Assembly (NCBI RefSeq): GCF_041262585.1
Contig: NZ_JBGCBZ010000002.1
Location: forward strand, 1-64,000
DNA length: 64,000 bases
Source of the DNA: Planotetraspora sp. GP83
Lineage (GTDB): Bacteria; Actinomycetota; Actinomycetes; Streptosporangiales; Streptosporangiaceae
Direction of reading: 5' to 3'
In this document: in pieces, positions 1 to 64,000 of the stretch
Position numbering within the stretch: position 1 is the stretch's first letter
How the letters are laid out: each line of letters opens with the position of its first letter
Translations under genes and position numbers: made by a program
The notes under the pieces: model-generated
Seen by the model: the letters and a program-made list of their open reading frames with translations, nothing else
What the model was told of the DNA's origin: nothing
Databases searched by the model: none

Positions 1-94
1 TGATGCCCAGTTCGAAACAGGACAGCAGGTTCATGAACCGCGCGGGTCCAACCATGTATTCACGGAATCGCGCGAGCGTGGCTTCTGCGGTCAT
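1..94 (-). CDS. 5' end (first 31 codons) of a second O-methyltransferase paralog; the gene body lies left of the window
   Basis: nt 1-94 are 100% identical to nt 1156-1249, the N-terminal codons of the OMT at 185-1249, including the ATG (rc cat 92-94). The flanking upstream sequence is only ~70% similar. Confidence 0.5.
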   Translation of the reverse strand, partial: MTAEATLARFREYMVGPARFMNLLSCFELGI

Positions 95-184
95 GTTCTG
101 ATCCCTCCGAGTCATGCGGTTCGTGAAAGAGGTGTACGGGGTGGATTCGCTATCCCTGCGTGGAGCCGGTCCCACGCCGGCCGG

Positions 185-1249
185 TCACACGGTCTTCGTC
201 GCGCTCAAAATGCCCTGCAAGGGGAGGGCGTCCGGGGGCAGTTCGGAAGGATGCTGGGCGATCGCCTTCGTGACGGTGAAACCGCATTCTTCCAACCAGC
301 TCCGGAACGTCGACAGCTTCTGCGGCCCGCCCTGCCCTGTAGCGCAGCCGAGGAAGAAGCTCGGGTAGTAGTCGACGGTGCCGGATTCCTTGATGTCCTC
401 GGAATAGATCGGCACCAGGATGTGGACCTGGCCGCCGACCTCCAGCGAGTCCCGGACGCCGTTGAGGATCTTGAACACCTCGCTCTTGTCGAACATGTTG
501 AGGAAGTGTTTGATCAGCACGACGTCGAAGCCCTTGGGAACCTCCACGAAGACGTCACCGCCGATGAACGAGCATTGCTCGTCCACCCCGTGCTCCCGGA
601 AGTTCCTCAGGCACGCCTCTTCCCGGCCGGGCAGGTCGAACGTCGTCACCCGTAGCCCGGGCGACGGCTTCATCTTGAGGGTGTGGATCGCGCCGAGGCC
701 GGTGTTGCCCGCCAGGTCGAGAACCCGCGAACCCGCCGGGATGTCGACGTTGTCGAAGAACCAGGGGTCGATGCGGGCGGTGACCGAGTCCATCAGCCTC
801 GACCAGGATTCCCGCAGGTCCGCGTGCACGGTCATGGCCTCGTACAGGTCCCCGTCGAACCCGTAGAGCTCGCGAAGGCCGACGGGCTTGCCGGTCCGCA
901 CGCTCTCGGTGAGGTAGAACAGCTGCCGGAGCGTGGTGACCTTGATCTTGTCCATGAAGTCGAGCGGCCGCTTGAGGTCGATGTCGTCCAGCTCAGCGAG
1001 CGCGTCGAGGGAGTACGCCCCGGACGCCTCGTCGTAGGCGACGAAACCCTCCTTGACCGGCAGGAACAGCAGCTGCTCCACGGCCGCGGGCTTGGCCCCG
1101 GCAACGGCGCCGAGCTCGACCGCGGTCATGCCGGGGCCAGCCCGGAGCGCGTCGATGATGCCCAGTTCGAAACAGGACAGCAGGTTCATGAACCGCGCGG
1201 GTCCAACCATGTATTCACGGAATCGCGCGAGCGTGGCTTCTGCGGTCAT
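185..1249 (-). CDS. class I SAM-dependent O-methyltransferase (family 2; N-terminal dimerisation/winged-helix domain plus C-terminal methyltransferase fold)
   Basis: 354-aa ORF. SAM-binding motif LDLAGNTGLG and the typical COMT-like architecture. ATG start with no long upstream extension. Confidence 0.8.
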   Translation of the reverse strand: MTAEATLARFREYMVGPARFMNLLSCFELGIIDALRAGPGMTAVELGAVAGAKPAAVEQLLFLPVKEGFVAYDEASGAYSLDALAELDDIDLKRPLDFMDKIKVTTLRQLFYLTESVRTGKPVGLRELYGFDGDLYEAMTVHADLRESWSRLMDSVTARIDPWFFDNVDIPAGSRVLDLAGNTGLGAIHTLKMKPSPGLRVTTFDLPGREEACLRNFREHGVDEQCSFIGGDVFVEVPKGFDVVLIKHFLNMFDKSEVFKILNGVRDSLEVGGQVHILVPIYSEDIKESGTVDYYPSFFLGCATGQGGPQKLSTFRSWLEECGFTVTKAIAQHPSELPPDALPLQGILSATKTV

Positions 1250-1607
1250 GCACTAATCCCTTCGAGTTGGTTACGCTCCAGCGGCACATAACGCGAACCC
1301 GCTGCCACCCCGATGAGGAGCACTGTGGGGCACCGCGCCGCGTCGCCACGATCCGGCGGGGACCCGGGCGGTCGCGGCTACCCACTCTCCAGCATCGGCC
1401 ACGGGACTTGGCTGGGACTGTTCGGCGAGTTGGCGTCGACTTGGCGGCCGCCACGATGGTGCGGCGGCCGGGCGCACATCGCCGCAGGTCTACCGCTGTA
1501 GACGTATCGACAACGGTGATGTCCGACCATTCGCGGCCGACCGCCTCACCAGTACCAGAATGAGTCGGTCACGCGGAATGCCACCACAGAACACCAATTA
1601 TCAGGTT

Positions 1608-1640
1608 TCTTGACAACCGCCTGTGGCGAATATACGATCG
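1608..1640 (+). promoter_or_regulatory. candidate sigma70-like promoter (TTGACA, 17-bp spacer, TACGAT) facing the SARP gene
   Basis: cTTGACAaccgcctgtggcgaataTACGATcgg lies in the AT-richer divergent intergenic region between the OMT and the SARP gene. Confidence 0.3.
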
Positions 1641-1957
1641 GTCGGAGTTTATAGTTCACAATTCAAGAGTTCGCGATTCGAGATCAGCCACCGGGTGGCG
1701 GCCACTTGGCCATGGCTGTTCATATCACGCGACGCGCGGTGACGAGTAGTTGTCCGCGCCGCCTCCAGGAAAGCCGACTTGGTGCTGGTCCACCGGCACC
1801 CGCGACTCGATTGTCGCGCGTGATCTGGTGACCTCACCAGTGCCAAGGCGGCAGGAGAACGTGTCCATGGCTTGGCCATTCGCGTTGTCCGGAGAGGAGA
1901 ATCGACATCCGGATTCACCTTCTTGGGCCGCTGCGGATTTTCTGCGCTGACGGCGAG

Positions 1958-2728
1958 ATGTCGCCGGTCGCGCGGAAACCGCGGCAGATTCTCGCTCTGC
2001 TCCTGCTCAACTACTCGCGGGTCGTGCCCACGGCCGCGTTGATAGATGAGCTGTGGGACGGGTCCGCACCGAAAACGGCGCGCGCGGCCGTGCAGATCTA
2101 CGTCTTCGAACTGCGCAAGAGACTCGCCGAGGCCACCGGCCTCAGCATGGACGCCGTCGGCAACGAGATCTTGCGCAGGGCGCGCAACGGCTACGAGTTC
2201 GTCGCCGAACCGACCTGGTTCGACCTACGGTCCTTCCGTCAACGGGAGCAGACGGGGGTGGCCGCCGTGGCCGAGGGCGACCTGATCAAGGCCGCTCGGG
2301 ACTTCCACACGGCGCTGTTGATGTGGAGTGGTCCGGCGTTGGCGGGCGTCGAACCGGGGCCGAGCATCCGGGCCGAGGTGGCCGGGCTCGAGCAGTCGAG
2401 GGCCACGATGCTGAACCACCGCATCGGACTGGAGCTGAGGTTCGGCAGACACCGGGAGATCCTGGGCGAGCTGATAAACCTGGTGTCGCACGACAGGTTC
2501 AACGAGGACCTGCACGCGCAGTTCATCATCGCGCTGTACCGCTGCGGCTACCGCGCCTGCGCGCTGGAGGCGTTCCGCCGGCTGCGCGAGGACATGGTCG
2601 CCAGGTTCGGCTTGGAACCGTCCCCCAAGTTACAGAGGTACTACCACGCGATCCTCACCTCCGACCCGGGGCTGGACGAGATGCCGGTATGGCCGCTGCC
2701 CAGCGAACTCCCGGCGCTGCAGCCGTAG
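1958..2728 (+). CDS. SARP-family transcriptional activator (OmpR-type winged helix + BTAD). The true start is probably ~19 codons upstream of the first ATG.
   Basis: Protein ends in the BTAD motif ...HAQFIIALYRCGYRACALEAFRRLR. The conserved SARP N-terminus (RIDIRIHLLGPLRIFCADGE) is encoded in frame upstream of ATG 1958, after a GGAGAGGAGA Shine-Dalgarno-like run at 1891-1900. In-frame TTA at 2630-2632. Confidence 0.85.
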   Translation: MSPVARKPRQILALLLLNYSRVVPTAALIDELWDGSAPKTARAAVQIYVFELRKRLAEATGLSMDAVGNEILRRARNGYEFVAEPTWFDLRSFRQREQTGVAAVAEGDLIKAARDFHTALLMWSGPALAGVEPGPSIRAEVAGLEQSRATMLNHRIGLELRFGRHREILGELINLVSHDRFNEDLHAQFIIALYRCGYRACALEAFRRLREDMVARFGLEPSPKLQRYYHAILTSDPGLDEMPVWPLPSELPALQP

Positions 2729-2741
2729 CGCAAGCCCGCCG

Positions 2742-3551
2742 CTACACGGCTTTGGCATTGCCGTAGCCGCCTGCGGCGTCGACGGCCGCGGTGTCGGCGA
2801 CCCGCATGACGTGCCACAGCCGGGAGATCCGGTTGGACGGCGCTATGCCGAGTTCGTCCTGTATGTTCCGCCGCAGCCGGTCGAACACCTCGAGGGCCTG
2901 GGTCCGGTATCCCGAACGGTACAGGGCGATCATGAACTGGGCGTGTAGCTCTTCGTGATGCGGATGCCGGACGACGAGCCTGGCCAGCTCGCTCAGCATC
3001 TCGCGGTGCCTGCCCATGTCCAACTGCGTACCGAAGAACAGGACCAGTGTGTCCAATCTGGACTGGTCGAGCTCGGCAACGGCGGCCCGGAGCAGCCTGC
3101 CGTGGTCGACGTCCAGCAACGCCGGGCCCCGCCACAACCCCAGTGCCTCACTCAGCAGCCGGCTGGCGCCGAGGACGTCCCCGGTGTTCAGCAGTGTCCG
3201 CCCCAAGGACCGCAGCCGGTGGAACTCGGGCAGGTCGAAGGACGCCTTGCCGAGGTCCAACCGGTAGCCGCCGACGTGAGTTTGCAGCAGGTCTTGTGCG
3301 ACCAGGTCGCGCGGAACACCGAGCTTTCGAGCGAACTCCGTACGTAGGTAGAAGATATGGGTCTGCAGCGTGGTCGCGGCGCTCCGCGGCGGCGAGTTGT
3401 CCCACAATTCGGTGATCAGCGAACTAGTCGACACCCGGTGCGGTTCGTTGAGCAGCAACAAGGCAAGCAACTGCCGAGGCTTCCCGGTAATGTGCACCAG
3501 GTCTTCGCCGTCTCGCTGGATGGACAGCGAACCCAACACCTGAAATTCCAT
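2742..3551 (-). CDS. SARP-family transcriptional regulator (second copy, convergent with the first)
   Basis: Internal Met gives MEFQVLGSLSIQRDGEDL... followed by a BTAD (HAQFMIALYRSGYRTQALEVFDRLR). The ORF-track start at 3647 adds 32 unlikely residues. Confidence 0.8.
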   Translation of the reverse strand: MEFQVLGSLSIQRDGEDLVHITGKPRQLLALLLLNEPHRVSTSSLITELWDNSPPRSAATTLQTHIFYLRTEFARKLGVPRDLVAQDLLQTHVGGYRLDLGKASFDLPEFHRLRSLGRTLLNTGDVLGASRLLSEALGLWRGPALLDVDHGRLLRAAVAELDQSRLDTLVLFFGTQLDMGRHREMLSELARLVVRHPHHEELHAQFMIALYRSGYRTQALEVFDRLRRNIQDELGIAPSNRISRLWHVMRVADTAAVDAAGGYGNAKAV

Positions 3552-3687
3552 AAACCCACCCAGATGCACCGCGTCGAGAATACCCGCCGGACGGCGGCCG
3601 CGCCAGCGCTGTCGCTCTCCTGGAGAACGTGCGACGACGGGCTTCACGGCGATTACGGCAAATAGCGCAATGCCCGCGCCGCCGGGT

Positions 3688-4650
3688 TTACCGCGCGAAG
3701 ACCAAAGTGGTGGGCGACGGCGTCGAATGGAACGAGACGTCGTCGAAACCCGCCTCCGTGAGCCAGGCCCGGTAGTCGGCCTGCCGCCAAGTCCCGCCCT
3801 TCTTGCTCTTGAGCAGCATTTCCGAGGCGAACAGGAGCGGGAAGAACGGGCCGCCGCGGTCGTCGTCGACGACGTAGTCGCAGACGACCAGCGTGCCCCC
3901 GGGCTTGAGGGCTGCCCTGACCTTCGCGAAAATCGCGATGTTGTCCTCCGGCCCTTCCTGGTGCGCGACGTGCGAGTACACCGCGATGTCGTAGGCGGCG
4001 GTGCCGAACTCCACAGTGTGGAGGTCCCCGTCGACGCAGGTGAACCGGTCGGCCACCCGCCGCTCCTTCAGCAGCCTGTGAGCGATCGCGTTGATCGGCC
4101 CCCAGTCGAGCTGGGTCGAGCGGGCGGCGGGGTTGAGCTCGAGCCAGATGGCCGAGAAGATGCCCGAGCCGCCGCCGAGGTCGAGGATCGAGACCTCCCC
4201 GGCCTCCGCCAGCCCCAGCAGGTCGGCGGCGACCGTCGCCACCGGGACCGACTGCGCGGCGATGGCGGGGACCACGTCCTCCCAATGCGGGTTGTCGGCC
4301 ACCTCGGTCATGGCGTCCACCGGTCCCCCTGTGCGAAACACCTCGAGCAGGCTTCCCATCTTGTCCATCTGCCCCAGCTTGAGCTTGGCGTAGCCGCTCA
4401 AGCTGGCGGGCCTGCCGTCGACAAGGAACGCGGCCGCTTCTGCGGTGTTGCGGTAGCTCGCGCCGTGCAGCTCGACCAGGCCCAAGCCGACGAGCCCGTC
4501 GAGCAGGGTCTGCGCACCCCGCTTCGAGATCCCAGCTTTGGCGGCCAGCTGGTCCGCAGTGTCCACACCCGCGTCGAGGTGGGTGAAAAGCGAGTACTTC
4601 GCCGCCGAACCGAGGATGCCGGTGGCCCAGTAGCCGTTGGCGATCTCCAT
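3688..4650 (-). CDS. O-methyltransferase (COMT-like: dimerisation domain + Methyltransf_2)
   Basis: Sequence from the internal Met MEIANGYWATGILGSA... SAM motif ILDLGGGSGIFS. Start set at ATG (rc cat 4648-4650). Immediately downstream of the type III PKS on the same strand. Confidence 0.8.
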   Translation of the reverse strand: MEIANGYWATGILGSAAKYSLFTHLDAGVDTADQLAAKAGISKRGAQTLLDGLVGLGLVELHGASYRNTAEAAAFLVDGRPASLSGYAKLKLGQMDKMGSLLEVFRTGGPVDAMTEVADNPHWEDVVPAIAAQSVPVATVAADLLGLAEAGEVSILDLGGGSGIFSAIWLELNPAARSTQLDWGPINAIAHRLLKERRVADRFTCVDGDLHTVEFGTAAYDIAVYSHVAHQEGPEDNIAIFAKVRAALKPGGTLVVCDYVVDDDRGGPFFPLLFASEMLLKSKKGGTWRQADYRAWLTEAGFDDVSFHSTPSPTTLVFAR

Positions 4651-4748
4651 GATCCGGTCCGGCCTCGGTTGGTCGTTACTCACGCTGCCTCCTGAGTCCT
4701 GCGTGTAGGTGGCACGCGACCGCGCGCCGATGTTCCGGCGGCCGGCCC

Positions 4749-5846
4749 TCAGTGGGACGCCGATACGGCCTCGGGAATCCGCTCCATGCTCGCCGGCGCG
4801 TCCAGGGACCAACTACCCACCGCCATTTCCGCGGTGATGCCCGGTCCGAAACCGGCGATCACACCGGTGGCACCGGGTGTCATCGTGTCTTCCTCGAACA
4901 GCCTGCGCAGCGCGTCGAGCACCACAGCGCTGGCGATGTTGCCGTACTCGGTCAGCGTCGCCCAGCTGTGGCGGAACATGCTGTTGTCGACACCGAGGTA
5001 CTTGCTCAGGTCGGCCAGGATCCGCGGGCCGCCCGCGTGGATGACGTAGAAGTCGAGGTTGCCGACGTCCCAGCCGTGGTCGAGGGCGAGTTCGCGCAGC
5101 ACCGGGGCGAGCGGCTCCATCGTCCCGGGCACCCGGCGATCCAGTTGGAAGTGGAAGCCGGTGGAGCGCACGGCGTAGGAGATCCAGTTCTCGGTGTCCG
5201 GGATGATGTAGGAGGCGTTGCGCTCCAGCGCCACACCGTAGCCGCCGCTCCCCCGCACCACGGCGGCCGCGACCCCGTCTCCGAACAGCCCGTCGGACAG
5301 CAGGGACCCGACACCGTCGTCCTCGGGCTGGTAGCACAGCGAGCACAGCTCGCAGGAGACGATCAGGACGTTGTTGTCCGGATAGGCCATGCAGAAGTCG
5401 TGGGCGCGGTTGATCGCCGCGCCGCCCGCCGCGCAACCCAGCTGCGCGATGGGAATCTGCCGGGTGTTGTACCGGAATCCCATGTTGTTGATCAACCATG
5501 CGGTCTGCGACGGCATCGTGAACCCGGTGCACGACACGAAGATGATCGCGTCGATGTCCTGCGCCGTCAGCGAGGCGTTCGCCAGGGCCTCCTCGATGAC
5601 CACGGGGCACCTCTTCTGCGACTCCAACTCGAAGATGCGGTTGCGCTCCTCGAAGCCGGGGTGGCGCAGCGTATCCTCGATGGGCTGCACCAAATGCCGC
5701 TTCTGCACGCCCGTGTTCCTGATCAATCGGAGCGCCAACGGAAGCTGCGGCTTTCCGGCGTGTGCCTTCTCGGCGAATTTCAACGTGTCGTCCAGCGTGA
5801 TGACATATTCCGGCACACGCACCGACGGCTTGCATAACGTTGGCAT
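4749..5846 (-). CDS. rppA: type III polyketide synthase, RppA-like 1,3,6,8-tetrahydroxynaphthalene (THN) synthase
   Basis: 365 aa. Cys-His-Asn triad contexts are present (FVSCTGF, YVIHAGGP, GNIASA). Near-collinear with RppA as recalled from memory: MxTLCxPxVxVPEHVIT..., QIPIAQLGCAAGGAAINRAHDFC, GFGPGITAE. Confidence 0.9.
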   Translation of the reverse strand: MPTLCKPSVRVPEYVITLDDTLKFAEKAHAGKPQLPLALRLIRNTGVQKRHLVQPIEDTLRHPGFEERNRIFELESQKRCPVVIEEALANASLTAQDIDAIIFVSCTGFTMPSQTAWLINNMGFRYNTRQIPIAQLGCAAGGAAINRAHDFCMAYPDNNVLIVSCELCSLCYQPEDDGVGSLLSDGLFGDGVAAAVVRGSGGYGVALERNASYIIPDTENWISYAVRSTGFHFQLDRRVPGTMEPLAPVLRELALDHGWDVGNLDFYVIHAGGPRILADLSKYLGVDNSMFRHSWATLTEYGNIASAVVLDALRRLFEEDTMTPGATGVIAGFGPGITAEMAVGSWSLDAPASMERIPEAVSASH

Positions 5847-6000
5847 GTCTGGAGTCTCCTCCTGTAGAAGTCCACCCTCTGTGCGGAAAGCGCCCTTCCT
5901 GTACCCCCGGTAAAGCTGTCAGGTCACAACGCGCGGCATACGCCGCGCCGCGGATCGCCATCGGCTCGGAGATACACGTTCACTACCGTCGCCCATCTCG

Positions 6001-6030
6001 CTTGCCGTGGGCTTGGCGTGGACTTGGCAC
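6001..6030. promoter_or_regulatory. three direct repeats with 11-bp periodicity (CTTGCCGTGGG / CTTGGCGTGGA / CTTGGCAC) ~155-185 bp upstream of the rppA start; candidate SARP operator
   Basis: Seen directly. SARPs bind direct repeats spaced one helical turn apart near the -35 element of their target promoters. Confidence 0.3.
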
Positions 6031-6145
6031 CCCTTCCGGCGGCGGAGGAGGAAGACACTTGGGACGCGCTTGCCCCAACGGCGCGGTCGCACCGTCTGAC
6101 GAGGGTTCCGGTGTCGCACAGGGTGCAGGCGCCCGCGGCGGACTT

Positions 6146-6607
6146 CTATCCACTGTGGAGGGCGATGATCTCCTCCACCGTCCGGCGCAGCATGGCGATC
6201 CGGTCTTGACCGAGGTGCAGCACCCACTGCTGTTCGATGTCCCTGAGGATTCGCGCGGCGGCCGCCTGGCCCGCCACGCCCCGCTCGGTCAGCCGGATGA
6301 TCTTCGCCCGGCGGTCCTTCGGGTCGGTCGCCCGCTCGACGTAGCCGAGCCGCTCGAGTTCGTCGACCAGCTCGGCGATGGCCTGTTTCGTGAGCCCGGC
6401 GCGGTCGGCGAGCACGGTCAGCCGCGCCCCCTCCTCGTCGATGAACCGGAAGACGGAGCCGTGCCGGTACCGGATTCCCTCCAACCCCTCCTCGCCGAGC
6501 CGCTGGTGGAGCAACTCGATCGTGATGTCCTTGGCCCGTGTGAGCAGAGCGGGAAGCGGCGCCTGGCCCGCGTCCTCCTCGCCGCGCTCCCCGGATTGCG
6601 TCGTCAT
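6146..6607 (-). CDS. MarR-family transcriptional regulator
   Basis: Winged-helix region ...LTVLADRAGLTKQAIAELVDELERLGYVERATDPKDRRAKIIRLTERG. Start taken at ATG (rc cat 6605-6607) rather than the TTG at 6655. Confidence 0.8.
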   Translation of the reverse strand: MTTQSGERGEEDAGQAPLPALLTRAKDITIELLHQRLGEEGLEGIRYRHGSVFRFIDEEGARLTVLADRAGLTKQAIAELVDELERLGYVERATDPKDRRAKIIRLTERGVAGQAAAARILRDIEQQWVLHLGQDRIAMLRRTVEEIIALHSG

Positions 6608-6785
6608 CCCGAGCGACCTCTCTAATGCAGCCCACTTCGTCAGGCTGCTTGACAATACAATACTCCTAATAGGACAGTAGCTTTACTGAACTTGACAACC
6701 ATGATGCGACCGAGCGAGCCATCGTGTGTTGTCGTATGGCCGATCCAGTGGCGAATCCCCGAATACCGGTAGAGGTGGGAATTTG

Positions 6786-8204
6786 ATGAGCCGTTTCGAC
6801 CACGAGGGAAACAAGGTCACCGGCGTCGACGCCGCGGCGATCGACGCTTTGGCCAAGCAGGTGAAGGGTCCGGTGCTCACCCCTGACAACGAGCAGTACG
6901 ACGCCGAACGCGCCGGGCACCAGACCACCCGCTGGCACCGGCCCGACGTGGTAGTGGGCGCGATCGGGCCCGCCGACGTGCAGGCGGCGGTGGCGTTCGC
7001 GCACAGCCACGGACTCCCGGTGGCGGTGCAAGGCACAGGGCACGCGCTCTCCGCCGTCGCCGCCGAGGGCGGAGTGCTGATCAACACCTCACGGATGGCG
7101 GATGTCCGGGTGAATACCGAGGCGGGCACCGTGTGGGTGGGCGCCGGGACGAAGTGGGACCAAGTGATCCACGAGGCGGCAGCGGCCGGGCTGGCCCCGC
7201 TGTCGGGCTCGGCCCCGGGCGTCGGCGTGGTCTCCTACACCCTCGGCGGCGGCTTGGGCCCGCTGTCGCGGCGGTACGGGTACGCCGCCGACCATGTGCG
7301 CAGCATCGACGTCGTCACGGCGGACAGCACGCTGCGGCACGTCACCGAGACCTCCGACCCGGACCTGTTCTGGGCGCTGCGCGGCGGCCGGGACAACTTC
7401 GGCGTGGTGACCGGCATCGAGGTCGACCTCATGCCGATCACGACGATCTACGGCGGCGGACTGTTCTTCGACGCCGGGTCGGCCGCCGAGGTCCTCGACA
7501 CCTACGCGCAATGGACGACCACCGTGCCCGACGAGATGACCTCGTCGGTCGCGCTGATCTCCTTCCCCGAGGTCCCGGCGCTCCCGGAGCCGTTGCGCGG
7601 CCGCTACGTCGTCCACATCCGTATCGCCTACGCCGCAGACACCCTCGGGGCGGGCGAGGGCCTGGTGGCGCCGCTGCGGGCGCTCAACCCGTTCATCGAC
7701 ACCGTCGCCGAGATACCCTTCGCCCAGGCCGGATCCATCCACAACGACCCGCCCTTCCCGGGGACCTTCGAGTCCGGCACCGCCCTGCTGGGCGAGTTCG
7801 ACTCCGCCGCGGTGCGCGCCCTGCTCGAGCACGTCGGCCCCCAAGCACCGGTGCCGCACGTCGTCGAACTGCGCCACCTCGGCGGGCAGCTCGCCCGTCC
7901 CCCCGCCGTCCCGAACGCCGTCGGCCATCGCAACGCGCGTTACGTGATCAACGTGGTCTCCCGGCTGGAGCGCGCCGAGATCACCGCCGTCCGGCCCGCG
8001 CACGAGCGCGTGTTCGCGGCGATCATGCCGTGGACCACCGGCGGCCGGGCGCTGAACTTCATGATCGGCGAGAATGACGCCAAGGACGTGGCCTCCGCGT
8101 ACGACCCCAAGGACTACCAGCGCCTGACCGAGGTCAAGGCCGTCTACGACCCCCAGAACATCTTCCGGCTCAACCACAACATCCCGCCCGCCGTCGCCGG
8201 GTGA
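6786..8204 (+). CDS. FAD-linked oxidase, berberine-bridge-enzyme-like (FAD_binding_4 + BBE C-terminal domain)
   Basis: Start at ATG 6786 after GGAGGTGGG. GxGH-type FAD-binding region (VAVQGTGHALS) and the C-terminal BBE signature YDPQNIFRLNHNIPP. Confidence 0.8.
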   Translation: MSRFDHEGNKVTGVDAAAIDALAKQVKGPVLTPDNEQYDAERAGHQTTRWHRPDVVVGAIGPADVQAAVAFAHSHGLPVAVQGTGHALSAVAAEGGVLINTSRMADVRVNTEAGTVWVGAGTKWDQVIHEAAAAGLAPLSGSAPGVGVVSYTLGGGLGPLSRRYGYAADHVRSIDVVTADSTLRHVTETSDPDLFWALRGGRDNFGVVTGIEVDLMPITTIYGGGLFFDAGSAAEVLDTYAQWTTTVPDEMTSSVALISFPEVPALPEPLRGRYVVHIRIAYAADTLGAGEGLVAPLRALNPFIDTVAEIPFAQAGSIHNDPPFPGTFESGTALLGEFDSAAVRALLEHVGPQAPVPHVVELRHLGGQLARPPAVPNAVGHRNARYVINVVSRLERAEITAVRPAHERVFAAIMPWTTGGRALNFMIGENDAKDVASAYDPKDYQRLTEVKAVYDPQNIFRLNHNIPPAVAG

Positions 8205-8307
8205 CCCCGGCAGGCAAGAGCGCGGGGTATCACTCTGGATGCTCTGTCTCTACTCCTTTCGGTGGTGACGGAAAGTCAGGCCGAGAGGATGCGGTGGTAG
8301 CAGCGCG

Positions 8308-8325
8308 AAGCCGGCCCGGCCGGCT
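8308..8325. terminator. GC-rich palindrome (AAGCCGGCC-CGGCCGGCT) between convergent genes; putative bidirectional terminator
   Basis: Perfect 8-bp inverted repeat abutting the stop codon of the hydrolase gene (rc TGA 8325-8327) and ~100 bp after the oxidase stop. Confidence 0.3.
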
Positions 8326-9161
8326 CAGCCGGCCGCACGCGCGGCGTCCTCGATGAGGCGGGTGGTGGTCCCCGGGTGGCTGATCATGGCGACGTGGGAG
8401 GCGGCGACCTCGACGACGTGGGCCTTGGCACGCTCGTAGAAGAAGCGTTCCAGGGCGGGCGGGATGGCCTTGTCCTGGGTGGCGACCAGCCCCCAGGAAG
8501 GGATCGAGTGCCAGGCGGCGGCCTTGGTCACGTCGGTGAAGGAGGAGGCGCTGAAGGGCCGCTGGGTGGCCTGCATGAGCCGGGTGGTGGAGGCGGGCAG
8601 GTCGGCGGCGAACGCGGCCCGGAACTTGTCGGCCCGCAGGTAAAGGTCGGTGCCGGTGGTGCCGTCCGGGTTGGCGTAGGGGACCTCCTGCACGGCGGCG
8701 GGGATCTGGGTGCCTGGGTATTTGTTGATCAGGACGCCGAGCTGTTCGCCTTCGTCGGGAACGAACGCGGCGATGTAGACCAGCGCCTTGACGTTGGGGT
8801 TGTCGGCGGCGGCGTTGGTGATCACGGCGCCGCCGTAGGAGTGGCCGACCAGCACGATCGGGCCGTCGATCGACTTCAGGACGCTGGCGATGTACGGCGC
8901 GTCGGTGGGCAGCCCGCGCAGCGGGTTGGCGGGGGCGATCGTCTGGTAGCCGTCGTGCTGGAGCCGGCTGATCACGCCGTTCCAGTTGGAGCCGTCGGCG
9001 AAGCCGCCGTGCACCAAGACGATCGTGGGCTTGGCCGTGGGAGAAGCGCCCTCGTGCGCGGCGGTCGCGGACGCGGACGGCACGGTGAGCAGCGCGGCGG
9101 CCAGGCCGCCGGCAGCGACGGCGAGCACCATACGGCGCGGCAATGCGGAACGAGCGTTCAT
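8325..9161 (-). CDS. secreted alpha/beta-fold hydrolase (signal peptide)
   Basis: Start at ATG (rc cat 9159-9161): MNARSALPRRMVLAVAAGGLAAALLTVPSASATAA..., GHSYGG nucleophile elbow. The longer 482-aa ORF is a GC-frame extension overlapping the next gene. Confidence 0.75.
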   Translation of the reverse strand: MNARSALPRRMVLAVAAGGLAAALLTVPSASATAAHEGASPTAKPTIVLVHGGFADGSNWNGVISRLQHDGYQTIAPANPLRGLPTDAPYIASVLKSIDGPIVLVGHSYGGAVITNAAADNPNVKALVYIAAFVPDEGEQLGVLINKYPGTQIPAAVQEVPYANPDGTTGTDLYLRADKFRAAFAADLPASTTRLMQATQRPFSASSFTDVTKAAAWHSIPSWGLVATQDKAIPPALERFFYERAKAHVVEVAASHVAMISHPGTTTRLIEDAARAAG

Positions 9162-9274
9162 GTCTGTCTCCAGTGGGAGTTGGTTGGGGGAACCGGGTGG
9201 GCCCGGCCGACTCGGTGAACCCAGGAGCGGCGCTCGGCCTGTACGGCACGGCCCCTGGTCAGCCAGGGTCGTCG

Positions 9275-9949
9275 TCAGGCGGCGGCCTGGCGGATGAGGG
9301 CGGCCACCGCCGCGGGCTGCGACAGGTAGACCGAGTGGCTGCCCGGCGTCTCCGCGACGGTCGCCCCGGCGCGCTGCGCCATGGCGCGCTGGGCCGGCGG
9401 CGGGATCATCCGGTCGTCGGTCGCCACCAGGTACCAGGAAGGCTTGGCGCGCCACGCGGGTTCGGCGACCGCGCCGCCGAGGGCGTCCACGCCCCACGGG
9501 ACCTGCGAGTCGGCCATGAACGCCGCCTGGTCGGCGGGCAGATCTCCCGCGAACGACGCGGCGAACTTGTCCCGGTCGAGGAAGAGGAACCCGTTCACCG
9601 GGGGCAGGATCGGCGGGACGGGCGCGCCGGGCGGCGGGTCGGCGATGAGCGTGTTGACCGACTCGCCCTTGTCCGGGGCGAAGGCTGCGATGTACACGAG
9701 TGCCGCGACGTCCGGGTGGCCGCCCGCCTCGGTGATCACGACGCCGCCGTAGGAGTGGCCGACCAGGACGCACGGGCCGTGCAGGCCGTCGACGACCTGG
9801 TGAGTGGCGGCGACGTCCCCGGCCAGGGACAGGGTCGGGTTCTGCACGACCGACACGCGGAAGCCGTCGGCGACGAGCAGGTCGTAGACGGCCTGCCAGC
9901 CGGAGCCGTCGACGAAGCCGCCGTGGACGAGCACGATGTTGCGGATCAT
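9275..9949 (-). CDS. alpha/beta-fold hydrolase (cytoplasmic paralog of the preceding gene)
   Basis: MIRNIVLVHGGF... and GHSYGG. ~50% identical to the neighbour but lacks a signal peptide. Confidence 0.75.
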   Translation of the reverse strand: MIRNIVLVHGGFVDGSGWQAVYDLLVADGFRVSVVQNPTLSLAGDVAATHQVVDGLHGPCVLVGHSYGGVVITEAGGHPDVAALVYIAAFAPDKGESVNTLIADPPPGAPVPPILPPVNGFLFLDRDKFAASFAGDLPADQAAFMADSQVPWGVDALGGAVAEPAWRAKPSWYLVATDDRMIPPPAQRAMAQRAGATVAETPGSHSVYLSQPAAVAALIRQAAA

Positions 9950-10022
9950 GGCGTTCCTCTGCGAGGGGAGAAGGGGTGGAACACGTCCCACGGTAGGAAC
10001 CGGGCGGCTCCCCTCGCGTACG

Positions 10023-12734
10023 TCAAATGATGTAGTCGCCCTCCCTCGCGGCCATGAGACGGCTCAGCTCACCGCGCGTGGTGATGCCGAGCTTGGGGAA
10101 GATGCGCGACAGGTGCGTGCTGACCGTGCGGGGCGAGACGAACAGCCGCTGGCCGATGTCGCGGTTGGTCAGGCCGTCCGCGACGAGCTGCGCGATCTGG
10201 AGCTCCTGGGCGGTGAGCCGGTCGCGGGTGTCGTGCTTGCGGCGGATCCGCTCGCCGCTCGCGCGCAGCTCGCGCAGCGCGCGCTCCGACCAGGGCACCG
10301 CGCCGAGCGCGTCGAACGCCTCAGCCGCCGCGCGTAGCGGCGCCCTGGCCTCGGCGGCACGGCGCTGGCGGCGCAGCCACGCGCCCCACGCGTGCCGCAG
10401 CCGCGCCCGTTCGAACGGCCAGCCGACCAGGTCCTCGCGCAGCGCCTGCGTGAACAGCTCCTCGGCGGTCTCGTCGGGCGCGGTGACGGCCCTGACGTAG
10501 GCGAGCGCCACGTGCCCGACCGGCGACCCGCTCTCCTCGATCACCGGGGCCAGCTCGTCTGCGACCGCGCGCAGCTCCTCCTGCCGTCCGCTGAGCAACG
10601 CCGCCTCCGCCAGGTGCGGCAGCGCCCACAGCCGCATGTACTGGCTGTAGCTGACTTCGCTGGGGTCGAAGATCGGGCGCAGCGCGTCCCAGGCCGCGCC
10701 GAAGGTCCCGTCGGCCAGCTCGGCGGCTCCGCGCGCGAGCTGCACCAGGGCCAGCATCGGGTGCGCGCCCGCCGACAGGAACGCCCGTTCGGCCTGCGCG
10801 GCGAGGTCGCGCGTGACGTCCGTCGCGCCGCGCAGCGCGTGGATCTCGGCGGATACTGCGTCCGCGGTGAGCACCCACTGCGGCTGCCTGGTCTCCACGG
10901 CCAGCGCCCTGGCCTCGGCGGCGGCGACGACCCCGAGCCGGGTGTCGGCGAGTCGCGCCGCCGACGTCGTCTGCCCGACGAGCGCCTGCGCGAGCGCCCC
11001 GAACGGCCCCCGCGCCCGCATCCCCGCGATCGCCTCCGCGTACAGCCGCGCGCCCAGCGGGAACGCCCCGACCGCGTTCGCCGCGTTGCCCAGCAGTTGC
11101 AGGTTGTGCGGGCTGACCCAGCTCGCCGTGCTCAGCGCGTCGAGCCGGGCCAGCGACTGCCTGCCGCGCTCCACCGGGGCGATCACCGCGAGCGACGCGA
11201 CGATCTGCGGGTCGTCCGGAGGCACGGCCAGCCGTTCGATCGCGGCGAGCAGGGGCGCGCGGACCTCCCGCGTGGGGTTGGAAAAGAACCAGCGCGTGCT
11301 GACGCTGGCCAGCCAGCGCAGCGCGAACGCCGAGCCGTCACGTGCGCGCATCTCGTCGAGGAACCCGGGGAGGTCGGACAGCCGGTCCACGCCGGTCCAC
11401 ACGAAATGCAGGGTGATGTCGCGGAAGTAGGTGAGCCTGGACCGGTCGACCGGGGCGAGGTCGGCGTCCTCCGCGCGGCCGACGAGGCGTTCCAGGGCGG
11501 CGCGGTCGCCGAGGTCGAAGGCCATCGCGGCGGCGTCGATCAGCCGCGCGCCCCGGCGGGCCGGGTCGGCGCTGAGGTAGGCGGCGCGCTCCATCGCCTC
11601 CAGCGCAAGCCCCGACGCGCCCCTGCCGTGGGCGCGCATCGCGGCGGCGGCGAGCCCGGCTGCGACGTCGTCGTCGTGGGACGTCGCGGCGGCCGCCCGG
11701 TGCCAGATCCTGCGGTCGTCGTCATCGGGCAGGGCGGCGGCGAGCGCGGCGTGTGCGTCGCGTAACAGGTCGGCCCCGGCCGCCTGGACGATCGCCGACC
11801 TGATCAGGGGGTGCCGGAACCTGACGCGCACGGCGTCGGCCACGACCAGCCCCGCCCGGGTCGCGGGGGCCAGCGCGGCCGCCTCGATCGGCGCGCCCGC
11901 CAGCAGGGACGCGACCCGTGTGTTCTCCTCGATCGCGTCGTGCTCGTTGACGGCGGCGATGAGAGCCAGGGTCCTGGTGTCGGCGGGCAGCGCGGCGAGC
12001 GCCTGGGCGAACGCGCGTTCCAGCCGCTCCGTCAGAGGCAGCCTGCTCGACGCGAGCATCTCCTGGTCCTGCCGGGACGCCAGCGCGGCGAACTCCATCA
12101 GCGCGAGCGGGTTGCCCGCCGCCTCCGCCAGCACGCGGGCGCGCAGCGCGGTGCCCAGGTCGGGCGCGACCCTCGCCAGCAGCTCCGCCGCCGCCTGGTG
12201 GGTCAGCGGCGGCACGGTCAGCGCGGGCAGCCCCGACGCGGCGAGCCTGGCCTGGGAGTCGGCGTCGTCGCGCAGGGTCGCCAGCAGCACGACGGCGTCC
12301 GAGCGCAGCCGGCGGCCGACGAACGCGAGCGCCTCCCAGCTCGGCCCGTCCAACCAGTGCGCGTCCTCGACGGCGAGCACCACGGGCGTGTCGCCCGCCA
12401 GCGCGGACAGCCGGTGCAGCACGGACATCGCGGTGCGCAGCGGCCCGCCGTCGAGGTCACCGGGCTCGAGCCCGGTCCCCGCGAGCAGCCTGCGCAGACC
12501 CTCGTACGGGACCTGGGCTTCGGCGGGCACGCCGGTCACGGTCAGCACGCGCGCGCCCCTGGCCTCGGCCTCGGCCGTGGCGGCCCCGAGCAGCGCCGAC
12601 TTGCCGACGCCCGCCGCGCCGCTCAACACGAGCGCCCCGCCGCCTTCCTTCGCGCCGTCCAACAGTGCCAGCAGGTCGCGCAGTTCGGCGTCTCGTCCCA
12701 CGAGGGCGTGCAGTGTCACGAGGACGATGCTCAC
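10023..12734 (-). CDS. LAL-family regulator (N-terminal AAA/Walker NTPase + C-terminal LuxR-type HTH)
   Basis: 903 aa. Walker A GAAGVGKSALL. C-terminal LTAQELQIAQLVADGLTNRDIGQRLFVSPRTVSTHLSRIFPKLGITTRGEL. Confidence 0.85.
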   Translation of the reverse strand: MSIVLVTLHALVGRDAELRDLLALLDGAKEGGGALVLSGAAGVGKSALLGAATAEAEARGARVLTVTGVPAEAQVPYEGLRRLLAGTGLEPGDLDGGPLRTAMSVLHRLSALAGDTPVVLAVEDAHWLDGPSWEALAFVGRRLRSDAVVLLATLRDDADSQARLAASGLPALTVPPLTHQAAAELLARVAPDLGTALRARVLAEAAGNPLALMEFAALASRQDQEMLASSRLPLTERLERAFAQALAALPADTRTLALIAAVNEHDAIEENTRVASLLAGAPIEAAALAPATRAGLVVADAVRVRFRHPLIRSAIVQAAGADLLRDAHAALAAALPDDDDRRIWHRAAAATSHDDDVAAGLAAAAMRAHGRGASGLALEAMERAAYLSADPARRGARLIDAAAMAFDLGDRAALERLVGRAEDADLAPVDRSRLTYFRDITLHFVWTGVDRLSDLPGFLDEMRARDGSAFALRWLASVSTRWFFSNPTREVRAPLLAAIERLAVPPDDPQIVASLAVIAPVERGRQSLARLDALSTASWVSPHNLQLLGNAANAVGAFPLGARLYAEAIAGMRARGPFGALAQALVGQTTSAARLADTRLGVVAAAEARALAVETRQPQWVLTADAVSAEIHALRGATDVTRDLAAQAERAFLSAGAHPMLALVQLARGAAELADGTFGAAWDALRPIFDPSEVSYSQYMRLWALPHLAEAALLSGRQEELRAVADELAPVIEESGSPVGHVALAYVRAVTAPDETAEELFTQALREDLVGWPFERARLRHAWGAWLRRQRRAAEARAPLRAAAEAFDALGAVPWSERALRELRASGERIRRKHDTRDRLTAQELQIAQLVADGLTNRDIGQRLFVSPRTVSTHLSRIFPKLGITTRGELSRLMAAREGDYII

Positions 12735-12758
12735 ACCGCACGCCCCGCGCCGTCCAAT

Positions 12759-12983
12759 TCAGCCCGCGCCCTGCCGTTCCGACCGGATGTGCGCGAGCAC
12801 CGCCAGGACGCGGCGGTGCGAGTCTGGCGAGTCGCGCAACCCCAGCTTGGCGAAGATCTGCGCCACATACGCTTCGACCGCGCACTCGGTGATCGTCAGC
12901 CGGGCCGCGATGGCGCGGTTGGGCAGGCGCTGCAGCCACACCGCGCTGCCGAGCGACAGGAGGATTGCCCCTATCTGCCAAGA
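12759..12983 (-). pseudogene. 5'-truncated remnant of a NarL/LuxR-type response regulator (C-terminal HTH only). The in-frame stop-free stretch reaches 12983.
   Basis: Encodes only ...IGAILLSLGSAVWLQRLPNRAIAARLTITECAVEAYVAQIFAKLGLRDSPDSHRRVLAVL (LuxR HTH). No receiver domain, upstream in-frame stop at 12984-12986, and repeat R1 begins ~70 bp upstream. Confidence 0.55.
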
Positions 12984-13051
12984 TCAACGGTGCTCGCAAG
13001 AGTCGTCAGAACCGCGCAGAACCCGGCTCAGCCTGGTTGCCGTGACCAGCG

Positions 13052-13118
13052 GGAAAAGACAAACCCACAGGTGAGAACCTTATAACCGGTCCGGTTCGAT
13101 TTCACGTCACCCGCTCCA
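13052..13118. repeat. repeat R1: ~65-bp imperfect direct repeat (pairs with 31352-31418) carrying a GGTTCGATT T-loop-like motif
   Basis: gaaaagacAAACCCACAGGTGAGAaccttataaccggtCCGGTTCGATTtcaCGTCACCCGCTCc. ~81% identity to R2. A further short shared block (aacccggc) lies 30 bp upstream in both copies. Confidence 0.6.
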
Positions 13119-13253
13119 CTACCTCAATGACGCTCGGTCATCCCAACGCTCCCATCAGCCGTCCATGGTCGGCCGCCGACGGCTAAGCTCGGTAGCAGAT
13201 GCCTCGGCTCGCTTACCACGTCAGGGCACCTATCAGCGCAAGGAGGTAGCGGC

Positions 13254-13625
13254 ATGACCGCCCAACCGCACGAACTGATCAGCGTTCGGACGCCTGAACA
13301 GATCGTGGAGTCTCTGAAGGCCGATCGGAGTCCGCGTAACATCCGTGCTTGCCTTCCTCCTACCGATCGCGACTACTTCGACAGGGACTACCGGCGGGCC
13401 ATGACCAAGGCCACCGAGGAACTAGACCTCGCGCCTGTCAACACCCTGCTCACTCATTGGTGGCACATGGCCAGGATGAAGGCGACTGGGGAGTACGAAA
13501 CGGTCCTGGAACACGGCGCTCGCATCCAAGAGCAGATCGAACGGGGCGAATACGTCCCGGGGAGACCGCTGCGGGAGGTTATTGCCGAACGAGCATCCGA
13601 ACTCGGCGTGCAACTCGACCTTTAG
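13254..13625 (+). CDS. hypothetical protein; possible antitoxin partner of the downstream RelE/ParE-like gene
   Basis: 123 aa. Stop TAG abuts the ATG of the next gene. RBS AAGGAGG 6 nt upstream. Confidence 0.45.
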   Translation: MTAQPHELISVRTPEQIVESLKADRSPRNIRACLPPTDRDYFDRDYRRAMTKATEELDLAPVNTLLTHWWHMARMKATGEYETVLEHGARIQEQIERGEYVPGRPLREVIAERASELGVQLDL

Positions 13626-13949
13626 ATGTACACGGTTGGCAAGAGCAAGCAGGTAGACGAGCAGATCGCTACCCTTCCCGCCGAAGCGCTCGCAGCGTTC
13701 CACGAGGTGACTGTGTTCCTTCAAGTCGCGCCTTGGAACGGCAACCCCTTCATAGGAGAACGGCCCGACGCCCCGATGCGGACCCAGACGTTCGGTGGTG
13801 GCGGTTCGGGCATGGTTACCTACCTGACGTCGAGTACCGACGCCTGGTGGAGATCATTCAAGTTGCTTGGTACGACTGAGCGCCACAGAAGACAGACGTG
13901 CCCGTTGCGTGCCCGTCCGCTCGGCGATCAGCGATCAGCGGGGACCTAG
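13626..13949 (+). CDS. RelE/ParE-like toxin-fold protein (putative type II TA toxin)
   Basis: MYTVGKSKQVDEQIATLPAEALAAFHEVTVFLQVAPWNGNPFIGERPDAPMRTQTFGGGGSGMVTYL... matches the RelE/ParE pattern of small proteins. Operonic with the upstream small gene. Confidence 0.4.
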   Translation: MYTVGKSKQVDEQIATLPAEALAAFHEVTVFLQVAPWNGNPFIGERPDAPMRTQTFGGGGSGMVTYLTSSTDAWWRSFKLLGTTERHRRQTCPLRARPLGDQRSAGT

Positions 13950-14158
13950 GGCACGGGGGCCGACGCCGTCCGGATCGCAGAGCCATGCGCCGTCTTCCAC
14001 GGAGTGTCCTCCGGCAGGTCGAATTGTGCAAACCACTCCTCCCGGGTTTTGAAGGGAGCGGGGGGAGGCTCGTCGACATACCCCAGTGCCGTCTTCCAGA
14101 ACTGGGCGAGGAGCTGAGCGTTCGTACGGTCAAGGGTCAGATCGATTCTGGCTGCCAT
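13946..14158 (-). CDS. small VOC/glyoxalase-like domain protein (70 aa)
   Basis: MAARIDLTLDRTNAQLLAQFWKTALGYVDEPP... resembles the N-terminal beta-alpha-beta-beta-beta module of glyoxalase/bleomycin-resistance proteins. Short, so uncertain. Confidence 0.3.
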   Translation of the reverse strand: MAARIDLTLDRTNAQLLAQFWKTALGYVDEPPPAPFKTREEWFAQFDLPEDTPWKTAHGSAIRTASAPVP

Positions 14159-14275
14159 GACAGGACCGTACTGCGCGCCTCTGACAGTCGCGGCTGGGCC
14201 GTGTCCTTGAGAAACCACCCCTGGCCGTGGCTGCATCGCCTTGAGCCTTCCGGGCAGGACTTCGGCTGATCGGCC

Positions 14276-14932
14276 TCAACCGCGGGTGCCTGGGCCGGTG
14301 TCGCGGACCAGCAGAGCTGCCTGGACGCGGTTGGAGCAGTCGAGCTTGGCCAGGATCCTGCTTACGTACGTCTTGATGGTCGTTTCGGTCATGCGCAGCC
14401 GCCGGCCGATCTCGGCGTTGGACATGCCCTCGGCCAATAGGTGGAGGACTTCCGACTCGCGGGGCGTGAGCGCCGCCAGCCGCTCGGCCGCTTCCCGCCG
14501 GCGCCGGGCGTCTATGGGCGTGACCATGCCCAGCACCAGCCGGGTCACCTCGGGGGACAGGTAGGCGTCACCGACATGCGCCGCCCGGACCGCGCGGATC
14601 AGTTCGTCGGGCGTACAGTTCTTGAGCACGAACCCGGCCGCGCCGTTCTGCAGCGCGCGCAGCACGTTCGGCTCCGCGCTGAACGAGGTCAGCACCACGA
14701 TCCGCAGCACGGGCACCTGCCTGCGCAGCTCCTCGATCGCGCTCAGCCCGTCCAGCACCGGCATTTTGATATCGATCAGCGCCACGTCGACGCGGTGCCT
14801 GATCGCCTCGTTCACGGCCCCCCGGCCGGTTTCGGCCTGGGCGACGACCTCGATGTCGGCCGCCGATTCCAGCACGGTGCGGATGCCGGCTCTGATCAGC
14901 GGCTCGTCGTCGGCGACCAGAACCCTGATCAC
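14276..14932 (-). CDS. NarL/FixJ-family response regulator (REC + LuxR HTH)
   Basis: MIRVLVADDEPLIRAGIRTVLE...; C-terminal LTPRESEVLHLLAEGMSNAEIGRRLRMTETTIKTYVSRILAKL. Confidence 0.9.
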   Translation of the reverse strand: MIRVLVADDEPLIRAGIRTVLESAADIEVVAQAETGRGAVNEAIRHRVDVALIDIKMPVLDGLSAIEELRRQVPVLRIVVLTSFSAEPNVLRALQNGAAGFVLKNCTPDELIRAVRAAHVGDAYLSPEVTRLVLGMVTPIDARRRREAAERLAALTPRESEVLHLLAEGMSNAEIGRRLRMTETTIKTYVSRILAKLDCSNRVQAALLVRDTGPGTRG

Positions 14933-14933
14933 C

Positions 14934-16174
14934 TCAGCGCACTCCCAGCAGCATGCTCGCGGGCAAGAGTGCGAACATCAACACCGCGGTGGCGAACCCG
15001 ATCACCACCGTACGGATGTGTCCGACCGCGGGCAGGTCATCGTCGTCGGCCGTCTCCCCTGGCGAGCTTACGAGCCGGACTGGAAGCTCTTCGGCGACGG
15101 CGGGCAGCATCGCGACGAGCCGGAACATTCCATCGGAAATGCTGTGATCCAGGACCCCGCCTACCGGTCGTACCCGCTCGCCCAGCCCGGACAGGCCGTG
15201 CCGGGCCCCCTCGGCAGCCGGGAGAACCGGATGGTCTTGGAGCGGATTGGCGACGGTGAGCAGCAGCGTGTCCGGCTCCCACTCGACGCTCACCGTGATC
15301 GGCTGGTCAGGGGCGTGTTTGGCCGCGTTGGTCAGGCCTTCCTCGACCACTCGGTACGCCGCCTGCCCGGCCGCAGGGGACAGCAGCCGCGGCTCTCCGC
15401 GCTGCCGCAGCGTCACTGTCACTCCGGCCGCCTGGAACTCCTCCACCACCGTGCCGATCGCCTCCACTCCAGGCGACCGCCCTGGCGTTTCATCCTCTGC
15501 GCGAAGCACCCCGACCAGCTCGTACAACTCATTCATGGCGCCACGCGCCGCCTTCGCCAGTTGCTCGACGGCCTGCCGCTGCTGCGGCGGCAGCGGCGAC
15601 ACCTCCAGCGCGGCCGCCTGGACTGACACCAGGCTGAGCCGGTGACCGAGGGAATCGTGCATGTCTCGGGCGATCCGCAGCCGCTCACCCAGCCGCTCCT
15701 GCTCGACAAGGAGCTCCCGCTGGCGGCGGAGCTGCCGGTTGTGCTGATCGAGTGCCGACACCAGCCGCTCATGCTGGGCGAGGTATCGGCCGGCCAGCAG
15801 CGGCAGCGCCACGAACACGACGTACGTCGAGACAATGCGGGGAATCGCCTGCGGCTCCGCCGACTCGGTCACGAACTGTACGCCGAGGCCGCCCAGCGCC
15901 GCGCCGACGACCATGGCTGTGTCCGACCGCGACAGGACAGCATGACCGGCCTGGTAGGCGGCCCAGAGCAGCAGGACAAACGACCCACCGGTCAGCGAGG
16001 CGAGCACCAGCGCGGCGACGAACGCAGCCATGGGTGTCCGGTGTCCCAGCGCGATCACCATCGCGACAGCCAGCGCGTAGATCGGTACGCCCCAGAGGGG
16101 CAGACCACCCGGGTGCCCGGCCATGAGCGCGGTGTCCGCGACAACCACGACAGCGACGAGAAGGTGTCGGGTCA
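14934..16174 (-). CDS. sensor histidine kinase (HisKA_3/DesK-type, 4-5 TM helices) paired with the response regulator
   Basis: Start at ATG (rc cat 16172-16174): MTRHLLVAVVVV... H-box ARDMHDSLGHRLSL. HATPase_c motifs. Stop overlaps the response-regulator start region. The 643-aa ORF-track version is an upstream extension. Confidence 0.85.
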
Positions 16175-16268
16175 TGGTCACCAGGCTACTGCTCGGCCGC
16201 CGCGTCAACTTTGGTCGGCGCAGACCGGCGACTTTCGAGGACTGCCCGCGGCCGGCCCGGCTCCTACG

Positions 16269-17192
16269 GTGAGCCAGGTGATCGAAGTGCGGAACCTCAG
16301 CAAGAGATACGGGAAAGCTGTCGCGGTCGACGAGCTGTCCTTCACGGTGCGGCCCGGCCAGGTAACCGGGTTCCTCGGGCCGAACGGGGCCGGCAAGTCC
16401 ACCACGATGCGAATGATGCTGGACCTCGACCGCCCCACCGGAGGTCAGGTCCTCATCGACGGCAGGCATTACCGGCGGCTGCCCGAGCCGCTGCGGCACG
16501 TCGGCGCCCTGCTGGAGGCCAAGGCTGTGCACGGCGGCCGCAGCGCGTACCACCATCTGCTGTGGCTGGCCCAGAGCAACCGGATCCCCAAGGCGCGGGT
16601 GCGGCAGGTCCTCGCGCTGGTCGGACTGGAGCACGCCGCCAGGAAACGGGCCGGGACCTTTTCCCTCGGCATGGCCCAGCGGCTCGGCATCGCCGCGGCA
16701 CTGCTCGGAGACCCACCGGTGCTTCTTCTGGACGAACCGGTCAACGGGCTCGACCCCGAAGGCATCCTTTGGATCCGGAACCTGATGAAGGGATTGGCCG
16801 CGGAGGGCCGCACAGTGTTCGTCTCCAGCCACCTGATGAGCGAGACGGCGCTCGCCGCGGAGCACCTCATTGTGATCGGCCGCGGCCGGCTGCTCGCCGA
16901 CACCAGCGTGCGGGAGTTCATCCAGGAAAACGCACGCTCGTATGTACGGATCCGTACGCCCGAGCCGGAGCGGATGCGCGACGCCCTAACCGGGGCCGGC
17001 ATCAGAGTGAAGCAGACAGCCGATGGCGCGCTGGAGGCATACGAGACGGAGGCCGCGAAGATCGGCGAACTCGTCGCCGCCAACAGCCTGACGGTGCACG
17101 AGGTCAGCACCCAGTCGGCTTCGCTGGAGGAGGCGTTCATGCGGCTTACCAGCGACGCCGTGGAGTATCGGGCCGGAGGTCTGCAGCAGTGA
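16269..17192 (+). CDS. ABC transporter ATP-binding protein
   Basis: GTG start. Walker A GPNGAGKST, signature LSLGMAQRL, Walker B LLLDEP. Confidence 0.85.
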   Translation: MSQVIEVRNLSKRYGKAVAVDELSFTVRPGQVTGFLGPNGAGKSTTMRMMLDLDRPTGGQVLIDGRHYRRLPEPLRHVGALLEAKAVHGGRSAYHHLLWLAQSNRIPKARVRQVLALVGLEHAARKRAGTFSLGMAQRLGIAAALLGDPPVLLLDEPVNGLDPEGILWIRNLMKGLAAEGRTVFVSSHLMSETALAAEHLIVIGRGRLLADTSVREFIQENARSYVRIRTPEPERMRDALTGAGIRVKQTADGALEAYETEAAKIGELVAANSLTVHEVSTQSASLEEAFMRLTSDAVEYRAGGLQQ

Positions 17193-17977
17193 GCAGAACC
17201 TCCCCACGAGCGGTCCTCACCGCCGAATGGACCAAGATCCGGACTGTGCGGTCGACGGTGTGGACGCTGCTGCCGACGTTGGTCCTCAGCGTGGGCCTCG
17301 GCTTCCTGGTCGGGCTCAGCTTCCGTAACGGCTTCTCCCACATGTCCCGCGAGCAGCAGGAGACCTTCGACCCGCTCTTCGCCACCTTCTACAGCCTCAC
17401 CCTCGGCCAGCTTGCCCTGGTGGTGTTCGGGGTGCTCGTCATGAGCAGCGAATACAGCTCCGGGTCGATCCGCGCCTCGCTCGCGGCGGTGCCGCGGCGC
17501 GGCCTGTTCTACGGCTGCAAGCTGCTCGCGGCGACATTGCCGGTTCTCGGCGTCTCGCTGGTCACCGTGCTGGCCACCTTCTACACGGCACAGGCGGCGC
17601 TTGGCCCACACCGCACCCCGCCTGGCTCGGACGGTGCACCCCAAGCCATTGTGGGGGCCTGCCTCTACCTGACACTCATCTCCCTGTTCGCCACGGGTGT
17701 GGCGGCAATGTCGCGCAGCTCGGTGCGCTCGCTCGCGATCCTGCTCCCGCTGCTCTTCCTTGGCTCACAAGGGCTCGGCAACGTCCCGAAGGTGAAGACC
17801 GTCGCGCAGTACCTGCCGGACCAGGCCGGCATGGTGATCATGCATCTTGCCGGCCCGCCGGGTGACCCGCGCTTCGCCCGCCCCTACGGCCCGTGGACCG
17901 GACTGGGTATCGTCGCGCTCTGGACCGCCGCCTCGCTTATCGGCGGCTACCTGGTCCTGCGCCGCCGCGACGCTTGA
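17189..17977 (+). CDS. ABC-2 family transporter permease (6 TM helices)
   Basis: GTG start overlaps the ATPase stop in a GTGA coupling motif. Hydrophobic ABC-2 type-like protein. Confidence 0.8.
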   Translation: MSRTSPRAVLTAEWTKIRTVRSTVWTLLPTLVLSVGLGFLVGLSFRNGFSHMSREQQETFDPLFATFYSLTLGQLALVVFGVLVMSSEYSSGSIRASLAAVPRRGLFYGCKLLAATLPVLGVSLVTVLATFYTAQAALGPHRTPPGSDGAPQAIVGACLYLTLISLFATGVAAMSRSSVRSLAILLPLLFLGSQGLGNVPKVKTVAQYLPDQAGMVIMHLAGPPGDPRFARPYGPWTGLGIVALWTAASLIGGYLVLRRRDA

Positions 17978-18095
17978 ACGGTCGCGACAGGTGCCGCCGC
18001 GACGGAGGGGGCAGCGCCCCTCGGCCGGGTGCCGGTCAGCCCCCGGCGAGGTGGAGGCCACACCTGTCGGGCCTCCACCTGCTTCTCCGGGCTGA

Positions 18096-18716
18096 TCACT
18101 CGAGCGTGCCTGGACCGTTCTCCTCGATATGGCCGTCGGCCAGGCGGCCGACGCGGGAGAACGGCGCGCGCCACATCGGATACATGACCGGACCGTCGGG
18201 CAGCCGGACCAACTCCGGCATGTCTACGTAGCCGTGCCGGAGATAGAGCCGGCGGCTCGCCTCACTGCTGGCCTCCAGGTAGGCCGGCATCCCCTGGGCG
18301 TCGAGCCGCCGGTGGTGCTCCTCCAGCAGCAGACTGCCGAGGCCACGCCCGGTCTTCCCCCGTACCAGAGCGATGAATGCCAGGTAGTGGTGCGGCTCGG
18401 TCGGGTGGAGCTTGTCCATCTGCCGGCCGAGGGTGTCGTACCTATCGGCGTATTTCCCGGCGAAGGAGGCGATCGCCTCCTCCTCGCCCGGGATCTCCGG
18501 GAACGGCGCGGTGAACCAGACCGCGACCCCGGCGAGCTCGCCTGACTCGTGGATCCCGTAGACGTCGCCGTGGTCGAGCGCGTGCGCGACGTACATGGTG
18601 AAGAACCGCAGCTGGATCGGCGGCCGATCCTGCGCCGGAGGGATGAGCCAAGTGCTGATCGCGTCGGAGCCGAACGTGTCGGCGATGACCGCGCCGGCCA
18701 CGGCGGCGTCCGTCAT
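18096..18716 (-). CDS. GNAT-family N-acetyltransferase
   Basis: Start at ATG (rc cat 18714-18716): MTDAAVAGAV... Acetyl-CoA-binding motif RGKTGRGLGSLLL. Confidence 0.75.
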   Translation of the reverse strand: MTDAAVAGAVIADTFGSDAISTWLIPPAQDRPPIQLRFFTMYVAHALDHGDVYGIHESGELAGVAVWFTAPFPEIPGEEEAIASFAGKYADRYDTLGRQMDKLHPTEPHHYLAFIALVRGKTGRGLGSLLLEEHHRRLDAQGMPAYLEASSEASRRLYLRHGYVDMPELVRLPDGPVMYPMWRAPFSRVGRLADGHIEENGPGTLE

Positions 18717-18733
18717 CCGGGTGATCTCAGCCG

Positions 18734-20206
18734 TCACTTTGAGCCTCCCGTGACGGCCTGCGCGCCGAAGCCGATGTTGGCGTACACCTCCGGCCTGGTC
18801 GCCTTCAGCACACGAGCCCACACGACGCCGAAGACGATCGCGACGACGAAGATGCCGGGCAGGATCCAGCGAAGGACCGAGTCGGGCGCGACCCCCAGGA
18901 CCGTGTCGAAGTTGATCAGCGTCAGTCCGATGATCACACATAGCGCCAGGGCCGCCAGGGCCGGGGCGACGCGTGTCCGCCACGCCGTCTCCCCCGAGGG
19001 GTTCTTGGAGAAGAACACGATCACCGCGATCGAGGTGACGGCGAGCAGGGCCAGCAGCCCGAGGCCACCGAACGCGCCGAAAGTGAAGAACAGTTTCGTG
19101 ACCGGATCGAGGCCGGTGATCGCGTAGACGGCGATCACAATCAGCCCGAGCGCCGTCTGCAGCAACGATCCGGCCACCGGAGCGGCGGTGCGGGCCGAGG
19201 TGCGCCCGAACACCGGGGGAAGCACGTTTTCACGGCCCAGGGCGAAGATGTAGCGGGCCGTGGTGTTGTGGAAGGCGATCATGCAGGCGATGCTGCTGGT
19301 CACGAACAGCACGGAGCCGATCGCCGCGACGGTGGAGCCCAGATGGGCGGCCGCCTGGTTGAAGACGAGCACGGGCCCCTGTTCGGACGCCGCCTTGACG
19401 ATTCCGTCCGGCCCGGTCGGCACCGTCTGGGCCCAGGCGGAGATCGCGTACAGGACCGCGATGATCGCGATGCCCAGGTAGGTGGCGACGGGGACGGTCC
19501 TGTCGCGGTCCCTGGACTCCTCGGCGAAGACCACCGACGACTCGAATCCGGCGAACCCCGCGACGACAGTGGCGAGCGCGGCGCCCACACCGGGCACGAA
19601 CAGCGAGCCCGGGGTGAAGCCCTCGAAGTTGACGCCGCTCGGGGCGGCGTGGAACAGGTCACCGATGTCGAACACCAGGACGACGGTGATCTCGCTGACC
19701 AGCAGGACAGAGAGGACCTTGCCGTTGACGTCCACCCGCAGCAGGCCGAGCAGGCCGGTCAGCGCCCACGCCGCCAGCGCGATCACCCACCACGCGGGCG
19801 AGGCGTCGAACCAGTCGCGGAGCAGCGGCTCGGCCGCCGACCCGATGATTCCGTAGAGGCCAAGCTGCAGCGCGTTGTAGGCCAGCAGTGCCACCCACGC
19901 GGTCACCACCCCCTGCGTCCGGCCGAGCCCTTGGGCGGCATAGGCGTAGAACGCGCCCGCGTTCACGACGTGCCTGGCCATCGTCACGTATCCGACAGCG
20001 AAAAGCGCGAAGATCGCGCCCAGCATCAGGAACGCGAACGGCACACCGATGACGCCCGTCACCGCGTACGCCGTCGGGACCGAACCCGCGACGACCATCA
20101 GCGGCGCCGCCGCGGAGATGACGAAGAACACGACCGATGGGATGCCGAGCCGATCGTTGGCCAGCGCGCCGGACACGGCGCTGGGTCGTTGCTCTGTGAG
20201 GGACAT
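18734..20206 (-). CDS. APC-superfamily amino acid permease
   Basis: 490 aa with 12-13 predicted TM segments and APC-like composition. Confidence 0.8.
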   Translation of the reverse strand: MSLTEQRPSAVSGALANDRLGIPSVVFFVISAAAPLMVVAGSVPTAYAVTGVIGVPFAFLMLGAIFALFAVGYVTMARHVVNAGAFYAYAAQGLGRTQGVVTAWVALLAYNALQLGLYGIIGSAAEPLLRDWFDASPAWWVIALAAWALTGLLGLLRVDVNGKVLSVLLVSEITVVLVFDIGDLFHAAPSGVNFEGFTPGSLFVPGVGAALATVVAGFAGFESSVVFAEESRDRDRTVPVATYLGIAIIAVLYAISAWAQTVPTGPDGIVKAASEQGPVLVFNQAAAHLGSTVAAIGSVLFVTSSIACMIAFHNTTARYIFALGRENVLPPVFGRTSARTAAPVAGSLLQTALGLIVIAVYAITGLDPVTKLFFTFGAFGGLGLLALLAVTSIAVIVFFSKNPSGETAWRTRVAPALAALALCVIIGLTLINFDTVLGVAPDSVLRWILPGIFVVAIVFGVVWARVLKATRPEVYANIGFGAQAVTGGSK

Positions 20207-20805
20207 CCGGAAACTCCGTTAGATGGGGGGTGGGGGTCGCCAACGGTTGATCACACGGCTTCGCCGACGGCGACCTCGGTCTGAACGATGAGTCTCTGCA
20301 GCGGTACGGGGAAGCATGGCGATCGTGGCGGCCGCGAACGCGGGATCGCGCTCCCGCAGAGCCCGCTGGGCACCGCCGGTGGCGACGACAAGCCCGACGA
20401 GAGCCCAACGACGAGCCCGTGGAGGACGCGGTCACCGGCCCCGGGCGGCCTGCCCCGCTGGACGGCGAGGGTTAGGCGGGCGAGCGGCCACGCGGCCGTG
20501 TTGGCATTCACGGGGGCCGCGGGCTTGAAAGATCACCTTTAGGCACGAACCGCGATGATATAGGCGAATTGTTCAATCTGTCATCGATGAAAAAGTTTCG
20601 GATCGTCCGAGAAACAGTCCGCCCTCAATCCCCCAATGGCCGGATATATGCTGAGATGTTATCCTTCCGACCTAATGCGGACAGCGACCAGCGCGGAAAT
20701 CACGGCTCATGGTCACTCGGCCGGCGTATATCCGGCTGCGCGAGTCTCCATGCGTGACCCGCTTCCCACCGGCGCCGATAGCGCGCGGTCGGGGGCGGAA
20801 GACGA

Positions 20806-21231
20806 TTACTTCGGCAGCACGCCGATTTGCTGCAGTACGGCGAGCACGTCGTAATAGTCCGTCTGCCGCCTGATCAGGCCGTCTTCGGTGAACTCCATGA
20901 GGCTCAGCCCGCGGTTGTCGATGCGGCTGCCTCTGGCGGCGCTTTCCGGCAGGTGCGGGAAGTTGCCCAGCAGGGTTCCCGTCCCGTTCCAGGGCACGGC
21001 TGCCCGGCGGTCCGCGATGACGGCCTCGCCCATCTCGACATGGGTGTCCGGACACGCCTCGACCCATATCCGCATGAAGTCCGCCAGCTCCTTGCGTCCC
21101 TTGAAGGTCCGCCGAAGGGCGATGTCCTCGAAGACGGCGTCCTCGGTGTAGCACTCCGCCCAGCGCTCGGCGTCGTAGCTGTTGAAGGTGGCGAACCACT
21201 TCTCGATCGTGTCGGCCGGATCGTTCGTCAT
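20806..21231 (-). CDS. SnoaL-like / NTF2-fold protein (polyketide-cyclase-like or ketosteroid-isomerase-like)
   Basis: 141 aa. MTNDPADTIEKWFATFNSYDAERWAECYTEDAVFEDI... is a typical SnoaL_2 N-terminus. Confidence 0.65.
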   Translation of the reverse strand: MTNDPADTIEKWFATFNSYDAERWAECYTEDAVFEDIALRRTFKGRKELADFMRIWVEACPDTHVEMGEAVIADRRAAVPWNGTGTLLGNFPHLPESAARGSRIDNRGLSLMEFTEDGLIRRQTDYYDVLAVLQQIGVLPK

Positions 21232-21640
21232 CGCCTTGCCTTCTTTCCGGTGAGGGGCTTTCGCTGAGCCGAGCCGTACAGGGCTGGGGGAAACGGGCGA
21301 TCAGGGGCCTACCATTCGCGATCGATCAGGAGAGCCGAGAGCTCCTCGAGATCCTCACGCGCGCCCCCGGCGACGGAAGAAGCTGCCAACGACCTGGTTG
21401 GCCTCGAGAAACATCTCCTCGATGGCGTCTCCCCGTGATCCGACATCAGCTCCGAACAGCGATCGGATGTCGCCTGGTGGGCGGCTCTCGGCCGCACGCC
21501 GAAAGAATTGGCCGGCGGGTGCCGGTGGACTTCGCGGATGAGCCGCGGCACAACGCGATCCGCGTCATTCACGCGGAGATTTTCTACAAATGGCTTGGCA
21601 CGGCTGCGGGGAGGGCAGTGGTCTCACGGCCGGCGGCTCG

Positions 21641-24600
21641 TCAATGAGCCGATCCGTCAGGCAGGGCCGCACGTTCGATCGCCTTCTCGACGCCCCCTAC
21701 GCGGTCGGCGAGGAGACCGATGGCGCCGACGGCCCGGGAGACGGGGTCGTCTCCGTCCCCGCCCAGGGCCTTGGAGCGGAGGTAGCCGGATTTCACCTCC
21801 GCCCAGCGCCTGGCCTGGTCGGCGGTCATCGTGCCGCGCAACTCCGCCAGCTTGAGCAGGTTGGCCTCGGCCCCTGAGGCGAGAGTCTGGGCCTCCCCCA
21901 GGTAGTGGTCGTCGATCACCGCGTGGAGTTCGCCGTCGTTCATGACCGGAGCTATCCGCTCGGCCAGCTTGTTCATGTTCCGGTACGACCCCTGCAGCTG
22001 GAAGGGGGGCTCCGTGCGAGAGGCATCGGACTGGGCGGCCGACGCGATGTACGCCTCGTTGATCGCCAGCACGACTTCCTGGACCCGCAGAAGCTTGTCC
22101 AGCACCGCGAGGATCTGGTCGAGCTCGACTCTGGAATAGGGGTGGCTCAGCTGGTCGGCGCGCACCCCCGAATCACCTCGTGCCAGCCGTACCAGCAGTT
22201 CGACGTCGGCGCGGTCCCGCGTGGAGAGCGGCGCGAGAACGGGATTGGAAGTCAGCGCGTTCTCTATGTAACTCAGCGCGAACAGTTCCTCCTTGCCGGA
22301 CAGCACGTCGCCGAGGTTCCACACGTCGGCACGGTTGGCCAGCATGTCCGGGATGCGGAACCGCCCGCCCGACTCGGTGTACGGGTTGCCCGCCATGCAG
22401 ACGGCGAAGCGCTTGCCGCGCAGATCGTAGGTCCGGGTCCGGCCGTTCCAGACGCCCTCCATCCGGCGCTGCGCGTCGCACATCGAGATGAACTTCTGCA
22501 GCAGCTCGGGAGAGGTGTGCTGGATGTCGTCCAGATAGAGCAGCACGTTGTTCCCGCATTCCAGCGCGAACGAGACCTTCTCGATCTCCTGTCGCGCGGT
22601 GGCGTCCGGCGCCTGCGCCGGATCGAGCGAGGTGATCGCGTGGCCGAGTGACGGGCCGTTGACCTTGACGAACACCAGACCCAGCCGGCTCGCGACGTAC
22701 TCCATGAGCGTCGTCTTGCCGTACCCCGGCGGGGAGATGAGCAGCAGGAGCCCCATCTGATCGGTGCGCTTGGCCTCCCCCGCCGCGCCGAGCTGCTTGG
22801 CCAGGTTGTCACCGATCAGCGGCAGGTACACCTCGTCCAGCAGCCGGTTGCGCACGAACGCGCTCATCACCTTGGGCTGGTATTCGCCGAGCCGCAGCCG
22901 CGCCCGCTCGCGCTCGATGAGTTCGTTACGCCGCCGCTGGTAGGCCCGGTAGGCGGGCACCCGCTCGGTCCGGAACCGCCGGGTGCGGGTGAGCGTCTCG
23001 TCGAGGCGCAGCCCGAGGCTCCGCCCGGACAGCCGGGGATGCGCGCCCAGCAGACGCTCGACGGTGGTCGTCAGCGCCGCCGACGAGTCGTACCGCGGGA
23101 CATCACACAGCTGTACGGCGATCGCCTCCGCGAGGTCTCCGGCCTGTACAGCTCCCGCTTCCGCGTTCTGTTCGCCGGATTCGCGCAGGAAGGACGTGCG
23201 CAGGAAAGCCGCCAGCCAGGCCTCCGCCAGCTGATACCGGACTCCCAGGGCTCCCGGGACTCCCGGGACTCCCGCGGCGTCCGGATCATCGTCCAGGGCG
23301 CGCAGATCGTCCTCGAACTCCTTGAGGGAACCGCCGAGTGCCGCTCGAAACCTCCCCAGGATGCCTCGGGCGGCGGCGCTGGTGACGAAGCCGGAGGGCG
23401 AGCTCGACAGCTCCTCGAAGAGGTACTCCCCCGCGAGGCCGGTCTCACCGCCCGGCAGTCCGGCATCCCGCAGGAAACCGGCCATGGCCGACGCCAGTTC
23501 GGCTCGGATCTCGCCGATCGCGTCCATCCGAGGCTGCGAGAGCCGGGCCACCTCCGCCCCATGCCCGAACGCGCCCCGGGCCCGGGCCAGTGATCGGGCC
23601 CGCGTGGTCCAGGCCCTGCGGGCGGCCTCCGCCGTACCGAACGTCCAGAAGAGCTGTGCCGCGGCCCGCGCTTCGGGCGGGAAGCGCAGCAGACCGGCTC
23701 CCGTGTGGAGGCGGAGCAGGGCATCGAGGATCGCGGCGGCGTCCTGGTCATGGACGCCGCGCTCGTAACCCTCGTCGTAACGCGTCTCCGCGACGCGGCG
23801 CACCACCCCGAGCAGACCGCCGTCGGCGAGCGCGGCCGCGTGCAGAGCGTCGAGAGACAGTCCCGCGCCGCTGACGGCATCGGCCCCCGCGAGGCCGCCG
23901 GCCTCCGCTTCGGCGAGGATCGAAGCGGCGAGATGTTCCGCCCGATACACGTCGGCGGACTCGGAGACGAGCAACTGGTCCCAGAACGGCCGGGTCGCCT
24001 CGAACGACTCCTCGTCGACAGGCGACCGGTAGTCGGTCCCGGTGATGGCGAACGCCATTCGCCCGTCCAGGGGAACGAGCGTGAGGTCGAGCGGCTGGGT
24101 GTTGACGGCGAACCGGTGACGGCCGAGGCGGATGGTCGTCCCGGCGTCGGAGTAGAGGTCGACGCGGTCGCGCAGGGCACGGCCCGCGTCCAGGCGGGCC
24201 GACTTGATCCGGCCCTCCAGCTCTTCGGCCCGGACCTGGTCACCCAGCGAGCGCAGCTCATCGGCGACCGTTCGCAGCTTGGCCACCATGGGATCGGAGG
24301 CGAAGTAGGTGTTCACCTCCTCGATCGACTCGAGGCTCACAACACGCCGTCGCACGCTGCTCAGGATCCGGTCGGCGGAGACCGCCAGCCTGTCGGCCCG
24401 GCGCGCGCGCTCGTCCAGCAGCGCCTGCTTGCGTGAGGAGAACGCCTCGTAGACGTCCTCCCGCTTCTGCTCCAGCCGGGCCACGAGGTCGTCGAACTCC
24501 CCGAAGCGAGACCCCAGGTTCTCCAGTTGGAGCAGCAGTCGGCCCAACTGCTCGTCGCAGTGCTCGGGGGTGTCCGCCACCGCGAGCGCGCCGGTTATGG

Positions 24601-26707
24601 TCTGGCCGAGCACGGCGAACTCGGCGGCGAAGCCGGCCCTTCCTTCGGCCGCGAGCAGCTCCCCGCGTTTCGCCGCGAGAGTGGCCCGGGCCCGGTTGAT
24701 CCCGCCGAGCACCTCCCCGATCCGTTCCAGAATCGCGGTGCGCACGGTGACGTCGGTGATCTCCAGGGTGCCGACGACCTCGGTCAGGATCGCCAGCCCC
24801 TCGCCCTGCTCCACCAGCCGCTCCGAGATCGGCGCGGACTCCGCGACGGTCCTGATGGCCTGGGCGTCCGAGGTGAGCCGTTCCACGTCGGCGTGGTAGC
24901 CGGTGAACGCGTCGTCACGCTGGAGGAACGCGACAGCGCGCTGCGCGGCCGCGGCGAGCTCGGTCTCGAGGTGGCCGGCCAGCGCGTCGACCCGCTCGGT
25001 GTCGATGTAGCGCAGCTCCCGCAACGTCGCGAGGCGTCCCTGCGCACGCCGCAGCTCAGCGAGCTGCCGCACCCACGCGTCAGACGTCATGGGCGACTCG
25101 CCGCGCGCCTGCCGTACCAGCGACTCGATCCGCGCGGCGGCCTCGTCCAGCTCGGACGCCGCCTGGCGGGTGAGCGACTGGACCTTCTCGAACTCGTCCA
25201 GCACCTGCTCGGCGGTCGCCCTGACGTCGGCGAGCGGCGAGCGGAGATCGTGGTCGTTCAGCCAGTGGTAGTGGTCGAAAGCCCGGACGCATGCCGCGAT
25301 CAGCGCCTCGAAGACCGGCACCGACGGCGCCATCTCCTCGACCATGCGGACGACGGACAGGCAGTCCGAGACCCCGCGCACCAGCTCGGCGTTGCCGATG
25401 CGCTCCAGCGGCCCGGCGCCCACCGGCTGGGCCGCGGCGAAGGTGTCCGAGACGTACGGCGTCTGCCATACCTGCATGGGATGGACGCGGGTCGGCTCGT
25501 CACCGGTCGCCCGGAACACCACGAGGGTTCCGTCGTCGAACAGCGAGTAGCCGTGGCACGGGATCGGGTTGGCGACCTCCTTGCGGATCACGTTGTACGG
25601 CAGCAGCAGCGTCCGGCCCTCCGCCCTCGCGTGGAAGACGTAGAGCACGTCCTCCCCGTTGGGTGAGCGGATGACGCGCTCGAACTCCAGGCTGGCGACG
25701 TCCGTGTCGAAGGTCTTCGCCGTACCGGTGGCGAGGTAGTAGCCACCGGGGAAGATGATGCCCTGGTCTTCGGGTAGCCGCTGGCAGGCCTGTCCGATGC
25801 CGTCCAGCCGGACCACGCCTCTGGTCCTGGTGTTGAACACCAGGTGCCGCCACTCGGCCTCGTTGTAGGGCCGGATGCGGAGCAGGATCAGCGGACCGAC
25901 CCTGGCATAGTGGACGTCCGCGTCCGCCAGGCTCTGCAGCGGCTCGACGACGGGCTCACGGTAGATCCCCTCACCGGTCTCGGTGTTGTTCTCGACCTTG
26001 ACGGTGAGGTCGCCGCCCACGGTCTCGACGAACACCTCGTCGCCGATCGAGATGTGCGGGTGACGGCCGAGGACGTGGTCGTCCCTGGTGGTCGCCGTCC
26101 ACTCGAAGTCGTGCGACGGCGGGAAGACGTGGTCACGCTCGCCCCGGTTGTCCAGGTAGCTGACGGAGCCATCGGTTCCGACGCTCCATCGCAGCACTCG
26201 GATGTCCTGCGGGCCGGTCTGGAAGACGGCCAGCAGCCGGCCTTCCAGCCGGCGCAGCTGCGTCAGCCGGGTTTCCTTGTAGTACCGGTACAGTTCGCCG
26301 AAGTCCCGCTCGAACTGCTGGTCGTCGAGCAGCAGGGGGGCGTCGTCGAACCGGAAGGCGTCGCCGTCGCGGATGAAACGGTGACACGAGAACACGTCCC
26401 GGACGGTCGTCTCGGACTTCAGCCCGATGAACACGTTGTAGCCGAACAGCATGACCCCGCCCACCGACACGATGTCGCGGGGCACGCAGTTGTTCTCGGT
26501 GCGGATGCGCTCGGTGCCGACCAGCCGGAGCTCGGCGCCGCCGAAGACCTCCAGGCGCCGGGCGTTGAGCGCCTCGGCCCGGCGGGCGAGCTCCTTGGCC
26601 TGCTCGGACAGCCGGGACCGGAGCACCTCATAGGTGCCCGCGTCGAGCCCCGCCCGCGTCTCGATGAGCTGTGTCTCGGTGAGCTGTGTCTCGATGGCCT
26701 CTGTCAC
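21641..26707 (-). CDS. giant (1688 aa) protein with a C-terminal MoxR/AAA_5-type ATPase domain and a long uncharacterised, coiled-coil-rich N-terminal region
   Basis: GTG start 7 nt after the flotillin stop. Walker A LLLISPPGYGKTTL, Walker B NNVLLYLDDIQH, then a MoxR-like sensor region RTRTYDLRGKRFAVCMAGNP. I did not recognise any domain in the first ~1150 residues. Confidence 0.85.
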   Translation of the reverse strand: MTEAIETQLTETQLIETRAGLDAGTYEVLRSRLSEQAKELARRAEALNARRLEVFGGAELRLVGTERIRTENNCVPRDIVSVGGVMLFGYNVFIGLKSETTVRDVFSCHRFIRDGDAFRFDDAPLLLDDQQFERDFGELYRYYKETRLTQLRRLEGRLLAVFQTGPQDIRVLRWSVGTDGSVSYLDNRGERDHVFPPSHDFEWTATTRDDHVLGRHPHISIGDEVFVETVGGDLTVKVENNTETGEGIYREPVVEPLQSLADADVHYARVGPLILLRIRPYNEAEWRHLVFNTRTRGVVRLDGIGQACQRLPEDQGIIFPGGYYLATGTAKTFDTDVASLEFERVIRSPNGEDVLYVFHARAEGRTLLLPYNVIRKEVANPIPCHGYSLFDDGTLVVFRATGDEPTRVHPMQVWQTPYVSDTFAAAQPVGAGPLERIGNAELVRGVSDCLSVVRMVEEMAPSVPVFEALIAACVRAFDHYHWLNDHDLRSPLADVRATAEQVLDEFEKVQSLTRQAASELDEAAARIESLVRQARGESPMTSDAWVRQLAELRRAQGRLATLRELRYIDTERVDALAGHLETELAAAAQRAVAFLQRDDAFTGYHADVERLTSDAQAIRTVAESAPISERLVEQGEGLAILTEVVGTLEITDVTVRTAILERIGEVLGGINRARATLAAKRGELLAAEGRAGFAAEFAVLGQTITGALAVADTPEHCDEQLGRLLLQLENLGSRFGEFDDLVARLEQKREDVYEAFSSRKQALLDERARRADRLAVSADRILSSVRRRVVSLESIEEVNTYFASDPMVAKLRTVADELRSLGDQVRAEELEGRIKSARLDAGRALRDRVDLYSDAGTTIRLGRHRFAVNTQPLDLTLVPLDGRMAFAITGTDYRSPVDEESFEATRPFWDQLLVSESADVYRAEHLAASILAEAEAGGLAGADAVSGAGLSLDALHAAALADGGLLGVVRRVAETRYDEGYERGVHDQDAAAILDALLRLHTGAGLLRFPPEARAAAQLFWTFGTAEAARRAWTTRARSLARARGAFGHGAEVARLSQPRMDAIGEIRAELASAMAGFLRDAGLPGGETGLAGEYLFEELSSSPSGFVTSAAARGILGRFRAALGGSLKEFEDDLRALDDDPDAAGVPGVPGALGVRYQLAEAWLAAFLRTSFLRESGEQNAEAGAVQAGDLAEAIAVQLCDVPRYDSSAALTTTVERLLGAHPRLSGRSLGLRLDETLTRTRRFRTERVPAYRAYQRRRNELIERERARLRLGEYQPKVMSAFVRNRLLDEVYLPLIGDNLAKQLGAAGEAKRTDQMGLLLLISPPGYGKTTLMEYVASRLGLVFVKVNGPSLGHAITSLDPAQAPDATARQEIEKVSFALECGNNVLLYLDDIQHTSPELLQKFISMCDAQRRMEGVWNGRTRTYDLRGKRFAVCMAGNPYTESGGRFRIPDMLANRADVWNLGDVLSGKEELFALSYIENALTSNPVLAPLSTRDRADVELLVRLARGDSGVRADQLSHPYSRVELDQILAVLDKLLRVQEVVLAINEAYIASAAQSDASRTEPPFQLQGSYRNMNKLAERIAPVMNDGELHAVIDDHYLGEAQTLASGAEANLLKLAELRGTMTADQARRWAEVKSGYLRSKALGGDGDDPVSRAVGAIGLLADRVGGVEKAIERAALPDGSAH

Positions 26708-26714
26708 GGGCGCG

Positions 26715-28790
26715 TCAGTGCTTCCCGGAGTTGAGTGCCGCGACCGGCTGCTCGGCCACGCCCAGCCGCTGCGCGGCGCTCAGCAGATCCTGCAGCTTGC
26801 CGGCGTCGGGGCCACCCGCCTTGATCAGCTTCACGAGCAGGGCGGACAGCGTGAGATTCCGCACGTCCGCCGTGTCCAGCGAGCCGAGCATCCGGGAGAG
26901 GTCCTGCGGAAGGCTTAAGGTCCCGTCGAGGTACGGCGTGGCGAGCGCCCGTGCCACGCTCGAATTCTCGACGAAGCCGTCCACGCTCTTGCCCATCGTG
27001 ATCGAGCTCATGAGCCGGTCGAAGAAGATGCTCTCGCCGCCGACGATATCGATGTCGGCCTTCTCCAGTCCCGCCGCCAGCACGGTCGCCTGCGCCTGCG
27101 CGACGTCCCGCTGGACGTCGATGCTCTTGAGACGGATCTCCTTCTCCGCGTCCAGCCGGAGCCGGTACTCCTCGTGCCCGCGGCTCGCCTCGTCCAGCGC
27201 GGCCAGCGCCGCGGCCTTCTGGGTGAGGCCTTCCGCCTCGGCCTTGAGCTTCTCGCCCACAGCCGCCGCGGCGGCCAGCGCCATCGCCTGCTCACCCTCG
27301 GCTTCCGCCTTGAGCTTCTCACCCATGGCCAGCGCGGCGGCGAGGGCCTTCTCCCGCTCGACGGTGGCCTCCGCGCGTCCCATCTTCTCGACGGCTTCGG
27401 CGTCGCGCTCGCGCACCTGGACCTCGGCGAGCCCGACCGCGGCCGCCTCCGCCTGGAGACCCTCCGCGAGGCGGATCTTCGCCCGGCTGTCGAGCTCGGC
27501 CGCCTGCTGGCGGGCCTCGGCGAGGACGAGCTCCTCACGGGCCTTGTACTTCGCGGCCTGCTCGGCGGCCTCGGCGGCCTTGATGTCCTTGACCAGGTTC
27601 TCCTGCGCCACGGCCTCGGCCTGGATCACCAGCGCCTGTCGCGTCCGCTCCGCCTCCTCGACGACACGCAGGCGCTTGATGTTCTCCTCCTGCTCTGCGA
27701 CCGTCTTGTCCACCGCGATCCGCTCGCGCGTCACCTCGGCGATCGCCCGCTTCTCGACCTCGAGTTCCTTGTCCTTGGCGATTCGCGACAGCTCGGTCTC
27801 GCGCTCCCGGGCGATTACCTCGAGCATGCGGTCCTTCTCGATCCGCTCGCTCTCGATCGCGATGACACGCTCGCGGTTCTTCTCCGCGACGGCGATCTCC
27901 CTCGCCCGGTTCTCGTGCTGGATGCCGAGTTGCTCGTCGGTGCGGATGTTCGCGGCCTGGGCCTTCAGCCGCTCCTCGGCCTGGACCCTGGCGGTCTCGG
28001 CCTCCTCGCGCGCCTTCATGGTCTCGATCTCGCGCCTCTGCTTGGTCTCCGCGTCGGCCTGCCGTCGCTCCAGCTCCAGGATGGCCTCCCGCGCGTCGAC
28101 ATTCTGGCGGGTGATCTCCTTCTGCTCGTTGCGCTGATACTCGTTGGTCCGGATGTGCTCTATCGCGGTCAGCTCAGTGATCTTGCGAATGCCCTGCGCG
28201 TCGAGGATGTTGGCCGGGTCGAGCTGCGCCATGGGCGTCTGCTCGAGGAAGTCGATGGCGGCGTCCTCGAGGCTGTAGCCGTTCAGGTCGGTGCCGATCA
28301 CCCGGACGATCTGGTCGCGGAACTCGTCGCGCTTCGTGTAGAGGTCGACGAAGTCGAGTTGCTTGCCGACCGTCTTGAGCGCCTCGGAGAACTTGGCGTT
28401 GAACAGCACCTGCAGCGTCGACTCGTCGCTGGCCCGGGCGGTGCCGATCGCCTGGGCCACCTTGATGACGTCTTCGACGGTCTTGTTGACCCGCACGAAG
28501 AACGTGATGCGTATGTCGGCCCGGATGTTGTCCCGGCAGATCAGCCCCTCCTGGCCGGTCCGGGTGATCTCGATCGTCTTCACCGAGATGTCCATCACCT
28601 CGGCCTTGTGCAGCACGGGCAGGACGATGGCGCCGGTGAACGTCACGTCGACGTTCCTGACCTTGGAGACGATCAGGGCCTTACCCTGCTCGACCTTGTG
28701 AAACAGCCGGGTCACGGCGAACACGAGACCGATGACGACGAGAAGGAGAACGGCGAGAAGAACGCCCATCCCCGTGGTGATGACATCCAT
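26715..28790 (-). CDS. flotillin-family protein (SPFH/band-7 domain + long Ala/Glu-rich coiled-coil repeats)
   Basis: N-terminal TM helix then SPFH core (EQGKALIVSKVRNVDVTFTGAIVLPVLHKAEVMDISVKTIEI...). Central EA-repeat region with internal duplicated units (GEKLKAEAEG x2). Confidence 0.85.
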   Translation of the reverse strand: MDVITTGMGVLLAVLLLVVIGLVFAVTRLFHKVEQGKALIVSKVRNVDVTFTGAIVLPVLHKAEVMDISVKTIEITRTGQEGLICRDNIRADIRITFFVRVNKTVEDVIKVAQAIGTARASDESTLQVLFNAKFSEALKTVGKQLDFVDLYTKRDEFRDQIVRVIGTDLNGYSLEDAAIDFLEQTPMAQLDPANILDAQGIRKITELTAIEHIRTNEYQRNEQKEITRQNVDAREAILELERRQADAETKQRREIETMKAREEAETARVQAEERLKAQAANIRTDEQLGIQHENRAREIAVAEKNRERVIAIESERIEKDRMLEVIARERETELSRIAKDKELEVEKRAIAEVTRERIAVDKTVAEQEENIKRLRVVEEAERTRQALVIQAEAVAQENLVKDIKAAEAAEQAAKYKAREELVLAEARQQAAELDSRAKIRLAEGLQAEAAAVGLAEVQVRERDAEAVEKMGRAEATVEREKALAAALAMGEKLKAEAEGEQAMALAAAAAVGEKLKAEAEGLTQKAAALAALDEASRGHEEYRLRLDAEKEIRLKSIDVQRDVAQAQATVLAAGLEKADIDIVGGESIFFDRLMSSITMGKSVDGFVENSSVARALATPYLDGTLSLPQDLSRMLGSLDTADVRNLTLSALLVKLIKAGGPDAGKLQDLLSAAQRLGVAEQPVAALNSGKH

Positions 28791-28802
28791 CCAAGTCCCC
28801 TG

Positions 28803-29429
28803 TCAGTGGAGGTCGTAGGGCATGACCCAGAAGAACTCGCCCTCTGGGTCGTAGTCGAAGATGAGGGCGGAGCTGCCGGCGCGGAGATCGTCGGCTCCCG
28901 TCTGGCGCACCTGGACGAGGGCCGAGGAGCCGTCCTCCGCCGTGACCTCGGCCTGGCCGAAATCGGGTCCGACCCGTCCAGTACGGATGACGCACATGCG
29001 GCCGACGAAGTCGCTCCGCGACGGCGCGGGCACGGCCGGGAACAGCGCGCGGATCGGCAGCACCAACAGGCGGGTGCACAGCCAGCCGGCGAGAAGCGCG
29101 ACCAGAAGGACAGCGGTCCGTGCGGCCGTCCCCTCCACCAGCGCCGCGCCGGCGAGGCTGACGAACCAGGAGATCACCACCATGAGCGAGATCACGACGC
29201 TGGCCGGCACTCCGCGCAGCCCGATGCCGGTCAGGAGATCGTCGGGCAACTCCAACCCCAGGCCCCCCAGCGGCACGAGCAGCCAGTAGCCGATGACGAC
29301 CAGCAGCATGAAGCTGAACAGGACCGCCGGGAACCCGAGCGCCGCGCCCACGAAATCCCGCATTGACTCCCACCGTTTTGCGAGCGTCTCCCCCGAGACG
29401 TAACGCATTATTGCCCGATAGCCAGGCAA
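28803..29429 (-). CDS. NfeD-like membrane protein (TM helices + C-terminal OB-fold), the usual operon partner of SPFH proteins. Alternative ATG start at 29408.
   Basis: 3-4 TM helices followed by a soluble beta-rich tail ...GRMCVIRTGRVGPDFGQAEVTAEDGSSALVQVRQ.... 12-nt gap to the flotillin gene. Confidence 0.7.
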   Translation of the reverse strand: MPGYRAIMRYVSGETLAKRWESMRDFVGAALGFPAVLFSFMLLVVIGYWLLVPLGGLGLELPDDLLTGIGLRGVPASVVISLMVVISWFVSLAGAALVEGTAARTAVLLVALLAGWLCTRLLVLPIRALFPAVPAPSRSDFVGRMCVIRTGRVGPDFGQAEVTAEDGSSALVQVRQTGADDLRAGSSALIFDYDPEGEFFWVMPYDLH

Positions 29430-29485
29430 TTGTCAGCATCTATTTCGCTTGGAATAGTGGGCACTTTTCGCCGTTTTCGCGCGTT

Positions 29486-29507
29486 GTTACCGACGCCCAT
29501 AGGTAAC
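29486..29507. promoter_or_regulatory. perfect inverted repeat GTTACC-N10-GGTAAC in the promoter region of the NfeD-flotillin-ATPase operon; candidate operator
   Basis: Seen directly, ~55-80 bp upstream of the operon's first start codon. Confidence 0.3.
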
Positions 29508-29606
29508 ACAGCAGAAGACAGGCCGCGGCTGCCGGCCCGCGAACACCACCGCAGGGACGCGTTGCCGTCTGCTCGCCCGGCGAGCTGGGACTTGTCGCCC
29601 GGCGAG

Positions 29607-30419
29607 CTAGGACTTGCGGGCTACGGCCCCGTACAACGATGCCTCGGCCAACGGGACGGGCTCGATTTCGGGGTAGTCCGGACGCCAGGCGGAGACGGGA
29701 ACCACGCCCGGATCAACGAGGTCGAGCCCATCGAAGAAGCTCTCGACCTCCCCGAGACCGCGGATCCGAAGATCGATGCCGGCCCTGGTGTAGATCTGGC
29801 TGCCGGTCTCGGATTGGCCGGGGGGCAGATGGTCGCCCGTCCCATGGGACAGGGCAAGGTAGCTACCTGGCGGAACGGCGTCGATCAACTGGTTGACGAT
29901 CGCGTACGGCTGATCCTGGTCTGGGATGAAATGGAGAATCGCGAACAGCAACACGGCGATCGGTTGCGAGAAGTCCAGTGCGCTCATCCGCTTGTCGGAC
30001 AAGATCTCGCCGGGGTCGCGCAGGTCGGCATCGATGTAATCGACGACTCCGTCCGCGGTGGTCAACAGTGCCCGAGCGTGAGTGAGCACGATCGGGTCGT
30101 TGTCCACGTAGATCACGCGCACATCCGGGTCGATACGTTGAGCGACCTGGTGGGTGTTGTTCGCCGTGGGGATCCCCGTACCGATATCTATGAACTGCCT
30201 GATCCCGGCCTCTGCCGCCAGATAGCGGATAACACGCCCGAGGAAGGCTCGATTCTCCCGGGCCGTGGTCCGCATTGCCGGAAAGTTGGCCAGGACCTTC
30301 TCGGCGGCTTCGCGATCGGACGCGAAATTGTCCTTTCCGCCGAGATAGTAGTCGTACATCCGGGCCGAGCTCGGGATGGTCGGATCGATGACGATCGGAT
30401 CCCGATCCCAGGCAGCCAT
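29607..30419 (-). CDS. SAM-dependent methyltransferase of the DUF574 (AdoMet_MTase, PF04672/Methyltransf_19) family
   Basis: Start ATG (rc cat 30417-30419): MAAWDRDPIVIDPTIPSSARMYDYYLGGKDNFASDRE... is the hallmark N-terminus of this actinobacterial family. DIGTGIP SAM motif. Confidence 0.75.
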   Translation of the reverse strand: MAAWDRDPIVIDPTIPSSARMYDYYLGGKDNFASDREAAEKVLANFPAMRTTARENRAFLGRVIRYLAAEAGIRQFIDIGTGIPTANNTHQVAQRIDPDVRVIYVDNDPIVLTHARALLTTADGVVDYIDADLRDPGEILSDKRMSALDFSQPIAVLLFAILHFIPDQDQPYAIVNQLIDAVPPGSYLALSHGTGDHLPPGQSETGSQIYTRAGIDLRIRGLGEVESFFDGLDLVDPGVVPVSAWRPDYPEIEPVPLAEASLYGAVARKS

Positions 30420-30449
30420 TCCCGCATCCTTCCGTCTGTATAAGCACAC

Positions 30450-30848
30450 TGTAGATCATCTGGGTGTTCCCATTCGCCGGGGGCGCTTCCCCGCCAAGCC
30501 GCTGACGCTCGCGTTCTGCGCGCTGACCCGCCAGGTGGCCGCCACGCCGCGGCCATGCGCATGGAGTCATGACGAGTGAGTCTTGGACGGCGCGCGCCCC
30601 CGATCTCATCGTGGTGAGCGGTACGCCGAGCGCTCTGCCGGAAGGGTGACAGACATCCCGGCCCGCACGCGCGGACGACCACGTCATCTGCGCGGTCGTC
30701 TTCACGGTTGCCACGGGATCAAGCCAGTCGAAGGCAGCAGGAGCGGCCCCTCCAACTCTTCGAGCAGTCGCACACATGAGGCATGGTGCTTGTCATCCCG
30801 ATCGACAACAGCGATCAATGGACCCGTGTCCAGGAGCGTGGCGGTCAC
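30450..30848 (-). pseudogene. vapC: vapC-like PIN-domain toxin gene, disrupted (frameshift/premature stop after ~48 codons)
   Basis: GTG at rc 30846-30848 overlaps the VapB stop (GTGA). It encodes VTATLLDTGPLIAVVDRDDKHHASCVRLLEELEGPLLLPSTGLIPWQP*, a canonical PIN N-terminus. PIN-like residues continue in another frame (..DWLDPVATVKTTAQM..). Confidence 0.5.
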
Positions 30849-31108
30849 GTTGACCGATTGAACCGCTCCGCCAGCAGATCTTCGACCCGTTCCGACAGAT
30901 CCCCCTGACCGGAGGCACCAATCCCCGCGATCGACAACCGCCGACGGCGAACGGGCTCAGACGGTTCAGCTGATGCCGCCTCAGCCAAGTCAGGGTCCGT
31001 CTTCACCAAACGCAGGAGACGACGCGCCTGGTCCGGTGACAGCCGGTCCACCAGGTGGTGAAGCTCCTCATGCGCATGCCCGGCGCTCATAGCAACGAGT
31101 CTACGCAA
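30845..31108 (-). CDS. vapB: VapB-like type II antitoxin (small DNA-binding protein)
   Basis: 87 aa: MSAGHAHEELHHLVDRLSPDQARRLLRLV..., acidic C-terminus. Stop overlaps the GTG of the PIN gene. Confidence 0.5.
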   Translation of the reverse strand: MRRLVAMSAGHAHEELHHLVDRLSPDQARRLLRLVKTDPDLAEAASAEPSEPVRRRRLSIAGIGASGQGDLSERVEDLLAERFNRST

Positions 31109-31406
31109 GCGACATCGCCTGCGTCAGTGACTGCAGCGCCGGGTTCACCCTGTGGGCGCCGTAGTCGGGGCTGGCCGCCGGATGCTCGCAGAACAGGTAG
31201 GGCGCCACAAGCCAGGAGACCGTGGGCAGGGTGCCGTCCTTGCAGTGCTGGTCGAAGGCGGTCAGATCCCACTTCGTCATCACGTTGACGTACCGCGGGT
31301 CGTCCTTGGCGAAGGCGTGGAACCCGGCATAACCCCATGGGTCACGAACTGCCGAAACAGCAAACCCACAGGTGAGAGTCCTGTTACTGGCCCGGTTCGA
31401 TTCCCG
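31101..31406 (-). pseudogene. internal fragment of a phosphoesterase-family (phospholipase C / acid phosphatase, PF04185) gene; no start codon, reads into repeat R2
   Basis: Stop-to-stop frame encodes ...DPWGYAGFHAFAKDDPRYVNVMTKWDLTAFDQHCKDGTLPTVSWLVAPYLFCEHPAASPDYGAHRVNPALQ. The LPxVSW..P...EHP block is the conserved phosphoesterase motif. Confidence 0.45.
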
Positions 31407-31418
31407 TCACCCGCTCGC
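31352..31418. repeat. repeat R2, partner of R1 (13052-13118)
   Basis: gaaacagcAAACCCACAGGTGAGAgtcctgttactggcCCGGTTCGATTcccGTCACCCGCTCg. Confidence 0.6.
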
Positions 31419-31486
31419 AACCTCTTCCGGGGAACCGCTCGCTCCGAAAGGCGGGGCGGGCGGCGCGGCGCGGCGGTGATGGGTGA

Positions 31487-31629
31487 TCACCGGCGCAGCA
31501 GGAGCCGCAGCACCCGCAGGGCCCGGGCCCGGCGGTCGGGCTTGGCCGAGAACAGGTAGACGACCGCGGGGGTGGCCACCAGGAGCGCGCCGATGGTGCC
31601 GAGGTCCGCCAGCTGGGTGAGGATGGTCA
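31487..31629 (-). CDS. small (47 aa) single-TM protein with an Arg-rich C-terminus; hypothetical
   Basis: ATG preceded by AAGGGA 8 nt upstream. MTILTQLADLGTIGALLVATPAVVYLFSAKPDRRARALRVLRLLLRR. Confidence 0.3.
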
Positions 31630-31989
31630 TGGGGTGCGTCCCTTTCGCGTGTGGAGTGCGCCCCGTGGGGTGGTGTGGTGCCGGCGACGGTTGCGACGGG
31701 GCCGGGCCACGCCACCCCGATTCACCTGCCGGTACGGCGGTGCGGGACCGCCATCGGCGGGGATGCCGACGGCGTATCTCCAAGGTGCGGTACGCCAGAG
31801 CCCCGTTGACGATCTCGTCCGATCGTTGACGGGAACGGATGAACCCGTACACCTCATGACGCCCGCTGACAGACGCGGACACCGGTAGGGCGCTGACGAA
31901 TCCTGACGAACCCCTCCCTCCCGGGGGAGAGTGCGGCCATTTCTGGCGGCAGTTCCGCAAAGGGGCTTTACGTTTTCTGACGGTCTGGA

Positions 31990-33420
31990 ATGCTCGATCC
32001 CGCCATGCCCGACGCCCCCGCCACCCCGCCCGGCGACGACGCCCTGGCCGCCCTGCGCGACCGGCTCCAGGAGCTGTATCGCCACCGCGGCAGGCCCAGC
32101 TACCGCCAGCTGGCCGACCGCACCGGCGCACTGAGCCACACCACCGCCCACGCGGTCATCCGCTGCCAGAAGCTGCCACGCTGGGGCCAGATCGAGCTCA
32201 CCGTCGAGGCGCTCGGCGGCGATGTGGAGGAGTTCCGCGCCCTGTGGCTAGCCGCCGACGAAGCCGCCACCCGTGCGGCGGCCACGCCGCCCCCAGCCGA
32301 GCCGACGGGGCTGTACCAGCCGGTCGGCGAACTCCTCACCGGCCACACCCACCCGGTCTGTGGGGTGGCCTTCCACCCTGACGGCCACTTACTCGCTACC
32401 ACTGGCGCCGACACGACGGTGCGGCTGTGGGACACCATCACCGGCCAACCCATCGGCGAGCCCCTCACCGGCCACACCAACGTCGTCTGGAGGGTGGCCT
32501 TCCACCCGGACGGCCACCTCCTCGCCACCGCCAGCTACGACAAGACGGTGCGGCTGTGGGACGTCGCCACCGGCCAGCAGGTCGGCGAGCCCCTCGCACA
32601 CACCGACCTCCTCATCGGGGTGGCCTTCCACCCCGACGGCCACCTCCTCGCCACCAACGGTAAGGGGGAAACGGTCTGGCTCTGGGACCCCATCACGCGC
32701 CAGCCCGTCGGCGCGCTTCTCACACACACCGGCTCCCTCATCGGGGTGGCCTTCCACCCCGAGGGCCATCTCCTCGCCACCACAAGCCACGACCAGACAG
32801 TTCGGCTGTGGGACGTCGCCACCGGCCAGCAGGTCGGCGAGCCCCTCACCGGCCACACCCGCCCCGTCTATGGGGTGGCCTTCCACCCCGACGGCCACCT
32901 CCTCGCCACCACTGGCGCCGACACGACGGTGCGGCTGTGGGACACCAGCACCGGCCAACCCATCGGCGAACCCCTCACCGGCCACACCGACGCTGTCTCG
33001 AAGGTGGCCTTTCACCCCGACGGCCACCTCCTCGCCACCGCCAGCAACGACGCCACGGTGCGGCTGTGGGACACCATCACCGGCCAACCCATCGGCGAAC
33101 CCCTCACCGGCCACACCGGCTGGGTTCAAGGGGTGGCTTTCCACCCCGACGGCCACCTCCTCGCCACCAGCGGCTGGGACCGCACGGTGCGGCTCTGGCA
33201 GGGCCCGCGCGCATCCGATCCTCAGGCGTCGCGCCGACGCGTTCAGGACCTGCGCGCCCGGCTGGCGAAACTACGCACCGCCCACGACCGGCTGGTACGT
33301 GAGGTTGCCGCCGTACGGGGTGAACGTGACCAGCTGCTCGCCAAGATCGCCGAGTGTCGGGACAATCTCACAGACCAGGCGCCGGAAGGAAGACCGGATT
33401 CCGCAGAGCACCCTGTATGA
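31990..33420 (+). CDS. HTH (XRE-like) - WD40 repeat protein with C-terminal coiled coil
   Basis: N-terminal ...GRPSYRQLADRTGALSHTTAHAVIRC. Seven WD40 units (GHTxxVxxVAFHPDGHLLATxxxDxTVRLWD), each ~126 bp and highly similar at nucleotide level. Confidence 0.85.
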   Translation: MLDPAMPDAPATPPGDDALAALRDRLQELYRHRGRPSYRQLADRTGALSHTTAHAVIRCQKLPRWGQIELTVEALGGDVEEFRALWLAADEAATRAAATPPPAEPTGLYQPVGELLTGHTHPVCGVAFHPDGHLLATTGADTTVRLWDTITGQPIGEPLTGHTNVVWRVAFHPDGHLLATASYDKTVRLWDVATGQQVGEPLAHTDLLIGVAFHPDGHLLATNGKGETVWLWDPITRQPVGALLTHTGSLIGVAFHPEGHLLATTSHDQTVRLWDVATGQQVGEPLTGHTRPVYGVAFHPDGHLLATTGADTTVRLWDTSTGQPIGEPLTGHTDAVSKVAFHPDGHLLATASNDATVRLWDTITGQPIGEPLTGHTGWVQGVAFHPDGHLLATSGWDRTVRLWQGPRASDPQASRRRVQDLRARLAKLRTAHDRLVREVAAVRGERDQLLAKIAECRDNLTDQAPEGRPDSAEHPV

Positions 33421-33519
33421 CGTTCTCAACTCCAACTTCCTGCCCCACCAGAGGAGCAGGACTCGGAGCGGGTTGGACGAGGCTCCGTAAATCGGCGCAG
33501 GTCTCCGAGGACCCATAGC

Positions 33520-34182
33520 TCACAGCGATCGGGCGAGACGGAACCCGAGGTCGTCGATGCGAAAGGTCGGGTGACTCTTCCGGCGGCACGACGCCCGGCA
33601 TCCTCGGGGTCGATCATGCGCACCTCCACCCCGGAACACGCGGTACGGGCCATAGACCCCGGGATCATAGAGATCCCAGCACCACTCCCACACGTTGCCG
33701 ATCATGTCGTGGACACCCCACGCGTTCGGCGCCTTGGTCGCGACGTCATGCACTTCGCCGCCGGAGTTCTCGCGGTACCAGGCGATCTCGTCCAACTCTC
33801 CGTAGCGAACACCGGAGGTCCCGGCCCTGCACGCGTACTCCCACTCCGCCTCGGACGGAAGGCGATAGCCGTCGGCCGCCCAGTCGCAAACCACGTCCTG
33901 CCCGTCGGGGTCATCACCCATCCGGTAGCAGGGTTCGAGCCCCGCCTCCTGCGAGAGCAGGTTGCAGAACCGAACGGCCTCCTTCCAGGAGACCTCGGTC
34001 ATCGGCATCCGCGGCCCCGCCGAGCTGTCGAGCCCCTCGCCTCGAACCGCGCGGTACAGCTCACGGGTCACCGGATACGGCGCCAGCCGGAAGGCCCCGA
34101 CCTCGACCTTCCAGTTCGTCTGCGTGCCCTCGTCCCGCAGGACGATCTCACCGGCAGGGATCCCGATCATGTGCTCGGCCAT
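33520..34182 (-). CDS. FGE-sulfatase domain protein (SUMF1/EgtB/PvdO family)
   Basis: Start MAEHMIGIPAGE (rc cat 34180-34182). Motifs RLPSEAEWEYACRAGT, GNVWEWC. Confidence 0.8.
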   Translation of the reverse strand: MAEHMIGIPAGEIVLRDEGTQTNWKVEVGAFRLAPYPVTRELYRAVRGEGLDSSAGPRMPMTEVSWKEAVRFCNLLSQEAGLEPCYRMGDDPDGQDVVCDWAADGYRLPSEAEWEYACRAGTSGVRYGELDEIAWYRENSGGEVHDVATKAPNAWGVHDMIGNVWEWCWDLYDPGVYGPYRVFRGGGAHDRPRGCRASCRRKSHPTFRIDDLGFRLARSL

Positions 34183-34225
34183 TCCTGACGCGGCATCGGG
34201 GCCAGTGCTTCCACCGGGTGAAGCC

Positions 34226-34933
34226 TTACCAGGGGATGGGGCCTGTGGCATCGAAGTAGCCTCCGGTCGGACCGTCGGGGCCCACCTGCGCCATGCGAAC
34301 GATGATCTCGGCGCCCTCCTCGACGGTCTGCGTGCCGCTGTGCCCGTTCAGGTCCGTCGCGGTGTAACCGGGCTCCACCGCGTTGATCCGCATGCCCGGG
34401 AACGCCTTGGCGTACTGCACGGTGATCATGTTGACCGCGGCCTTCGACGCCGGATAGGCGACCCCCGGGTACGCGTACGCCGGTGCGCCCGGGGCGGAGA
34501 CCCGGGCCATCGACGCCAGACCGCTGCTCACGTTCACCACGACCGGGGCCGCGGACCGCCGCAGCAGCGGCAGGAACGCGTGGGTGACCCGCACAACGCC
34601 GAAGACGTTCGTCTCGAACACCTGCCGCATTATGTCGGCGGTCACCTCCGCGGCGCCGACCACGGTGTTCCCTTCGCCGCGCCGTTCGATGCCGGCGTTG
34701 TTGATCAGCACGTCCAGCCCGCCGTCGGCGTCGATGGTTTTCGCCGCGTCCGCGACGGACGCGTCGTCGGTGACATCGATGAGGAGCATCCGCGCGCCCA
34801 GCTGCTCAGCGGCCCGGCGCCCGCGTTCGGCGTTCCGGCTGCCCACGTAGACGGTATGACCTGCTGCGATGAGTCGGCGGGCGGTCTCAAAGCCCAGCCC
34901 CTTGTTCGCTCCGGTGATCAGTGTTGTCGTCAT
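34226..34933 (-). CDS. short-chain dehydrogenase/reductase (SDR)
   Basis: MTTTLITGANKGLGFETARRL.. (TGxxxGxG), NNAG, catalytic YxxxK (YPASK). Confidence 0.85.
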   Translation of the reverse strand: MTTTLITGANKGLGFETARRLIAAGHTVYVGSRNAERGRRAAEQLGARMLLIDVTDDASVADAAKTIDADGGLDVLINNAGIERRGEGNTVVGAAEVTADIMRQVFETNVFGVVRVTHAFLPLLRRSAAPVVVNVSSGLASMARVSAPGAPAYAYPGVAYPASKAAVNMITVQYAKAFPGMRINAVEPGYTATDLNGHSGTQTVEEGAEIIVRMAQVGPDGPTGGYFDATGPIPW

Positions 34934-35057
34934 GCCTCCAGCCTTCCAGCCGGGCGGTATGGTCAGCCACTCGTCCCGTCTTCCTGGGACTACCGGTACC
35001 AGGCAGGTCCCGCGGCCGGCGGTGCTCACTGGTGGGCATGGCGACCGGCAGGCCACC

Positions 35058-35100
35058 CAGGTCACCCAGGTCACCCAGGTCACCATGGTCGACCCGCCAC
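35058..35100. repeat. intergenic 9-bp tandem repeat (CAGGTCACC x ~4)
   Basis: cacccaggtcacccaggtcacccaggtcaccatggtc lies between the SDR and DUF2332 genes. Confidence 0.5.
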
Positions 35101-35108
35101 GGCATGAG

Positions 35109-36050
35109 TTACGCGAACCAGGTGATCGCCTGGCCGTGCGACCGGGTCCAGGCGAGCGGCGTCCCGTCCAGCGCGAGCACGTTGTGCAGCACCGCGCCTG
35201 GCGGCTTCGGCAGCGCGTCGTACGGCAGCACGTCAGGGGCCTCGTTCGCGATCCAGTGCCCGGGTAGCGCGCGTACGACCCCGGTGAACGCCTCCCGCCG
35301 TGGCGCCGGCACCTGGTACATCACGGAGGTGTGGAACACCACCAGCGTCGCGCCGGCCGGTGCCCGCGCGGCCAGCGCCGGGAGGTCGTCCACCAAGTCG
35401 CCGCGCACGAGTAGCGGCGGATCGGCCGCGGCTACGGCCGCTGCGGCCCGCAGCCGGGCGCGGCGTTGTGCGTGCTCCGGCCAGATCAGGGCGTCGAGCC
35501 ACGCGACGTCCGCGGAGTCGGTCACGTCGAGCGGGTTCAGATCCAGGCCGGCCCGCCACACCACATCGGGTACGCAGGCCGGCGGCGCCACTCCGGTCGC
35601 CGCGCAGTCGAGGACCGGTTCGCCAGAGCCGATCATGTGTTGCCCGTAGCGGTAGGCGTACCGGTCGGGGTAGAGGCACAGCCCGGCGGACGCGCCGACC
35701 TCCAGCAGCGCGAGCGGCTGCGGCAGCGCGGCGAGCACTGGCAGCAGTACGGCACACCGCCCCGCCTCGTTCGTCTGCGTGGCCCGGGTGCCCATCTCCG
35801 CCTCGATCGCCGGCCAGTTCGCCACCGTGTAATCGTGGAACGCGGCCGGGTCATCGACCGGGCCGCCGAGGAACCGTACGACACCGAACAGCAGGTTCGG
35901 CTGCCGCTTGATCGGCGGAAGCGTGCCGAGCAGGGCGAGCACCTCGTCGTCGCGGGAGACCGCGAGAGACAGGCGCTCGTACGCGGCTGACACGCCGTGC
36001 GCCTCGCGCGCGGCGAACTCGGCGTATTCCGCAGCGGTCGTCATGTGCAA
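35109..36050 (-). CDS. DUF2332-family protein (uncharacterised)
   Basis: 313 aa. N-terminus TAAEYAEFAAREAHGVSAAYERLSL... resembles DUF2332 proteins of actinobacteria. Confidence 0.5.
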   Translation of the reverse strand: MHMTTAAEYAEFAAREAHGVSAAYERLSLAVSRDDEVLALLGTLPPIKRQPNLLFGVVRFLGGPVDDPAAFHDYTVANWPAIEAEMGTRATQTNEAGRCAVLLPVLAALPQPLALLEVGASAGLCLYPDRYAYRYGQHMIGSGEPVLDCAATGVAPPACVPDVVWRAGLDLNPLDVTDSADVAWLDALIWPEHAQRRARLRAAAAVAAADPPLLVRGDLVDDLPALAARAPAGATLVVFHTSVMYQVPAPRREAFTGVVRALPGHWIANEAPDVLPYDALPKPPGAVLHNVLALDGTPLAWTRSHGQAITWFA

Positions 36051-36117
36051 ATGATCTTCATCGCGCGGACTCGGCCCACCAGCCGGCCGATGCGTCCCAA
36101 GGGCAACAGATGCCGAT

Positions 36118-37986
36118 TCATGCCTGGAGGCGCAGACGCTGATTGAAGTGGTGTCCGGCGCGGAACCGAGCCTCCTCCGCGCTGTAGAACCGGGCGAGCC
36201 TGGTCAGCGCCGCCTGGCTCGCTTCGGGACCGTCGTCGGCGAACGCGCGGCTGCGGGCGAAACTCCGCAGTGGCTCCTGGTAGTAGTACCGGTCCAGGCC
36301 TCCAGGCTCCAGCAGGTGCATGTCCACGAGGGATTCCAGCAGCGCCGAGGTGTCGCCGGGCGGCAGGTCCAACAGGGCCGAAGCGGCGGTGAGCGAGATG
36401 TCCGGCCCATCCGCCAAGGAGAGCAGGCGGAACGCCCTCGCCTGCGTGGGTGACAGCTGCTCCATCGCCGAAGTGTACGGCCGGTCGATGGCCGCGCAAT
36501 CCGGCGGGAGCACTGGCGAGCCAGGGTCGGGCCTGCTGAGCCGTTGCCTCGCCTCCGCGATGCTCCAGCCCGGCCGCGCGGCGATCCGCGCGCCGACCAC
36601 CTGCAGCACCTGCGGCAGGCCGGCGGTGTTCCGGACAATCTCGCGGATGTCCGCCAGCTCCGGGCGCACCCGTTCGATGCCGATGAGCCGTTCCAGCAGG
36701 GCGACCGAGTCGTCCTCGCTCAGCCCGCCCAGCTTCAGCCAGTGCACGTACGCCAGGCCGTACAGCCGCTGCCGCGCAGTGATTATGACCGTGGACCCGC
36801 CCGGGCCGGGCAGCAGCGGCCGCACCTGCTCGGTGTCGCGGGCGTCGTCCAGCACGACGAGCAGCCGGCGGCCGGTGGTCAGCGTCCGCCACAACGCCAC
36901 CCGCTCGCTGAACGACTCGGGCAGCCCCGCGTACGGCACGCCGACGCCACGCAACAGCTCGGCCAGCGGCTCGCCGGCCGCGCCGAGGTCGACGAACAGC
37001 TGACCGTCGGGGAAGCTCGCGGCGACCGCATGCCCGACGTGCACGGCGAGAGTGGTCTTGCCGATGCCGGCGAGCCCCTCGACACCGACCACCGGCACGC
37101 TCGCGTTGGACGGGGTCAGTGCGTCGGCCATACGGTATTTCGTCTCGTCTCGGCCGACGAAGTCCGGCAGGTCAGGCGGCAGCTGCGCGGGGATGCGCGA
37201 CGGAGTCATCGCCGGCGTCGGTGCGACGGGAGCGGCCAGCGCCGGGTCGGACACGAGGATCCGCCGCTGCATCTCCCGCAGGTCCGGGCCGGGGTCCAGG
37301 CCCAGCTCGTCGGCGAGCAGCCGCTGGACCTGCCCGAACACGGCGAGCGCGTCGGCCTGCCGGCCCGACCGGTACAGCGCGAGCATCAGCAGCTCGCGTG
37401 GCCGTTCCCTCAGCGGCTGCTCGGCGATCACCTCTGCCAGCTCGGCGGCCGCCTCGACGGGCCTGCCCGACTCGATGTCGGCCGCCGCCAAGTCTTCGAT
37501 CACCGTGAGCCGCAACTGCCCGAGCCTGGTGCGTTCGAATTCGGCGTACTCACCGTTGACGCCGGCGAGCGGCGTGCCGTGCCACAGATCGAGCGCGGTG
37601 CGCAGCGCGGTCGCCGCGGCGGGCGCGTCACCGGCGCGGCGGGCCTCCCTGGCGACCCCGAGCTGCCGATGGAACTCGGTGAGGTCGAGCTCCTCGGCCC
37701 GCACCGCGTAGCCGCCGCCGAGCGACTCGATCACCGTCGCCGGGTGGCCGGGATCGAGCACGCGGCGCAGCCGGGACACGTACGAGCGGACCATGCCGAT
37801 CGCGGCGGGCGGCGGAGCGCCGCCCCAGATCGCCGTGACCAGTTGGTCGGCCGAGGCGGGCGTGCCCGCCTGTAGCAGGAGGATCGCGAGGATCGCCCGC
37901 TGCTGCGGGGAGCCAAGCTCGATCTCAACGTCCCCGCGCCAGGCACGCACCGGACCGAGCAGCTCGAACCGCAGCTGTTCGCCCAC
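36118..37986 (-). CDS. AfsR-like regulator: SARP DNA-binding/BTAD + NB-ARC NTPase, no TPR array
   Basis: MGEQLRFELLGPVRAWRGDVEIELG..., BTAD, then P-loop GVEGLAGIGKTTLA and hhhhDD (LLVVLDDA). Confidence 0.85.
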   Translation of the reverse strand: MGEQLRFELLGPVRAWRGDVEIELGSPQQRAILAILLLQAGTPASADQLVTAIWGGAPPPAAIGMVRSYVSRLRRVLDPGHPATVIESLGGGYAVRAEELDLTEFHRQLGVAREARRAGDAPAAATALRTALDLWHGTPLAGVNGEYAEFERTRLGQLRLTVIEDLAAADIESGRPVEAAAELAEVIAEQPLRERPRELLMLALYRSGRQADALAVFGQVQRLLADELGLDPGPDLREMQRRILVSDPALAAPVAPTPAMTPSRIPAQLPPDLPDFVGRDETKYRMADALTPSNASVPVVGVEGLAGIGKTTLAVHVGHAVAASFPDGQLFVDLGAAGEPLAELLRGVGVPYAGLPESFSERVALWRTLTTGRRLLVVLDDARDTEQVRPLLPGPGGSTVIITARQRLYGLAYVHWLKLGGLSEDDSVALLERLIGIERVRPELADIREIVRNTAGLPQVLQVVGARIAARPGWSIAEARQRLSRPDPGSPVLPPDCAAIDRPYTSAMEQLSPTQARAFRLLSLADGPDISLTAASALLDLPPGDTSALLESLVDMHLLEPGGLDRYYYQEPLRSFARSRAFADDGPEASQAALTRLARFYSAEEARFRAGHHFNQRLRLQA

Positions 37987-38054
37987 CAGACCTCCTCGGG
38001 AACCGACCGCACACTCAAGCGCCGCAACCGCCGGCGTACGGCCGATATTCCGGG

Positions 38055-38672
38055 TCAGCCCGCATCGAGGAGGTCTTCGAACGGCGTCGGCTCGAACGGA
38101 TCTCGGCCAACCGGCGCATCTCGTCGGTGGATCTCCGCGGCGAGCTGAGCCGCGGCCCGGTCGATCCGGCGGGCCAGCAGGTCCGGGGCGGCCGCGCCGC
38201 CCCAGTCCTCCGGCGCCGCGAACACCGAGGTCGGCACGACCACACCTCGCAGATAGGTGAACAACGGCCGCATAGCGTGCTCCAGCACGAGCGAGTGCCT
38301 CGCGGTGCCGCCCGTCGCGCCGATCAGCACCGGCTTGTCCGCCAGCGCCTCGCCGTCCAACATGTCGAGGACGTCGAAGAACGTCTTGAACATTCCACTG
38401 TAGGAGGAGGCGAACGTGGGAGTCACGGCGATCAGCCCGTCGGCTCCGGTCACCGCGTCGAATGCGTCCCGGAGCTCCGGGGCGGGGTAGCTGCTGACCA
38501 GGTTGTTGACCAGGTCGTGCGCGTGGTCGCGGACCTCCACCACGCGCACCTCCACCTCGTCGCCCACCTGGCGCAGCTCCCGCTCCGTGGCCGCGGCCAG
38601 CCGGTCGGCGAGCAGCCGGCTCGACGACGGGCGGCCGAGCCCGGCGGACACAACGGCGATGGTGCGCTTCAT
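38055..38672 (-). CDS. NAD(P)H-dependent FMN reductase
   Basis: MKRTIAVVSAGLGRPSSSRLLAD... flavodoxin-like fold, typical partner of LLM monooxygenases. Confidence 0.75.
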   Translation of the reverse strand: MKRTIAVVSAGLGRPSSSRLLADRLAAATERELRQVGDEVEVRVVEVRDHAHDLVNNLVSSYPAPELRDAFDAVTGADGLIAVTPTFASSYSGMFKTFFDVLDMLDGEALADKPVLIGATGGTARHSLVLEHAMRPLFTYLRGVVVPTSVFAAPEDWGGAAAPDLLARRIDRAAAQLAAEIHRRDAPVGRDPFEPTPFEDLLDAG

Positions 38673-39754
38673 CAGGCTCTCGCCGCCTTCAGTGACTCGT
38701 GCGTCGGCGCGTCCGGGATGTGCGCCGGACGCACCACCGCGAACTCCTTACGGAGCACGGGGACGACTTCCTCGCCGAGGAAGTCGATCTGCTCCAGCAC
38801 CGCCTTGAGGGGCAGGCCCATGCCGTCCACATTGAACAGCTGGCGCTGGTAGTCGCCGAAGTGCTCCCGGAACCGGAGCGTCGTGTCGATGACCTCCTGC
38901 GGGCTGCCCACCACCAGCGGCGTGTACTGCATGGTCTCCTCAAGCGACGGCCCGCTGCCGTACGCCGGGGAGCTGTCGAAGTACGGGCGGAACTCGGCGA
39001 TCGCGTCCTGCGATCTGCGCCGCATGAACACGTGCCCGCCGAGCCCGACGATCGCCTGGTCGGCCGGTCCGTGCCCGTAGTGCTCGAAGCGCGTGCGGTA
39101 CAGATCGATCATCTGCCGGGTGTGCTCTATCGGCAGCAGGACGTTGTTGTGGAAGAACCCGTCGCCGTAGTAGGCGGCCTGCTCGGCGATCTCCGGGCTG
39201 CGGATCGAGCCGTGCCAGACGAACGGCGGCACGTCGTCGAGCGGGCGCGGGGTCGAGGTGAACGCCTGAAGCGGCGTGCGGAACTTACCCTGCCAGTCGA
39301 CCACGTCCTCACGCCACAACTGGCGTAGCAGCGCGTAGTTCTCCACCGCGAGCGCGATCCCGTCGCGGATGTCCTTGCCGAACCACGGATACACCGGGCC
39401 GGTGTTACCGCGGCCCAGAATCAGGTCGACCCGGCCGTCCGCGAGGTGCTGGAGCATCGCGTAGTCCTCGGCGATCTTCACCGGATCGTTCGTGGTGATC
39501 AGCGTCGTCGACGTCGACAGCAGGATCTCGCTGGTCCGCGCCGCGATGTAGCCGAGAATCGTGGTGGGCGACGACGGGACGAACGGCCGATTGTGGTGCT
39601 CTCCCATCGCGAAGACGTCGAGGCCCACCTCCTCCGCCTTCAGCGCCATCTCGACAAACCCCTTGATCCGCTCGTACTCGGTCGGCGCGCGCCCGGTCGT
39701 GGGATCGGGCACGATGTCGCCGACCGTGAAGATGCCGAATTGCATGGCTTTCAT
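38672..39754 (-). CDS. LLM-class (luciferase-like) flavin-dependent monooxygenase
   Basis: MQFGIFTVGDIVPDP..., TIM-barrel LLM signature regions. Stop/start adjacent to the FMN reductase. Confidence 0.75.
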   Translation of the reverse strand: MKAMQFGIFTVGDIVPDPTTGRAPTEYERIKGFVEMALKAEEVGLDVFAMGEHHNRPFVPSSPTTILGYIAARTSEILLSTSTTLITTNDPVKIAEDYAMLQHLADGRVDLILGRGNTGPVYPWFGKDIRDGIALAVENYALLRQLWREDVVDWQGKFRTPLQAFTSTPRPLDDVPPFVWHGSIRSPEIAEQAAYYGDGFFHNNVLLPIEHTRQMIDLYRTRFEHYGHGPADQAIVGLGGHVFMRRRSQDAIAEFRPYFDSSPAYGSGPSLEETMQYTPLVVGSPQEVIDTTLRFREHFGDYQRQLFNVDGMGLPLKAVLEQIDFLGEEVVPVLRKEFAVVRPAHIPDAPTHESLKAARA

Positions 39755-39757
39755 CCC

Positions 39758-40702
39758 TCAGCTCGTGAACTTGTCGTGGTTGGCGGCGAGCCAGGTGGCG
39801 AAGTCCTGCAGCCGCGGGTTGAGCTCCCGCACCTTTTCGGGGTCGCGGACGCCGGCGAACACGTCCTCGTGCTCGGCGTAGAAGAAGAACATGTTCGCGG
39901 CCTCGTCGGCGATCGGGGACGGCCACCCGCGGACCACGTCGAGACTCGCCGGCCGGTAGAGGACGGGCTCGCCGAGCTCTTTGCTGAACGCGGCGGCGTA
40001 CTCCTCGCCGGTCAGGTTCTCGCCGGAGATGTTGATCGTCTGCCCGACCAGCTCCGTGCCGCGCTTGAAGATGCCGAACGCGGTGCGGCCGATGTCCTCG
40101 GACGCGATCCCGGGGAGCTTCCGGTCGCCCATCGGGAGATTGATCGCGAGGGTGCCGTCCTCACCGCGCGCCGGGCGGAATAAGTCGAGGAACGCCTCGA
40201 AGTAGAACGTGGTGGACAGGAACGTGGTCGGCACACCCGCGTCGGTGAAGAACGAGTCGGCCTCGCCCTTGCCGTCGAAGTGCGGCACCTTGTACTTGCC
40301 GTGCAGCGTCGGGACGCGATCGTCGTGGAGCGGGATGTGCTCGCGGGTGTCGGGCAGCGTCGACCAGATGACGTGCTGGAGCCCCGCGGCCTTGGCGGCC
40401 GCGGCCATCGCGCGGGCCTGGGCCTGCTCACGCTCGACGGACTGCAGCTCCCAGAACGCGGTGACGAAGTAGGCGCCGTACGCGCCCTGCAGTGCCCTCG
40501 TCAGGCCTGCCTCGTCGTCGGCGTCCGCGGCCACGACCTCGGCGCCGCGGTCGGCCAGCGCCTTCGCGGCGTCCGAGTCGGGCCGCCGCGTGAGCGCGCG
40601 GAGGGCGAACCGTCCCGCCGGGTCATCGAGGATGGCACGGGCCAGACCGCCACCCTGCTGGCCGGTGGCGCCGACCACGGCAATGATCTTCTTGTCGATC
40701 AT
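39758..40702 (-). CDS. NmrA-family NAD(P)-binding protein
   Basis: KIIAVVGATGQQGGGLARAIL... Rossmann motif; NmrA-like length and pattern. Confidence 0.75.
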   Translation of the reverse strand: MIDKKIIAVVGATGQQGGGLARAILDDPAGRFALRALTRRPDSDAAKALADRGAEVVAADADDEAGLTRALQGAYGAYFVTAFWELQSVEREQAQARAMAAAAKAAGLQHVIWSTLPDTREHIPLHDDRVPTLHGKYKVPHFDGKGEADSFFTDAGVPTTFLSTTFYFEAFLDLFRPARGEDGTLAINLPMGDRKLPGIASEDIGRTAFGIFKRGTELVGQTINISGENLTGEEYAAAFSKELGEPVLYRPASLDVVRGWPSPIADEAANMFFFYAEHEDVFAGVRDPEKVRELNPRLQDFATWLAANHDKFTS

Positions 40703-41015
40703 CGGGACCTACTCCCCTGGTCACCTGCGATCGGTCGTTCCGATCACGTCCCCATGGAAGCGCCGCGGCATTGACACCTCGTGCACGTCTGCTTCATGTG
40801 CCGTCCACGCCTGTCGCGCCGCCTTGCCGCAGTCGCGAAGTCTGGTGTGTGTGTGCGTGACACCGGCGCCATGGCGGGCACCATCAACATCAACAGCATC
40901 ATCCGCGGGCGCTTCCAATCCGCCTCGCTCGCCTATGCGGCCTTCGCTCCCACCGCCGGCCGGGCATCGAGCTCGACGCCCCACCGGTCCGGGTGGGCGG
41001 CACGCCGATGGGGGG

Positions 41016-42612
41016 TCATGACTCCTGCGGAACCTGTAGCGCAGCCAGATTGTCGCGCGTTATCCGCGTGTAAGGGTGATCACAACCGAGCACCCTTTCC
41101 ATCTCCGTGATCGTCTGCTTGTAGAGCGCGGTCGCCCCATCCAGCCTGCCCGCCGACCGATACGCCCCCGCGAGATTGCTCTTGGACATCAGCGTGTCCG
41201 GGTGATCCGCCCCGAGCACCCGCTCCCGGTCCGCCAGCGTGCGCTCGTGCAACCCGATCGCCTCGTCCGACCTCCCCGCCGACCCGTAGGCATTCGCCAG
41301 GTTGTTCTGCGACATCAGCGTGCAGGTATGGTCCGCACCAAGCACCCGCTCCCGGTCCGCCAAGGTCCGCTCGTGCAACCCGATCGCCTCATCCAGCCTG
41401 CCCGCCGACCAATACGCCCCCGCGAGATTGCTCTTCGAGGTCAGCGTGTCCGGGTGATCGGCACCCAACAGGCGATCCTGATCTGCCAGCGTCCGTTCGT
41501 GCAACCCGATCGCCTCGTCCAGCCTGCCCGCTGACCGGTACGCATAAGCCAGATTGTTCCGCGACATCAGCGTGTCCTGATGATCTATCCCGAGCACCCG
41601 CTCCCGGTCCGCCAAGGTCCGCTCGTGCAGCCCGATCGCCTCATCCAGCCTGCCCGCCGACCGATACGCACGGCTGGGCGTAGCTCAACCGAGGCGGGCC
41701 GACGATGCGGGTGGCAGCCAACGCCAGTGCCAGGGGCAGGTGATCCACCTCGTCGATGAGCGCCCGGGCACCGGGACCGTCGGCCGGGCCCACTCGCTCA
41801 TGGAGGAACGCCAGAGCCTCGTCGGTGGTGAAGCGGTCCACGGGGACCATGTCGGCCAGGGTGCCGAACTCCTGACGATTGGTGGTGATGAGCACCTGAG
41901 CATGGCCGACAGTCGGCAGATATTCGCTCAGCAGGTCGGGGTCCACGGCGTTGTCGAAAATAATGAGGTACGGCACGCGGCGGCCTTCGAGCCATTCCCG
42001 CACCCGATGCCCAGTACGGATGGAGTCCTCACCCAAGATGCGGATATTGAGCGCTTGGGCCATCGTGTCAAGACCGCTGAACAGTTGTTCCTGCGTTTCC
42101 GCCGTAAGCCAGGCGACCGGAACACCCGAGTCCAGCGACGATCGCGCATAAGCCGCGGCAAGCTGCGTTTTGCCGACTCCACGCGCTCCGGTGAGCGAAC
42201 ACACGGCCGCTGGACGACCTCCCGCCAGCGCCTCGCCGATTCGCTCCATCAGGTCGGTTCTCCACTGGAACGCCTTGGGCGCCCGAGGCAGATATCCGAT
42301 CAACGGCGGCACACCGGCAAGCTGCGCGGCTCCTACGTCCAATGCGAGCGGTGTGCCTTCGGGAGTGAATTGAGGTGGATCCGCCGGCGCTTTCTCCTCA
42401 GCGAGGTCAAGGCGTGAACGGCGGCCGACCCTCTCGGAGGCCTCCTTGCCGACCCAGAGACTCGTCGGAGTAGCCAGGACTCCGACCACCAGACCCACGA
42501 TGATGCCGGTCTCATCCAGTGCGAGGCCGTACACGTCGCAGACCCACCAGGAACCTATGGCGGCGAGCACTGGTAGGACCGTGGCGACCAGCACCCTCAG
42601 CGCCCGTCGCAC
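41016..42612 (-). pseudogene. TM-anchored NB-ARC + TPR STAND protein split by a frameshift near 41641-41685 (NB-ARC ORF 41641-42612, TPR ORF 41016-41684)
   Basis: NB-ARC part has a TM helix, P-loop GARGVGKTQLA and LIIFDNA. The TPR reading frame continues without a start codon upstream to 41684 (..ATPSRAYRSAGRLDEAIGLHERTLADRERVLG..) and overlaps the NB-ARC stop at 41641-41643 in a different frame. Confidence 0.6.
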
Positions 42613-42788
42613 TGTTCATCACCGCCCGGGAACCCGCCTGTATGCCGTGACAACGGGCTCGTGCGAGCCCAAGTTCCCCCCGACGTCAGCATAGGGCGGC
42701 GAGTCACCAAGGTGAAGGTCACCAACGGCGGGTCTCAGCCGGCCGGCGGCCCGGTCGTGGGCCGTTGCCGCAAGGGAGAGTCAGCCTG

Positions 42789-43463
42789 TCACGACGGCGG
42801 CAGGCCGAAGAGTGTGAAGAACCGCTGCCCCGCGGCCTGGTCCCCGGTCACCTCCAGGACCCCCGCGTCGACGGCCGACGCGACGGTCGCGTCAGTGAAG
42901 ATCAGGCTCAACAGCGTCGGGACGTCGGCGCGGGCGGTGGCGTCCACGTCCGCGCGCGCCCCTCGCACGACGCTGATCGACGCCGGCTCCACCTCGACAT
43001 CGAACGAGTCCACGCCGACGAGGAGACGGACGGCCATCGTCGGGACTCCGTCCGCGGGCGGGAGATAGAGCGCCTTCAGCAGCAGCATGAAGGCGTCGGT
43101 GCTCATGTCGGCACCGTCCTTCCCCTGGATGTGCGCTCCCCAGCGGGCCAGGGCGATCAGTACGGCCTCCAGTTGCCGTCCTCGCTCCGTGAGCTCGTAC
43201 ACGTGCGTGCTCACTGGCGGGCCGAGCTCCACCCGGCGCACGACGCCGTTCCCCTCCAGCTCCCTGAGTCGCTGGCTCAGCACGTTCTGGCTCGCCTTCG
43301 GCAAGCCGCCGCGCAGGTCCCTGAAGCGCTTGGGGCCGAACATCAACTCGCGGGCGATCAGCAGGGCCCACCGCTCACCGATGACGTCCATGGCGAGGGC
43401 GGCTCCACAGGCGTCCTCATAGCTCCTCTGCGACACAGATCGAGGATACGCACGAGCACTCAT
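42789..43463 (-). CDS. HxlR-family winged-helix transcriptional regulator with a C-terminal extension
   Basis: ...CGAALAMDVIGERWALLIARELMFGPKRFRDLRGGLPKASQNVLSQRLRELEGNGVV. Confidence 0.7.
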   Translation of the reverse strand: MSARAYPRSVSQRSYEDACGAALAMDVIGERWALLIARELMFGPKRFRDLRGGLPKASQNVLSQRLRELEGNGVVRRVELGPPVSTHVYELTERGRQLEAVLIALARWGAHIQGKDGADMSTDAFMLLLKALYLPPADGVPTMAVRLLVGVDSFDVEVEPASISVVRGARADVDATARADVPTLLSLIFTDATVASAVDAGVLEVTGDQAAGQRFFTLFGLPPS

Positions 43464-43507
43464 CAGTGCTACTCTCGCACTCATTGGTCCTAATCTAGGA
43501 GTAAGCA

Positions 43508-44230
43508 ATGGACGCACTGCTTGAAAAGGTGCTCGAAGCCCACGGCGGGCTCGACCGCTGGAAGAACCTCTCGACCATCAGCGCACGGATCACGTACGGT
43601 GGCCCATTCTGGGAGTTCAAGGGCCACGCCGACTTCGCCGGCGCCGACACCCTGGAGGCGAACCTCCAGGAGCAGCACTCCCGCCAGGTCCAGGAGTCGA
43701 CCGGCCGCACGGTCGTCTTCGACAAGAAGGCGAACCGGATCACCGTCACCGGAGCGGACGGCGAGATCATCGAGGCGCTCGACGACCCGCGCGCGAGCTT
43801 CGACGGCTACACCCCGGACACCAGGTGGAGCCTCGCGCGGATCGCCTACTTCCGCAGCTACGCCACCTGGCACTACCTGGTCGAGCCGTACGTCTTCACC
43901 TGGCCCGGCGTCGATGCGCATGAGGTGGAGCCGTGGACGGAGAACGGGCAGACCTGGCGCGTCCTCAGCGTGACCTTCCCCGACTCGATCGACACCCACT
44001 GCGAGACGCAGCTCTACTACTTCGACGAGGCCGGTCTGCTACGCCGGATGGACTACCAGCCCGTCGTCAACGGCCAGACGCCGGTCGCCCACTACATCCG
44101 CGAATCCCGGACGTTCGACGGGATCACGGTGCCGATCAAGCGGCACATCCACGTCCGTAACGAGGATCGGACACCGGACCTGTCGTGGATCCCGATCACA
44201 CTGGACCTCGGCGAGGTCAGGTTCAGCTGA
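43508..44230 (+). CDS. hypothetical protein, divergent from the HxlR regulator
   Basis: 240-aa ORF with normal codon usage and no motif I recognise. Confidence 0.4.
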   Translation: MDALLEKVLEAHGGLDRWKNLSTISARITYGGPFWEFKGHADFAGADTLEANLQEQHSRQVQESTGRTVVFDKKANRITVTGADGEIIEALDDPRASFDGYTPDTRWSLARIAYFRSYATWHYLVEPYVFTWPGVDAHEVEPWTENGQTWRVLSVTFPDSIDTHCETQLYYFDEAGLLRRMDYQPVVNGQTPVAHYIRESRTFDGITVPIKRHIHVRNEDRTPDLSWIPITLDLGEVRFS

Positions 44231-44468
44231 CGGGCTGACGCCGGCCTCGCGAGCAGGCCGCGCGCGAGACTCGAACAACTCCTCGTACTGCCCGAGGTCG
44301 AAACCGAACAGCGGGAACGACTCCGTGAAGGAAACCACGGCCGAGGATGATCTCGGCCCGGCCCTGGGACACACCGACAGCCTCGGACCGACGCCTCCTT
44401 GCCACCGTTTGGGCGCTTTCATATGGTGTCGGGAAAGCGGTTTCCGAGGCGGCGCGGAAGAGGACAGC

Positions 44469-46073
44469 ATGGAACAGGCCGAGGTTCTGATCATCGGTGC
44501 CGGGGCGTCGGGCGGTGTCGCGGCCGCCGCGCTCGCGGACGCGGGTTTCGATGTGCTGTGCCTCGAACAGGGCACGTGGCCCGACCGGGCCGACTTCCCC
44601 GCGCAACGGATGACCTACGAGCTCGAGGCCCGCAAACAGTGGTCGGGCAGCCCGAACGTACGGCGGAACGCCGCCGACTACCCGATCGACGACGGCGACT
44701 CCGACATCGTGCCGCTCATGTACGCCGGTGTCGGCGGCAGCATGACCCTCTATGCGGCGGACTGGCCCCGGCTCCTGCCGTCCGACTTCCGGGTCCGGTC
44801 GCTCGACGGCGTCGCCGACGACTGGCCGCTGCGCTACGCGGACCTGCGGCCCTATTACGAGCGCACCGACGTGGCCTTCGGGGTCTCCGGTGCCGGCGGC
44901 GACCCGGCCTACCCGGATGGGGCGGAACCGCCGCTGCCGCCCCTGCCCATCGGGCAGACCGGGCTGCGGATGGCCCGCGCGCACGACCGGCTCGGCTGGC
45001 ACTGGTGGCCGGCGGCGCAGGCCGTGCTGTCGGCTCCCTACGCCGGACGCCGGCCGTGCGTCCAGTACGGCGCGTGCATGCAGGGCTGCCCCGAAGGCGC
45101 CAAGGCGTCGACCGACCTGACCCACTGGCCGGCCGCCATCGGCAGGGGCACCCGGCTCATCACGGAGGCGCGGGTGGCCCGCATCCTCGTCTCGCGCCAG
45201 GGCCTGGCGACCGGCGCGGAGTTCGTCCGTCCCGACGGGTCGTGGGACATCGCGCGCGCCGACGTCGTCATCCTGGCGGCCAACGCGGTGGGCACGCCCC
45301 GGATCCTGCTCAACTCCGCGTCGCCGCTTCACCCGCAGGGCCTGGCCAACTCCAGCGGCCTGGTGGGGCGGCGGCTGATGGTGCACCCGTTCGCGAACGT
45401 CCTGGGCTACTTCGACGACGACATGGCCAGCTGGAACGGGCACGTCGGCGCCAAAATCACCTGCTATGAGTTCTACGAGACCGACCCGGACCGCGACTTC
45501 GTGCGGGGCGCCAAGTGGAGCCTGGCGCCGACGGGTGGGCCCCTGAACGCCGCACTGCCCACGCGAGCCGGCGAGGACGCCTGGGGGCCGGAGCACCACG
45601 AACACGTGCGCCGCCACCTCGGCCGGACGATCAGCTGGGGCATCTTCGGCGAGGACCTGCCGGACGAGTCGAACGCCGTCGAGCTCGACTCATCGCTCAC
45701 CGACTCCTCCGGCATCCCGGCCCCGAAGATCACCTACAAGGTCGGCGCGAACTCGCGGCGGCTGCTGGACTTCCACATCGCGCGCGCCACCGAGTCGCTG
45801 CGCGAGGCCGGCGCCTATGACATCGCCACGGAGTCGCTGATGCGCTACTCCGGCTGGCACCTCCTCGGCACGGCCCGGATGGGCACCGACCCTGCGACCT
45901 CCGTGGTCGACGAGTTCGGCCGGAGCCATGACGTGCCGAACCTCTACCTGATGGACGGCAGCGTGTTCGTCACATCGGGCGGCGTTAACCCGACGAGCAC
46001 CATCGTGGCGCTCGCCCTGCGGTCGGCCGAGCACCTGATCGCCAACCGCAGGCAGCAGCGGATCCCCGCCTGA
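44469..46073 (+). CDS. GMC-family FAD oxidoreductase
   Basis: MEQAEVLIIGAGASGGVAAAALADAG (GxGxxG). C-terminal GMC signature ...GTARMGTDPATSVVDEFGRSHDVPNLYLMDGSVF. Confidence 0.85.
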   Translation: MEQAEVLIIGAGASGGVAAAALADAGFDVLCLEQGTWPDRADFPAQRMTYELEARKQWSGSPNVRRNAADYPIDDGDSDIVPLMYAGVGGSMTLYAADWPRLLPSDFRVRSLDGVADDWPLRYADLRPYYERTDVAFGVSGAGGDPAYPDGAEPPLPPLPIGQTGLRMARAHDRLGWHWWPAAQAVLSAPYAGRRPCVQYGACMQGCPEGAKASTDLTHWPAAIGRGTRLITEARVARILVSRQGLATGAEFVRPDGSWDIARADVVILAANAVGTPRILLNSASPLHPQGLANSSGLVGRRLMVHPFANVLGYFDDDMASWNGHVGAKITCYEFYETDPDRDFVRGAKWSLAPTGGPLNAALPTRAGEDAWGPEHHEHVRRHLGRTISWGIFGEDLPDESNAVELDSSLTDSSGIPAPKITYKVGANSRRLLDFHIARATESLREAGAYDIATESLMRYSGWHLLGTARMGTDPATSVVDEFGRSHDVPNLYLMDGSVFVTSGGVNPTSTIVALALRSAEHLIANRRQQRIPA

Positions 46074-46101
46074 TGGCGGGACGAGTGAAGGAGGCTGCGA
46101 A

Positions 46102-46566
46102 ATGACCGCAGATGCGGTTTCCGTTGACGTCGCCGGCCCCGGTGGGATCGGCGACGCCGGACCGGCCGTACCGGACGAGTGCCGTGACTGGCTGCGGCGC
46201 GTCGCCGACCTGCTGATCCCCGCGTCGGAGACCATGCCCGCCGCGAGTGAGGCGGGCGTCGCCGGCCGTCAGCTCGACGTGGTGCTCAGGAGCCGGCCGG
46301 ACCTGACCCACCATCTGCTGCGGGCATGGACGCTCACCGTCGACGCCGATCCGCCGGAGATCATGGCCGAGCTGGGGGCACTCGATCCCGCCGCCCACGA
46401 CGCCCTCTGCCTGATCATCGCCGGGGGCTATTACACCAACCCGCGTGTCCGCGGGCTGCTCGGGTACACCGGCCAGCAGCCGCACGTCGTCGGCGTCGCC
46501 GAGGACATCGATGAGGAACTGCTGGCACGCGTGATCGAGCGCGGCCCGCGCTACCGCGAGGCCTGA
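46102..46566 (+). CDS. gluconate 2-dehydrogenase subunit-3-like small subunit accompanying the GMC oxidoreductase
   Basis: 154 aa, directly downstream of the GMC gene; typical small partner of GMC dehydrogenase complexes. Confidence 0.5.
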   Translation: MTADAVSVDVAGPGGIGDAGPAVPDECRDWLRRVADLLIPASETMPAASEAGVAGRQLDVVLRSRPDLTHHLLRAWTLTVDADPPEIMAELGALDPAAHDALCLIIAGGYYTNPRVRGLLGYTGQQPHVVGVAEDIDEELLARVIERGPRYREA

Positions 46567-46682
46567 GTCATGTCTGACACTCCCTGACAGCCGCCGCCCG
46601 CGGCGGGGGAACGGCCCCGCCCCCGGCACACCGCTCCTCCCTTTCACCACACCGCGGCACCGACATCCCGGCAAGGACTGAT

Positions 46683-48176
46683 ATGACCAGCGAGACCCAG
46701 ACCCAGACCCAGACCGAGACCGAGCCCCAGACCCGCACCGTCGACACCGTCAATCCGGCCACCGGGCGCCCTCTGCGTTCGTACCCCGCGTTCTCCGACG
46801 AGCAGATCGACCAGGCGCTGGCCGACGCGTACGGCACGGCGCGTGCCTGGCGCGGTGTCGCCGTCGAGGAGCGTGCGAGGCGTCTCGGCGCGGTCGCGGG
46901 CGTTCTCCGGTCGCGCCGGGAGGAGCTCGCCGGGCTCATCACCGCGGAGATGGGCAAACCGCTGCCCGAGGCGCTGGCGGAGATCGACAAGTGCGCCTGG
47001 CAGTGTGACCAGTACGCCACGTCGGGAGCGGAGCTCCTGAAGCCCGAGCACATCGAGACCGCGGCGGAATCGAGCTACATCGTCTACGAACCGCTGGGTG
47101 TCGTGCTCGCGGTGATGCCGTGGAACTTCCCGTTCTGGCAGCTTTTCCGGTTCGCCGTCCCGGCGATGCTGGCGGGCAACACCGTGCTGCTGAAGCACTC
47201 GCCGAACGTCACGGGCTCCGCCCTGGCGATCGAGGAGGTCTTCGCGGCGGAGTTGCCGCCCGGGGTGCTGCGCACGCTCGTCGTGCACGAGAGCGACGTC
47301 CCGGCCGTGGCCGACCGCCTCATCGCCGACAGCAGGGTCGCCGCCGTGACCCTCACCGGGTCGACCCGTGCGGGCGGCCACGTGGCGGCGGCGGCCGGTA
47401 AGGCGCTGAAGAAGAGCGTGCTCGAACTCGGCGGCTCCGACCCGTTCGTGGTGCTCGCGGACGCGGACCTGCGGACGGCCGCGGTGCACGCGGCGAAGTC
47501 CCGTCTGATGTGCGCCGGTCAGACGTGCATCGCGGCCAAGCGGGTGATCGTGCACGCGGACGTCGCCGACGAGTTCGAGCGCCTCTTCGTCGACGCCATC
47601 GCCGCCGCGACCGTCGGCGACCCGACGGCCGAAGGCACGAGCGTGGGGCCGCTCGCCCGCGCGGACCTCCTCGACCACCTGGAGCGCCAGGTGCGGGAGT
47701 CGGTCGCGCAGGGCGCGAAGGTGCTGTGCGGCGGCGAGCGGATGGACGGCGACGGCAACTTCTTCGCGCCGACGGTCCTGACCAACGTGACGCGGGACAT
47801 GCCGGTCTTCAGCGAGGAGACCTTCGGCCCGGTGGCCGCCCTGATCCGCGTCCAGGACGACGAGGAGGCCATCGCCGTGGCGAACGACACAGAGTACGGC
47901 CTGGCGGCCAGTGTCTGGAGCCGCGACGTCGAGCACGCCCTCGCGGTCGGCGGCCGGATCGAATCCGGGTGCCTGTTCGTGAACTCGTTCGTCTCCTCCG
48001 ACCCGAGGGTGCCGTTCGGCGGCATCAAGCGCAGCGGGTACGGCCGGGAGTTGGGGGCGGCCGGCGTCCGCGAGTTCACCAACGTGCGAAGCGTCTGGAT
48101 CGCGCCCACCGCCACCCCGCAACCCGCCACCCCGCAGCCCTCCACCCCGCAGCCCTCCACCGCCGCGACGGAGTGA
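46683..48176 (+). CDS. NAD(P)-dependent aldehyde dehydrogenase (succinate-semialdehyde-DH-like)
   Basis: Catalytic LELGGSDP / CxAAKR. Unusual low-complexity N-terminal extension (TQTQTQTETEPQT) and C-terminal (PQPATPQPSTPQPST) extension encoded by tandem nucleotide repeats. Confidence 0.85.
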   Translation: MTSETQTQTQTETEPQTRTVDTVNPATGRPLRSYPAFSDEQIDQALADAYGTARAWRGVAVEERARRLGAVAGVLRSRREELAGLITAEMGKPLPEALAEIDKCAWQCDQYATSGAELLKPEHIETAAESSYIVYEPLGVVLAVMPWNFPFWQLFRFAVPAMLAGNTVLLKHSPNVTGSALAIEEVFAAELPPGVLRTLVVHESDVPAVADRLIADSRVAAVTLTGSTRAGGHVAAAAGKALKKSVLELGGSDPFVVLADADLRTAAVHAAKSRLMCAGQTCIAAKRVIVHADVADEFERLFVDAIAAATVGDPTAEGTSVGPLARADLLDHLERQVRESVAQGAKVLCGGERMDGDGNFFAPTVLTNVTRDMPVFSEETFGPVAALIRVQDDEEAIAVANDTEYGLAASVWSRDVEHALAVGGRIESGCLFVNSFVSSDPRVPFGGIKRSGYGRELGAAGVREFTNVRSVWIAPTATPQPATPQPSTPQPSTAATE

Positions 48177-48331
48177 CCGGCCCCGTCGCACCGCCGGGCC
48201 GTACGCGTCCCGGAGAGTACGGCCCGGCGGTCAGGACGGCGCGCCGCGTGCGGCCCGGCGTTGGGATGGTCGCCGGACGCACGCCCGGCCACCGCCTCGT
48301 GACGGTGGCCGGGGCTGCTACGACGAGCTGA

Positions 48332-49711
48332 TCAGAAACCGGCGGTTATGCGGGTGAAGTCCCAGTTGTTACCGGACAGGCCGCTGCAGGTCTCCTGAAG
48401 GCCGCCGCCCGCGCACGGACGGTCCCGGTTGACCGACCAGAACGCGAGACGGGTGAGGCCCTTGGAGTTGGCCCAGTCACGGATCTGCGTCCAGGTCGAC
48501 TGGGTGGTGACCTCCCCCTGGTCGGACAGGCCGTTCATGCCGGAGATGCCCATGTGCGCGTACGCCTGGGCGTCGGTCCAGCCCCACGCGTTCTTGAGCG
48601 CGGTCTTCAGTCCCTCGGCCGCGTTGACCGTGCTCTGGTACATGTTCGCGCCGCCGCCGAAGTCGAACGGCATGATCGTGTAGTTGTCGATGGGCACGTT
48701 GAGCGCCCGGGACTGGTTGATCAGCCGGATGCCGTCGCCGCCAGGCCCGCTGGTGCTCGTGCCGAAGGTGAGGGCGACCTTGACGTTGGGGTTGTTCTGC
48801 TTGACGATCTTCAGGCCGCCCAGGATGCGGTCCTGGACCGTGTAGTTCGAGAACTCGTCGGTGTTCTCGATGTCGAAGTCCACCACGGCGGGGCCGACGG
48901 CGTTGATGACCTGCTGCACCGCGCCGGCGAAGGCGGAGGACGACGAACAGTTCGGGCCGAGCTTGTTGCCCGACCAGCCGCCGAAGGAGACCTGGACGCT
49001 GCCGCCCGCCCCCTTGATCGACGAGATCGTCTGCGCGTCCACGCCCCCCGTAAGCGGACGGGAGCCGTCCCACATCGGCGTGCAGCCTCCCCCGGAGAGG
49101 ATGAACGCCATGGTGAAGGACTTGACCCCGGTGGCGCTCATCACCGAGGTGGCGCTGGGCGGGCTGCCCCAGCCCATGTAGAGGTACGGCGCGCCGGGCA
49201 TCTTGCCGGGCGGGGGTGGCGGCGGCGGGGTGGTACCGCTGGGCAGCGTCCACCGCTGGTTGGCCCCGGCGAAGCAGTCCCAGAGCTGGAGCGGGGTTCC
49301 GTCGGCCGAGCTGGGTCCGGTGGCGTCCAGGCACTTGCCGAGAGCGCGCAGGGTGCCGTCGGAGCCGGCCGTCCAGTTCTGCGCCGCCGTGCCGTTGCAG
49401 TCCCAGATCTGCACCTTGGTGCCGTTGGCGCTGCTGGCGGCGGCGACGTCCAGGCACTTGCCGAGCGCCCGGATAGTGCCGTCGGTATCCACGGTCCACT
49501 GCTGGGCGCCGGTGCCGTTGCAGGTGTAGAGCTGCACCTGGGTCCCGTTGGCGCTGCTGGCGGCGGCCACGTCGACGCACTTGCCGCCGTAGCCGGTGAT
49601 CTGTCCTGTGGCCGCCCACGCGGGGACGACGCCGGTCACGACGAGGGACAGGGCGGCCACCAGCGCGCCCACGAGGAGACGCAGGTGGCGGCCGGAGTGT
49701 TGCGATTTCAT
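48332..49711 (-). CDS. secreted ricin-B lectin (beta-trefoil) + GH18 glycoside hydrolase (chitinase-like)
   Basis: Start MKSQHSGRHLRLLVGALVAALSLVVTGVVPAWA (signal peptide). QxW repeats (AQQWT, AQNWT, NQRWT). Pro linker. GH18 DxDxE box (VVDFDIE). Confidence 0.8.
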   Translation of the reverse strand: MKSQHSGRHLRLLVGALVAALSLVVTGVVPAWAATGQITGYGGKCVDVAAASSANGTQVQLYTCNGTGAQQWTVDTDGTIRALGKCLDVAAASSANGTKVQIWDCNGTAAQNWTAGSDGTLRALGKCLDATGPSSADGTPLQLWDCFAGANQRWTLPSGTTPPPPPPPGKMPGAPYLYMGWGSPPSATSVMSATGVKSFTMAFILSGGGCTPMWDGSRPLTGGVDAQTISSIKGAGGSVQVSFGGWSGNKLGPNCSSSSAFAGAVQQVINAVGPAVVDFDIENTDEFSNYTVQDRILGGLKIVKQNNPNVKVALTFGTSTSGPGGDGIRLINQSRALNVPIDNYTIMPFDFGGGANMYQSTVNAAEGLKTALKNAWGWTDAQAYAHMGISGMNGLSDQGEVTTQSTWTQIRDWANSKGLTRLAFWSVNRDRPCAGGGLQETCSGLSGNNWDFTRITAGF

Positions 49712-50382
49712 GGGGGGCGTGTCTCTTTCTTCGAGAGAGGCTTGACTTGAACTAACCTCCGAATTAAGGGCCTGAGAACCTCCCTTGGTCCGCCTTCCCG
49801 CAGGCCGTGACGGGCGGCCCCGATACTGACAGGAAGGTTTCTTATTTATTTTATGATCTGAATTTAAGGCTGGCCGGGCACGGTGAGTCAAGAGGCAAGT
49901 TGCCGGCCGCACTGCCGGTCAGGTTGGATCTCGGTTCTGCCGGGGTCGGAGCCTCCGTGCCCGCCGGCACCGACTGAGGGGCGGATCCTCGATCCCGGCC
50001 ACTGGGCCCCTGAGCCGATCCGGGCGACGCCCGGGGCCTCTCGGAACCAGCCCACCCGGTGCGCCGGGCGGGCCTCCACTCCGGCCAAGGCAGAAATCAA
50101 TCCCTCGGCCGAACACTTCAACCGGCCACGCCAAGATCCAAAAAAAACAGCGGTTAGCATCGCTAATCCTCAGCGCAATATTGGCGCGCGCTTATCGTCT
50201 GGACACTGCATCCGGCGCCCGTGAGACTCGCAGCACAGTGATTGCCCTCAGCCGCGGCGGATGGAAATTCGACAGCACAACGGTCTATCACTTGTTGCAG
50301 CACCCCGAAAAGCGCGACCCCCCGGTCCGGAGTGGCACACCCAAACTGGGATACCACGCCGGGAAGCAAGGAAAGGCAAGCG

Positions 50383-51225
50383 ATGACCACGAAGCGCATT
50401 TCTCTGGCCATCGGCGCGGTGTTCCTCACTGCCCTCACCACGGCGGCATGTGGAAGCTCCGATCCGGCCGCCGGCGACAAGTCCGGAATCGATACCGTCA
50501 AGCCCGGCGTGCTGACCGTGGTCTTCGCGGACTTCCCTTACCCCGGGTTCATCGAAGGCAGCAACCCGACCGCCCCGACGGGCGGTTACTTCGTCGACCT
50601 GACTCAGAAGATGGGCAAGGATCTCGGTCTCAAGGTCGAATACAACAAGATCGACTTCACGGCAATGATCGGTGGGCAGGCGAAGAACTACGACATTTCA
50701 GCCGACACGTTCTCGATCCTTCCGGAGCGCGTCAAGAAATTCGATATGACCACTCCGATATGGTCCGACCATATCGCGATCGCCACCAAAAAGGGCGTGG
50801 ACGCGAGCACCGCCGACAAGATCCGAGAGCTGAAGCTGGGCTCCTGCGGAGCCTGCGACACGGCCCAATACATCAACAACGTGATCAAGCCCAACGTCAA
50901 GCCTCTCGGCTTCGACGAAGACCAGCAGAAGTACGACGCGGTGATGGACGGCCGCATCGACGGCGCCCTCGGCAACCTGCCGACGATCCTTTCCAAGATG
51001 CAGACCCCCAAATACTCCGGAATGCAGGCCGCCTGCCAACTGCCCGAGGAAAGCCAGTACGCCTGGATCCTCAACAAGGGTGCAGCGGTCTTCCCCAAGG
51101 TTCAGGACCTGCTGAAGAAGTACCAGGCGGACGGAACCCTCAAGGCGATGCAGGAAAAGAACGTCCTGCCCACTCTCGGTGGAGTCGATCCGGCTTCCGT
51201 GCCGACATGCCCGTCGTTCGGCTGA
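50383..51225 (+). CDS. amino-acid ABC transporter substrate-binding lipoprotein (SBP_bac_3)
   Basis: MTTKRISLAIGAVFLTALTTAAC (lipobox). Periplasmic-binding-protein type 3 pattern. Confidence 0.8.
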   Translation: MTTKRISLAIGAVFLTALTTAACGSSDPAAGDKSGIDTVKPGVLTVVFADFPYPGFIEGSNPTAPTGGYFVDLTQKMGKDLGLKVEYNKIDFTAMIGGQAKNYDISADTFSILPERVKKFDMTTPIWSDHIAIATKKGVDASTADKIRELKLGSCGACDTAQYINNVIKPNVKPLGFDEDQQKYDAVMDGRIDGALGNLPTILSKMQTPKYSGMQAACQLPEESQYAWILNKGAAVFPKVQDLLKKYQADGTLKAMQEKNVLPTLGGVDPASVPTCPSFG

Positions 51226-51351
51226 CGCCGGCCTCTGCGGCCGGCTCCGGCCGGCCATCGAAGAAGTGATCACGCGGGAGAGCCCGGCCGTCATCCCCCG
51301 GGACGGCCGAGCTCTCCCGCCGAGCAGGGAAGCGGACCAGGGAAGCGAACT

Positions 51352-52365
51352 ATGGATCAAACCATTGAGAATCCAGCGCAGTCGCCGGACGGCCTGTTGG
51401 TCGTCGGGCAGGTTGATTCTGATGGCGACAACGCACCGAACAGATTCCCGAGCATGATTTCACCGATCATCGCGACGGTGCTGTTCCCGCCGGTGGGACT
51501 GGTCTCCCTCATCAACGCGGTCAGATATCGCCGGTCGGTGCGGGAGGGGAGGCCCGCCGTCGCGCAGGCCCTGAGGGCACGGGATTGGGCCACGTACGCG
51601 TTCGGCGCGGCCCTCACCACCCTCATCGTGGTGGCGATCGCGGCGTTTCTCCTGCTCAACGATCACGCCGTGCTGCGTGCGTATTTCGACCTCGACGCCC
51701 TCGGGAAGAGCATCCCGGACATCGCCGGCGCCTTCGTGAGCAACCTCACCGTTTCGATCACCGCCGAAATCGGAATCGTCATCTGGGGCCTTGTTCTCGC
51801 CGTAGGCCGCTCCCTGCCAGGCCGGGCATACCTGCCAATACGACTTATCGTCGTTGGCTACATCGACCTGTTCCGCGCGCTTCCCGGCCTTCTGACGATC
51901 CTTCTGATCGGGTTCGGACTACCCGCCACCGGCATCGGCTTCTTCGCGACCATGTCGCTGTACCAGACGGGCGCCATAGCCCTCATCGTGGTCTACGGCG
52001 CCTACGTGGCCGAGATCTTCCGCGGAGCGATCGACGCGATTCCGAGCGGGCAGCTCGCCGCGGCGCGTTCCCTGGGATTCGGATATTTCGGCGCCATGCG
52101 CCACATCATCTTGCCCCAAGCGATCCGGTCGACTCTGCCCTCGCTGCTGAACTGGTACATCTCCGTGCTCAAGGACACCTCGCTGCTCTCGGTGCTCGGC
52201 CTGGTCGAAGGCCTGACGACAGCGAGAATTCAGGTCACTTTCATGTCGAATCTGAGCCCCCTGGTGGGGGTCTCCCTGTGCTTCCTTGTCGTCACGCTGC
52301 CGCTGTCACGCCTCACGGACTACATCATCATGCGCTCAGCTCGCAAACGCCAGGGAAAGGCGTGA
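51352..52365 (+). CDS. amino-acid ABC transporter permease (His/Glu/Gln/Arg/opine type) with an ~90-aa N-terminal extension
   Basis: EAA-like loop ...AARSLGFGYFGAMRHIILPQAIRSTLPSLLN. Confidence 0.8.
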   Translation: MDQTIENPAQSPDGLLVVGQVDSDGDNAPNRFPSMISPIIATVLFPPVGLVSLINAVRYRRSVREGRPAVAQALRARDWATYAFGAALTTLIVVAIAAFLLLNDHAVLRAYFDLDALGKSIPDIAGAFVSNLTVSITAEIGIVIWGLVLAVGRSLPGRAYLPIRLIVVGYIDLFRALPGLLTILLIGFGLPATGIGFFATMSLYQTGAIALIVVYGAYVAEIFRGAIDAIPSGQLAAARSLGFGYFGAMRHIILPQAIRSTLPSLLNWYISVLKDTSLLSVLGLVEGLTTARIQVTFMSNLSPLVGVSLCFLVVTLPLSRLTDYIIMRSARKRQGKA

Positions 52366-52369
52366 GTGA

Positions 52370-53113
52370 ATGTCATTCGTCAGACTTGAACATGTGGGAA
52401 AGACCTACGGGTCCATAAAGGTGCTGAACGACCTGAATCTCCGGGTCGGCAAGCATGAGGTCGTGTGTCTGATCGGCCCCTCCGGCTGCGGAAAGTCAAC
52501 GATGCTGAGATGCGTCAACGGCCTGGAGTCCATTCAGACCGGAGCCGTCTTCGTCGGCGACCTAGAGGTGTCGAGTCCCATCGTGGACATGAATGCCGTG
52601 CGCCGCCGCGTGGGCATGGTCTTCCAGCACTTCAATCTCTTCCCGCACATGACGGCCATCGAAAACGTCATGGTCGCGCAACGGCGCGTCCTGGGCAGGG
52701 ACAAGGGGGCGGCCCGGGACATCGCTTTCCGGCTCCTCTCCCGCGTCGGCCTGTCGAAGAAGGTCGGCAAATATCCCGAGGCGCTCTCAGGAGGCGAGCA
52801 GCAGCGGGTGGCGATCGCCCGCACGCTTGCCATGTCCCCCCAGGCTCTTCTTCTCGACGAGATCACTTCCGCGCTCGATCCGGAACTCGTCGGCGAAGTC
52901 CTGGAAATCGTCCGCGAGCTCGCGAACGAGGGGATGACGATGCTGCTGGCGACCCATGAAATGAGCTTCGCACGCGAGGTCGCCACCCGTGTGTGCTTCG
53001 TCGCCGACGGCTCGATATACGAGGAAGGCCCCGCGGAGAAGATTCTGTCGGACCCGGATCGGCCGAAGACGCAGGCATTCCTGCGTCGTCTCGTCGAATC
53101 GCACCGGCTCTGA
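52370..53113 (+). CDS. amino-acid ABC transporter ATP-binding protein
   Basis: GPSGCGKST, LSGGEQQRVAIARTLA, LLLDEITSALD. Confidence 0.9.
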   Translation: MSFVRLEHVGKTYGSIKVLNDLNLRVGKHEVVCLIGPSGCGKSTMLRCVNGLESIQTGAVFVGDLEVSSPIVDMNAVRRRVGMVFQHFNLFPHMTAIENVMVAQRRVLGRDKGAARDIAFRLLSRVGLSKKVGKYPEALSGGEQQRVAIARTLAMSPQALLLDEITSALDPELVGEVLEIVRELANEGMTMLLATHEMSFAREVATRVCFVADGSIYEEGPAEKILSDPDRPKTQAFLRRLVESHRL

Positions 53114-53199
53114 TCGCACGGCTCTAATCGCGGCGGCTCTACACATCGGAGCGGCGACCACGGCACAGCGGAAGCCGCGTAATCGGAGATCACAAGTTC

Positions 53200-53703
53200 A
53201 TGACGGACGAGATCGGCTACTACTTCGCCTATTGCACCTGGCTCGACCCTCGGCTCCTCAAGGCGAGGGCTCCCAGCGCGAGGGTCGTCACCCTCGGCAG
53301 AGCTCACAACCGGCGAGTCGAGTTCCGCCGGTCGGCGGACTCGGAAGGCAGCAAGGGCTGGTGTCACCTCTCGGACAGCGGTGACGCCTGGGGCCGGGTC
53401 GCATATGGCGCGATCATCGAAATGGGCCTGCCTCATAACGCGCGGGTCTTCGCGGCGAATGGGGCGCGGTTCCTCAGCGTGTACGGGGATGACGGCGCCG
53501 TCTACGACTGCTGGACGTACTGCCTGAACAATCCGGGTGAGCCGATGAGGGTCCCGGACTATGAGTGGGATCACATCGTGGCCGGCATCGAGGCGTGGGC
53601 CCTGCCGCGGTCCTACGCGGAGGAGTTGCGGGCGACGTATGACGCGGCTGAGGCCTGCCCCGATCCCGGGCGGGCCAACCCGGTCCTCCTCCCGGACGAA
53701 TAG
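53200..53703 (+). CDS. gamma-glutamylcyclotransferase-like (GGCT/AIG2/GGACT-fold) protein
   Basis: N-terminal IGYYFAYCTWLDPRLL resembles the YFAYGSNL motif of the GGCT fold. Confidence 0.5.
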   Translation: MTDEIGYYFAYCTWLDPRLLKARAPSARVVTLGRAHNRRVEFRRSADSEGSKGWCHLSDSGDAWGRVAYGAIIEMGLPHNARVFAANGARFLSVYGDDGAVYDCWTYCLNNPGEPMRVPDYEWDHIVAGIEAWALPRSYAEELRATYDAAEACPDPGRANPVLLPDE

Positions 53704-53747
53704 TCGACGGTCGTACCCGGACACCGGAAGAAAGCGAATCAACACCC

Positions 53748-54926
53748 ATGACCGTGACACAAGACGTCGTCGTCATCGGCGGCGGCCTCAACGGTGCCGC
53801 GACGGCATATCACCTGTCCCGACTGGGCGCGGGGCAGGTCATTCTCCTGACCGGAACCATGGCGGACCGTAGCGCGTCTCAGGACGCCGTCGGCCTGCTG
53901 AGAACCCACCACGACAACAGGCCCGAGGCGGCTCTCGCGGCGGCGAGCATGCCGTTCTTCGAGCATTGGGAGGAGCACGTTGGGGCGCCCAACGGGTGGC
54001 TCCCCTCGGGCTTCATCCGTTTCGTCGGCGAGGACGAGGTCGAGAGCCTCAAGACCAATGTCGCCATTCAGCATGAGCTCGGAGTGGAGGCGCTCGTTCT
54101 TGGCCCCGCGGAGATCGCCGGCCTCCACCCCTACTTCGACCTGCACGGGATCGGCGCGGCGGTCTATGAGCCCAACGCCGGAACGGCCGACAACTGGCAG
54201 TGCACGACGACGCTTCGCGCCGCGGTCAAGCGGCTGGGTGTCCACGTGAGCCCCACGGACGCCACCGCGATTCTGGTCGATGACCGCGGAGTGACAGGCG
54301 TTGAGACCGCCGGCGGGGAGACCATCGCCACGCGGACCGTCGTGCTGGCGGCGGGCGCCTGGTCGAAGCCCCTCGCCGCGTCGGCGGGCATCGCGTTGCC
54401 GCTGGAATCACGGGCGATATCCGTGGGCGAGATCGACCTTCCCGAGGAGCTCGGCCGAGTCAGTTCGTACATGGATCCGATCACCGATTCCTGGCTGACG
54501 CCCAGACCCGGTCGTCGCGGCCTCATCACGCTGCATGACGAGTTCACGGCGAAGCCGGCGGATCCCGACAGGTACGGCCTGCGCGTCGACCCGGCCGCCG
54601 ACGCGGAGGGGATCGCGAAGGTCGCCTCCCGCGTACCGACACTCGGCGGCTCGAAGGTCCGGCGGTCATGGACCAGAGTCGACACCTACGCCCCAGACGG
54701 CAAGCCAATCTTCGGCGGGGTGGATCAGATGCCGGGGTTATACCTGAATGTCGCAGCGGCCGGCAAAGGGCACAAGGTGGCGCCGGCGGCGGGGCTGTCC
54801 CTCAGCGAGCTCATTCTCGGCCACGACACGACGACCGTCGATCTGACGCCGTTCAACCTGAATCGATTCGCGGGTGCCGGGTTCCCGGTGTCCGGCGCGG
54901 AATACGCCAAACGAACCATCGGGTGA
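53748..54926 (+). CDS. FAD-dependent oxidoreductase of the DAO family (sarcosine/pipecolate-oxidase-like)
   Basis: VVVIGGGLNGAATAYHLSR (GxGxxG). DAO-like length and C-terminal ...AAGKGHKVAPAAG. Confidence 0.8.
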   Translation: MTVTQDVVVIGGGLNGAATAYHLSRLGAGQVILLTGTMADRSASQDAVGLLRTHHDNRPEAALAAASMPFFEHWEEHVGAPNGWLPSGFIRFVGEDEVESLKTNVAIQHELGVEALVLGPAEIAGLHPYFDLHGIGAAVYEPNAGTADNWQCTTTLRAAVKRLGVHVSPTDATAILVDDRGVTGVETAGGETIATRTVVLAAGAWSKPLAASAGIALPLESRAISVGEIDLPEELGRVSSYMDPITDSWLTPRPGRRGLITLHDEFTAKPADPDRYGLRVDPAADAEGIAKVASRVPTLGGSKVRRSWTRVDTYAPDGKPIFGGVDQMPGLYLNVAAAGKGHKVAPAAGLSLSELILGHDTTTVDLTPFNLNRFAGAGFPVSGAEYAKRTIG

Positions 54927-54967
54927 GCCCTGCCTCCCGAAGCCCCCGCTACTCAGAGGAATGACAA

Positions 54968-55449
54968 TGACCTCGCCTGATGAATCCACCACCTACTACT
55001 TCGGTTACGGCACCCTGCTGGGAACCGACGAGATGCGGAAGTACTGTCCGGGCGCCGAGAAGGTCGCCGTCGCCTCCTTCCCCGGCCACCGGCTCGAATT
55101 CTGGGCCTACGACGAGAACCGCGTGGGATGCCACCTGGCCGAGGCGCCGGGAACGACGGCGTACGGCGTCGTCTACCGGGTCCCCGATTCGGAGATGGCG
55201 GACCTCGACCGAGCGTCAGGTGTCGGCAACGGCTGGTTCCGGCGCCTGCCCATCGACGTCACCACGGTGGACGGCGTGCCCATGGTGGTCACGACGTACT
55301 TCCTGACGGATCCTCTGCGACCGGCGACCCCCGACGACGCATACGTGGGCCTGGTGCGCGAAGGCTCCCGATCGGCCGGTCTCCCCGAGGACTTCGTCGT
55401 CCGGCTGAACGACTACCTCGACGCGCTGCCCCCTCGCACGACCTCCTGA
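54968..55449 (+). CDS. second gamma-glutamylcyclotransferase-like (AIG2/GGACT-fold) protein
   Basis: TTYYFGYGTLLGTDEMRKY... Paralogous architecture to 53200-53703. Confidence 0.5.
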
Positions 55450-55461
55450 AGGAATATCAAC

Positions 55462-56817
55462 GTGACAAAGTCCACCAAACCCGCGTACTGCATCATCGGC
55501 GCGGGAGCAGCCGGCCTGGCCGCGCTCAAGGCGTTGGTGAGCGCGGGCCACGATGTCACATGTTTCGAACGCAGCGACCGCATCGGCGGGCATTGGCACA
55601 CGGACTACGAGGCGTTGCATCTGATCACGCCCCGGGATTCCTCCGGCTTCGCGGACCGCGAGATGCCCAGCGCCTACCCGACGTTCCCCAGCCGGAACCA
55701 GATGCGGGACTACATCGTCGACTACGGAATGAGCAACGGACTGACCGAGCACATTCTGTTCTCCACAGAGGTGGTCCAGGTCAGACCTGTCAACGGGGAC
55801 TCCAGCCAGGGCTGGCTCGTCTCGACGTCTGATGGCGCGACACGGCACTTCGACGCGGTGATCGTGGCCAACGGACACCTGTGGGATCCCGCCCTCCCGG
55901 ATGTCGCCAGTGGATTCACCGGCGTTTCCCTGCACTCATCTCAATACAGGAACACCCGGGATCTCGAAGGACCGCGAGTCCTCGTGGTGGGCGCGGGCAA
56001 CTCGGGATGCGACCTGGCCGTCGACGCCGCGCAGGGCGGCTTCACCACCAGCATCTCGATCAGAGGCGGCCGGGTCTACCAACCCAAGACGCTGTACGGC
56101 AGGCCGCGCAGCGAGCTGAAGCTCGTCGCGAAACTCCCGCCGCGGCTTCAGGAGCGCGTCCTGCGTGAGCTGGTGAGAATCGCCGTCGGGGACCCGGAAA
56201 GCCATCGCGGGCTCCCGAAGCCCGACAGCCGGAACCTCTTCGAGAACCTCCCCGTCGTCAACAGCCTGCTGACTTACTGGATCGACCACGGTCGTATCCG
56301 GGTGGTGGGCGAGGTCGTCGCCATCGACGGCAGGGCGGTGTCGTTCGCCGACGGCACCACCGAGGAGTTCGACTCCATCCTGTGGGCTTCGGGATTCAAA
56401 GTCGCCCTGCCATTCCTGGAACCCTCCGCCGTCGAGACCCGTGAAGGCGTTCCGTTGAGGGTCGCGGGCGGCGTGCTGCCGCTCAATGCCTCGCGTCTGT
56501 TCTTTGTGGGTCTCATCGCCCCGCGAGGTCCTCAACTGCCCGTCTATTCGGCGCAGTCGGAATTGCTCCTTGACCTGCTGGCCGTCCAGGAGAAGGTGAC
56601 GAAACCCCTGGCGGAATACTTCGGCGGAGCACGGGCCGCGACGGACCAGATCGATCAACTCCGGCATGTGTGGGCGCGAGACATGGCCAAGGCGACGCGG
56701 TTGGCGCGCCGGCTGAAGGAGCGCCCACCGGCGGCCGGTGCTTTTCACCGGCCCGCCCGCTCAGCGTTTCCGGACTCGTCCGTACGGCGGGTCGACCGCG
56801 CCACGGAAGGCCCGTGA
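55462..56817 (+). CDS. flavin-containing monooxygenase (FMO; two Rossmann motifs)
   Basis: YCIIGAGAAGLAALKAL (FAD) and VLVVGAGNSGCDLAVD (NADPH), FMO-like spacing. The C-terminal ~60 residues are low-complexity and the true stop may be earlier. Confidence 0.75.
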   Translation: MTKSTKPAYCIIGAGAAGLAALKALVSAGHDVTCFERSDRIGGHWHTDYEALHLITPRDSSGFADREMPSAYPTFPSRNQMRDYIVDYGMSNGLTEHILFSTEVVQVRPVNGDSSQGWLVSTSDGATRHFDAVIVANGHLWDPALPDVASGFTGVSLHSSQYRNTRDLEGPRVLVVGAGNSGCDLAVDAAQGGFTTSISIRGGRVYQPKTLYGRPRSELKLVAKLPPRLQERVLRELVRIAVGDPESHRGLPKPDSRNLFENLPVVNSLLTYWIDHGRIRVVGEVVAIDGRAVSFADGTTEEFDSILWASGFKVALPFLEPSAVETREGVPLRVAGGVLPLNASRLFFVGLIAPRGPQLPVYSAQSELLLDLLAVQEKVTKPLAEYFGGARAATDQIDQLRHVWARDMAKATRLARRLKERPPAAGAFHRPARSAFPDSSVRRVDRATEGP

Positions 56818-56926
56818 CCACCAGCGGATCTGGTGCTGGAGTGTCGAAACCCAGCGGCTGAGAGCCTTCCAACCGGCTACCGCCTCAGTGATGCTGAGTC
56901 GGCATCACAATGACCTAAGGAGAACT

Positions 56927-58093
56927 GTGACGGACGTCCTCGCGCTCATGGATGAATGGGGTCCGGAGAAGGTTGTCTGTGTCTCGGATCGCAAATCCGG
57001 GATGAAGGGCGTGCTTGTCCTGGACAACACCGCTCGGGGCATGGGCAAAGGCGGCACCCGGATGAGTCCCACATTGTCCGTCAACGAGGTGGCTCGCCTG
57101 GCGCGCACGATGACGTGGAAATGGGCGGCCGCGGATCTTTACTACGGCGGCGCCAAGGCCGGCCTCATGGGGGACCCCAACGCGGCGAACAAGGAGCAAC
57201 TCCTGCGGGCCTTCGCGCGGGCCCTTTCCAACGAGGTGCCGAAGGAGTACGTCTTCGGCCTGGACATGGGGCTTTCGGAGAAGGACGCGGCGATCTTCAT
57301 CGACGAGCTCGGCGATCGTGGAGCGGCGGTCGGCCTTCCCACGGCGCTCGGAGGAGTGCCCTACGACGAGCTCGGGGTCACCGGCTTCGGCGTCGCGGAG
57401 GCGGCCGATGCCGCGGCCCAGACCCTCAGCGTCCCCATGGAGGGCGCCCGGGTCGTCATCCAGGGCTTCGGGGCGGTGGGCGCCGCGGCCGCCGAGCGGT
57501 TCCGCGCCTTGGGAGCCACGGTTGTCGGCGTGTCCACGTCCGTCGGCTCGGTGCACGATCCTGACGGCCTGGACCTGAACCGGCTCCTGCAACTGCGCGG
57601 CGAGGCCGGCGACGGGTGTGTGCGCGAGTACGGCGGGGTCCGGCCGACCGGCGACGCGCTGGCCTTCGACTGCGACATCCTGGTCCCCGCGGCCATCCAG
57701 GACGTGGTGGATGTGGATGTCGCCCGGTCGACGACGGCCTCCCTGGTGGTCGAGGGAGCCAACATGCCGACGACCGGTCCGGCCCTGGAGGTGCTGGCGG
57801 CGCGGGGCGTCTCCGTGGTTCCCGACTTCATCGCCAACGCGGGAGGGGTCATCGCCGCCGCGTTCTCCATGGACAACCGATACTCGCCGTTCGCCACCGA
57901 CCCAGCTCAGATCTTCGCCCACATATCCACGAAGATCCGCGGCAACGCCGCGACGGTGCTGCTGGAGAGCAGCACGCGCGGCACCACGCCGCACGTCGCG
58001 GCCCGGCAGATCGCCCAGGAGCGAGTGCTGGCGGCGATGCGCCTGCGTGGCCGGACCGCGATCGGCGAACACGCCAAGCAGCCCGTGGCATGA
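56927..58093 (+). CDS. Glu/Leu/Phe/Val-family amino acid dehydrogenase
   Basis: GTG start after AAGGAG. Catalytic-Lys region GMGKGGTRM and NAD-binding QGFGAVGAAAAE. Confidence 0.75.
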   Translation: MTDVLALMDEWGPEKVVCVSDRKSGMKGVLVLDNTARGMGKGGTRMSPTLSVNEVARLARTMTWKWAAADLYYGGAKAGLMGDPNAANKEQLLRAFARALSNEVPKEYVFGLDMGLSEKDAAIFIDELGDRGAAVGLPTALGGVPYDELGVTGFGVAEAADAAAQTLSVPMEGARVVIQGFGAVGAAAAERFRALGATVVGVSTSVGSVHDPDGLDLNRLLQLRGEAGDGCVREYGGVRPTGDALAFDCDILVPAAIQDVVDVDVARSTTASLVVEGANMPTTGPALEVLAARGVSVVPDFIANAGGVIAAAFSMDNRYSPFATDPAQIFAHISTKIRGNAATVLLESSTRGTTPHVAARQIAQERVLAAMRLRGRTAIGEHAKQPVA

Positions 58094-58195
58094 GCCGAGC
58101 CCGGCGCCCCGTACAGGCCCCGGCTCCGAGCTCAAAGCCCTGACGGGCTCGGCTGCCCAGCCAGGTTCACGTGACCACAGATTGAGAGAACTGTT

Positions 58196-59803
58196 GTGAC
58201 CCCCACCTCGTCCGCCGCCGCCTCGCCGCCCGCCGCCTTGCCAACTCACGCCTTGCCAACTCACGCCTTGCCAACTCACGCCTTGCCAACCGCCGAGCAC
58301 CTCCGCGAGGAGGCCCAGCGCGCCCTTGAGCGCTGTGGCGTGGACCCCGTGCTGTTGCGTGGCGCCCACTCCTCACGGTCCCCCATCAACGGTGCGGAGT
58401 TGCTGCCGGTCACATGGGTGGACGGCGATGCCGTGGACGAGACGGTGTCGCGCGCCCGGGAAGCCTTTCTCACCTGGCGAGAGACCCCCGCACCCGTGCG
58501 GGGAGCGCTGGTGGGCAGGCTGGGCGATCTGCTTGTCGAGCACAAGCAGGACATCGCGACCCTGATCAGCCTCGAAGTAGGCAAGATCGCCTCTGAGGCG
58601 CTCGGCGAAGTGCAAGAGATGATCGATATCTGCGAGTTCGCCGTCGGCCTGTCCCGTCAGCTCTATGGGAAGACCATGCCGTCCGAGCGTCCCGGTCACC
58701 GGCTCATGGAGACCTGGCACCCGTTGGGGATCGTGGGCGTCATCAGTGCCTTCAACTTCCCGGCGGCCGTGTGGTCGTGGAACGCGGCGGTGGCGCTGGT
58801 CTGTGGTGACACAGTGGTCTGGAAGCCGTCCGAGACGGCGCCGCTGACCGCCCTGGCCTGCCAGGCGGTTCTTCAGCGGGCGATCGAGGAGACGGGAGCG
58901 CCGCGGCATGTCAGCCAGGTCCTGCTCGGCGGAGCCGATGTGGGAGAACGGCTGGTGGACCACCACGACGTGGCCCTGCTCAGCGCCACGGGTTCCACGC
59001 GGATGGGGCGTGCTGTGGGGCCACGCGTGGCGGCCCGGTTCGGCCGGTGCCTGCTCGAGCTCGGCGGGAACAACGCGGCGGTCGTCGCACGATCGGCCGA
59101 CCTCGATCTCGCGACACGTGGCATCGTGTTCTCCGCGGCGGGAACCGCGGGCCAGCGATGCACGAGCATGCGCCGCGTGTTCGTCCACGAAGACATCGCC
59201 GACGAACTGGAACGTCGTCTCGTCGCGGCGTACGCGCGCCTCCCGATCGGCGATCCCACGGCAGACGGAACGCTCGTGGGCCCGCTCATCGACGAGAAGG
59301 CCTTCCAGAGTCTGGCCAGGGCCCTGGACCGGGCGTCTGAGGAAGGGGGAGAGCTTCTGGTCGGCGGAGGACGCCGTCTGGACGACGTGACTCCGGATGC
59401 CTACTACGTCGAGCCGGCCATCGTCCGCATGCCCGCGCAGAGCGCGATCGTGCGGGAGGAGACGTTCGCTCCCCTGCTGTACCTCATGCGCTACCGGGAT
59501 CTTGACACCGCCATCGAGCTCAACAACGACGTGCCGCAGGGTCTGTCGTCGTCGATCTTCACTTCCGACCAGGCGGAGGCGGAGCGGTTCGTCAGCGCTG
59601 TCGGGTCGGACTGCGGCATCGTCAACGTGAACATCGGCACGTCCGGCGCCGAGATCGGCGGCGCCTTCGGTGGCGAGAAGGAGACCGGCGGCGGCCGTGA
59701 GTCGGGATCGGATGCCTGGCGGGCCTACATGCGTCGGGCGACCAACACGATCAACTATTCGGGCGAGCTTCCCCTGGCCCAAGGCGTCGACTTCACCGTC
59801 TGA
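58196..59803 (+). CDS. ALDH7-type aldehyde dehydrogenase (piperideine-6-carboxylate / alpha-aminoadipic-semialdehyde dehydrogenase-like)
   Basis: C-terminal ...NVNIGTSGAEIGGAFGGEKETGGGRESGSDAWRAYMRRATNTINYS is diagnostic of the ALDH7/antiquitin (Pcd/AmaB) subfamily. The N-terminus carries a 3x HALPT repeat. Confidence 0.8.
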   Translation: MTPTSSAAASPPAALPTHALPTHALPTHALPTAEHLREEAQRALERCGVDPVLLRGAHSSRSPINGAELLPVTWVDGDAVDETVSRAREAFLTWRETPAPVRGALVGRLGDLLVEHKQDIATLISLEVGKIASEALGEVQEMIDICEFAVGLSRQLYGKTMPSERPGHRLMETWHPLGIVGVISAFNFPAAVWSWNAAVALVCGDTVVWKPSETAPLTALACQAVLQRAIEETGAPRHVSQVLLGGADVGERLVDHHDVALLSATGSTRMGRAVGPRVAARFGRCLLELGGNNAAVVARSADLDLATRGIVFSAAGTAGQRCTSMRRVFVHEDIADELERRLVAAYARLPIGDPTADGTLVGPLIDEKAFQSLARALDRASEEGGELLVGGGRRLDDVTPDAYYVEPAIVRMPAQSAIVREETFAPLLYLMRYRDLDTAIELNNDVPQGLSSSIFTSDQAEAERFVSAVGSDCGIVNVNIGTSGAEIGGAFGGEKETGGGRESGSDAWRAYMRRATNTINYSGELPLAQGVDFTV

Positions 59804-59846
59804 GACCCTGAACGGCCGGCATGTACGGCCGGCATGGCGCTTGAGA

Positions 59847-60815
59847 TCAACCGTTGTTGCCGGCATCGGGGTGCGTCACGTACCCGGGCGTGGGTGGGCA
59901 CACTCCCGGCCGGGTGCCGACGATCGCGGCGGCGGCTCGTTCGAGCGCCCGCAGGGCCCCGGTGACGGCACGGTTGTACTTCGTCGCCCGATGCAGCACG
60001 GCGACGTGGCGGCGGGCGGTCACGTCCTTCAGAGGGGCCGCGAAGACCCCGTCGCTGGTCACGTGGCTGAGTGCCGGCACGAGGGCGATCCCGAGGCTGG
60101 AGCGTACGAAACTGCGGATGACGTCGTAGTCGTTGCTGCGTACGGCCACGGCGGGCTCGAAGCCCTTACTCGTGCACAGCCGTCTCATGCATTTGGACCC
60201 CGCGGTCCCCTCGCGGGTCGAGACCCAGTTCTCGGTGGCCAGATCGGACAGGACGATGGAGTCCACGGTGGTGAGCTGATGGCCCTCGGGGAGCAGCAGG
60301 ATCAGCTCCTCGTCCAGCAACGGTTTCGCCTGCAGGGTCCGCGGCCAGGACCGTGGAACCAGGTCGTAGTGGTACACCAGGGCAAGGTCGATTCTGCCGT
60401 CCTGGAGGCTGTTCACCAGATCCTCGGACTCACCCTCGTCGAGCAGGATCTCGACCTTCGGATGGTCGTTGAGGAACGCGGCCAGCGCCTCGGGAAGCAG
60501 TCGCTCGCTCGCGGTCGGGAAGCTGCCTATCCGGATGCGCCCGACGGTGCCCTCGGCCATGCCGGTGATGTCGTCCTCGAGCGCCTTCAGGCTTGCCAGG
60601 GTGTCGTGCGCGCGGGCGGCCAGGAACTCCGCCGCCGCCGTGGGCCGCACACTGTGCGCGGCCCGCTCGAAAAGGGGCACCTTGACGACCCGCTCCAGGG
60701 CGGCGATCTGCTGCGACACCGCGGAGCCCGTGTAGCCCAGATCCCGTGCGGCGTCAGCGAACGAGCCAGAACGGATCACGGCGACGAGTGTCCGTAAGTG
60801 AACGGGATTGAGCAT
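59847..60815 (-). CDS. LysR-family transcriptional regulator
   Basis: MLNPVHLRTLVAVIRSGSFADAARDLGYTGSAVSQQIAALE... HTH plus substrate-binding domain. Divergent/adjacent to the catabolic operon. Confidence 0.85.
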   Translation of the reverse strand: MLNPVHLRTLVAVIRSGSFADAARDLGYTGSAVSQQIAALERVVKVPLFERAAHSVRPTAAAEFLAARAHDTLASLKALEDDITGMAEGTVGRIRIGSFPTASERLLPEALAAFLNDHPKVEILLDEGESEDLVNSLQDGRIDLALVYHYDLVPRSWPRTLQAKPLLDEELILLLPEGHQLTTVDSIVLSDLATENWVSTREGTAGSKCMRRLCTSKGFEPAVAVRSNDYDVIRSFVRSSLGIALVPALSHVTSDGVFAAPLKDVTARRHVAVLHRATKYNRAVTGALRALERAAAAIVGTRPGVCPPTPGYVTHPDAGNNG

Positions 60816-61001
60816 CCGAAATCCTATCTACAGCTCAGCCGGCGACTCGGCGACAGGGAGAGCCAAAGCGAACGCTTTGCCTCAGAATAGGTCGTGAACT
60901 GGGGTGATGTGGCCCCACGGCATCCCGATCGTGATCACGGCAGCCCCCGGCGCGCACCATCATTTCGGCCACTGCCGTACCGGTCGGCCGAAGACCAGCG
61001 C

Positions 61002-63869
61002 TCAGTGGGGCAGGTGTTCGGCGAGGAGCTGGGCGAGATGCCGGCCCGTGCGGTCGGTGAGCGTGCTGAGCTGGGTGCGGCAGCTGAACCCGTCGGCGAG
61101 CAGGATGGTGCCTGGCCCGGCCGCCCGGACGGCGGGCAGAAGCCGGTGCTCGGCGACGGCGACGGAGACATCGTGGTGTCCACGCTCGACGCCGAAGTTG
61201 CCGGCCAGGCCGCAACACCCGCCGAGCCGCTCGACGTCGGCCCCGGCGTCCCGCAGCAGGGCGGCGTCGGCGGCCCAGCCCATCACGGCGTGGTGGTGGC
61301 AGTGGGGCTGGGCGACGCCGGTGGTGCCGGTCAGGTCTGGCGGGGTCCAGCCGGGCGTCTGGCCGAGCAGCTCGGCCAGGGTGCGGGTCGCGGCGGCGAC
61401 CTCTCTGGCGGCGACCAGGGCCGCGGCGTGCGCGGCGTCCTCCCCGTCCAGCAGTTCGACGGCGTCAGCGCGTAGCACTCCGGTGCAGGAGGGCTCAAGC
61501 CCGACGATCACGGCGCCGGCCCGCACATGCGGCAGCAGCGCGTCGATCGTGGCGCGTGCCTGTCTTCGGGCGCCGTCCAGCTGGCCGGTGGAGATCCAGG
61601 TCAGGCCGCAGCAGACCGGGCGGTCGGTGACGGTGACGCGGTAACCGGCGTCTTCGAGGACGGCGACGGCCGCCTGCCCGACCTCGGGCGAGAAGGCGTC
61701 CGTGAAAGTGTCGACGAACAGGACGACGTCCCCGTGCTCCGCGGTGCCGGGCCTTACAGGCCGCTGGGCGAACCAGCGCCGGAAGGGGTTCTCCGCGAAT
61801 GCCGGCAGCGACCGGCGCCGGTCGATCCCGGCGCTCCAGGTGACGAGCGGGTGCAGCGTCTTCGACCGCATGGCGACGTTGGCCAGCCTCGTCAGGACGA
61901 CCGAGCGGCCGGCCAGGCGCGCCCAGCGTGGCAGCCACCCGAGGGCGTAGTGGGACCGCGGACGCGGCCGGCGCCGATACCGCTGGTGCAGCGCCTCGGC
62001 CTTGTAGGCGGCCATGTCCACACCGGTCGGGCAGTCCGACGAGCAGCCCTTGCACGACAGGCACAGGTCCAGGGCGTCGTGCAACGCCTGCGATCTCCAC
62101 CCATCCGGGCCGAGGTCGCCCGACACCGCGTCCTGCAGCACCCGGGCGCGGCCACGTGTGGAGTCCTTCTCGTCGCGCGTGGCCACGAAGCTCGGGCACA
62201 TCACGCCACCATCGGCGCTGTTGTCCGCGCGGCACTTGCCCACCCCCGTGCAGCGGTGCACCGCCGCCGACAGATCACCGCCGTCGTGGCGGTACGCCAG
62301 GCCGAGGGTGGCCAGCTCGGCTCGTCTCAACGGCTTCGCCGCCGCGACCCGGACATCGGCCTCGAAGGGGGCAGGACGCACGATCACGCCGGGGTTCAGC
62401 AGGTCATCGGGGTCGAACACGGCCTTGACCCTTTCGAACAGCCCGATCGCCTGTGGCGAGTACATCAGCGGCAGCAGCTCACTCCGGGCGCGGCCGTCGC
62501 CGTGCTCACCGGACATCGACCCGCCGTGCTCGGCCGCCAGAGCGCCCGCGGCGAGCAGGAAGTCGCGGAAGACGCCGGTGCCTCGGTCGAACGGGAAGTC
62601 GATGCGGATGTGGACGCACCCGTCACCGAAGTGCCCGTACGGCAGGCCGGTCAGCCGGTACCGATTCATCAGCGTCTCGAACTCACGCAGGTAGGCGCCC
62701 AGCCGCTGCGGCGGCACCGCGGCGTCCTCCCATCCGGCGTGGGCGGGGGCGCCGGCGGGCGTGCGCGCGGACAGTCCCGCGCCGTCCTCCCGGATCTTCC
62801 ACAGCGCCGCGGCGTGGACGGGGTCGGTGACGACCCGCGAGTCCAGCGCCCCGGCGTCCGCGACCAATCCGCGCGCCGCGGCCCGTACGGCGCCGCTGTC
62901 CTCCCCGGCGAGCTCGACGAACAGCCAGCCGGAACCGCGCGGCAGCTCGGGGACGGCGGCCGGCCCCCGCCGAGCGCGCACCACGTCCACGATCCGCGCG
63001 TCCAGCCCCTCGCAGGCGACGGGGTCGTGCGGCAGGACGGCGGGGACGGCGTCCGCGGCCTCCGCCATCGACGGGTATCCGAGCGCGACCAGAATCCGCA
63101 CGGGAGCGTCCCGCACCAGCCGCACCCGGGCCGCGAGCGTCAAGGCCAGCGTTCCCTCGCTGCCGACCAGTGCCCGCGCGACGTCGAACCCGTTCTCTGG
63201 AAGCAGATGCTCCAGTGCGTAGCCCGACACCTGCCGCCCGAATCTGCCCAGCTCGGTGCGGATCGTCGCCAGGCCGTCGCGCACCACCCCTCGCAGATCC
63301 GTCAGCAGCGGCGAGGTCGCCGTGGGGTTGTCCATCGCGCCCAGCCGCAGCCGCTCCCCCGTACCGGCCAGCACATCGAGCCCCAGGACGTTGTCGCTGG
63401 TCCGGCCGTACCCCAGCGCCCGCGACCCGCACGCGTTGTTACCGATCATCCCGCCCAGCGTCGCGCGGTTGTGGGTCGAGGGGTCGGGGCCGAACCGCAG
63501 GCCGTGCCTCGCCGCCGCCTTCTGCAGGTCCGCCTGCACCACACCGGGCTCCACCAGCGCCGTTCCGCCCTCCGCGTCCACCTCCAGCACGCGGTTCAGG
63601 TGGCGGCTGACGTCCACCACCACACCGGGCCCGACCGCGTTGCCCGCGATCGACGTGCCGGCTCCCCGCATCGTCAGCGGGACGGCATGCTCGCGGCACA
63701 CCCGGAGCACAGCGGCCAGCTCGTCCACATGACGCGGCACCACCACCACCCGGGGAGGGATCCGGTACAGCGACGCGTCAGAGGAGTACAACGACCGGCG
63801 CAGAGGCGACCCGTCCACATCTCCGGCACCCGCCGAACGCAGGGCCGCGACCAGATCCGCGTCGGCCAT
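61002..63869 (-). CDS. fused FAD-linked oxidase (GlcD-like) + 4Fe-4S / CCG-domain (GlcF-like) dehydrogenase
   Basis: FAD_binding_4 region (RGAGTSIAGNAVG), Cys clusters CxxCxxCxxxCP in the C-terminal half. Start at MADADLV (63869) or MTRKDS (63887). Confidence 0.8.
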   Translation of the reverse strand: MADADLVAALRSAGAGDVDGSPLRRSLYSSDASLYRIPPRVVVVPRHVDELAAVLRVCREHAVPLTMRGAGTSIAGNAVGPGVVVDVSRHLNRVLEVDAEGGTALVEPGVVQADLQKAAARHGLRFGPDPSTHNRATLGGMIGNNACGSRALGYGRTSDNVLGLDVLAGTGERLRLGAMDNPTATSPLLTDLRGVVRDGLATIRTELGRFGRQVSGYALEHLLPENGFDVARALVGSEGTLALTLAARVRLVRDAPVRILVALGYPSMAEAADAVPAVLPHDPVACEGLDARIVDVVRARRGPAAVPELPRGSGWLFVELAGEDSGAVRAAARGLVADAGALDSRVVTDPVHAAALWKIREDGAGLSARTPAGAPAHAGWEDAAVPPQRLGAYLREFETLMNRYRLTGLPYGHFGDGCVHIRIDFPFDRGTGVFRDFLLAAGALAAEHGGSMSGEHGDGRARSELLPLMYSPQAIGLFERVKAVFDPDDLLNPGVIVRPAPFEADVRVAAAKPLRRAELATLGLAYRHDGGDLSAAVHRCTGVGKCRADNSADGGVMCPSFVATRDEKDSTRGRARVLQDAVSGDLGPDGWRSQALHDALDLCLSCKGCSSDCPTGVDMAAYKAEALHQRYRRRPRPRSHYALGWLPRWARLAGRSVVLTRLANVAMRSKTLHPLVTWSAGIDRRRSLPAFAENPFRRWFAQRPVRPGTAEHGDVVLFVDTFTDAFSPEVGQAAVAVLEDAGYRVTVTDRPVCCGLTWISTGQLDGARRQARATIDALLPHVRAGAVIVGLEPSCTGVLRADAVELLDGEDAAHAAALVAAREVAAATRTLAELLGQTPGWTPPDLTGTTGVAQPHCHHHAVMGWAADAALLRDAGADVERLGGCCGLAGNFGVERGHHDVSVAVAEHRLLPAVRAAGPGTILLADGFSCRTQLSTLTDRTGRHLAQLLAEHLPH

Positions 63870-64000
63870 GGAGTCTTTCCTCGTCATCTCACGCCACCGG
63901 GATCGGTACGGTCCCGTCGAGGCCGAGCCCTGCCGCGACCTGCCGCAACGACCCCGCGCGCTGCGCCTCGTACAGCTCACCGGGCTCCTGGACCTGGCGG

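What the first reader, a model, noticed from the sequence alone, without database searches (positions are those of the whole stretch)
1..8204. Partial THN-synthase (RppA-type) polyketide cluster with multiple O-methyltransferases, two SARPs, MarR and a BBE-like oxidase
The type III PKS at 4749-5846 is near-collinear with RppA (THN/flaviolin synthase). It forms an apparent operon with an OMT directly downstream. A second OMT and at least the start of a third lie further left, two SARP activators converge between them, and a divergent MarR/BBE-oxidase pair lies to the right. There is no P450 or MomA-type cupin monooxygenase in view. This suggests an O-methylated, oxidatively tailored naphthoquinone/flaviolin-type product whose cluster continues beyond the left window edge.
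Basis: partly seen in the sequence, partly recalled or inferred. Interest (0 to 1): 0.55.

Follow-up and report, generated by a model that had tools for sequence, protein, structure and literature searches.

The report
Fibrostatin-type naphthoquinone gene cluster, right half
This is about half of a real but ordinary antibiotic-type gene cluster: a counterpart of the recently described fibrostatin cluster, which makes methylated naphthoquinones from a tetrahydroxynaphthalene (THN) synthase.

Summary
The type III PKS (4749-5846, minus strand) is a genuine RppA/THN synthase. It is 70.9% identical, without gaps, to the solved S. coelicolor enzyme, and all diagnostic residues are kept.

The window comes from Planotetraspora sp. 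GP83. Its seven complete genes are 68-86% identical, one for one, to the fibrostatin cluster of Streptomyces bambergiensis/prasinus (Sci Rep 2025). I tied that cluster to my comparison locus by exact matches of the paper's knockout protospacer and primers.

The closest syntenic loci (Microbispora, Sphaerimonospora) show what lies past the left edge: the rest of the third methyltransferase, an FAD monooxygenase, a large SARP, a P450, a second MarR, a dehydrogenase and a third SARP. The right boundary is at 8204.

- Two of the three "OMTs" belong to the Fur6/NapB5 family of aromatic C-methyltransferases. Only the one beside the PKS resembles the O-methyltransferase Fur4.
- The BBE-type oxidase is closest to McrA, a hydroquinone-reoxidising enzyme.

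New here: conserved SARP boxes (CCAAGYC heptamers, 11-nt spacing) at both operon promoters.

Verdict: correct reading, a new member of a known kind, modest interest.

The parts
1..94 (-). N-terminus (31 aa) of a third methyltransferase, MT_C. It is a Fur6-family paralogue and runs off the left edge of the window.
   Evidence: tblastn: 96.8% identity over 31 aa to both Fur6-like methyltransferases of the fibrostatin cluster. ATG at 94 follows GGAGGGA. Full-length orthologues follow MT_B in L001-L003.
185..1249 (-). MT_B, a Fur6/NapB5-family methyltransferase and predicted aromatic C-methyltransferase. It belongs to a distinct paralogue clade.
   Evidence: Pfam Methyltransf_2 + Dimerisation. Fur6 structure 8HAR: E 3e-161, 67% identity. 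81.9% identical to the 354-aa methyltransferase of the fibrostatin cluster. Fur6 Tyr137, Trp150 and His249 are kept; Asp252 is Asn, Tyr98 is Phe and Phe297/298 are Tyr.
1405..1444 (-). SARP box 2: four heptamers (CCAAGTC, CCAACTC, AACAGTC, CCAAGTC) at 11-nt spacing. The last one ends 8 nt before a -10-like GATGCT (1391-1396). This is the promoter of the MT_B/MT_C operon.
   Evidence: Conserved in the alignment of 9 orthologous upstream regions. Coordinates and whole-window uniqueness of such arrays.
1907..2728 (+). SARP_b, a small SARP activator. The first canonical start is ATG 1958, but homology begins at 1907 (ATC).
   Evidence: Pfam BTAD 2.5e-37 + Trans_reg_C. 67.7% identical to the 273-aa SARP of the fibrostatin cluster. 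N-terminus analysis. TTA at codon 225.
2742..3551 (-). SARP_a, a small SARP activator. The ORF extends to 3647; the likely start is ATG 3551.
   Evidence: Pfam BTAD 7.3e-39 + Trans_reg_C. 74.0% identical to the 269-aa SARP of the fibrostatin cluster, with alignment from residue 33.
3688..4683 (-). MT_A, a methyltransferase in an operon with the PKS. It is the predicted O-methyltransferase, the counterpart of Fur4.
   Evidence: Pfam Methyltransf_2 + Dimerisation. 81.9% identical to the 332-aa methyltransferase of the fibrostatin cluster. About 66% identical to the methyltransferase at the fur4 position of furaquinocin-like locus L070. Only 23-26% identical to the Fur6-like methyltransferases.
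4749..5846 (-). RppA-type type III polyketide synthase (1,3,6,8-tetrahydroxynaphthalene synthase).
   Evidence: 1U0M: E 5.6e-170, 70.9% identity over 347 ungapped residues. Cys138/His270/Asn303, Tyr224, Ala305 and Cys106/168/171 are present. 100% identical to a Planotetraspora sp. GP83 protein and 85.8% to the fibrostatin PKS.
5999..6027 (-). SARP box 1: three heptamers (CCAAGTC, CCAAGCC, GCAAGCG) at 11-nt spacing. The last one ends 8 nt before a -10-like GACGGT. This is the promoter of the PKS/MT_A operon.
   Evidence: One match in 64 kb against 0.05 expected. Conserved in 7 loci from 5 genera.
6146..6607 (-). MarR-family repressor, divergent from the oxidase gene. The ORF extends to 6655.
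   Evidence: Pfam MarR_2 5.6e-11. 75.2% identical to the fibrostatin-cluster MarR, with alignment from residue 17.
6639..6653 (.). Candidate MarR operator: imperfect palindrome GTCAGGC-T-GCTTGAC overlapping a TTGACA box in the MarR/oxidase divergent region.
   Evidence: This is the best conserved block of the intergenic alignment of 7 loci. Its function is inferred.
6786..8204 (+). BBE-subfamily flavin oxidase, McrA-like. The ORF starts at 6726. It is the last gene of the cluster on this side.
   Evidence: Pfam FAD_binding_4 + BBE. 9R43 McrA: E 2e-122, with the covalent-FAD His conserved. BagK/FevA1 model: 492 bits, below its cut-off of 800. 78.5% identical to the fibrostatin BBE oxidase. Genes to its right have no counterpart in 80 related loci.

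Best explanation
Window 1-8204 is the right-hand half of a roughly 15-gene cluster in Planotetraspora sp. GP83. The cluster is orthologous to the fibrostatin cluster of Streptomyces bambergiensis/prasinus.

Shown here:
- The PKS is a THN synthase by sequence and active-site residues.
- Each of the seven complete genes has a 68-86% identical counterpart in the genetically validated fibrostatin locus.
- The closest syntenic genomes continue leftwards with the third methyltransferase, an FAD monooxygenase, an AAA-type SARP, a P450, a second MarR, a zinc-type dehydrogenase and a third SARP.

Inferred mechanism:
1. RppA condenses five malonyl-CoA units into THN.
2. The flank monooxygenase, or air, adds the fifth oxygen. 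This gives flaviolin or its hydroquinone, 1,2,4,5,7-pentahydroxynaphthalene.
3. The two Fur6-like paralogues MT_B and MT_C add the two C-methyl groups. The Fur4-like MT_A adds O-methyl. All three probably act on the reduced hydroquinone form, as Fur6 and Fur4 do.
4. The McrA-like BBE oxidase reoxidises hydroquinone to quinone, or oxidises the C-methyl phenol to a quinone methide. A quinone methide would explain the thiol (N-acetylcysteine) adducts known as fibrostatins.

Inferred regulation: the SARPs activate the two biosynthetic operons through CCAAGYC heptamer arrays that replace the -35 region. MarR controls itself and the oxidase gene through a conserved palindrome.
For: - PKS.
- Source organism and family size.
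- Fibrostatin cluster description and PKS knockout: PMC12402327.
- The paper's protospacer and both primers match L081 exactly, inside its PKS gene.
- Gene-by-gene identities, window versus L081.
- Synteny and left-flank content.
- Fur6 is a C-methyltransferase acting on the hydroquinone, and Fur4 is an O-methyltransferase: PMC11969235. NapB5 and its homologues: PMC12670698.
- Methyltransferase clades and residues.
- McrA relationship.
- SARP boxes.
- MarR palindrome.
- Right boundary.
Against: - The window's own left flank could not be retrieved, so its content is inferred from relatives.
- The PfkB kinase of the Streptomyces cluster is absent from the three closest loci, and the gene blocks are arranged differently. 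The end product may therefore differ.
- The fibrostatin link rests on one PKS knockout and an LC-MS-level identification ('fibrostatin C/D/E'). No tailoring step has been tested.
- MT_B has Asn where Fur6 has the essential Asp252, so its chemistry (C- versus O-methylation, and position) is uncertain.
- McrA's proposed base Asp308 is Ser here.
- SARP_b lacks a canonical start codon for its full-length form.
- Nothing shows that the cluster is expressed.
Confidence: 0.8

Rival explanations
1. It is part of a THN-derived meroterpenoid cluster of the furaquinocin, naphterpin or napyradiomycin type. Such clusters also combine a THN synthase with Fur4- and Fur6-like methyltransferases.
For: MT_B is 67% identical to Fur6. 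MT_A homologues sit at the fur4 position in furaquinocin-like loci such as L070.
Against: No aminotransferase, AMP-ligase (Fur5-like), prenyltransferase or mevalonate-pathway gene occurs in the window or in 10 kb either side in the syntenic loci L001-L004 and L081. MT_B and MT_C form clades separate from the Fur6-proper and NapB5-like clades.
Confidence: 0.03
2. It is a simple pigment or UV-protectant locus. It would make either flaviolin/HPQ-melanin, as RppA with CYP158A2 or MomA does, or per-O-methylated THN, as the Nocardia sp. CS682 thn cluster does. No C-methylation or quinone chemistry would be involved.
For: Same PKS family. The Nocardia cluster also combines a THN synthase with three methyltransferases (PMC6358914). 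A P450 lies in the flank of relatives.
Against: The flank P450 is closest to PDB 3P3L/3P3O, and no CYP158-named entry is among the 60 best hits shown. There is no glycosyltransferase or MFS gene as in thn. The one-to-one orthology at 68-86% is with the fibrostatin cluster. That cluster has a BBE oxidase, an FAD monooxygenase and Fur6-type methyltransferases, all of which the pigment loci lack.
Confidence: 0.07
3. The orthology is as in the best explanation, but the MarR/BBE-oxidase pair is a self-resistance module of the McrA type rather than a biosynthetic step. It would keep a reductively activated alkylating quinone in its harmless oxidised form.
For: The closest solved relative is the mitomycin resistance oxidase McrA, at E 2e-122 with the covalent-FAD His conserved. 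The pair sits at the cluster edge under its own MarR with a conserved operator. The known products are thiol adducts at a methyl carbon, the outcome expected from a quinone methide.
Against: McrA's proposed catalytic Asp308 is not conserved. BagK/FevA1 and EncM, which are biosynthetic enzymes, are also significant relatives. The authors of the fibrostatin paper propose biosynthetic roles. No experiment discriminates between the two.
Confidence: 0.25

Closest known systems
Fibrostatin biosynthetic gene cluster of Streptomyces bambergiensis AC-800 (= S. prasinus), Sci Rep 2025, PMC12402327
   Same: Every complete gene of the window has a counterpart: PKS 85.8%, MT_A 81.9%, MT_B 81.9%, BBE oxidase 78.5%, MarR 75.2%, SARPs 74.0% and 67.7%. 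The same SARP boxes stand before both operons. The flank genes (FMO, large SARP, P450, MarR2, ADH, SARP3) are shared between the relatives L003 and L004.
   Different: The host is from a different family (Streptosporangiaceae). The two gene blocks are joined in a different order. The PfkB kinase is absent from the closest relatives. The PKS has a TTA at codon 4, and SARP_b has ATC in place of ATG. The product of this cluster is unknown.
Furaquinocin genes fur1 (THN synthase), fur4 (O-methyltransferase), fur6 (C-methyltransferase), PMC11969235
   Same: The same three enzyme families act on a THN/flaviolin scaffold. MT_B is 67% identical to Fur6 (8HAR) and keeps Tyr137, Trp150 and His249.
   Different: This cluster has no aminotransferase, diazotisation, prenylation or mevalonate genes. 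It has two Fur6 paralogues instead of one, and MT_B has Asn at Fur6 Asp252.
Nocardia sp. CS682 thn cluster (thnA, thnM1-3, thnG), PMC6358914
   Same: A THN synthase together with three methyltransferases.
   Different: The thn cluster has a glycosyltransferase and MFS transporters. It has no oxidases and no SARP or MarR genes. Its products are O-methylated naphthalenes, not quinones.
McrA, mitomycin C resistance oxidase of Streptomyces lavendulae (PDB 9R43; bioRxiv 10.1101/2025.11.28.691146)
   Same: BBE-subfamily flavoprotein, E 2e-122 over the full length, with the covalent-FAD histidine conserved.
   Different: Several active-site residues differ: Asp308 is Ser, Tyr304 is Gly and Glu298 is Asp. 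The genomic context is a naphthoquinone cluster rather than a mitomycin cluster.
S. coelicolor/S. griseus RppA with CYP158A2 or MomA (flaviolin, HPQ melanin)
   Same: The same PKS, 70.9% identical to S. coelicolor THNS.
   Different: The partners differ. No cupin appeared among the window's annotated genes, and the window has no P450 or FAD monooxygenase orthologue of the related clusters. The tailoring genes here are methyltransferases and flavoenzymes.

Membership tests
RppA-type THN synthase (type III PKS) | Cys-His-Asn catalytic triad (Cys138, His270, Asn303 in S. coelicolor numbering) | tested here: met
   All three residues are present at the same positions in an ungapped alignment.
RppA-type THN synthase (type III PKS) | RppA-specific Tyr224 and Ala305, which I recall govern malonyl-CoA starter use and chain length in S. 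griseus RppA mutagenesis studies | tested here: met
   Tyr224 and Ala305 are present, as are Cys106, Cys168 and Cys171. Cys184 is Ser.
RppA-type THN synthase (type III PKS) | Closer to characterised THNS than to any other type III PKS class | tested here: met
   1U0M scores E 5.6e-170. The next best are Pks11 at 8e-37 and PKS18 at 3e-34. The DpgA model scores 138 bits against a cut-off of 425.
RppA-type THN synthase (type III PKS) | Produces THN from five malonyl-CoA units | not testable with these tools
   This needs an enzyme assay or heterologous expression.
Fibrostatin-type gene cluster | One-to-one orthologues of PKS, MarR, BBE oxidase, three Methyltransf_2 genes and two small SARPs | tested here: met
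   68-86% identity for the seven complete genes, and 96.8% over the 31-aa fragment of the third methyltransferase. The comparison locus is tied to the published knockout by exact oligonucleotide matches.
Fibrostatin-type gene cluster | FAD monooxygenase, P450 and AAA-type SARP in the same cluster | tested here: inconclusive
   These genes are not in the window. They are present directly beyond the third methyltransferase in L001-L003, the closest relatives. The window's own flank was not retrievable.
Fibrostatin-type gene cluster | PfkB-family kinase (SBAM_000978) | tested here: not met
   Absent from the window and from L001-L003. Present in Streptomyces loci, and in Catenulispora at 56% identity. 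It may be accessory: an 80% identical PfkB lies next to a SAM synthetase in L070.
Fibrostatin-type gene cluster | Produces fibrostatins (N-acetylcysteinyl naphthoquinones) | not testable with these tools
   This needs metabolite analysis.
Fur6/NapB5 aromatic C-methyltransferases | Conserved active-site Tyr137, Trp150 and His249 (Fur6 numbering) | tested here: met
   All three are present in MT_B and in all MT_C orthologues. These residues are named in PMC11969235 and PMC12670698.
Fur6/NapB5 aromatic C-methyltransferases | Asp252, required for Fur6 activity | tested here: not met
   MT_B and its whole clade have Asn (one member has Thr). MT_C orthologues have Asp, and NapB5-like proteins have Pro. 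The position is therefore variable within the family and probably tunes specificity.
SARP-activated promoters | Direct heptamer repeats at 11-nt periodicity, with the 3' repeat 8 nt upstream of the -10 hexamer (architecture recalled from the ActII-ORF4, DnrI and AfsR literature) | tested here: met
   Three repeats at 5999-6027 and four at 1405-1444. Both arrays end 8 nt before a GAnGnT hexamer. They are unique in the 64 kb and conserved across genera. Binding has not been tested.
THN-derived meroterpenoid clusters | Aromatic prenyltransferase, mevalonate pathway genes and 8-aminoflaviolin genes (aminotransferase, Fur5-type ligase) | tested here: not met
   None occur in the window or in the syntenic loci. 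The aminotransferase and the Fur5-type AMP-ligase are present in the furaquinocin-like control locus L070; no prenyltransferase or mevalonate gene appeared among its ten ORFs searched.
McrA-type hydroquinone oxidase | Covalent FAD histidine (His64) and proposed base Asp308 | tested here: inconclusive
   The histidine is conserved (GTGH motif), but Asp308 is replaced by Ser.

The most novel reading that the evidence does not exclude
The real product may be a bioreductive alkylating naphthoquinone rather than the fibrostatins themselves. Once reduced, it would form a quinone methide. The fibrostatins would then be its mycothiol or N-acetylcysteine detoxification products. In this reading the MarR/BBE pair is a McrA-type self-resistance module that holds the compound in the oxidised form. 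The MT_B clade (Asn252, Tyr297/298) would be an uncharacterised regiochemical variant of the Fur6 C-methyltransferases. The module would be conserved across at least six actinomycete genera.
Probability: 0.25. Interest if true: 0.5.

Novelty: new member of a known kind. Interest (0 to 1): 0.3.

Why it matters
- It extends the fibrostatin-type cluster, so far tied to one Streptomyces strain by a single knockout, to rare actinomycetes. It shows that the cluster is a widespread, conserved family.
- It gives testable reassignments of the tailoring genes: two C-methyltransferases plus one O-methyltransferase, an McrA-like oxidase, and a kinase that may serve SAM recycling.
- It identifies the likely SARP and MarR operator sites. 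These could be used to switch the silent cluster on.

None of this overturns current understanding.

Tried and rejected
- Exact-sequence look-ups of the window's PKS and MT_B found no contig. The genome collection does not hold Planotetraspora sp. GP83. The true left flank was therefore not obtained.
- NCBIfam gave no equivalog-level names. The DpgA, FlxJ and BagK/FevA1 hits are all far below their cut-offs.
- I considered the Nocardia thn cluster first and set it aside as only a distant relative.
- An inverted-repeat search of the MarR/BBE region with a 6-nt seed found nothing. The palindrome emerged only from the cross-species alignment.
- The two alpha/beta-hydrolases and the LAL regulator right of the oxidase were tested as possible cluster members. 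They were rejected because no related locus has a counterpart.
- PADLOC found nothing for the large DUF3686 operon.
- A literature check that PDB 3P3L is AurH found no paper. That identification rests on my memory only.

Full report
**Observation**

The window is high-GC actinomycete DNA. I picked genes by third-position GC and confirmed them with Pfam.
- a Methyltransf_2 gene at 185-1249 (-);
- the first 31 codons of another at 1-94 (-);
- two converging SARP genes at 1958-2728 (+) and 2742-3647 (-);
- a Methyltransf_2 gene at 3688-4812 (-), directly downstream of a type III PKS at 4749-5846 (-);
- a MarR gene at 6146-6655 (-), divergent from a FAD_binding_4/BBE oxidase at 6726-8204 (+).

Alignment to orthologues moves four starts inward: MT_A to the GTG at 4683 (after GGAGG, 65 nt past the PKS stop), SARP_a to 3551, MarR to 6607 and the oxidase to 6786. 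No P450, FAD_binding_3 monooxygenase or dehydrogenase orthologue of the related clusters occurs anywhere in the 64 kb.

**The PKS**

The PKS aligns without a gap to the solved S. coelicolor THN synthase 1U0M, at E 5.6e-170 and 70.9% identity over 347 residues. The next solved relatives are Pks11 and PKS18, at about 1e-35. The DpgA model scores 138 bits against a cut-off of 425. Cys138, His270, Asn303, Tyr224, Ala305 and Cys106/168/171 are all in place. More than 1,800 database proteins match at E <= 1e-50, and many of them are named THN synthase. One protein is 100% identical and comes from Planotetraspora sp. GP83, which identifies the source organism.

**Identity of the cluster**

Exact look-ups of the window's own proteins failed. 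The 94% identical Microbispora bryophytorum orthologue gave a locus (L001) with this order: BBE(-), MarR, PKS, MT, SARP, SARP(-), MT, MT, FAD monooxygenase, AAA-type SARP, P450.

A genome-collection scan with MT_B returned 79 loci. A tblastn map of all cluster proteins showed the same order in Sphaerimonospora, Microbispora, Actinokineospora, Catenulispora, Actinophytocola and a MAG. It showed a rearranged version in the Streptomyces prasinus group.

A literature search found the fibrostatin cluster of S. bambergiensis AC-800. The paper states this strain has 99.97% ANI to S. prasinus (PMC12402327). That cluster contains a type III PKS whose knockout abolishes fibrostatin C, a BBE-like oxidase, an FAD hydroxylase, a kinase, methyltransferases and a P450. 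I fetched the S. prasinus locus (L081). The paper's CRISPR protospacer and both screening primers match it exactly, all inside its PKS gene. L081 is therefore the validated cluster.

Window proteins are 85.8% (PKS), 81.9% (MT_A), 81.9% (MT_B), 78.5% (oxidase), 75.2% (MarR), 74.0% and 67.7% (SARPs) identical to their L081 counterparts.

**Extent**

Right of the oxidase lie two alpha/beta-hydrolases and a LAL regulator. None has a counterpart in any of the 80 related loci. In L001 the same side carries a beta-lactamase and integrase remnants. The cluster therefore ends at 8204.

On the left, L002 and L003 continue with MT_C, FAD monooxygenase, AAA-SARP, P450, MarR, a zinc-type dehydrogenase and, in L003, a third small SARP. 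All of these are also conserved, at 71-81% identity and in the same relative order, in the Streptomyces locus L004. The window thus holds about half of a roughly 15-gene cluster.

**Methyltransferases**

MT_B matches the Fur6 crystal structure 8HAR at E 3e-161. Fur6 has been shown to C-methylate C3 of 1,2,4,5,7-pentahydroxynaphthalene, the reduced form of flaviolin, and not the quinone. Fur4 O-methylates the reduced product (PMC11969235). NapB5, Fnq27, NphJ and Mcl21 are homologous C-methyltransferases (PMC12670698).

A neighbour-joining tree of 100 Fur6 homologues from the fetched loci, plus Fur6 itself, separates four groups:
- a Fur6-proper clade;
- a NapB5-like clade with Arg98/Pro252, which includes S. 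aculeolatus;
- an MT_C clade that keeps Asp252;
- an MT_B clade with Phe98, Asn252 and Tyr297/Tyr298.

All four keep Tyr137, Trp150 and His249.

MT_A is unrelated to these at the sequence level (23-26% identity). It is about 66% identical to the methyltransferase that occupies the fur4 position in a furaquinocin-like locus, whose order is THNS, aminotransferase, MT, FMN reductase, AMP-ligase, Fur6 at 88%.

The fibrostatin paper calls for one or two O-methyl and two C-methyl groups. That fits one Fur4-like and two Fur6-like enzymes. This assignment is an inference. The Asn at position 252 of MT_B leaves its exact chemistry open.

**The oxidase**

Its best solved relative is McrA (9R43, E 2e-122), followed by EncM. 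McrA is a BBE-subfamily flavoprotein that reoxidises reduced mitomycin before it forms a quinone methide (bioRxiv 10.1101/2025.11.28.691146). The covalent-FAD histidine is conserved here. McrA's proposed base Asp308 is Ser.

Two roles are plausible:
- oxidation of the hydroquinone intermediates on which the methyltransferases act, or of the C-methyl phenol to a quinone methide, which the fibrostatin authors also consider;
- McrA-like self-protection.

**Regulation**

Aligning the PKS upstream regions of seven loci revealed three heptamers, CCAAGTC, CCAAGCC and GCAAGCG, spaced 11 nt apart. They lie at 5999-6027 (-). There is one match in the window against 0.05 expected by chance.

The MT_B upstream region carries four such heptamers at 1405-1444 (-). 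In both promoters the last heptamer ends 8 nt before a conserved GAnGnT hexamer. As I recall it, this is the geometry described for ActII-ORF4, DnrI and AfsR sites. A scan of the whole window finds such arrays nowhere else.

The MarR/oxidase divergent region has a conserved imperfect palindrome, GTCAGGC-T-GCTTGAC (6639-6653), overlapping a TTGACA box. Binding is untested in all cases.

**Comparison and verdict**

The cluster is not a meroterpenoid cluster, because it has no aminotransferase, Fur5-type ligase, prenyltransferase or mevalonate genes. It is not a thn-type cluster, because it has no glycosyltransferase or MFS genes. It is not the simple RppA/P450 pigment pair.

It is an orthologue of the fibrostatin cluster in a different family of actinomycetes, with these differences:
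- rearranged gene blocks;
- no PfkB kinase in the closest relatives;
- a TTA codon at position 4 of the PKS;
- an ATC where Streptomyces has the SARP_b start codon.

This is a new member of a known kind, and interest is modest.

Noticed in passing
window 1880-1960 (SARP_b N-terminus): Homology to other SARPs (IRIHLLGPLRIFCADGE) starts at 1907. S. prasinus has ATG at that position. The window and all three Streptosporangiaceae relatives have ATC, 7 nt after GGAGAGGAG. The first canonical start (ATG 1958) would remove 17 conserved residues. This could be a conserved non-canonical start codon or a weakened regulator.
   Followed up: partly
window 5835-5837 (PKS codon 4) and SARP_b codon 225: The rare TTA leucine codon is codon 4 of the PKS. 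It is conserved in the window and in L001-L003, but is TTG, CTT or ATT in other genera. This may be bldA-type translational control of the biosynthetic gene itself.
   Followed up: partly
L081 4767-5741 and L070 15341-17736: The PfkB kinase of the fibrostatin cluster was proposed in the paper to make a phosphate leaving group. It is about 80% identical to a PfkB that sits beside a SAM synthetase in a furaquinocin-like locus. That suggests an adenosine kinase for SAM recycling instead.
   Followed up: partly
window 21641-29429 (-): An operon encodes a 1688-aa protein (DUF3686 'ATPase involved in DNA repair', DUF7902 and an AAA domain), a 691-aa protein and a 208-aa protein. The last two have no Pfam match at E <= 1e-5, and none of the three has a PADLOC match at E <= 0.001. 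It may be an uncharacterised defence or repair system.
   Followed up: partly
window 8325-12734 (-): Two tandem alpha/beta-hydrolase genes (about 8325-9050 and 9275-9991) and a 903-aa LAL-type regulator (AAA_16 + GerE) lie directly beside the cluster. They are not conserved with it.
   Followed up: yes
window 36118-37986 (-) and 41016-42612 (-): A further large SARP (BTAD + NB-ARC) and separate NB-ARC and TPR proteins lie near luciferase-like monooxygenase and NmrA genes. They are unrelated to the naphthoquinone cluster.
   Followed up: no
loci L019-L080: The pairing of THN synthase with Fur4-like and Fur6-like methyltransferases is very widespread in actinomycetes. The Fur6 family splits into clades that differ at positions 98 and 252 and that track cluster type: Fur6-proper, NapB5-like with Pro252, and the two fibrostatin-type paralogues.
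   Followed up: partly
window 20806-21231 (-): An isolated SnoaL-like polyketide cyclase-family gene lies 12 kb from the cluster. No related locus supports a link to it.
   Followed up: no

Follow-up and report, generated by a model that had tools for sequence, protein, structure and literature searches.

The in-frame TTA codon at 2630-2632 in SARP1, a SARP activator gene situated in a type III polyketide synthase cluster of Planotetraspora sp. GP83, is most likely a neutral silent change; neither conservation nor demonstrable selection marks it as a bldA switch. The host lies outside the streptomycetes, the codon is not conserved among the orthologues of the gene, and TTA is not very rare in the surrounding DNA; together these observations make an ordinary silent change the most likely origin of the codon. 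It would have arisen from the TTG of the nearest relatives by one synonymous G-to-A transition specific to this lineage, and would belong to the ordinary turnover between TTG and TTA in a moderately GC-rich, horizontally mobile cluster. The codon would slow decoding slightly at most, and it may have a modest rare-codon effect on translation. If the expression of SARP1 is limited by translation at all, the limiting step would more likely be initiation, through discrimination by initiation factor 3 (IF3), rather than the UUA codon. Throughout, the window refers to the whole stretch of 64,000 nucleotides that was analyzed, and all positions are counted from its first base.

Bases 2630-2632 read TTA in frame with an open reading frame closed by the TAG at 2726-2728, and the peptide around the codon is ..PSPK-L-QRY... 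The gene and the codon are located as follows.

1907-2728, + strand: SARP1 coding sequence as proposed here, 273 aa from an ATC start, based on Pfam, on the match to AfsR and EmbR from residue 3 onward and on the start position of the family
2630-2632, + strand: in-frame TTA (Leu) of SARP1, codon 242 from the proposed ATC start and codon 225 from the ATG at 1958

The product matched Pfam Trans_reg_C, an OmpR/PhoB-type winged-helix DNA-binding domain, at its N-terminus (32.2 bits against a cutoff of 26.2), followed by BTAD with profile positions 1-146 of 146 covered (128.6 bits), and on the basis of these two domains SARP1 is a SARP family regulator. A profile of its orthogroup also matched the structurally solved SARPs AfsR of S. 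coelicolor (PDB 8HVR, 8K60, 8JKE) and EmbR of M. tuberculosis (PDB 2FEZ) over both domains, with E = 1e-35 to 1e-34. SARP1 is a minimal SARP, without the NB-ARC and TPR extension of AfsR and without the FHA of EmbR. In the AlphaFold model of SARP1, the DNA-binding domain was predicted with low confidence (pLDDT about 45-60), and the comparison of the N-terminus and domains rests on the profile alignment to AfsR and EmbR instead. In that alignment the leucine encoded by the TTA (L242) is matched by a leucine of AfsR, and it is invariant among 23 orthologues. The preliminary description of this DNA had reported an in-frame TTA in a SARP gene at this site, and its reading frame and its family assignment are both borne out. 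The TTA is the only one in frame in SARP1 and is located at 88% of the gene length, far from the 5' end. Its number, previously given as 225, is correct when counted from the ATG at 1958; with the start at the ATC at 1907, it is probably codon 242 of 273.

Translation from ATG 1958 gives a 256-aa product that matches WP_370017856.1 / MEZ0071240.1 from Planotetraspora sp. GP83 with 100% identity. Planotetraspora belongs to the family Streptosporangiaceae in the order Streptosporangiales, and the G+C content of the window is 68.75%. According to the review of Chandra and Chater, the interplay between bldA and adpA arose only in the Streptomyces/Kitasatospora line, TTA codons outside the Streptomycineae show no 5' positional bias and are sometimes found in growth-associated genes, and a developmental role of bldA beyond the Streptomycineae is doubtful (PMC4255298). 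S. coelicolor has 147 TTA-containing genes, about 2% of its genes (PMC2000904). Streptomyces genomes contain 177 such genes on average, TTA-bearing ORFs are significantly more numerous than this in 39% of the other actinobacterial genomes, and most TTA codons are poorly conserved (PMC10327506). Our literature search found nothing specific on bldA or TTA in Streptosporangiaceae, and no tRNA gene was found within the 64-kb window. In Streptomyces, TTA codons are typically 5'-proximal, and the TTA is conserved in adpA orthologues, a sign of selection.

We counted codons in 42 genes of the window that were called by GC3 and checked by Pfam. TTA occurred 10 times in 16,713 codons (0.60 per 1000) and was present in 10 of the 42 genes. 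A conservative count, which left out the first ten codons of each ORF, gave 7 in 16,876 (0.41 per 1000), in 7 of 43 genes. Genes with a TTA make up 16-24% of the window, compared with about 2% in S. coelicolor, and this comparison is to be read with the window containing accessory genes only; accessory genes tend to be TTA-rich. The observed/expected ratio of TTA, calculated from position-specific base composition, was 0.36, and the ratios of CTA and GTA were 0.33 and 0.41; TTA is no more depleted in the window than CTA or GTA. Of all sense codons, TTA is the least frequent in the window. The related loci that we fetched had 0.4-1.0 TTA per 1000 codons, except for a short metagenomic contig with four callable genes, in which zero TTA were counted. 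Against a neutral view, decoding of this rarest sense codon could be limiting if tRNA-Leu(UAA) were scarce.

At the local rates of 0.41-0.60 per 1000, we estimate that a gene of 273 codons has a chance of about 10-15% of containing at least one TTA. A metagenome scan with the orthologue alignment recovered one true orthologue of SARP1 (L011) and 79 distant SARPs; the distant sequences served as a control set (73) for start-codon position and TTA frequency, and not for conservation of the site. Among these 73 unrelated SARP-family genes from soil metagenomes, 25 had at least one TTA each. TTA was found in 2 of 10 SARP1 orthologues, at different positions, and our estimate for the expected number is about 1.6 (0.6 per 1000 x 273 codons x 10 genes). 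The presence of a TTA in SARP1 is not beyond chance expectation.

The orthologues compared were those of Microbispora sp. (L001, 86% identity), Sphaerimonospora cavernae (L005, 85%), Actinokineospora terrae (L003), Saccharothrix deserti (L002), an Actinomycetota MAG (L004), metagenomic or Logan contigs (L006, L009), an Actinophytocola MAG (L010) and Streptomyces prasinus (L007 and L008, 67%). The codon aligned with the TTA of the window is TTG in Microbispora and Sphaerimonospora and CTG in Saccharothrix, Actinokineospora and the Actinomycetota MAG, and no TTA was found at the aligned site in L006, L007, L009 or L010. TTA at the equivalent of 2630-2632 was thus present in 0 of 9 orthologues. 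The window codon is one G-to-A transition away from the TTG of its two nearest orthologues, Microbispora and Sphaerimonospora. The only other SARP1 orthologue with a TTA is that of the Actinomycetota MAG, where it is codon 3. In the cluster copy of S. prasinus, which is a genuine bldA-type host, both SARPs are free of TTA.

SARP1 was previously described as cluster-situated, which agrees with what we found. The gene order, consisting of OMT(s), SARP1, a convergent SARP2, an OMT, a type III PKS, a MarR gene and a divergent BBE-type oxidase, recurs in eight or more loci that span several genera (Microbispora, Sphaerimonospora, Actinokineospora, Actinophytocola, Streptomyces prasinus and metagenomic contigs), and SARP-type heptamer repeats are present in two promoters. 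The genes around SARP1, all identified by Pfam, are the following.

185-1249, - strand: OMT1, an O-methyltransferase, divergent from SARP1
2742-3551, - strand: SARP2, a second small SARP with an ATG start and no TTA, convergent with SARP1
3688-4683, - strand: OMT2, an O-methyltransferase with a GTG start, downstream of the PKS
4749-5846, - strand: type III polyketide synthase (PKS), with its own TTA at codon 4 (5835-5837)
6146-6607, - strand: MarR-family regulator; the TTA of its longest ORF is upstream of the likely ATG
6786-8204, + strand: FAD-linked BBE-type oxidase, related to BagK/FevA1 and below the cutoff of that family

The stop codons of SARP1 and SARP2 are 13 bp apart, and a scan of 1200-3800 found no terminator between the two genes. 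Two further core genes contribute to the distribution of TTA in the cluster. The TTA at PKS codon 4 (MPT-L-CKP) is common to Microbispora and Sphaerimonospora, and the corresponding codon is TTG in Actinokineospora and ATT in the Actinomycetota MAG; that this second cluster TTA is kept in three Streptosporangiaceae genera, near the 5' end as is usual for TTA codons of Streptomyces, speaks against a neutral view. A leucine codon of the oxidase shows the reverse of the change in SARP1, being TTA in Microbispora, Sphaerimonospora and S. prasinus and TTG in the window. The TTA in the longest ORF of the MarR gene likely falls outside the gene, 5' of the likely ATG start. Each of the nine cluster copies that we examined contains one or more core-gene TTA codons, an observation that could also reflect selection on the cluster with a shifting position of the codon.

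The named NCBIfam families closest to the two SARPs, the MarR regulator and the FAD oxidase are BagI/FevR, BagL/FevM and BagK/FevA1 of the bagremycin/ferroverdin pathways, with scores all far below the family cutoffs (for the oxidase, 493 against 800 bits). The cluster described here differs in containing a type III PKS and O-methyltransferases, and its pathway is therefore different from those of bagremycin and ferroverdin. The PKS itself scored far below the DpgA cutoff.

A repeat search and an alignment of the upstream regions identified four further elements.

1405-1444, + strand: candidate SARP box of four heptamers with an 11-bp period (GACTTGG, GACTGTT, GAGTTGG, GACTTGG), from the repeat search
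6000-6028, + strand: candidate SARP box of three heptamers, (G/A)CTTG(C/G)C, with an 11-bp period, from the repeat search
1610-1638, + strand: promoter-like site TTGACA-17 nt-TACGAT, with the -35 hexamer conserved in orthologues
1618-1805, + strand: window-specific insertion of ~188 bp, from the alignment with Microbispora, Sphaerimonospora and Actinokineospora

An 11-bp period is characteristic of SARP boxes. The repeats at 1405-1444 are located about 155-195 bp upstream of the OMT1 start. This block is conserved in Microbispora and Sphaerimonospora, and related triplets occur in Actinokineospora, the Actinomycetota MAG and the Actinophytocola MAG. The repeats at 6000-6028 are located about 155-180 bp upstream of the PKS start and are kept upstream of the PKS in Microbispora, Actinokineospora, the Actinomycetota MAG, Sphaerimonospora, L006, S. 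prasinus (L007) and the Actinophytocola MAG, which makes eight loci with the window. Because the PKS-upstream heptamers stay the same while the spacers between them vary, this triplet is a phylogenetic footprint and a candidate SARP box. The SARPs would bind the 11-bp-spaced heptamers upstream of the OMT1 and PKS operons and thereby activate both. In the promoter of SARP1, the 188-bp insertion parts the conserved -35 TTGACA (1610) from the ancestral -10 region and introduces a new TACGAT that follows the -35 hexamer at 17 nt. We considered whether the insertion is a repeated mobile element and rejected this, as no second copy was present in the window or in the fetched loci.

The preliminary description had interpreted the TTA as a signature of bldA-dependent, growth-phase-gated production. 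Under this interpretation, the completion of SARP1 would need a late-accumulating tRNA-Leu(UAA), and the polyketide would be made only in stationary phase or during development. The paradigm was proven for a SARP gene, actII-ORF4 of S. coelicolor, whose TTA confers bldA dependence on actinorhodin production (PMC2000904). Like SARP1, actII-ORF4 is small and cluster-situated, encodes an OmpR-type DNA-binding domain and BTAD, and has a single in-frame TTA. Gating would also be consistent with the position of the TTA at an invariant, structurally important leucine in the last BTAD helix, with the status of TTA as the rarest sense codon of the window and with the second TTA at PKS codon 4. Nevertheless, compared with actII-ORF4, SARP1 has a host in the Streptosporangiaceae, a TTA near the 3' end that is not conserved in orthologues, and a surrounding region in which the per-gene frequency of TTA is roughly tenfold that of S. 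coelicolor. A developmental role of bldA is not established outside the Streptomycineae (PMC4255298). In addition, the site is TTA in none of the nine orthologues, the SARPs of S. prasinus have no TTA anywhere, TTA is present in 16-24% of the window genes, and a codon at 88% of the gene length is not 5'-proximal. We consider such gating unlikely, and the Streptosporangiales host, the nine orthologues, the TTA-free SARPs of S. prasinus and the local codon statistics leave the earlier interpretation unsupported. The preliminary description had named, as a finding that would speak against it, an organism that is not of the bldA type and does not avoid TTA genome-wide; Planotetraspora, with its 16-24% of window genes carrying TTA, largely corresponds to this picture.

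Selection could instead act on the "expression space" of the cluster as a whole, retaining one or more TTA codons among the SARP, PKS and oxidase genes and letting their position drift. The TTA of SARP1 would then be the Planotetraspora replacement for the oxidase TTA of its relatives. The presence of a core-gene TTA in nine of nine cluster copies points in this direction, as does the opposite distribution of TTA and TTG in the oxidase and SARP1. However, by our estimate (~0.6 per 1000, ~2,700 codons), about 80% of clusters would carry a TTA by chance, so that nine of nine has a p of about 0.13, which is not significant, and the loci are phylogenetically related and not independent. We therefore regard selection of this kind as quite unlikely. 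It is highly improbable that a sequencing or assembly error has put an A at 2632 in place of G, which would give TTG, or that the A is a private variant of the isolate. The base is a single step from the codon of the two nearest orthologues, and one genome with this sequence is on record; against this, the difference is one among 19-30 ordinary synonymous differences between SARP1 and these two orthologues, the surrounding sequence has no sign of low quality, and consensus error rates are far under the observed divergence. A neutral silent change thus remains our preferred reading of the TTA.

We also analyzed the 5' end of SARP1, where three elements are relevant.

1907-1909, + strand: proposed non-canonical ATC start; no in-frame ATG/GTG/TTG, and ATC/ATT at the same position in orthologues
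1891-1899, + strand: Shine-Dalgarno sequence GGAGAGGAG, ending 7 nt upstream of ATC 1907 and conserved in all ten loci
1958-1960, + strand: internal ATG, taken as the start in the preliminary description and by NCBI; probably Met18, and the first codon of the 256-aa NCBI protein

SARP1 is likely translated from the non-canonical ATC at 1907 as a protein of 273 aa. No in-frame ATG, GTG or TTG is present between the upstream stop (1829-1831) and ATG 1958, and neither the window nor the Sphaerimonospora locus has a canonical start before the conserved LGPL motif. The conserved SARP N-terminus, (I)RIHLLGPLRIFCADGE, is encoded upstream of ATG 1958 in the same frame. Many orthologues start with M-x-x-x-x-LGPL exactly at the position equivalent to 1907, and the profile alignments to AfsR and EmbR begin at SARP1 residue 3 and include the N-terminal LGP strand region. 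The codon at this position is ATC in the window, Microbispora, Actinokineospora and Sphaerimonospora, ATT in the Actinomycetota MAG, L006, L009 and the Actinophytocola MAG, TTG in Saccharothrix and ATG in S. prasinus (L007), that is, ATC or ATT in 8 of 10 loci. The ribosome-binding site is kept before it in the ten loci, whichever start codon follows. Based on the conserved upstream N-terminus, the ribosome-binding site and the absence of a canonical codon, we propose ATC 1907 as the start. Among the 73 unrelated SARPs, 61 had a canonical start codon at the same position and 3 had ATC, and none had ATT.

If SARP1 instead started at ATG 1958, as annotated, the protein would be N-terminally truncated and possibly non-functional, and its translational control would be moot. 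This ATG is the only canonical start in the ORF, and its equivalent is the start called by NCBI in Planotetraspora, Sphaerimonospora and Actinokineospora. However, the 17 codons upstream of it encode a conserved protein sequence and differ among genera by synonymous changes; in the profile alignment, the encoded residues pair with the structured N-terminal part of AfsR and EmbR. The position of Met18 is variable in the orthologues (M, V, L, T, A or I), and the conserved ribosome-binding site is located 7 nt before ATC 1907, with none found before ATG 1958. Taken together, these observations make a start at ATG 1958 rather doubtful. Gene callers either truncate SARP1-type genes, as in the 256-aa NCBI protein, or extend them.

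Several other features of the 5' region were considered and set aside. An upstream ATG or GTG as the true start was rejected, since its frame relative to the SARP differs among the window, Microbispora and Sphaerimonospora. ATC 1901 is a less likely start than ATC 1907, as 1907 is where an alignment anchored on LGPL places both the S. prasinus ATG and the Saccharothrix TTG. An upstream ORF in the +1 frame (1861 or 1867 to 1950) that overlaps the start is conserved in neither length nor frame, and a small hairpin (CCGGA...UCCGG) around the ribosome-binding site and start was, by eye, not conserved in L006.

The conservation of ATC or ATT as the start suggests, on comparative grounds, control at the level of translation initiation. 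In Streptomyces, infC (ATC start) and sigR (GTC start) are both repressed by IF3 and are routinely mis-annotated (PMC5472188). SARP1 resembles them in its near-cognate start, good ribosome-binding site and conservation across species, and in being mis-annotated to a nearby canonical codon (PMC5472188). In SARP1, the use of ATC/ATT is proposed from comparative sequence. A difference is that about half of the SARP1 orthogroup uses ATG or TTG, and the non-canonical start is accordingly clade-specific. Our literature search found nothing specific on non-canonical starts in SARPs. As a tentative model, a large SARP1 clade of this widespread type III PKS cluster, spanning Streptosporangiaceae, Pseudonocardiaceae and soil metagenomes, might use an AUC/AUU start after a strong ribosome-binding site, by which the activator is repressed through IF3 and released upon a change in IF3 or the ribosome. 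As in sigR and infC, this would gate a cluster-situated antibiotic regulator at translation, with the UUA added in Planotetraspora. Automatic annotation would hide this feature by truncating or extending the genes.

A TTA in a SARP is a textbook motif, and in SARP1 it is poor ground for predicting bldA-gated production, as the host is not a streptomycete, the codon is not conserved, and its presence fits neutral turnover. More generally, predictions of "silent, bldA-limited" clusters based on TTA should be limited to taxa in which TTA is truly exceptional and should include a check of conservation. The feature of more interest is the conserved ATC/ATT start of the activator, together with the mis-annotation that results from it. 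The probable 5' mis-annotation has a practical consequence, in that the 256-aa version would miss the first 17 residues of the DNA-binding domain when expressed. If the ATC/ATT start is true, start-codon control by IF3, so far represented by sigR and infC, would extend to a pathway-specific regulator of secondary metabolism.

SARP1, the cluster-situated regulator whose proposed coding sequence (1907-2728, + strand) carries the in-frame TTA at 2630-2632, has no canonical start codon at its conserved N-terminus (window 1891-1960). Instead, the proposed initiation codon is the ATC at 1907, which is preceded by the conserved sequence GGAGAGGAG. The start position was occupied by ATC or ATT in eight of the ten orthologous loci, namely the window, Microbispora sp., Actinokineospora terrae, Sphaerimonospora cavernae, the Actinomycetota and Actinophytocola MAGs, and two metagenomic contigs (L006 and L009). 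In a control set of 73 unrelated SARPs from soil metagenomes, three had ATC and none had ATT at the equivalent position. The NCBI annotation gives a truncated form of SARP1 that is 17 aa shorter.

Two further features lie upstream of this start or across it:

1861-1950: upstream ORF in the +1 frame, from GTG 1861 or ATG 1867 to TGA 1948-1950
1618-1805: insertion of ~188 bp (60% GC), specific to this genome

The upstream ORF overlaps both the ribosome-binding site and the ATC start of SARP1. The upstream block GGCAGGAGAACGTG was kept in Microbispora and Sphaerimonospora, and the upstream ORFs of these two loci differ from that of the window in length and frame. The insertion separates the conserved -35 TTGACA of the SARP1 promoter from the ancestral -10 region, with a new TACGAT found 17 nt past the -35 element. 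A search of the window and the fetched loci gave no second copy of the insertion.

Heptamer direct repeats with an 11-bp period were identified at two positions:

1405-1444: upstream of the O-methyltransferase gene OMT1
6000-6028: upstream of the type III PKS gene

Both sets are candidate SARP binding sites. The set upstream of the PKS was kept in eight loci, including Streptomyces prasinus, with variable spacers.

Several regulatory and TTA-containing genes were also observed outside the PKS cluster. A LuxR-type regulator with an AAA ATPase domain (10023-12734, - strand; 903 aa) has TTA as codon 324, and an AfsR-like SARP of 622 aa with an NB-ARC domain is encoded at 36118-37986 (- strand). 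The genes at 21641-29429 (- strand) may form an uncharacterised operon; the first product (1688 aa) carries DUF3686, DUF7902 and AAA ATPase domains, and the two that follow, of 691 aa (TTA as codon 625) and 208 aa, had no Pfam match.

Separately, a SARP-like gene family was found in soil metagenome contigs of 68-74% GC (L048, L056, L060, L069, L070 and L075; also L035), with complete members of 443 aa. In six distinct sequences, codon 9 (encoding the second leucine of LGPL) and codon 63 are both TTA, a truly conserved pair in these metagenomic SARP-type regulators.

Within the PKS cluster, two other leucine codons were compared among loci:

5835-5837, - strand: TTA, codon 4 of the type III PKS (MPT-L-CKP)
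about 6846-6848: Leu codon of the BBE-type oxidase (..IDA-L-AKQ..), TTG in the window

The PKS TTA is common to the window, Microbispora and Sphaerimonospora; Actinokineospora has TTG at this position, and the Actinomycetota MAG has ATT. At the oxidase position, Microbispora, Sphaerimonospora and Streptomyces prasinus have TTA. This difference is the SARP1 case reversed, and it illustrates TTG/TTA turnover inside the cluster.

Follow-up and report, generated by a model that had tools for sequence, protein, structure and literature searches.

An 18.2-kb segment of Planotetraspora DNA flanked by tRNA-Gly(CCC) 3' fragments, probable relics of tRNA-targeting integrative elements

The stretch of Planotetraspora DNA analyzed here (64 kb, referred to as the window) contains a direct repeat of an ~80-nt unit, both copies of which lie on the plus strand as judged by alignment and in-window blastn. 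The copies flank an 18.2-kb interior and have gene fragments in their vicinity:

12759-12983, minus strand: LuxR/GerE HTH-only gene fragment, without a receiver domain (GerE profile positions 16-52 of 57)
13044-13125, plus strand: left repeat copy, consisting of an arm (~13053-13092) and a damaged tRNA-Gly(CCC) 3' fragment (13093-13118)
13126-31345: interior between the repeats (18.2 kb), without an integration, replication or transfer gene
13254-13949, plus strand: two-gene cassette right of the left repeat, encoding a DUF6247 protein (13254-13625) and a 107-aa partner (13626-13949)
14276-14932, minus strand: response regulator gene
18734-20206, minus strand: amino-acid permease gene
21641-29429, minus strand: DUF3686 ATPase/flotillin-like/membrane-protein operon
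29607-30449, minus strand: Methyltransf_19 gene
30705-31090, minus strand: putative antitoxin ("VapB") ORF (30848-31090), then a stop-interrupted PIN-like remnant (30705-30854), both by peptide reading
31104-31343, minus strand: piece from within a PF04185 phosphoesterase/phospholipase C gene (positions ~202-275 of the 356-position profile)
31346-31424, plus strand: right repeat copy, consisting of an arm (~31354-31393) and an intact 23-nt tRNA-Gly(CCC) 3' fragment (31394-31416)

An earlier note, made from the sequence alone, had described a ~65-bp same-orientation repeat pair (13052-13118 and 31352-31418), which we confirmed to be real, with 54 of 69 columns identical over that range (78%). 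Across the entire unit, the copies are 78% identical over 82 columns with small indels (E=5e-12 in in-window blastn), and an ungapped core (13053-13101 versus 31354-31402) is 80% identical. The arm, which in the left copy holds the conserved 17-mer CAAACCCACAGGTGAGA, accounts for ~45 nt of similarity upstream of the tRNA piece; the similarity ends directly after that piece, and the downstream sequences are unshared.

The motif at the 3' part of each copy, which the earlier note had called T-loop-like, turned out to be a genuine 3' end of tRNA-Gly(CCC), spanning the T-loop to the acceptor strand. With a reference sequence taken from seven loci (L001, L092 and L094-L098), the right fragment, GGTTCGATTCCCGTCACCCGCTC, matches positions 49-71 of the tRNA (0-based 49-72) at 23 of 23 nucleotides and carries GCA in place of CCA. 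The left fragment matches positions 49-74 at 24 of 26, CCA included; it comprises the T-loop, the 3' strand of the T-stem, the 3' strand of the acceptor stem and the CCA, and it is damaged by an inserted nucleotide and one mismatched position in the T-stem. Identity to the tRNA begins at G52/G53, just ahead of the T-loop TTCGATT, and a 25-mer of the tRNA found no chance match in 100 shuffles of the window. Nonomuraea, Planomonospora and Streptosporangium have one and the same tRNA-Gly(CCC) sequence. The 5' ~45 nt of the copies gave no alignment to tRNA-Gly(CCC), although they are common to both. The unit thus reads, from its sequence, as an attR-type junction, in which an element arm is followed by a displaced tRNA 3' fragment. 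Both fragments start at a sublocation that Islander recognizes for such fragments (T-stem/loop or anticodon loop), and they are displaced pieces of the same tRNA in the same, plus-strand orientation.

As the earlier note had observed, neither an intact tRNA nor an integrase is visible. ARAGORN found no tRNA or tmRNA gene in the 64-kb window, so that the intact target tRNA/tmRNA that Islander expects at one end of an island is absent from this range; a cognate tRNA to the left would lie more than 13 kb away, past a type III PKS cluster. An integrase inside the island, likewise expected by Islander, was not detected by Pfam on called ORFs, by six-frame Pfam scans near the repeats or by tblastn with four tyrosine integrases. 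Pfam detected no Phage_integrase, HTH_17, RepSA or FtsK_SpoIIIE domain in the scanned ORFs. Neither six-frame Pfam scans reaching up to 1.5 kb from each repeat nor tblastn of proteins from phages and from pSAM2-type integrative conjugative elements (AICEs) against the entire window revealed an integrase, Xis, RepSA or Tra remnant; with the AICE proteins of two loci (L092 and L095), tblastn returned noise only (best E = 0.047). By these searches, the Int-Xis-Rep(RepSA)-Tra(FtsK-like)-Kor(GntR) module of pSAM2-type AICEs was not found.

Each repeat had been claimed to lie immediately 5' of a truncated minus-strand gene remnant. For the phosphoesterase piece this holds: its recognizable peptide (DPWGY..., 31104-31343) reaches 31343 and therefore abuts the right repeat at 31346. 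The LuxR piece, in contrast, lies ~60 nt from the left repeat. It starts exactly where the homology of a LAL-abhydrolase block to P. phitsanulokensis ends (12752), and it is not a recent local duplicate, since it and the neighboring response regulator's HTH share only 39% identity. The PF04185 fragment, annotated in the source record as a 59-aa "phospholipase C" (P0121), lacks both ends of the gene, and the break on its upstream side adjoins the right repeat. In six-frame scans of 12740-14300 and 30400-32000, the complementary halves (a REC half and a second PF04185 piece) were absent. The proposal that the repeats are two insertion scars that disrupted resident genes finds no support here, since the fragments are positioned on the element-arm side of each scar, off the crossover, the complementary halves are missing and the phosphoesterase gene was cut twice. 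Both pieces look instead like leftovers of deletions and rearrangements.

Two toxin-antitoxin-like pairs had also been proposed, one just inside each end. At the left end, the DUF6247 protein was confirmed at 13254-13625; for its 107-aa partner, Pfam, NCBIfam, PADLOC and PHROGs returned nothing, the only two matches above E=0.06 are to unrelated PDB chains, and a structure model was useless. The two genes possibly form a putative toxin-antitoxin pair, while the label "RelE/ParE-like" lacks profile support. At the right end, the labels VapB and decayed VapC likewise found no profile match, either for the "VapB" ORF or for the PIN-like remnant (...LLDTGPLIAVVDRDD...), the PIN resemblance being one seen by eye.

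The accessory cargo ascribed to the interior was largely borne out, with a response regulator, a HisKA_3 kinase, an ABC ATPase, a GNAT protein, an amino-acid permease, the DUF3686 ATPase and Methyltransf_19; a VOC-like ORF and a SnoaL protein are also encoded, in addition to the DUF6247 cassette. The flotillin assignment found no counterpart in Pfam, which matched neither the flotillin-like nor the 208-aa ORF adjoining the DUF3686 ATPase. In composition the interior is ordinary (GC 0.679 versus 0.691; tetranucleotide r = 0.983, inside the control range of 0.979-0.993), with local GC dips just inside the repeats (0.62 at 13-14 kb and 0.64-0.66 at 28-31 kb, versus 0.75 and 0.73 outside). The nearest genera share only 21665-29487, the 7.8-kb ATPase-flotillin operon, which is 80-87% identical at the nucleotide level in P. 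kaengkrachanensis and Microtetraspora; its flanks are unshared, and the interior is a mosaic.

tRNA-Gly(CCC) is a heavily used integration target in Streptosporangiaceae. In all six genomes of this family examined (L092 and L094-L098), dcd-tRNA-Gly(CCC) is occupied by an AICE, and five of the six elements encode full-length Int and Xis (HTH_17), RepSA, FtsK-like Tra and GntR. The sixth, in N. gerenzanensis (L092), also keeps RepSA and Tra, but of an integrase only a fragment was detected, alongside an Xis-like ORF. In the same genome, two same-orientation tRNA fragments with a common arm lie downstream of the tRNA, at distances of 10.7 and 12.3 kb (L092 14980-15024 and 16578-16622), an arrangement directly analogous to the window's pattern. 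These AICEs thus resemble the window in target tRNA, 23-nt 3' core, family and the layout of two fragments with one arm. They differ in the length of their identity to the tRNA, which covers ~45 nt starting at the anticodon loop, whereas that of the window copies covers 23-26 nt starting at the T-loop, and in keeping RepSA and Tra, with the full Int-Xis module in L094-L098, none of which the window retains. The window arm has no significant similarity to the arm of the N. gerenzanensis AICE.

Actinophages offer a second comparison. The tRNA 3' segment occurs in ~255 Mycobacterium phage records, and in Gordonia phage Phistory it lies in an unannotated gap ~940 bp from a tyrosine integrase gene. 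The attP sites of Phistory and L5-like mycobacteriophages resemble the window copies in using tRNA-Gly 3' sequence as the attachment core, but they belong to phage genomes and adjoin a tyrosine integrase gene, whereas the window has no phage genes, and their block of identity reaches the anticodon loop. Att sites that contain the same 23-mer, with tRNA identity starting only at GGTTCG, are found in IMG/VR contigs (L099/L106/L110 and L143).

In the Islander collection, 1836 of 3919 islands have an attP site in the T-stem region, the commonest class, and 125 tandem arrays were listed (PMC4383910); tRNA fragments at attR sites have been described as pervasive (PMC9897764). The window copies resemble such attR fragments in their T-arm start, same orientation, element arm on the 5' side and island-sized spacing. 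They differ in having neither an intact cognate tRNA within 64 kb nor an integrase gene, and in that each is an orphan fragment, the left one with indel damage. CIMEs, decayed elements with their att sites kept, have been described as products of tandem accretion (PMC5704250). The window segment resembles them in being flanked by two att-like direct repeats, in lacking integration, excision, recombination and transfer genes, in carrying accessory cargo and possibly in having terminal addiction modules. Unlike in a CIME, the identity between its att copies is only 78%, with an indel in the left core, and neither a partner element nor a tRNA is visible. The definition of CIMEs comes from Firmicutes, one Streptomyces case being cited as well, whereas the window is from Planotetraspora. 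Mobilization of the segment is unlikely, because the left core is damaged.

We suggest, with a probability of roughly 0.6, that the repeats are relics of tRNA-Gly-targeting integrative elements and that the interior could plausibly be a single decayed element, non-autonomous and CIME-like. The old integrated element of the earlier note is the best reading because the motif is a real tRNA fragment and tRNA-Gly(CCC) a much-used target; against it stand the lack of an intact tRNA-Gly in the 64 kb, the missing mobility-gene remnants, an interior that is mosaic and undistinguished in composition, with only the 7.8-kb operon shared, and an arm for which the patterns tried gave no relative in GTDB species representatives, IMG/VR or JGI metagenomes. 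A tyrosine-integrase element (an AICE, another genomic island or a prophage) would have recombined with the tRNA gene in the T-loop region; one junction would have received a replacement tRNA 3' end from the element, and the old 3' end would have stayed as an orphan fragment at the other, with the element on its 5' side. Successive (tandem) integrations of related elements could then have left two same-orientation fragments with a common arm, and the 18.2-kb stretch preceding the right-hand fragment may be the remainder of one such element, which would have shed its genes for integrase, excisionase, replication and transfer and been reshaped by later gene gain and loss. The LuxR and phosphoesterase pieces would have been left behind by deletions in which the remaining parts of the element arms were lost. 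Such an 18.2-kb relic is almost certainly immobile now.

The att relics might, alternatively, not bound a unit at all: they could stem from two separate events or have been moved by rearrangement or deletion, the 18 kb between them being patchwork chromosomal-arm DNA bounded by coincidence. The interior resembles the rest of the window in composition and contains blocks of differing histories (the shared operon and its unshared flanks), equally sharp block edges occur elsewhere (for example, where the LAL block homology ends at 12752), no mobility gene is left, and the array has no anchoring tRNA in the window. However, the same orientation, the common arm and the 18-kb spacing, which is in the island range, are exactly as tandem integration predicts, the N. 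gerenzanensis pair indicates that such arrangements arise in situ, and the GC dips lie just inside both repeats. We consider coincidental bounding a serious but unlikely alternative. A dispersed MITE-, REP- or SINE-like family with a tRNA-derived part, self-spreading and associated with deletions, would account for the truncated genes beside both copies and for a short unit with sharp ends, and a weak third arm-like match at 56847-56877 (6.5 bits) might be counted in its favor. Yet that match is attributable to chance, as 8 of 60 shuffles score as high, which leaves two copies in 64 kb where such a family would have many. The 45-nt arm had no exact-pattern match in 185,579 GTDB species-representative genomes or IMG/VR under the patterns tried, seven matches to arm patterns in JGI metagenomes were all unrelated, and nhmmer found no repeat copy in 89 related loci or in the dcd/tRNA-Gly loci L090 and L092. 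The unit has neither terminal inverted repeats nor a conserved hairpin, it folds no better than shuffles (z from -0.69 to +0.95), and its sharp 5' end would take no more than a break in one copy. A dispersed family thus seems quite improbable.

The same unit could conceivably be a functional tRNA-like or regulatory RNA gene, such as a minihelix that imitates the tRNA-Gly acceptor/T arm. In the left copy, AGCGGG (13048-13053) can pair with the CCCGCT before the CCA to give a unit of roughly tRNA length, and the right copy offers a 5-bp/7-nt hairpin (ACAGG-TGAGAGT-CCTGT); each of these helices is lost from the other copy without compensatory changes, and the 5' strand of the T-stem is unpaired in both. 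ARAGORN detected no cloverleaf, Rfam gave no match at gathering thresholds or even at E<=10 on 300-nt slices, and no promoter-like or terminator-like sites lie beside the units, all of which makes an RNA gene extremely unlikely.

Decayed att-site scars of old integrated elements without mobility genes are a common and already understood genome feature, and under our preferred reading, integration relics, the meaning of this locus is mostly at the level of annotation, with little beyond: orphan tRNA-Gly(CCC) 3' fragments persist as markers of old integration in a Planotetraspora region that no longer looks mobile. The frequency with which tRNA-Gly(CCC) serves as a landing site in Streptosporangiaceae is of use both in demarcating islands close to biosynthetic clusters and in selecting integrase/att pairs for genetic tools in these actinomycetes, which are hard to engineer. 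We regard it as very unlikely that the unit is a working recombination site of an undescribed T-loop-targeting Streptosporangiaceae integrase or a self-spreading mini-element derived from tRNA-Gly, with the 18.2-kb segment, including its flotillin/DUF3686 operon and two-component/ABC genes, still mobilizable in trans by an integrase encoded elsewhere in the Planotetraspora genome; if the arm did belong to a live integrase system, a T-loop-type tRNA-Gly integrase would join that toolbox.

Two repeats in the same orientation are present as the earlier note had claimed; MAFFT and in-window blastn align them across 82 columns, of which 78% are identical (E = 5e-12). At the coordinates first assigned to them, 54 of 69 columns are identical, and the repeat finder returned an ungapped 49-nt core that is 80% identical (family D6). 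The repeats and their closest neighbors are:

13044-13125, + strand: left repeat copy
31346-31424, + strand: right repeat copy
12759-12983, - strand: GerE-only gene fragment, ~60 nt from the left repeat
recognizable peptide ending at 31343: internal PF04185 fragment (profile positions 202-275 of 356)

In both copies the tRNA piece is preceded by an arm of ~45 nt (GAAAmAGmCAAACCCACAGGTGAGA...) that they have in common and that does not align to tRNA; the sequence 3' of the tRNA end is unrelated between them. In local alignments, the right copy corresponds to tRNA-Gly(CCC) positions ~50-72 (23/23, GGTTCGATTCCCGTCACCCGCTC) and the left copy to positions ~50-74 (24/26, CCA included); the left fragment is damaged in the T-stem 3' strand by one inserted nucleotide and one mismatch. 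A 25-mer of the tRNA part had 0 chance matches in 100 window shuffles. The motif earlier described as T-loop-like is thus real tRNA sequence, the 3' end of tRNA-Gly(CCC). In blastn searches of phage and plasmid records, only the last ~28 nt of the right copy matched. The tRNA part hit annotated tRNA-Gly genes of Streptomyces phages, an unannotated site in Gordonia phages, ~255 Mycobacterium phage records and three places on the Nonomuraea gerenzanensis chromosome, the best of which is the tRNA-Gly(CCC) gene. The 74-nt sequence of that gene is unchanged in Planomonospora corallina and four Streptosporangium genomes.

For tyrosine integrases acting at tRNA genes, the element brings its own version of the tRNA 3' end in attP; recombination restores the tRNA at attL and leaves the old 3' end with the P arm at attR, the element lying 5' (PMC2440964, PMC4383910, PMC9897764). 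Each copy in the window has exactly this attR layout, and we propose that each is an attR-type junction, in which a P arm is followed by a displaced tRNA 3' end. Decayed elements that have att sites and lack int and tra are known as CIMEs (PMC5704250). We read the repeats as one more example, a decayed one, of something well known: tRNA fragments orphaned at attR-type junctions, or a relic resembling a CIME, in a system that targets tRNA-Gly. Related elements integrating one after another (tandem accretion) would be expected to leave two copies with a common arm; a T-loop-specific integrase probably made the junctions, and the cognate tRNA would be expected further left on the contig.

The same tRNA gene is occupied in relatives. 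In N. gerenzanensis, tRNA-Gly(CCC) adjoins dcd. Behind it comes a pSAM2-type element with genes for RepSA, an FtsK-like protein, a GntR regulator and an HTH_17 excisionase-like protein, together with an integrase fragment. Two partial tRNA copies lie 10.7 and 12.3 kb downstream in the same orientation, each 3' of a common non-tRNA arm, the same pairing of tRNA fragments with a shared arm as in the window. Int-Xis-RepSA-Tra-GntR elements occupy tRNA-Gly(CCC) in five more genomes, Planomonospora and four Streptosporangium assemblies with one Dcd sequence, named S. canum (loci L094-L098, ~1-9850). The dcd-tRNA-Gly(CCC) locus carries a pSAM2-type AICE in 6/6 Streptosporangiaceae genomes examined, so elements habitually settle at this tRNA in the family. 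Their identity to the tRNA spans ~45 nt, starting from the anticodon loop, whereas the window copies share sequence only from the T-loop. The T-loop-onward identity type, with the same 23-mer, is present in IMG/VR contigs (L099, L106, L110 and L143), and T-stem-region sites are the commonest Islander class (1836/3919 islands, with 125 tandem arrays; PMC4383910). At the N. gerenzanensis locus, a second unit of 1.6 kb is bounded by the duplicate attR, and the integrase fragment lies just past it (L092, 4244-16622). PLSDB record NZ_LT559118.1, labeled 'plasmid I', is 11.85 Mb long, has almost no annotation and carries dcd and tRNA-Gly(CCC), suggesting that it is the N. gerenzanensis chromosome.

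The truncated gene fragments reported beside both repeats are real, the GerE-only fragment at 12759-12983 (-) and the internal PF04185 fragment alike. The source record annotates the latter as a 59-aa 'phospholipase C', and a homologue search with it returned only this annotation. As its peptide ends at 31343, the fragment touches the right repeat. The earlier interpretation is supported in part. An old integrated element is the best reading; scars in disrupted resident genes found no support, as both fragments lie on the arm side rather than at the crossover, and six-frame scans around the junctions did not show their missing halves on the opposite side. The LuxR-type and phosphoesterase fragments therefore look like deletion debris rather than disrupted targets. 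The 5' limit of repeat similarity is sharp, and a single break would be enough to produce it; the phosphoesterase fragment, lying directly against the right copy, makes this break visible. Of the toxin-antitoxin-like pairs described inside the boundaries, a DUF6247 protein was confirmed at 13254-13625, while 'RelE/ParE-like', 'VapB' and 'VapC' lacked profile support. For 13626-13949 and 30848-31090, Pfam, NCBIfam, PADLOC, PHROGs and PDB sequences gave no support for a toxin-antitoxin label, and a single-sequence AlphaFold model of the 107-aa ORF at 13626-13949 was unusable (pLDDT 34). Just right of the right repeat, a 214-aa ORF at 31487-32131 has a single part that plausibly codes for protein, a 47-aa hydrophobic ORF (MTILTQLADLGTIGALLVATPAVVYLF...; 31490-31630, -).

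A dispersed small repeat, the alternative that the earlier note had raised as a REP-like element, is improbable, since the available sequence holds so few copies and the unit shows neither structure nor terminal repeats. No third copy was found in the 64-kb window; an arm-like match at 56847-56877 scored 6.5 bits, which 8/60 composition-preserving shuffles reached, and is chance. Exact-pattern searches for relatives of the arm gave 0 in GTDB representative genomes and 0 in IMG/VR; seven JGI metagenome matches were unrelated chance hits, and a 22-nt match in a Rhodococcus plasmid lies inside a CDS and was likewise judged chance (blastn, plasmids and phages). Still harder to sustain is an RNA gene, against which every RNA test run came out. 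ARAGORN and Rfam saw neither a tRNA nor any other known RNA family at the repeats, neither strand folded better than shuffled sequence, helices predicted in one copy were absent from the other, and scanning each repeat for promoters and terminators gave no match.

Similarity between the window arms and the N. gerenzanensis AICE arms was not significant. A motif, CCCAGGTCAG(A/G), recurs beside the tRNA-Gly att cores of unrelated elements, at these offsets from the core:

L094-L098 (Planomonospora and Streptosporangium loci): +36/37
loci L115, L118, L120, L125 and L145: +23, -106, -137, -197
locus L132: -43 and +33
locus L133: -51 and +39

On the 3' side of L132, the motif reads as the first half of a putative hairpin after the tRNA. 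A conserved 17-mer of the window arms, CAAACCCACAGGTGAGA (13068 and 31369), resembles it (15/17 to L132); the resemblance is suggestive for one comparison (p = 0.003) but non-significant after ~100 comparisons.

Segment 13126-31345 may once have been a single element. The competing view, that the att relics bound no unit, is unlikely yet a good deal more credible than a repeat or an RNA gene, and is favored by a mosaic interior of ordinary composition. The interior does not stand out in composition: its GC is 0.679 vs 0.691, dipping just inside both repeats, and its tetranucleotide correlation is 0.983 vs 0.979-0.993 for controls. Small blocks are pieced together here as a mosaic:

9267-12752: LAL-abhydrolase block, 92% nt identity to Planotetraspora phitsanulokensis, homology stopping exactly at 12752
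21641-29429, - strand: three-gene operon for a 1688-aa DUF3686 'DNA repair' ATPase, a flotillin-like protein (691 aa) and a 208-aa membrane protein

Proteins 85-92% identical to the LAL and alpha/beta hydrolase block occur in Streptosporangium, Acrocarpospora and Micromonospora; the exact end of homology at 12752 suggests a horizontally shuffled two-gene module. Among the best 80 matching genomes (Streptosporangiaceae, Micromonosporaceae, Pseudonocardiaceae and one Streptomyces), the DUF3686/flotillin operon stays together, with 74-90% aa identity, always in different surroundings. Within the segment, only 21665-29487 is shared with P. kaengkrachanensis and Microtetraspora, where its neighborhood differs. 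Synteny searches via the flotillin gene (80 loci), the LAL regulator and dcd recovered single gene blocks only, with junctions not conserved; the window has no homology to the dcd/tRNA-Gly loci, and comparison of flank DNA with plasmids was uninformative. The absence of an intact tRNA or integrase noted earlier was borne out: ARAGORN was negative, and genes for an integrase, transposase, excisionase, RepSA or FtsK-like transfer protein were missing from the called ORFs. Six-frame Pfam scanning of the intervals 12740-14300 and 30400-32000 did not recover any either, and neither did tblastn searches of the whole window with AICE and phage proteins.

The whole 64 kb looks accessory, with a type III PKS cluster, SARP and LAL regulators, WD40 and NB-ARC proteins, transporters and oxidoreductases. 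In the small biosynthetic cluster (185-8204), the type III polyketide synthase (4749-5846, -) is accompanied by two O-methyltransferases, two SARP/BTAD regulators, a MarR regulator and a BBE-type FAD oxidase. At 14934-17192, the longest opposite-strand ORFs, a 643-aa HisKA_3 kinase (-) and a 516-aa ABC ATPase (+), overlap; domain positions imply a shorter kinase at ~14934-16200 and an ABC start near 16250, which means that both genes were drawn too long in the mechanical ORF calls. The WD40-repeat protein (31990-33420, +) has an N-terminal non-WD40 region, and within its gene a repeat with a period of 129 nt occurs six times, at 61-89% identity to the reference copy (family D1).

Follow-up and report, generated by a model that had tools for sequence, protein, structure and literature searches.

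The closest described system is an operon that Ravi et al. (mSystems 2024; PMC11237479) linked by comparative genomics to the phage-shock membrane-stress system, as its probable partner. In its long form the operon encodes CesT/Tir, PspA, a YqiJ/YuaF protein, a flotillin and a protein described as "beta-propeller + coiled-coil + AAA+ ATPase", and its prototype is the neighbourhood of Dokdonia donghaensis ANH61663.1. The same authors describe abbreviated operons without CesT/Tir-PspA, which are more widely distributed, and predict that the operon acts together with proteins of the PspA/ESCRT-III type in membrane dynamics at the inner membrane face of the cell; they make no MoxR or DUF3686 assignment for the ATPase and report no experiments. 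We found no experiments on any member of the operon in the literature that we searched. Operons of the SPFH2/NfeD2 type were described by Hinderhofer et al. in 2009 (PMC2636767). How bacterial flotillins act is still debated, and scaffolds, fluidity regulators and ATP-independent holdases have all been proposed. Published abstracts mention rings and domes of SPFH proteins, and FloA-NfeD of Staphylococcus aureus is reported to stabilise unfolded proteins and to act without ATP (PMC11222466).

We examined a 64-kb stretch of the Planotetraspora sp. GP83 genome (positions 1 to 64,000 of contig NZ_JBGCBZ010000002.1, hereafter the window). Three co-directional open reading frames lie on its minus strand at 28803..29429, 26715..28790 and 21641..26707, with the gaps of 12 and 7 nt that the original prediction had given. 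That prediction took the arrangement to be undescribed, but both the long and the abbreviated forms were already on record (Ravi et al. 2024; PMC11237479). The genes are:

28803..29363, minus strand: YqiJ/YuaF-type (NfeD2-like) membrane protein, 186 aa, with its ATG at 29363
26715..28790, minus strand: YqiK-type flotillin, 691 aa
21641..26707, minus strand: giant MoxR-type ATPase, 1688 aa, soluble

The start of the first gene is most likely the ATG at 29363 (giving 186 aa), which is preceded by the Shine-Dalgarno sequence GGTGGGAG; an alternative TTG start at 29429 falls within a sigma70-like promoter. In four actinomycete loci a candidate start of the ATPase gene overlaps the flotillin stop codon by 4 nt. 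Outside the coding regions the following sites were located:

29407..29436, minus strand: sigma70-like promoter CTGACA-18 nt-AATAAT, found by scanning, with 10 of 12 consensus matches
29486..29507, no strand: perfect palindrome GTTACC-N10-GGTAAC, one match against 0.01 expected by chance
21512..21525, minus strand: terminator-like hairpin, ~115 nt past the end of the operon, from a consensus scan only, in which the count of such sites was not above shuffled expectation

The promoter spacer contains an inverted repeat, TTGCC-N9-GGCAA, and an alignment of four Planotetraspora upstream regions shows that the promoter block is kept within the genus. This conservation does not extend to other actinomycete genera, and no upstream regulatory motif shared across these genera was found. 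The palindrome, which precedes the -35 element by about 50 nt, had been put forward as operator-like; it is present, but it is degenerate in the closest relative (L001) and absent from two other Planotetraspora species (L002 and L008), and this comparison makes a conserved operator unlikely. An Rfam scan of positions 20000-32500 gave no credible match. The operon had also been placed in a repeat-bounded accessory segment with toxin-antitoxin modules at its edges. The accessory part of this description has some basis, in that identity to the DNA of three congeners is lost at the ends of the operon or close to them (window 29508..21654 with the closest relative and 29488..21665 with the other two). 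The rest was not confirmed: the flanks show only short, low-identity chance repeats, and none of 20 small flanking open reading frames has a toxin-antitoxin match in Pfam.

Scans against Pfam, NCBIfam and PADLOC assigned neither the flotillin nor the product of the first gene to any significant family, so both had to be compared with Escherichia coli YqiK and YqiJ in profile and pairwise alignments. The flotillin matches YqiK, SPFH region included, by BLASTP (E = 2e-39, with 28% identity across 486 aa) and by hhalign (probability 99.9%). It has a single N-terminal transmembrane segment, a divergent SPFH domain at approximately aa 30-190, and an Ala/Glu-rich coiled coil, with 20.5% Ala and 19.1% Glu across aa 215-560; homology, membrane segment and composition agree with the predicted 691-aa flotillin with an SPFH domain and a coiled coil. 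The Pfam profile Band_7 (PF01145) fails to match the window protein at E < 0.1 and matches only two of 14 orthologues (best E = 8.9e-9). A PDB sequence search with a profile of 14 flotillin sequences found no match. The window protein is 138 aa longer than YqiK, and its conserved C-terminal region (approximately aa 560-690) does not align to YqiK, where no counterpart was detected.

The first protein, which had been predicted to be an NfeD-like membrane protein, has three transmembrane-like segments and ends in a beta domain of about 70 aa. The Pfam NfeD profile (PF01957, for the C-terminal OB-fold) matches neither the window protein nor any of 13 orthologues at E ≤ 1. BLASTP against YqiJ gave no match; hhalign aligned the two with a probability of 72% (E = 3.4e-5), Pfam YqiJ_N matches three of the 13 orthologues, and the Hymenobacter orthologue is annotated as DUF1449. 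With modest confidence, these profile matches suggest a weak relationship, and to the YqiJ/YuaF (NfeD2) branch only.

The first ~1150 residues of the ATPase, which had seemed impossible to place in any family, match two families in a Pfam domain search: DUF3686 covers aa 39-481 (E = 8e-226) and DUF7902 covers aa 599-682 (E = 2.6e-28). From the N-terminus, the gene can be divided as follows:

25463..26527, minus strand: beta-rich, propeller-like domain (aa 61-415), corresponding to Pfam DUF3686
24155..25393, minus strand: long helical coiled-coil and bundle region (aa 439-851), which includes DUF7902
22856..24136, minus strand: small beta domain and helical middle domain (aa 858-1284), seen in AF2 models and without a Pfam match
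22028..22855, minus strand: MoxR-class AAA+ module (aa ~1285-1560)
21641..22027, minus strand: conserved C-terminal helical extension (aa 1561-1688) and stop codon

The AAA+ core is structurally nearest to MoxR (AAA_5) members. Its Pfam AAA_5 score of 24.5 is barely over the threshold of 22. Fold and motifs agree with the MoxR-type ATPase predicted for the C-terminal end, and the three motifs named in that prediction are all present: PPGYGKTTL (aa 1326-1334, with Walker A GYGKT at 1328-1332), LLYLDDIQH (1389-1397, with Walker B LLYLDD at 1389-1394) and RFAVCMAGNP (1433-1442, with the sensor-1 region MAGNP at 1438-1442). The arginine of the module lies in ANRAD (1457-1461). These nucleotide-binding motifs are invariant or nearly so among homologues, and the C-terminal extension carries a near-invariant motif, EPPFxLQGSYRNMNK. 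Walker B ends in Asp-Asp, a pair that is nearly invariant among 64 homologues, where the canonical motif (hhhhDE) has Asp-Glu; with this ending the protein may not hydrolyse ATP vigorously. The protein contains no transmembrane segment and no protease domain. These comparisons establish the identity of the genes and the fold class.

The triad is a conserved unit, as had been supposed. In each of the 40 related loci with upstream DNA, the gene immediately preceding that of the ATPase encodes a flotillin homologue, and the related loci span at least five phyla (Actinomycetota, Acidobacteriota, Myxococcota, Alpha- and Gammaproteobacteria, and Bacteroidota). The YqiJ-like gene clusters in 38 sources, the window included, and there is no conserved fourth gene at these loci. 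Flotillin identity and ATPase identity are strongly correlated across loci (r = 0.97). This strict synteny across phyla is accompanied in some lineages by physical linkage to PspA operons. Six of 43 sampled loci, all in Bacteroidota (L021, L022, L027, L029, L033 and L041), have a CesT/Tir-like gene and PspA_IM30 directly upstream and co-directional. The same two genes lie directly upstream of the triad on a Hymenobacter plasmid, and on Pseudomonas fluorescens pQBR103 a yjfI-pspA-...-yjfC-type cluster runs directly into the triad, with YjfI in place of the CesT/Tir-like gene. These six loci and two plasmids reproduce the long form of Ravi et al.

We favour the reading, to which we give a probability of roughly 55%, that the locus represents this widespread operon in its abbreviated form of three genes and is a membrane-stress module of the cytoplasmic face, in which the MoxR-type ATPase remodels the flotillin scaffold or its clients. 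The three-transmembrane YqiJ-like protein and the single-transmembrane flotillin would co-assemble into a membrane-anchored, oligomeric SPFH scaffold. The soluble 1688-aa protein would bind the scaffold by way of its N-terminal propeller-like domain, its coiled coils or both, and its C-terminal MoxR-class AAA+ module, as a ring and with ATP, would drive assembly, disassembly or remodelling of the scaffold or of clients held by it, during envelope or membrane stress. The contacts between the proteins, the formation of a ring, the ATP-driven remodelling and the role in stress are what we infer for this module, and the "membrane-anchored remodelling machine" suggested earlier coincides with the published prediction (PMC11237479). 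In its favour are the YqiK homology of the flotillin, the YqiJ-like topology and weak profile matches of the first protein, the MoxR-class fold and conserved nucleotide-binding motifs of the ATPase and its lack of a transmembrane segment, the synteny with its 4-nt overlaps and correlated identities, the linkage to PspA, and the reports on PspA recruitment by an SPFH protein in Bacillus subtilis (PMC8581546) and on unfolded proteins stabilised by FloA-NfeD (PMC11222466). Against it, the window has no PspA, Walker B is Asp-Asp, a VWA partner is missing, and S. aureus FloA-NfeD is reported to be ATP-independent.

The linkage to PspA raises the alternative that the true substrate of the ATPase is a PspA/ESCRT-III-type polymer encoded elsewhere, which it would disassemble in the manner of Vps4, the flotillin and the YqiJ-like protein being a platform only. 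The co-directional clusters in the six Bacteroidota loci, the Hymenobacter plasmid and pQBR103 speak for this, as does Bacillus subtilis YdjI, an SPFH protein which is reported to recruit PspA to the membrane (PMC8581546). The invariant neighbour of the ATPase is nevertheless the flotillin (40 of 40 loci) and not PspA (6 of 43). Within the 64-kb window tblastn found no PspA, and a profile of eight PspA sequences had no match at E ≤ 10; the CesT/Tir-PspA dyad being absent, the window belongs to the published abbreviated form, and its link to the phage-shock system is indirect. The AAA+ module is MoxR-class and outside the classical Vps4 clade, and a Pfam search detected no MIT-like domain in the ATPase. 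We regard a PspA-type polymer as an unlikely substrate.

A role in anti-phage defence or abortive infection, with the flotillin and ATPase sensing infection at the membrane, had also been raised. Giant ATPases are common in defence systems, the flanking context differs between congeneric species, the operon is present on a few megaplasmids, and sporadic PADLOC matches occur among the neighbours in one or two loci. PADLOC-DB 2.0 has no significant match for the three proteins, however, but only marginal matches in the Walker A region (E = 0.002-0.05; IetA 0.002, mad8 0.05). The enrichment in defence islands that was to be looked for is not seen among 143 neighbouring genes, in which dehydrogenases, LysR/LuxR regulators, TerC and MoaA-like proteins dominate and no defence family recurs. 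None of 50,697 phage records matches the operon, 13 of 72,556 plasmid records carry it (some of them megaplasmids), and Pfam detected no effector domain (nuclease, pore or NADase). Across actinomycete orders the ATPase keeps 70-75% identity over ~1,650 aa, which is more in keeping with strong purifying selection than with diversification in an arms race, and defence appears improbable.

It is scarcely credible that the protein is a DNA-repair ATPase adjoining membrane genes by accident, as its Pfam description ("ATPase involved in DNA repair"), its NCBI name ("DNA repair ATPase") and weak RuvB-region matches around Walker A would have it, because the RuvB and IetA matches span ~30-45 residues at the P-loop and are far under cut-offs (20 bits vs 282), Pfam and NCBIfam show no DNA-binding, nuclease or repair-associated domain, its invariant partners are two membrane proteins, repair genes do not recur among its neighbours, and the literature searched contained no mention of DUF3686 (PF12458) and nothing relevant on "DNA repair ATPase" with flotillin. 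We found no support for this name, which is carried by thousands of these proteins and probably misleads annotation.

A more novel proposal is that the ATPase is the dedicated, energy-consuming motor for assembly or disassembly of a bacterial flotillin cage. We consider this possible but doubtful; if true, no ATP-driven regulator of SPFH microdomains would have been known before it, and its role would be like that of Vps4 for ESCRT-III or of an uncoating ATPase for coats. Foldseek weakly matches the propeller-then-long-helical layout to coat-type proteins (IFT-A, clathrin heavy chain and nucleoporins) at E = 1e-6 to 1e-4, with TM-scores of at most 0.13 on the query, and on these matches the ATPase could itself form a membrane-proximal lattice. 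The operon offers a tractable handle on flotillin function, since in many phyla it ties the flotillin to a giant ATPase of the MoxR class, and in some of them also to PspA.

The known systems differ from the window operon in various ways. MoxR ATPases generally act together with a VWA partner. In comparison with CbbQ-CbbO, NorQ-NorD and RavA-ViaA, the window protein is about six times larger and has a propeller-like domain and coiled coils preceding its AAA+ module; no VWA/MIDAS partner is evident, there being no conserved fourth gene and no VWA family within the 25 Pfam families that occur most often in the 143 neighbours. HflK/C-FtsH, prohibitin with the m-AAA protease, and Vps4-ESCRT-III each couple a membrane scaffold or polymer to a hexameric AAA+ remodeller, but the likeness of these SPFH cage and AAA+ pairs, and of Vps4-ESCRT-III, to the window operon is a functional analogy only: the window ATPase has neither a protease domain nor a transmembrane segment and belongs to a different AAA+ clade. 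Gene order is all that suggests coupling between scaffold and ATPase here. E. coli yqiJ-yqiK and B. subtilis yuaF-floT (PMC2636767) resemble the window in having an NfeD2/YqiJ-type gene followed by a flotillin gene, but in E. coli yqiK is followed by sibD/ibsD and no ATPase gene, whereas in the window the ATPase gene comes next. The long form of Ravi et al. (PMC11237479) extends beyond the three genes present in the window, where no PspA lies within 64 kb. Their operon and the window nonetheless share the same three proteins, domain architectures and gene order, and the window locus is an ordinary orthologue of this system, which had been described in silico before, rather than a system of a new kind.

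The three co-directional ORFs of the triad are present where the original prediction had put them, with intergenic gaps of 12 and 7 nt. ORF inspection, together with a consensus scan for the promoter and a pattern count for the palindrome, gave the following features of the operon and its immediate neighbour:

21641..26707, minus strand: giant ATPase ORF, 1688 aa
26715..28790, minus strand: flotillin ORF, 691 aa
28803..29429, minus strand: first gene, YqiJ-like ORF, as originally placed
29436..29407, minus strand: sigma70-like promoter, CTGACA-18 nt-AATAAT
29486-29507, no strand: palindrome GTTACC-N10-GGTAAC, 0.01 expected by chance
29607-30449: Methyltransf_19 SAM methyltransferase gene

The TTG at 29429 falls within the sigma70-like promoter. 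The most likely start of the first gene is instead ATG 29363, giving a protein of 186 aa and preceded by the Shine-Dalgarno sequence GGTGGGAG; an alignment of upstream regions shows that this block is kept in four Planotetraspora genomes. The palindrome, which had been proposed as an operator-like site, is real as a sequence, some 50 nt before the -35 element, but in the same alignment the closest relative has a degenerate version and two congeners lack it. Across the triad loci we found no upstream motif common to actinomycete genera. Just upstream of the promoter region, a 22-nt tandem duplication (TCGCCCGGCGAGCTGGGACTTG x2, 95% identical; 29573-29616) spans the 3' end of the Methyltransf_19 gene.

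As the original prediction supposed, the triad is genuinely conserved as a unit. Scanning one genome per species yielded 43 loci, from Actinomycetota, Acidobacteriota, Myxococcota, Alphaproteobacteria, Gammaproteobacteria and Bacteroidota. A flotillin homologue is directly upstream of the ATPase gene in all 40 loci that have upstream DNA (in two of them a contig end reduces the flotillin to its C-terminus), and a YqiJ-like gene, whose cluster comprises 38 sources with the window counted among them, lies 5' of the flotillin. When flanking ORFs of the 43-locus set were clustered all against all, no further gene proved to be conserved alongside the three. Four actinomycete loci have a 4-nt overlap between the flotillin stop and the candidate start of the ATPase gene. 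Identities of the partner proteins co-vary over the loci (r = 0.97 and r = 0.93), largely a matter of shared phylogeny. The ATPase family has more than 6,800 proteins at E <= 1e-5, with 1,381 representatives matching at the 50% cluster level, and ATPase identity between actinomycete orders is 70-75%.

In a Sandaracinaceae MAG (L012:7781-15328) the flotillin and ATPase frames run on with no stop codon between them, which could reflect a genuine gene fusion or a fault in the assembly; in the near-identical loci L013 and L014 they are separate genes. In one Cyclobacteriaceae locus the flotillin is immediately preceded by an additional SPFH-like paralogue ORF (L024:7057-7632), and another has an 886-nt gap between flotillin and ATPase (L022:9072-9959).

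In the first protein, three TM-like segments precede a C-terminal beta domain. It is weakly related to YqiJ (hhalign probability 72%, E = 3.4e-5); Pfam YqiJ_N is matched by 3 of 13 orthologues, and the Hymenobacter orthologue is annotated DUF1449. By sequence comparison, the 691-aa protein is clearly a homologue of E. coli YqiK (BLASTP E = 2e-39, 28% identity over 486 aa including the SPFH region; hhalign probability 99.9%), despite having no match to Pfam Band_7, which 2 of 14 flotillin orthologues pass. Its residues 560-691 do not align to E. coli YqiK and may serve as the surface on which the ATPase docks. This region (window 26715-27110) is highly conserved in ATPase-linked orthologues, for example at IDIVGG..FFDR....GKSVDGFV.

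At 100% identity, the 1688-aa product matches the NCBI 'DNA repair ATPase' of Planotetraspora sp. GP83 (Streptosporangiales), and it contains the ATPase motifs originally quoted. Its N-terminus, previously thought unplaceable, is assigned by Pfam to DUF3686 (PF12458, 'ATPase involved in DNA repair'; aa 39-481, E = 8e-226) and DUF7902 (aa 599-682); AAA and AAA_5 match weakly at aa 1321-1447, and no TM segment is predicted. Two AlphaFold2 models, made with a 64-sequence alignment (26-80% identity to the query), have pLDDT values of 85.5 and 90.6 and contain a beta-rich domain of about 28 strands (aa 61-415), long helices (aa 439-851), a small beta domain together with a helical one (aa 858-1284), an AAA+ module (about aa 1285-1560) and, after it, a conserved helical tail. 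Because the acidic pair of Walker B (LLYLDD; aa 1393-1394, window 22526-22531) is Asp-Asp rather than Asp-Glu, and nearly invariantly so among 64 diverse homologues, ATP hydrolysis may be slow or regulated.

Thousands of proteins bear the name 'DNA repair ATPase', through the Pfam DUF3686 description and NCBI naming. RuvB-type matches of the giant ATPase do not extend beyond the P-loop and score about 20 bits where the cut-off is 282. Pfam and NCBIfam scans detect neither a repair domain nor a DNA-binding one, and a DNA-repair reading is very unlikely. Because we found no basis for the name in domains, gene context or a literature search, it is probably a misnomer. Nor is the triad a defence-island novelty; the evidence does not favour the defence role that had been raised as a possibility. 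For the ATPase, PADLOC gave P-loop matches that are no more than marginal, and for its flotillin and YqiJ-like partners none; no defence family recurs among the 143 neighbouring genes surveyed, which include dehydrogenases, LysR and LuxR regulators, TerC and MoaA-like genes; phage records held no homologue, and homologues occur in just 13 of 72,556 'plasmid' records, several of the 13 being chromosome-sized. TerC accounts for 4 of the 143 sampled neighbours, and on a 561-kb linear plasmid of Streptomyces sp. NBC_00080 (L047, 151162-158697) the triad is near TerD, CBS-domain, superoxide dismutase and CopC genes, which may hint at a stress-island context.

Comparison of the flanks showed no meaningful repeats, and 0 of 20 small flanking ORFs match a toxin-antitoxin family, contrary to the repeat-bounded segment with such modules at its edges that had been described. 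What stands of the 'accessory segment' is that genomic context varies between species, the one observation behind it being that three other Planotetraspora genomes resemble this one at the DNA level over the operon alone (window 29508..21654 in the closest relative, 29488..21665 in the other two). Other immediate neighbours are a phosphoesterase gene fragment, a SnoaL-like protein and an amino-acid permease. The fragment (PF04185, 60 aa, 31101-31283, minus strand) belongs to a 2.5-kb segment on the upstream side of the operon (within 28001-32000) that looks like a decayed region, with poor coding signal and a G+C of 0.65 versus 0.70 in the operon. A 476-aa WD40-repeat protein (31990-33420, plus strand; N-terminal ~115 aa non-WD40) is encoded by DNA with 129-nt tandem repeat units that are 61-89% identical.

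The analysis shows what the three proteins are, their fold classes, their synteny and, in other lineages, the linkage to PspA. How the proteins contact one another, their oligomeric state, the use of ATP and the physiological role are inferred, and the scheme that we hold most likely has a probability of roughly 0.55. The YqiJ-like protein and flotillin would form an SPFH oligomer anchored in the membrane, on which the soluble giant ATPase would dock; under membrane stress its MoxR-type ring would remodel this scaffold or the scaffold's clients, and it may act together with PspA encoded elsewhere. MoxR ATPases usually have a VWA partner. Three caveats apply: the Asp-Asp Walker B, the lack of a VWA partner in the flanking-ORF clustering and among the most frequent families of the 143 neighbours, and the absence of any PspA detectable by tblastn or profile search in the 64-kb window. 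As experimental background, an SPFH protein brings PspA to the membrane in B. subtilis (PMC8581546), and in S. aureus FloA-NfeD stabilises unfolded proteins, reportedly without ATP (PMC11222466). The value of the triad, a modest one, lies in a widespread, putative flotillin-ATPase coupling and in a database name that probably misleads.

Linkage to PspA is seen in other lineages. Six Bacteroidota loci have two further co-directional genes directly upstream of the triad, for a CesT_Tir/YbjN-like protein (130-135 aa) and a PspA/IM30 protein (234-236 aa, E about 1e-42); a Hymenobacter plasmid is annotated in the order Tir chaperone, PspA/IM30, DUF1449, flotillin ('hypothetical') and 'DNA repair ATPase'. 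On pQBR103, a P. fluorescens SBW25 megaplasmid amenable to experiment (NC_009444.1, 84437-97641), a yjf-type PspA operon is joined directly to the triad in ten co-directional genes: YjfI, PspA/IM30, rhomboid protease, DUF2491, DUF350, DUF1190, glutathionylspermidine-synthase-like, YqiJ-like, SPFH and 'DNA repair ATPase'. Our literature search found no experimental study of the arrangement. It is not undescribed, as originally thought, since Ravi et al. (mSystems 2024, PMC11237479; preprint 2020) already reported the operon in silico, combining CesT/Tir-PspA with three proteins of which one is a YqiJ/YuaF 3-TM protein. The Bacteroidota and plasmid long-form loci have exactly this arrangement, and the triad in the window, an orthologue of this computationally described system with existing Pfam DUF labels, is its abbreviated form, without CesT/Tir-PspA.
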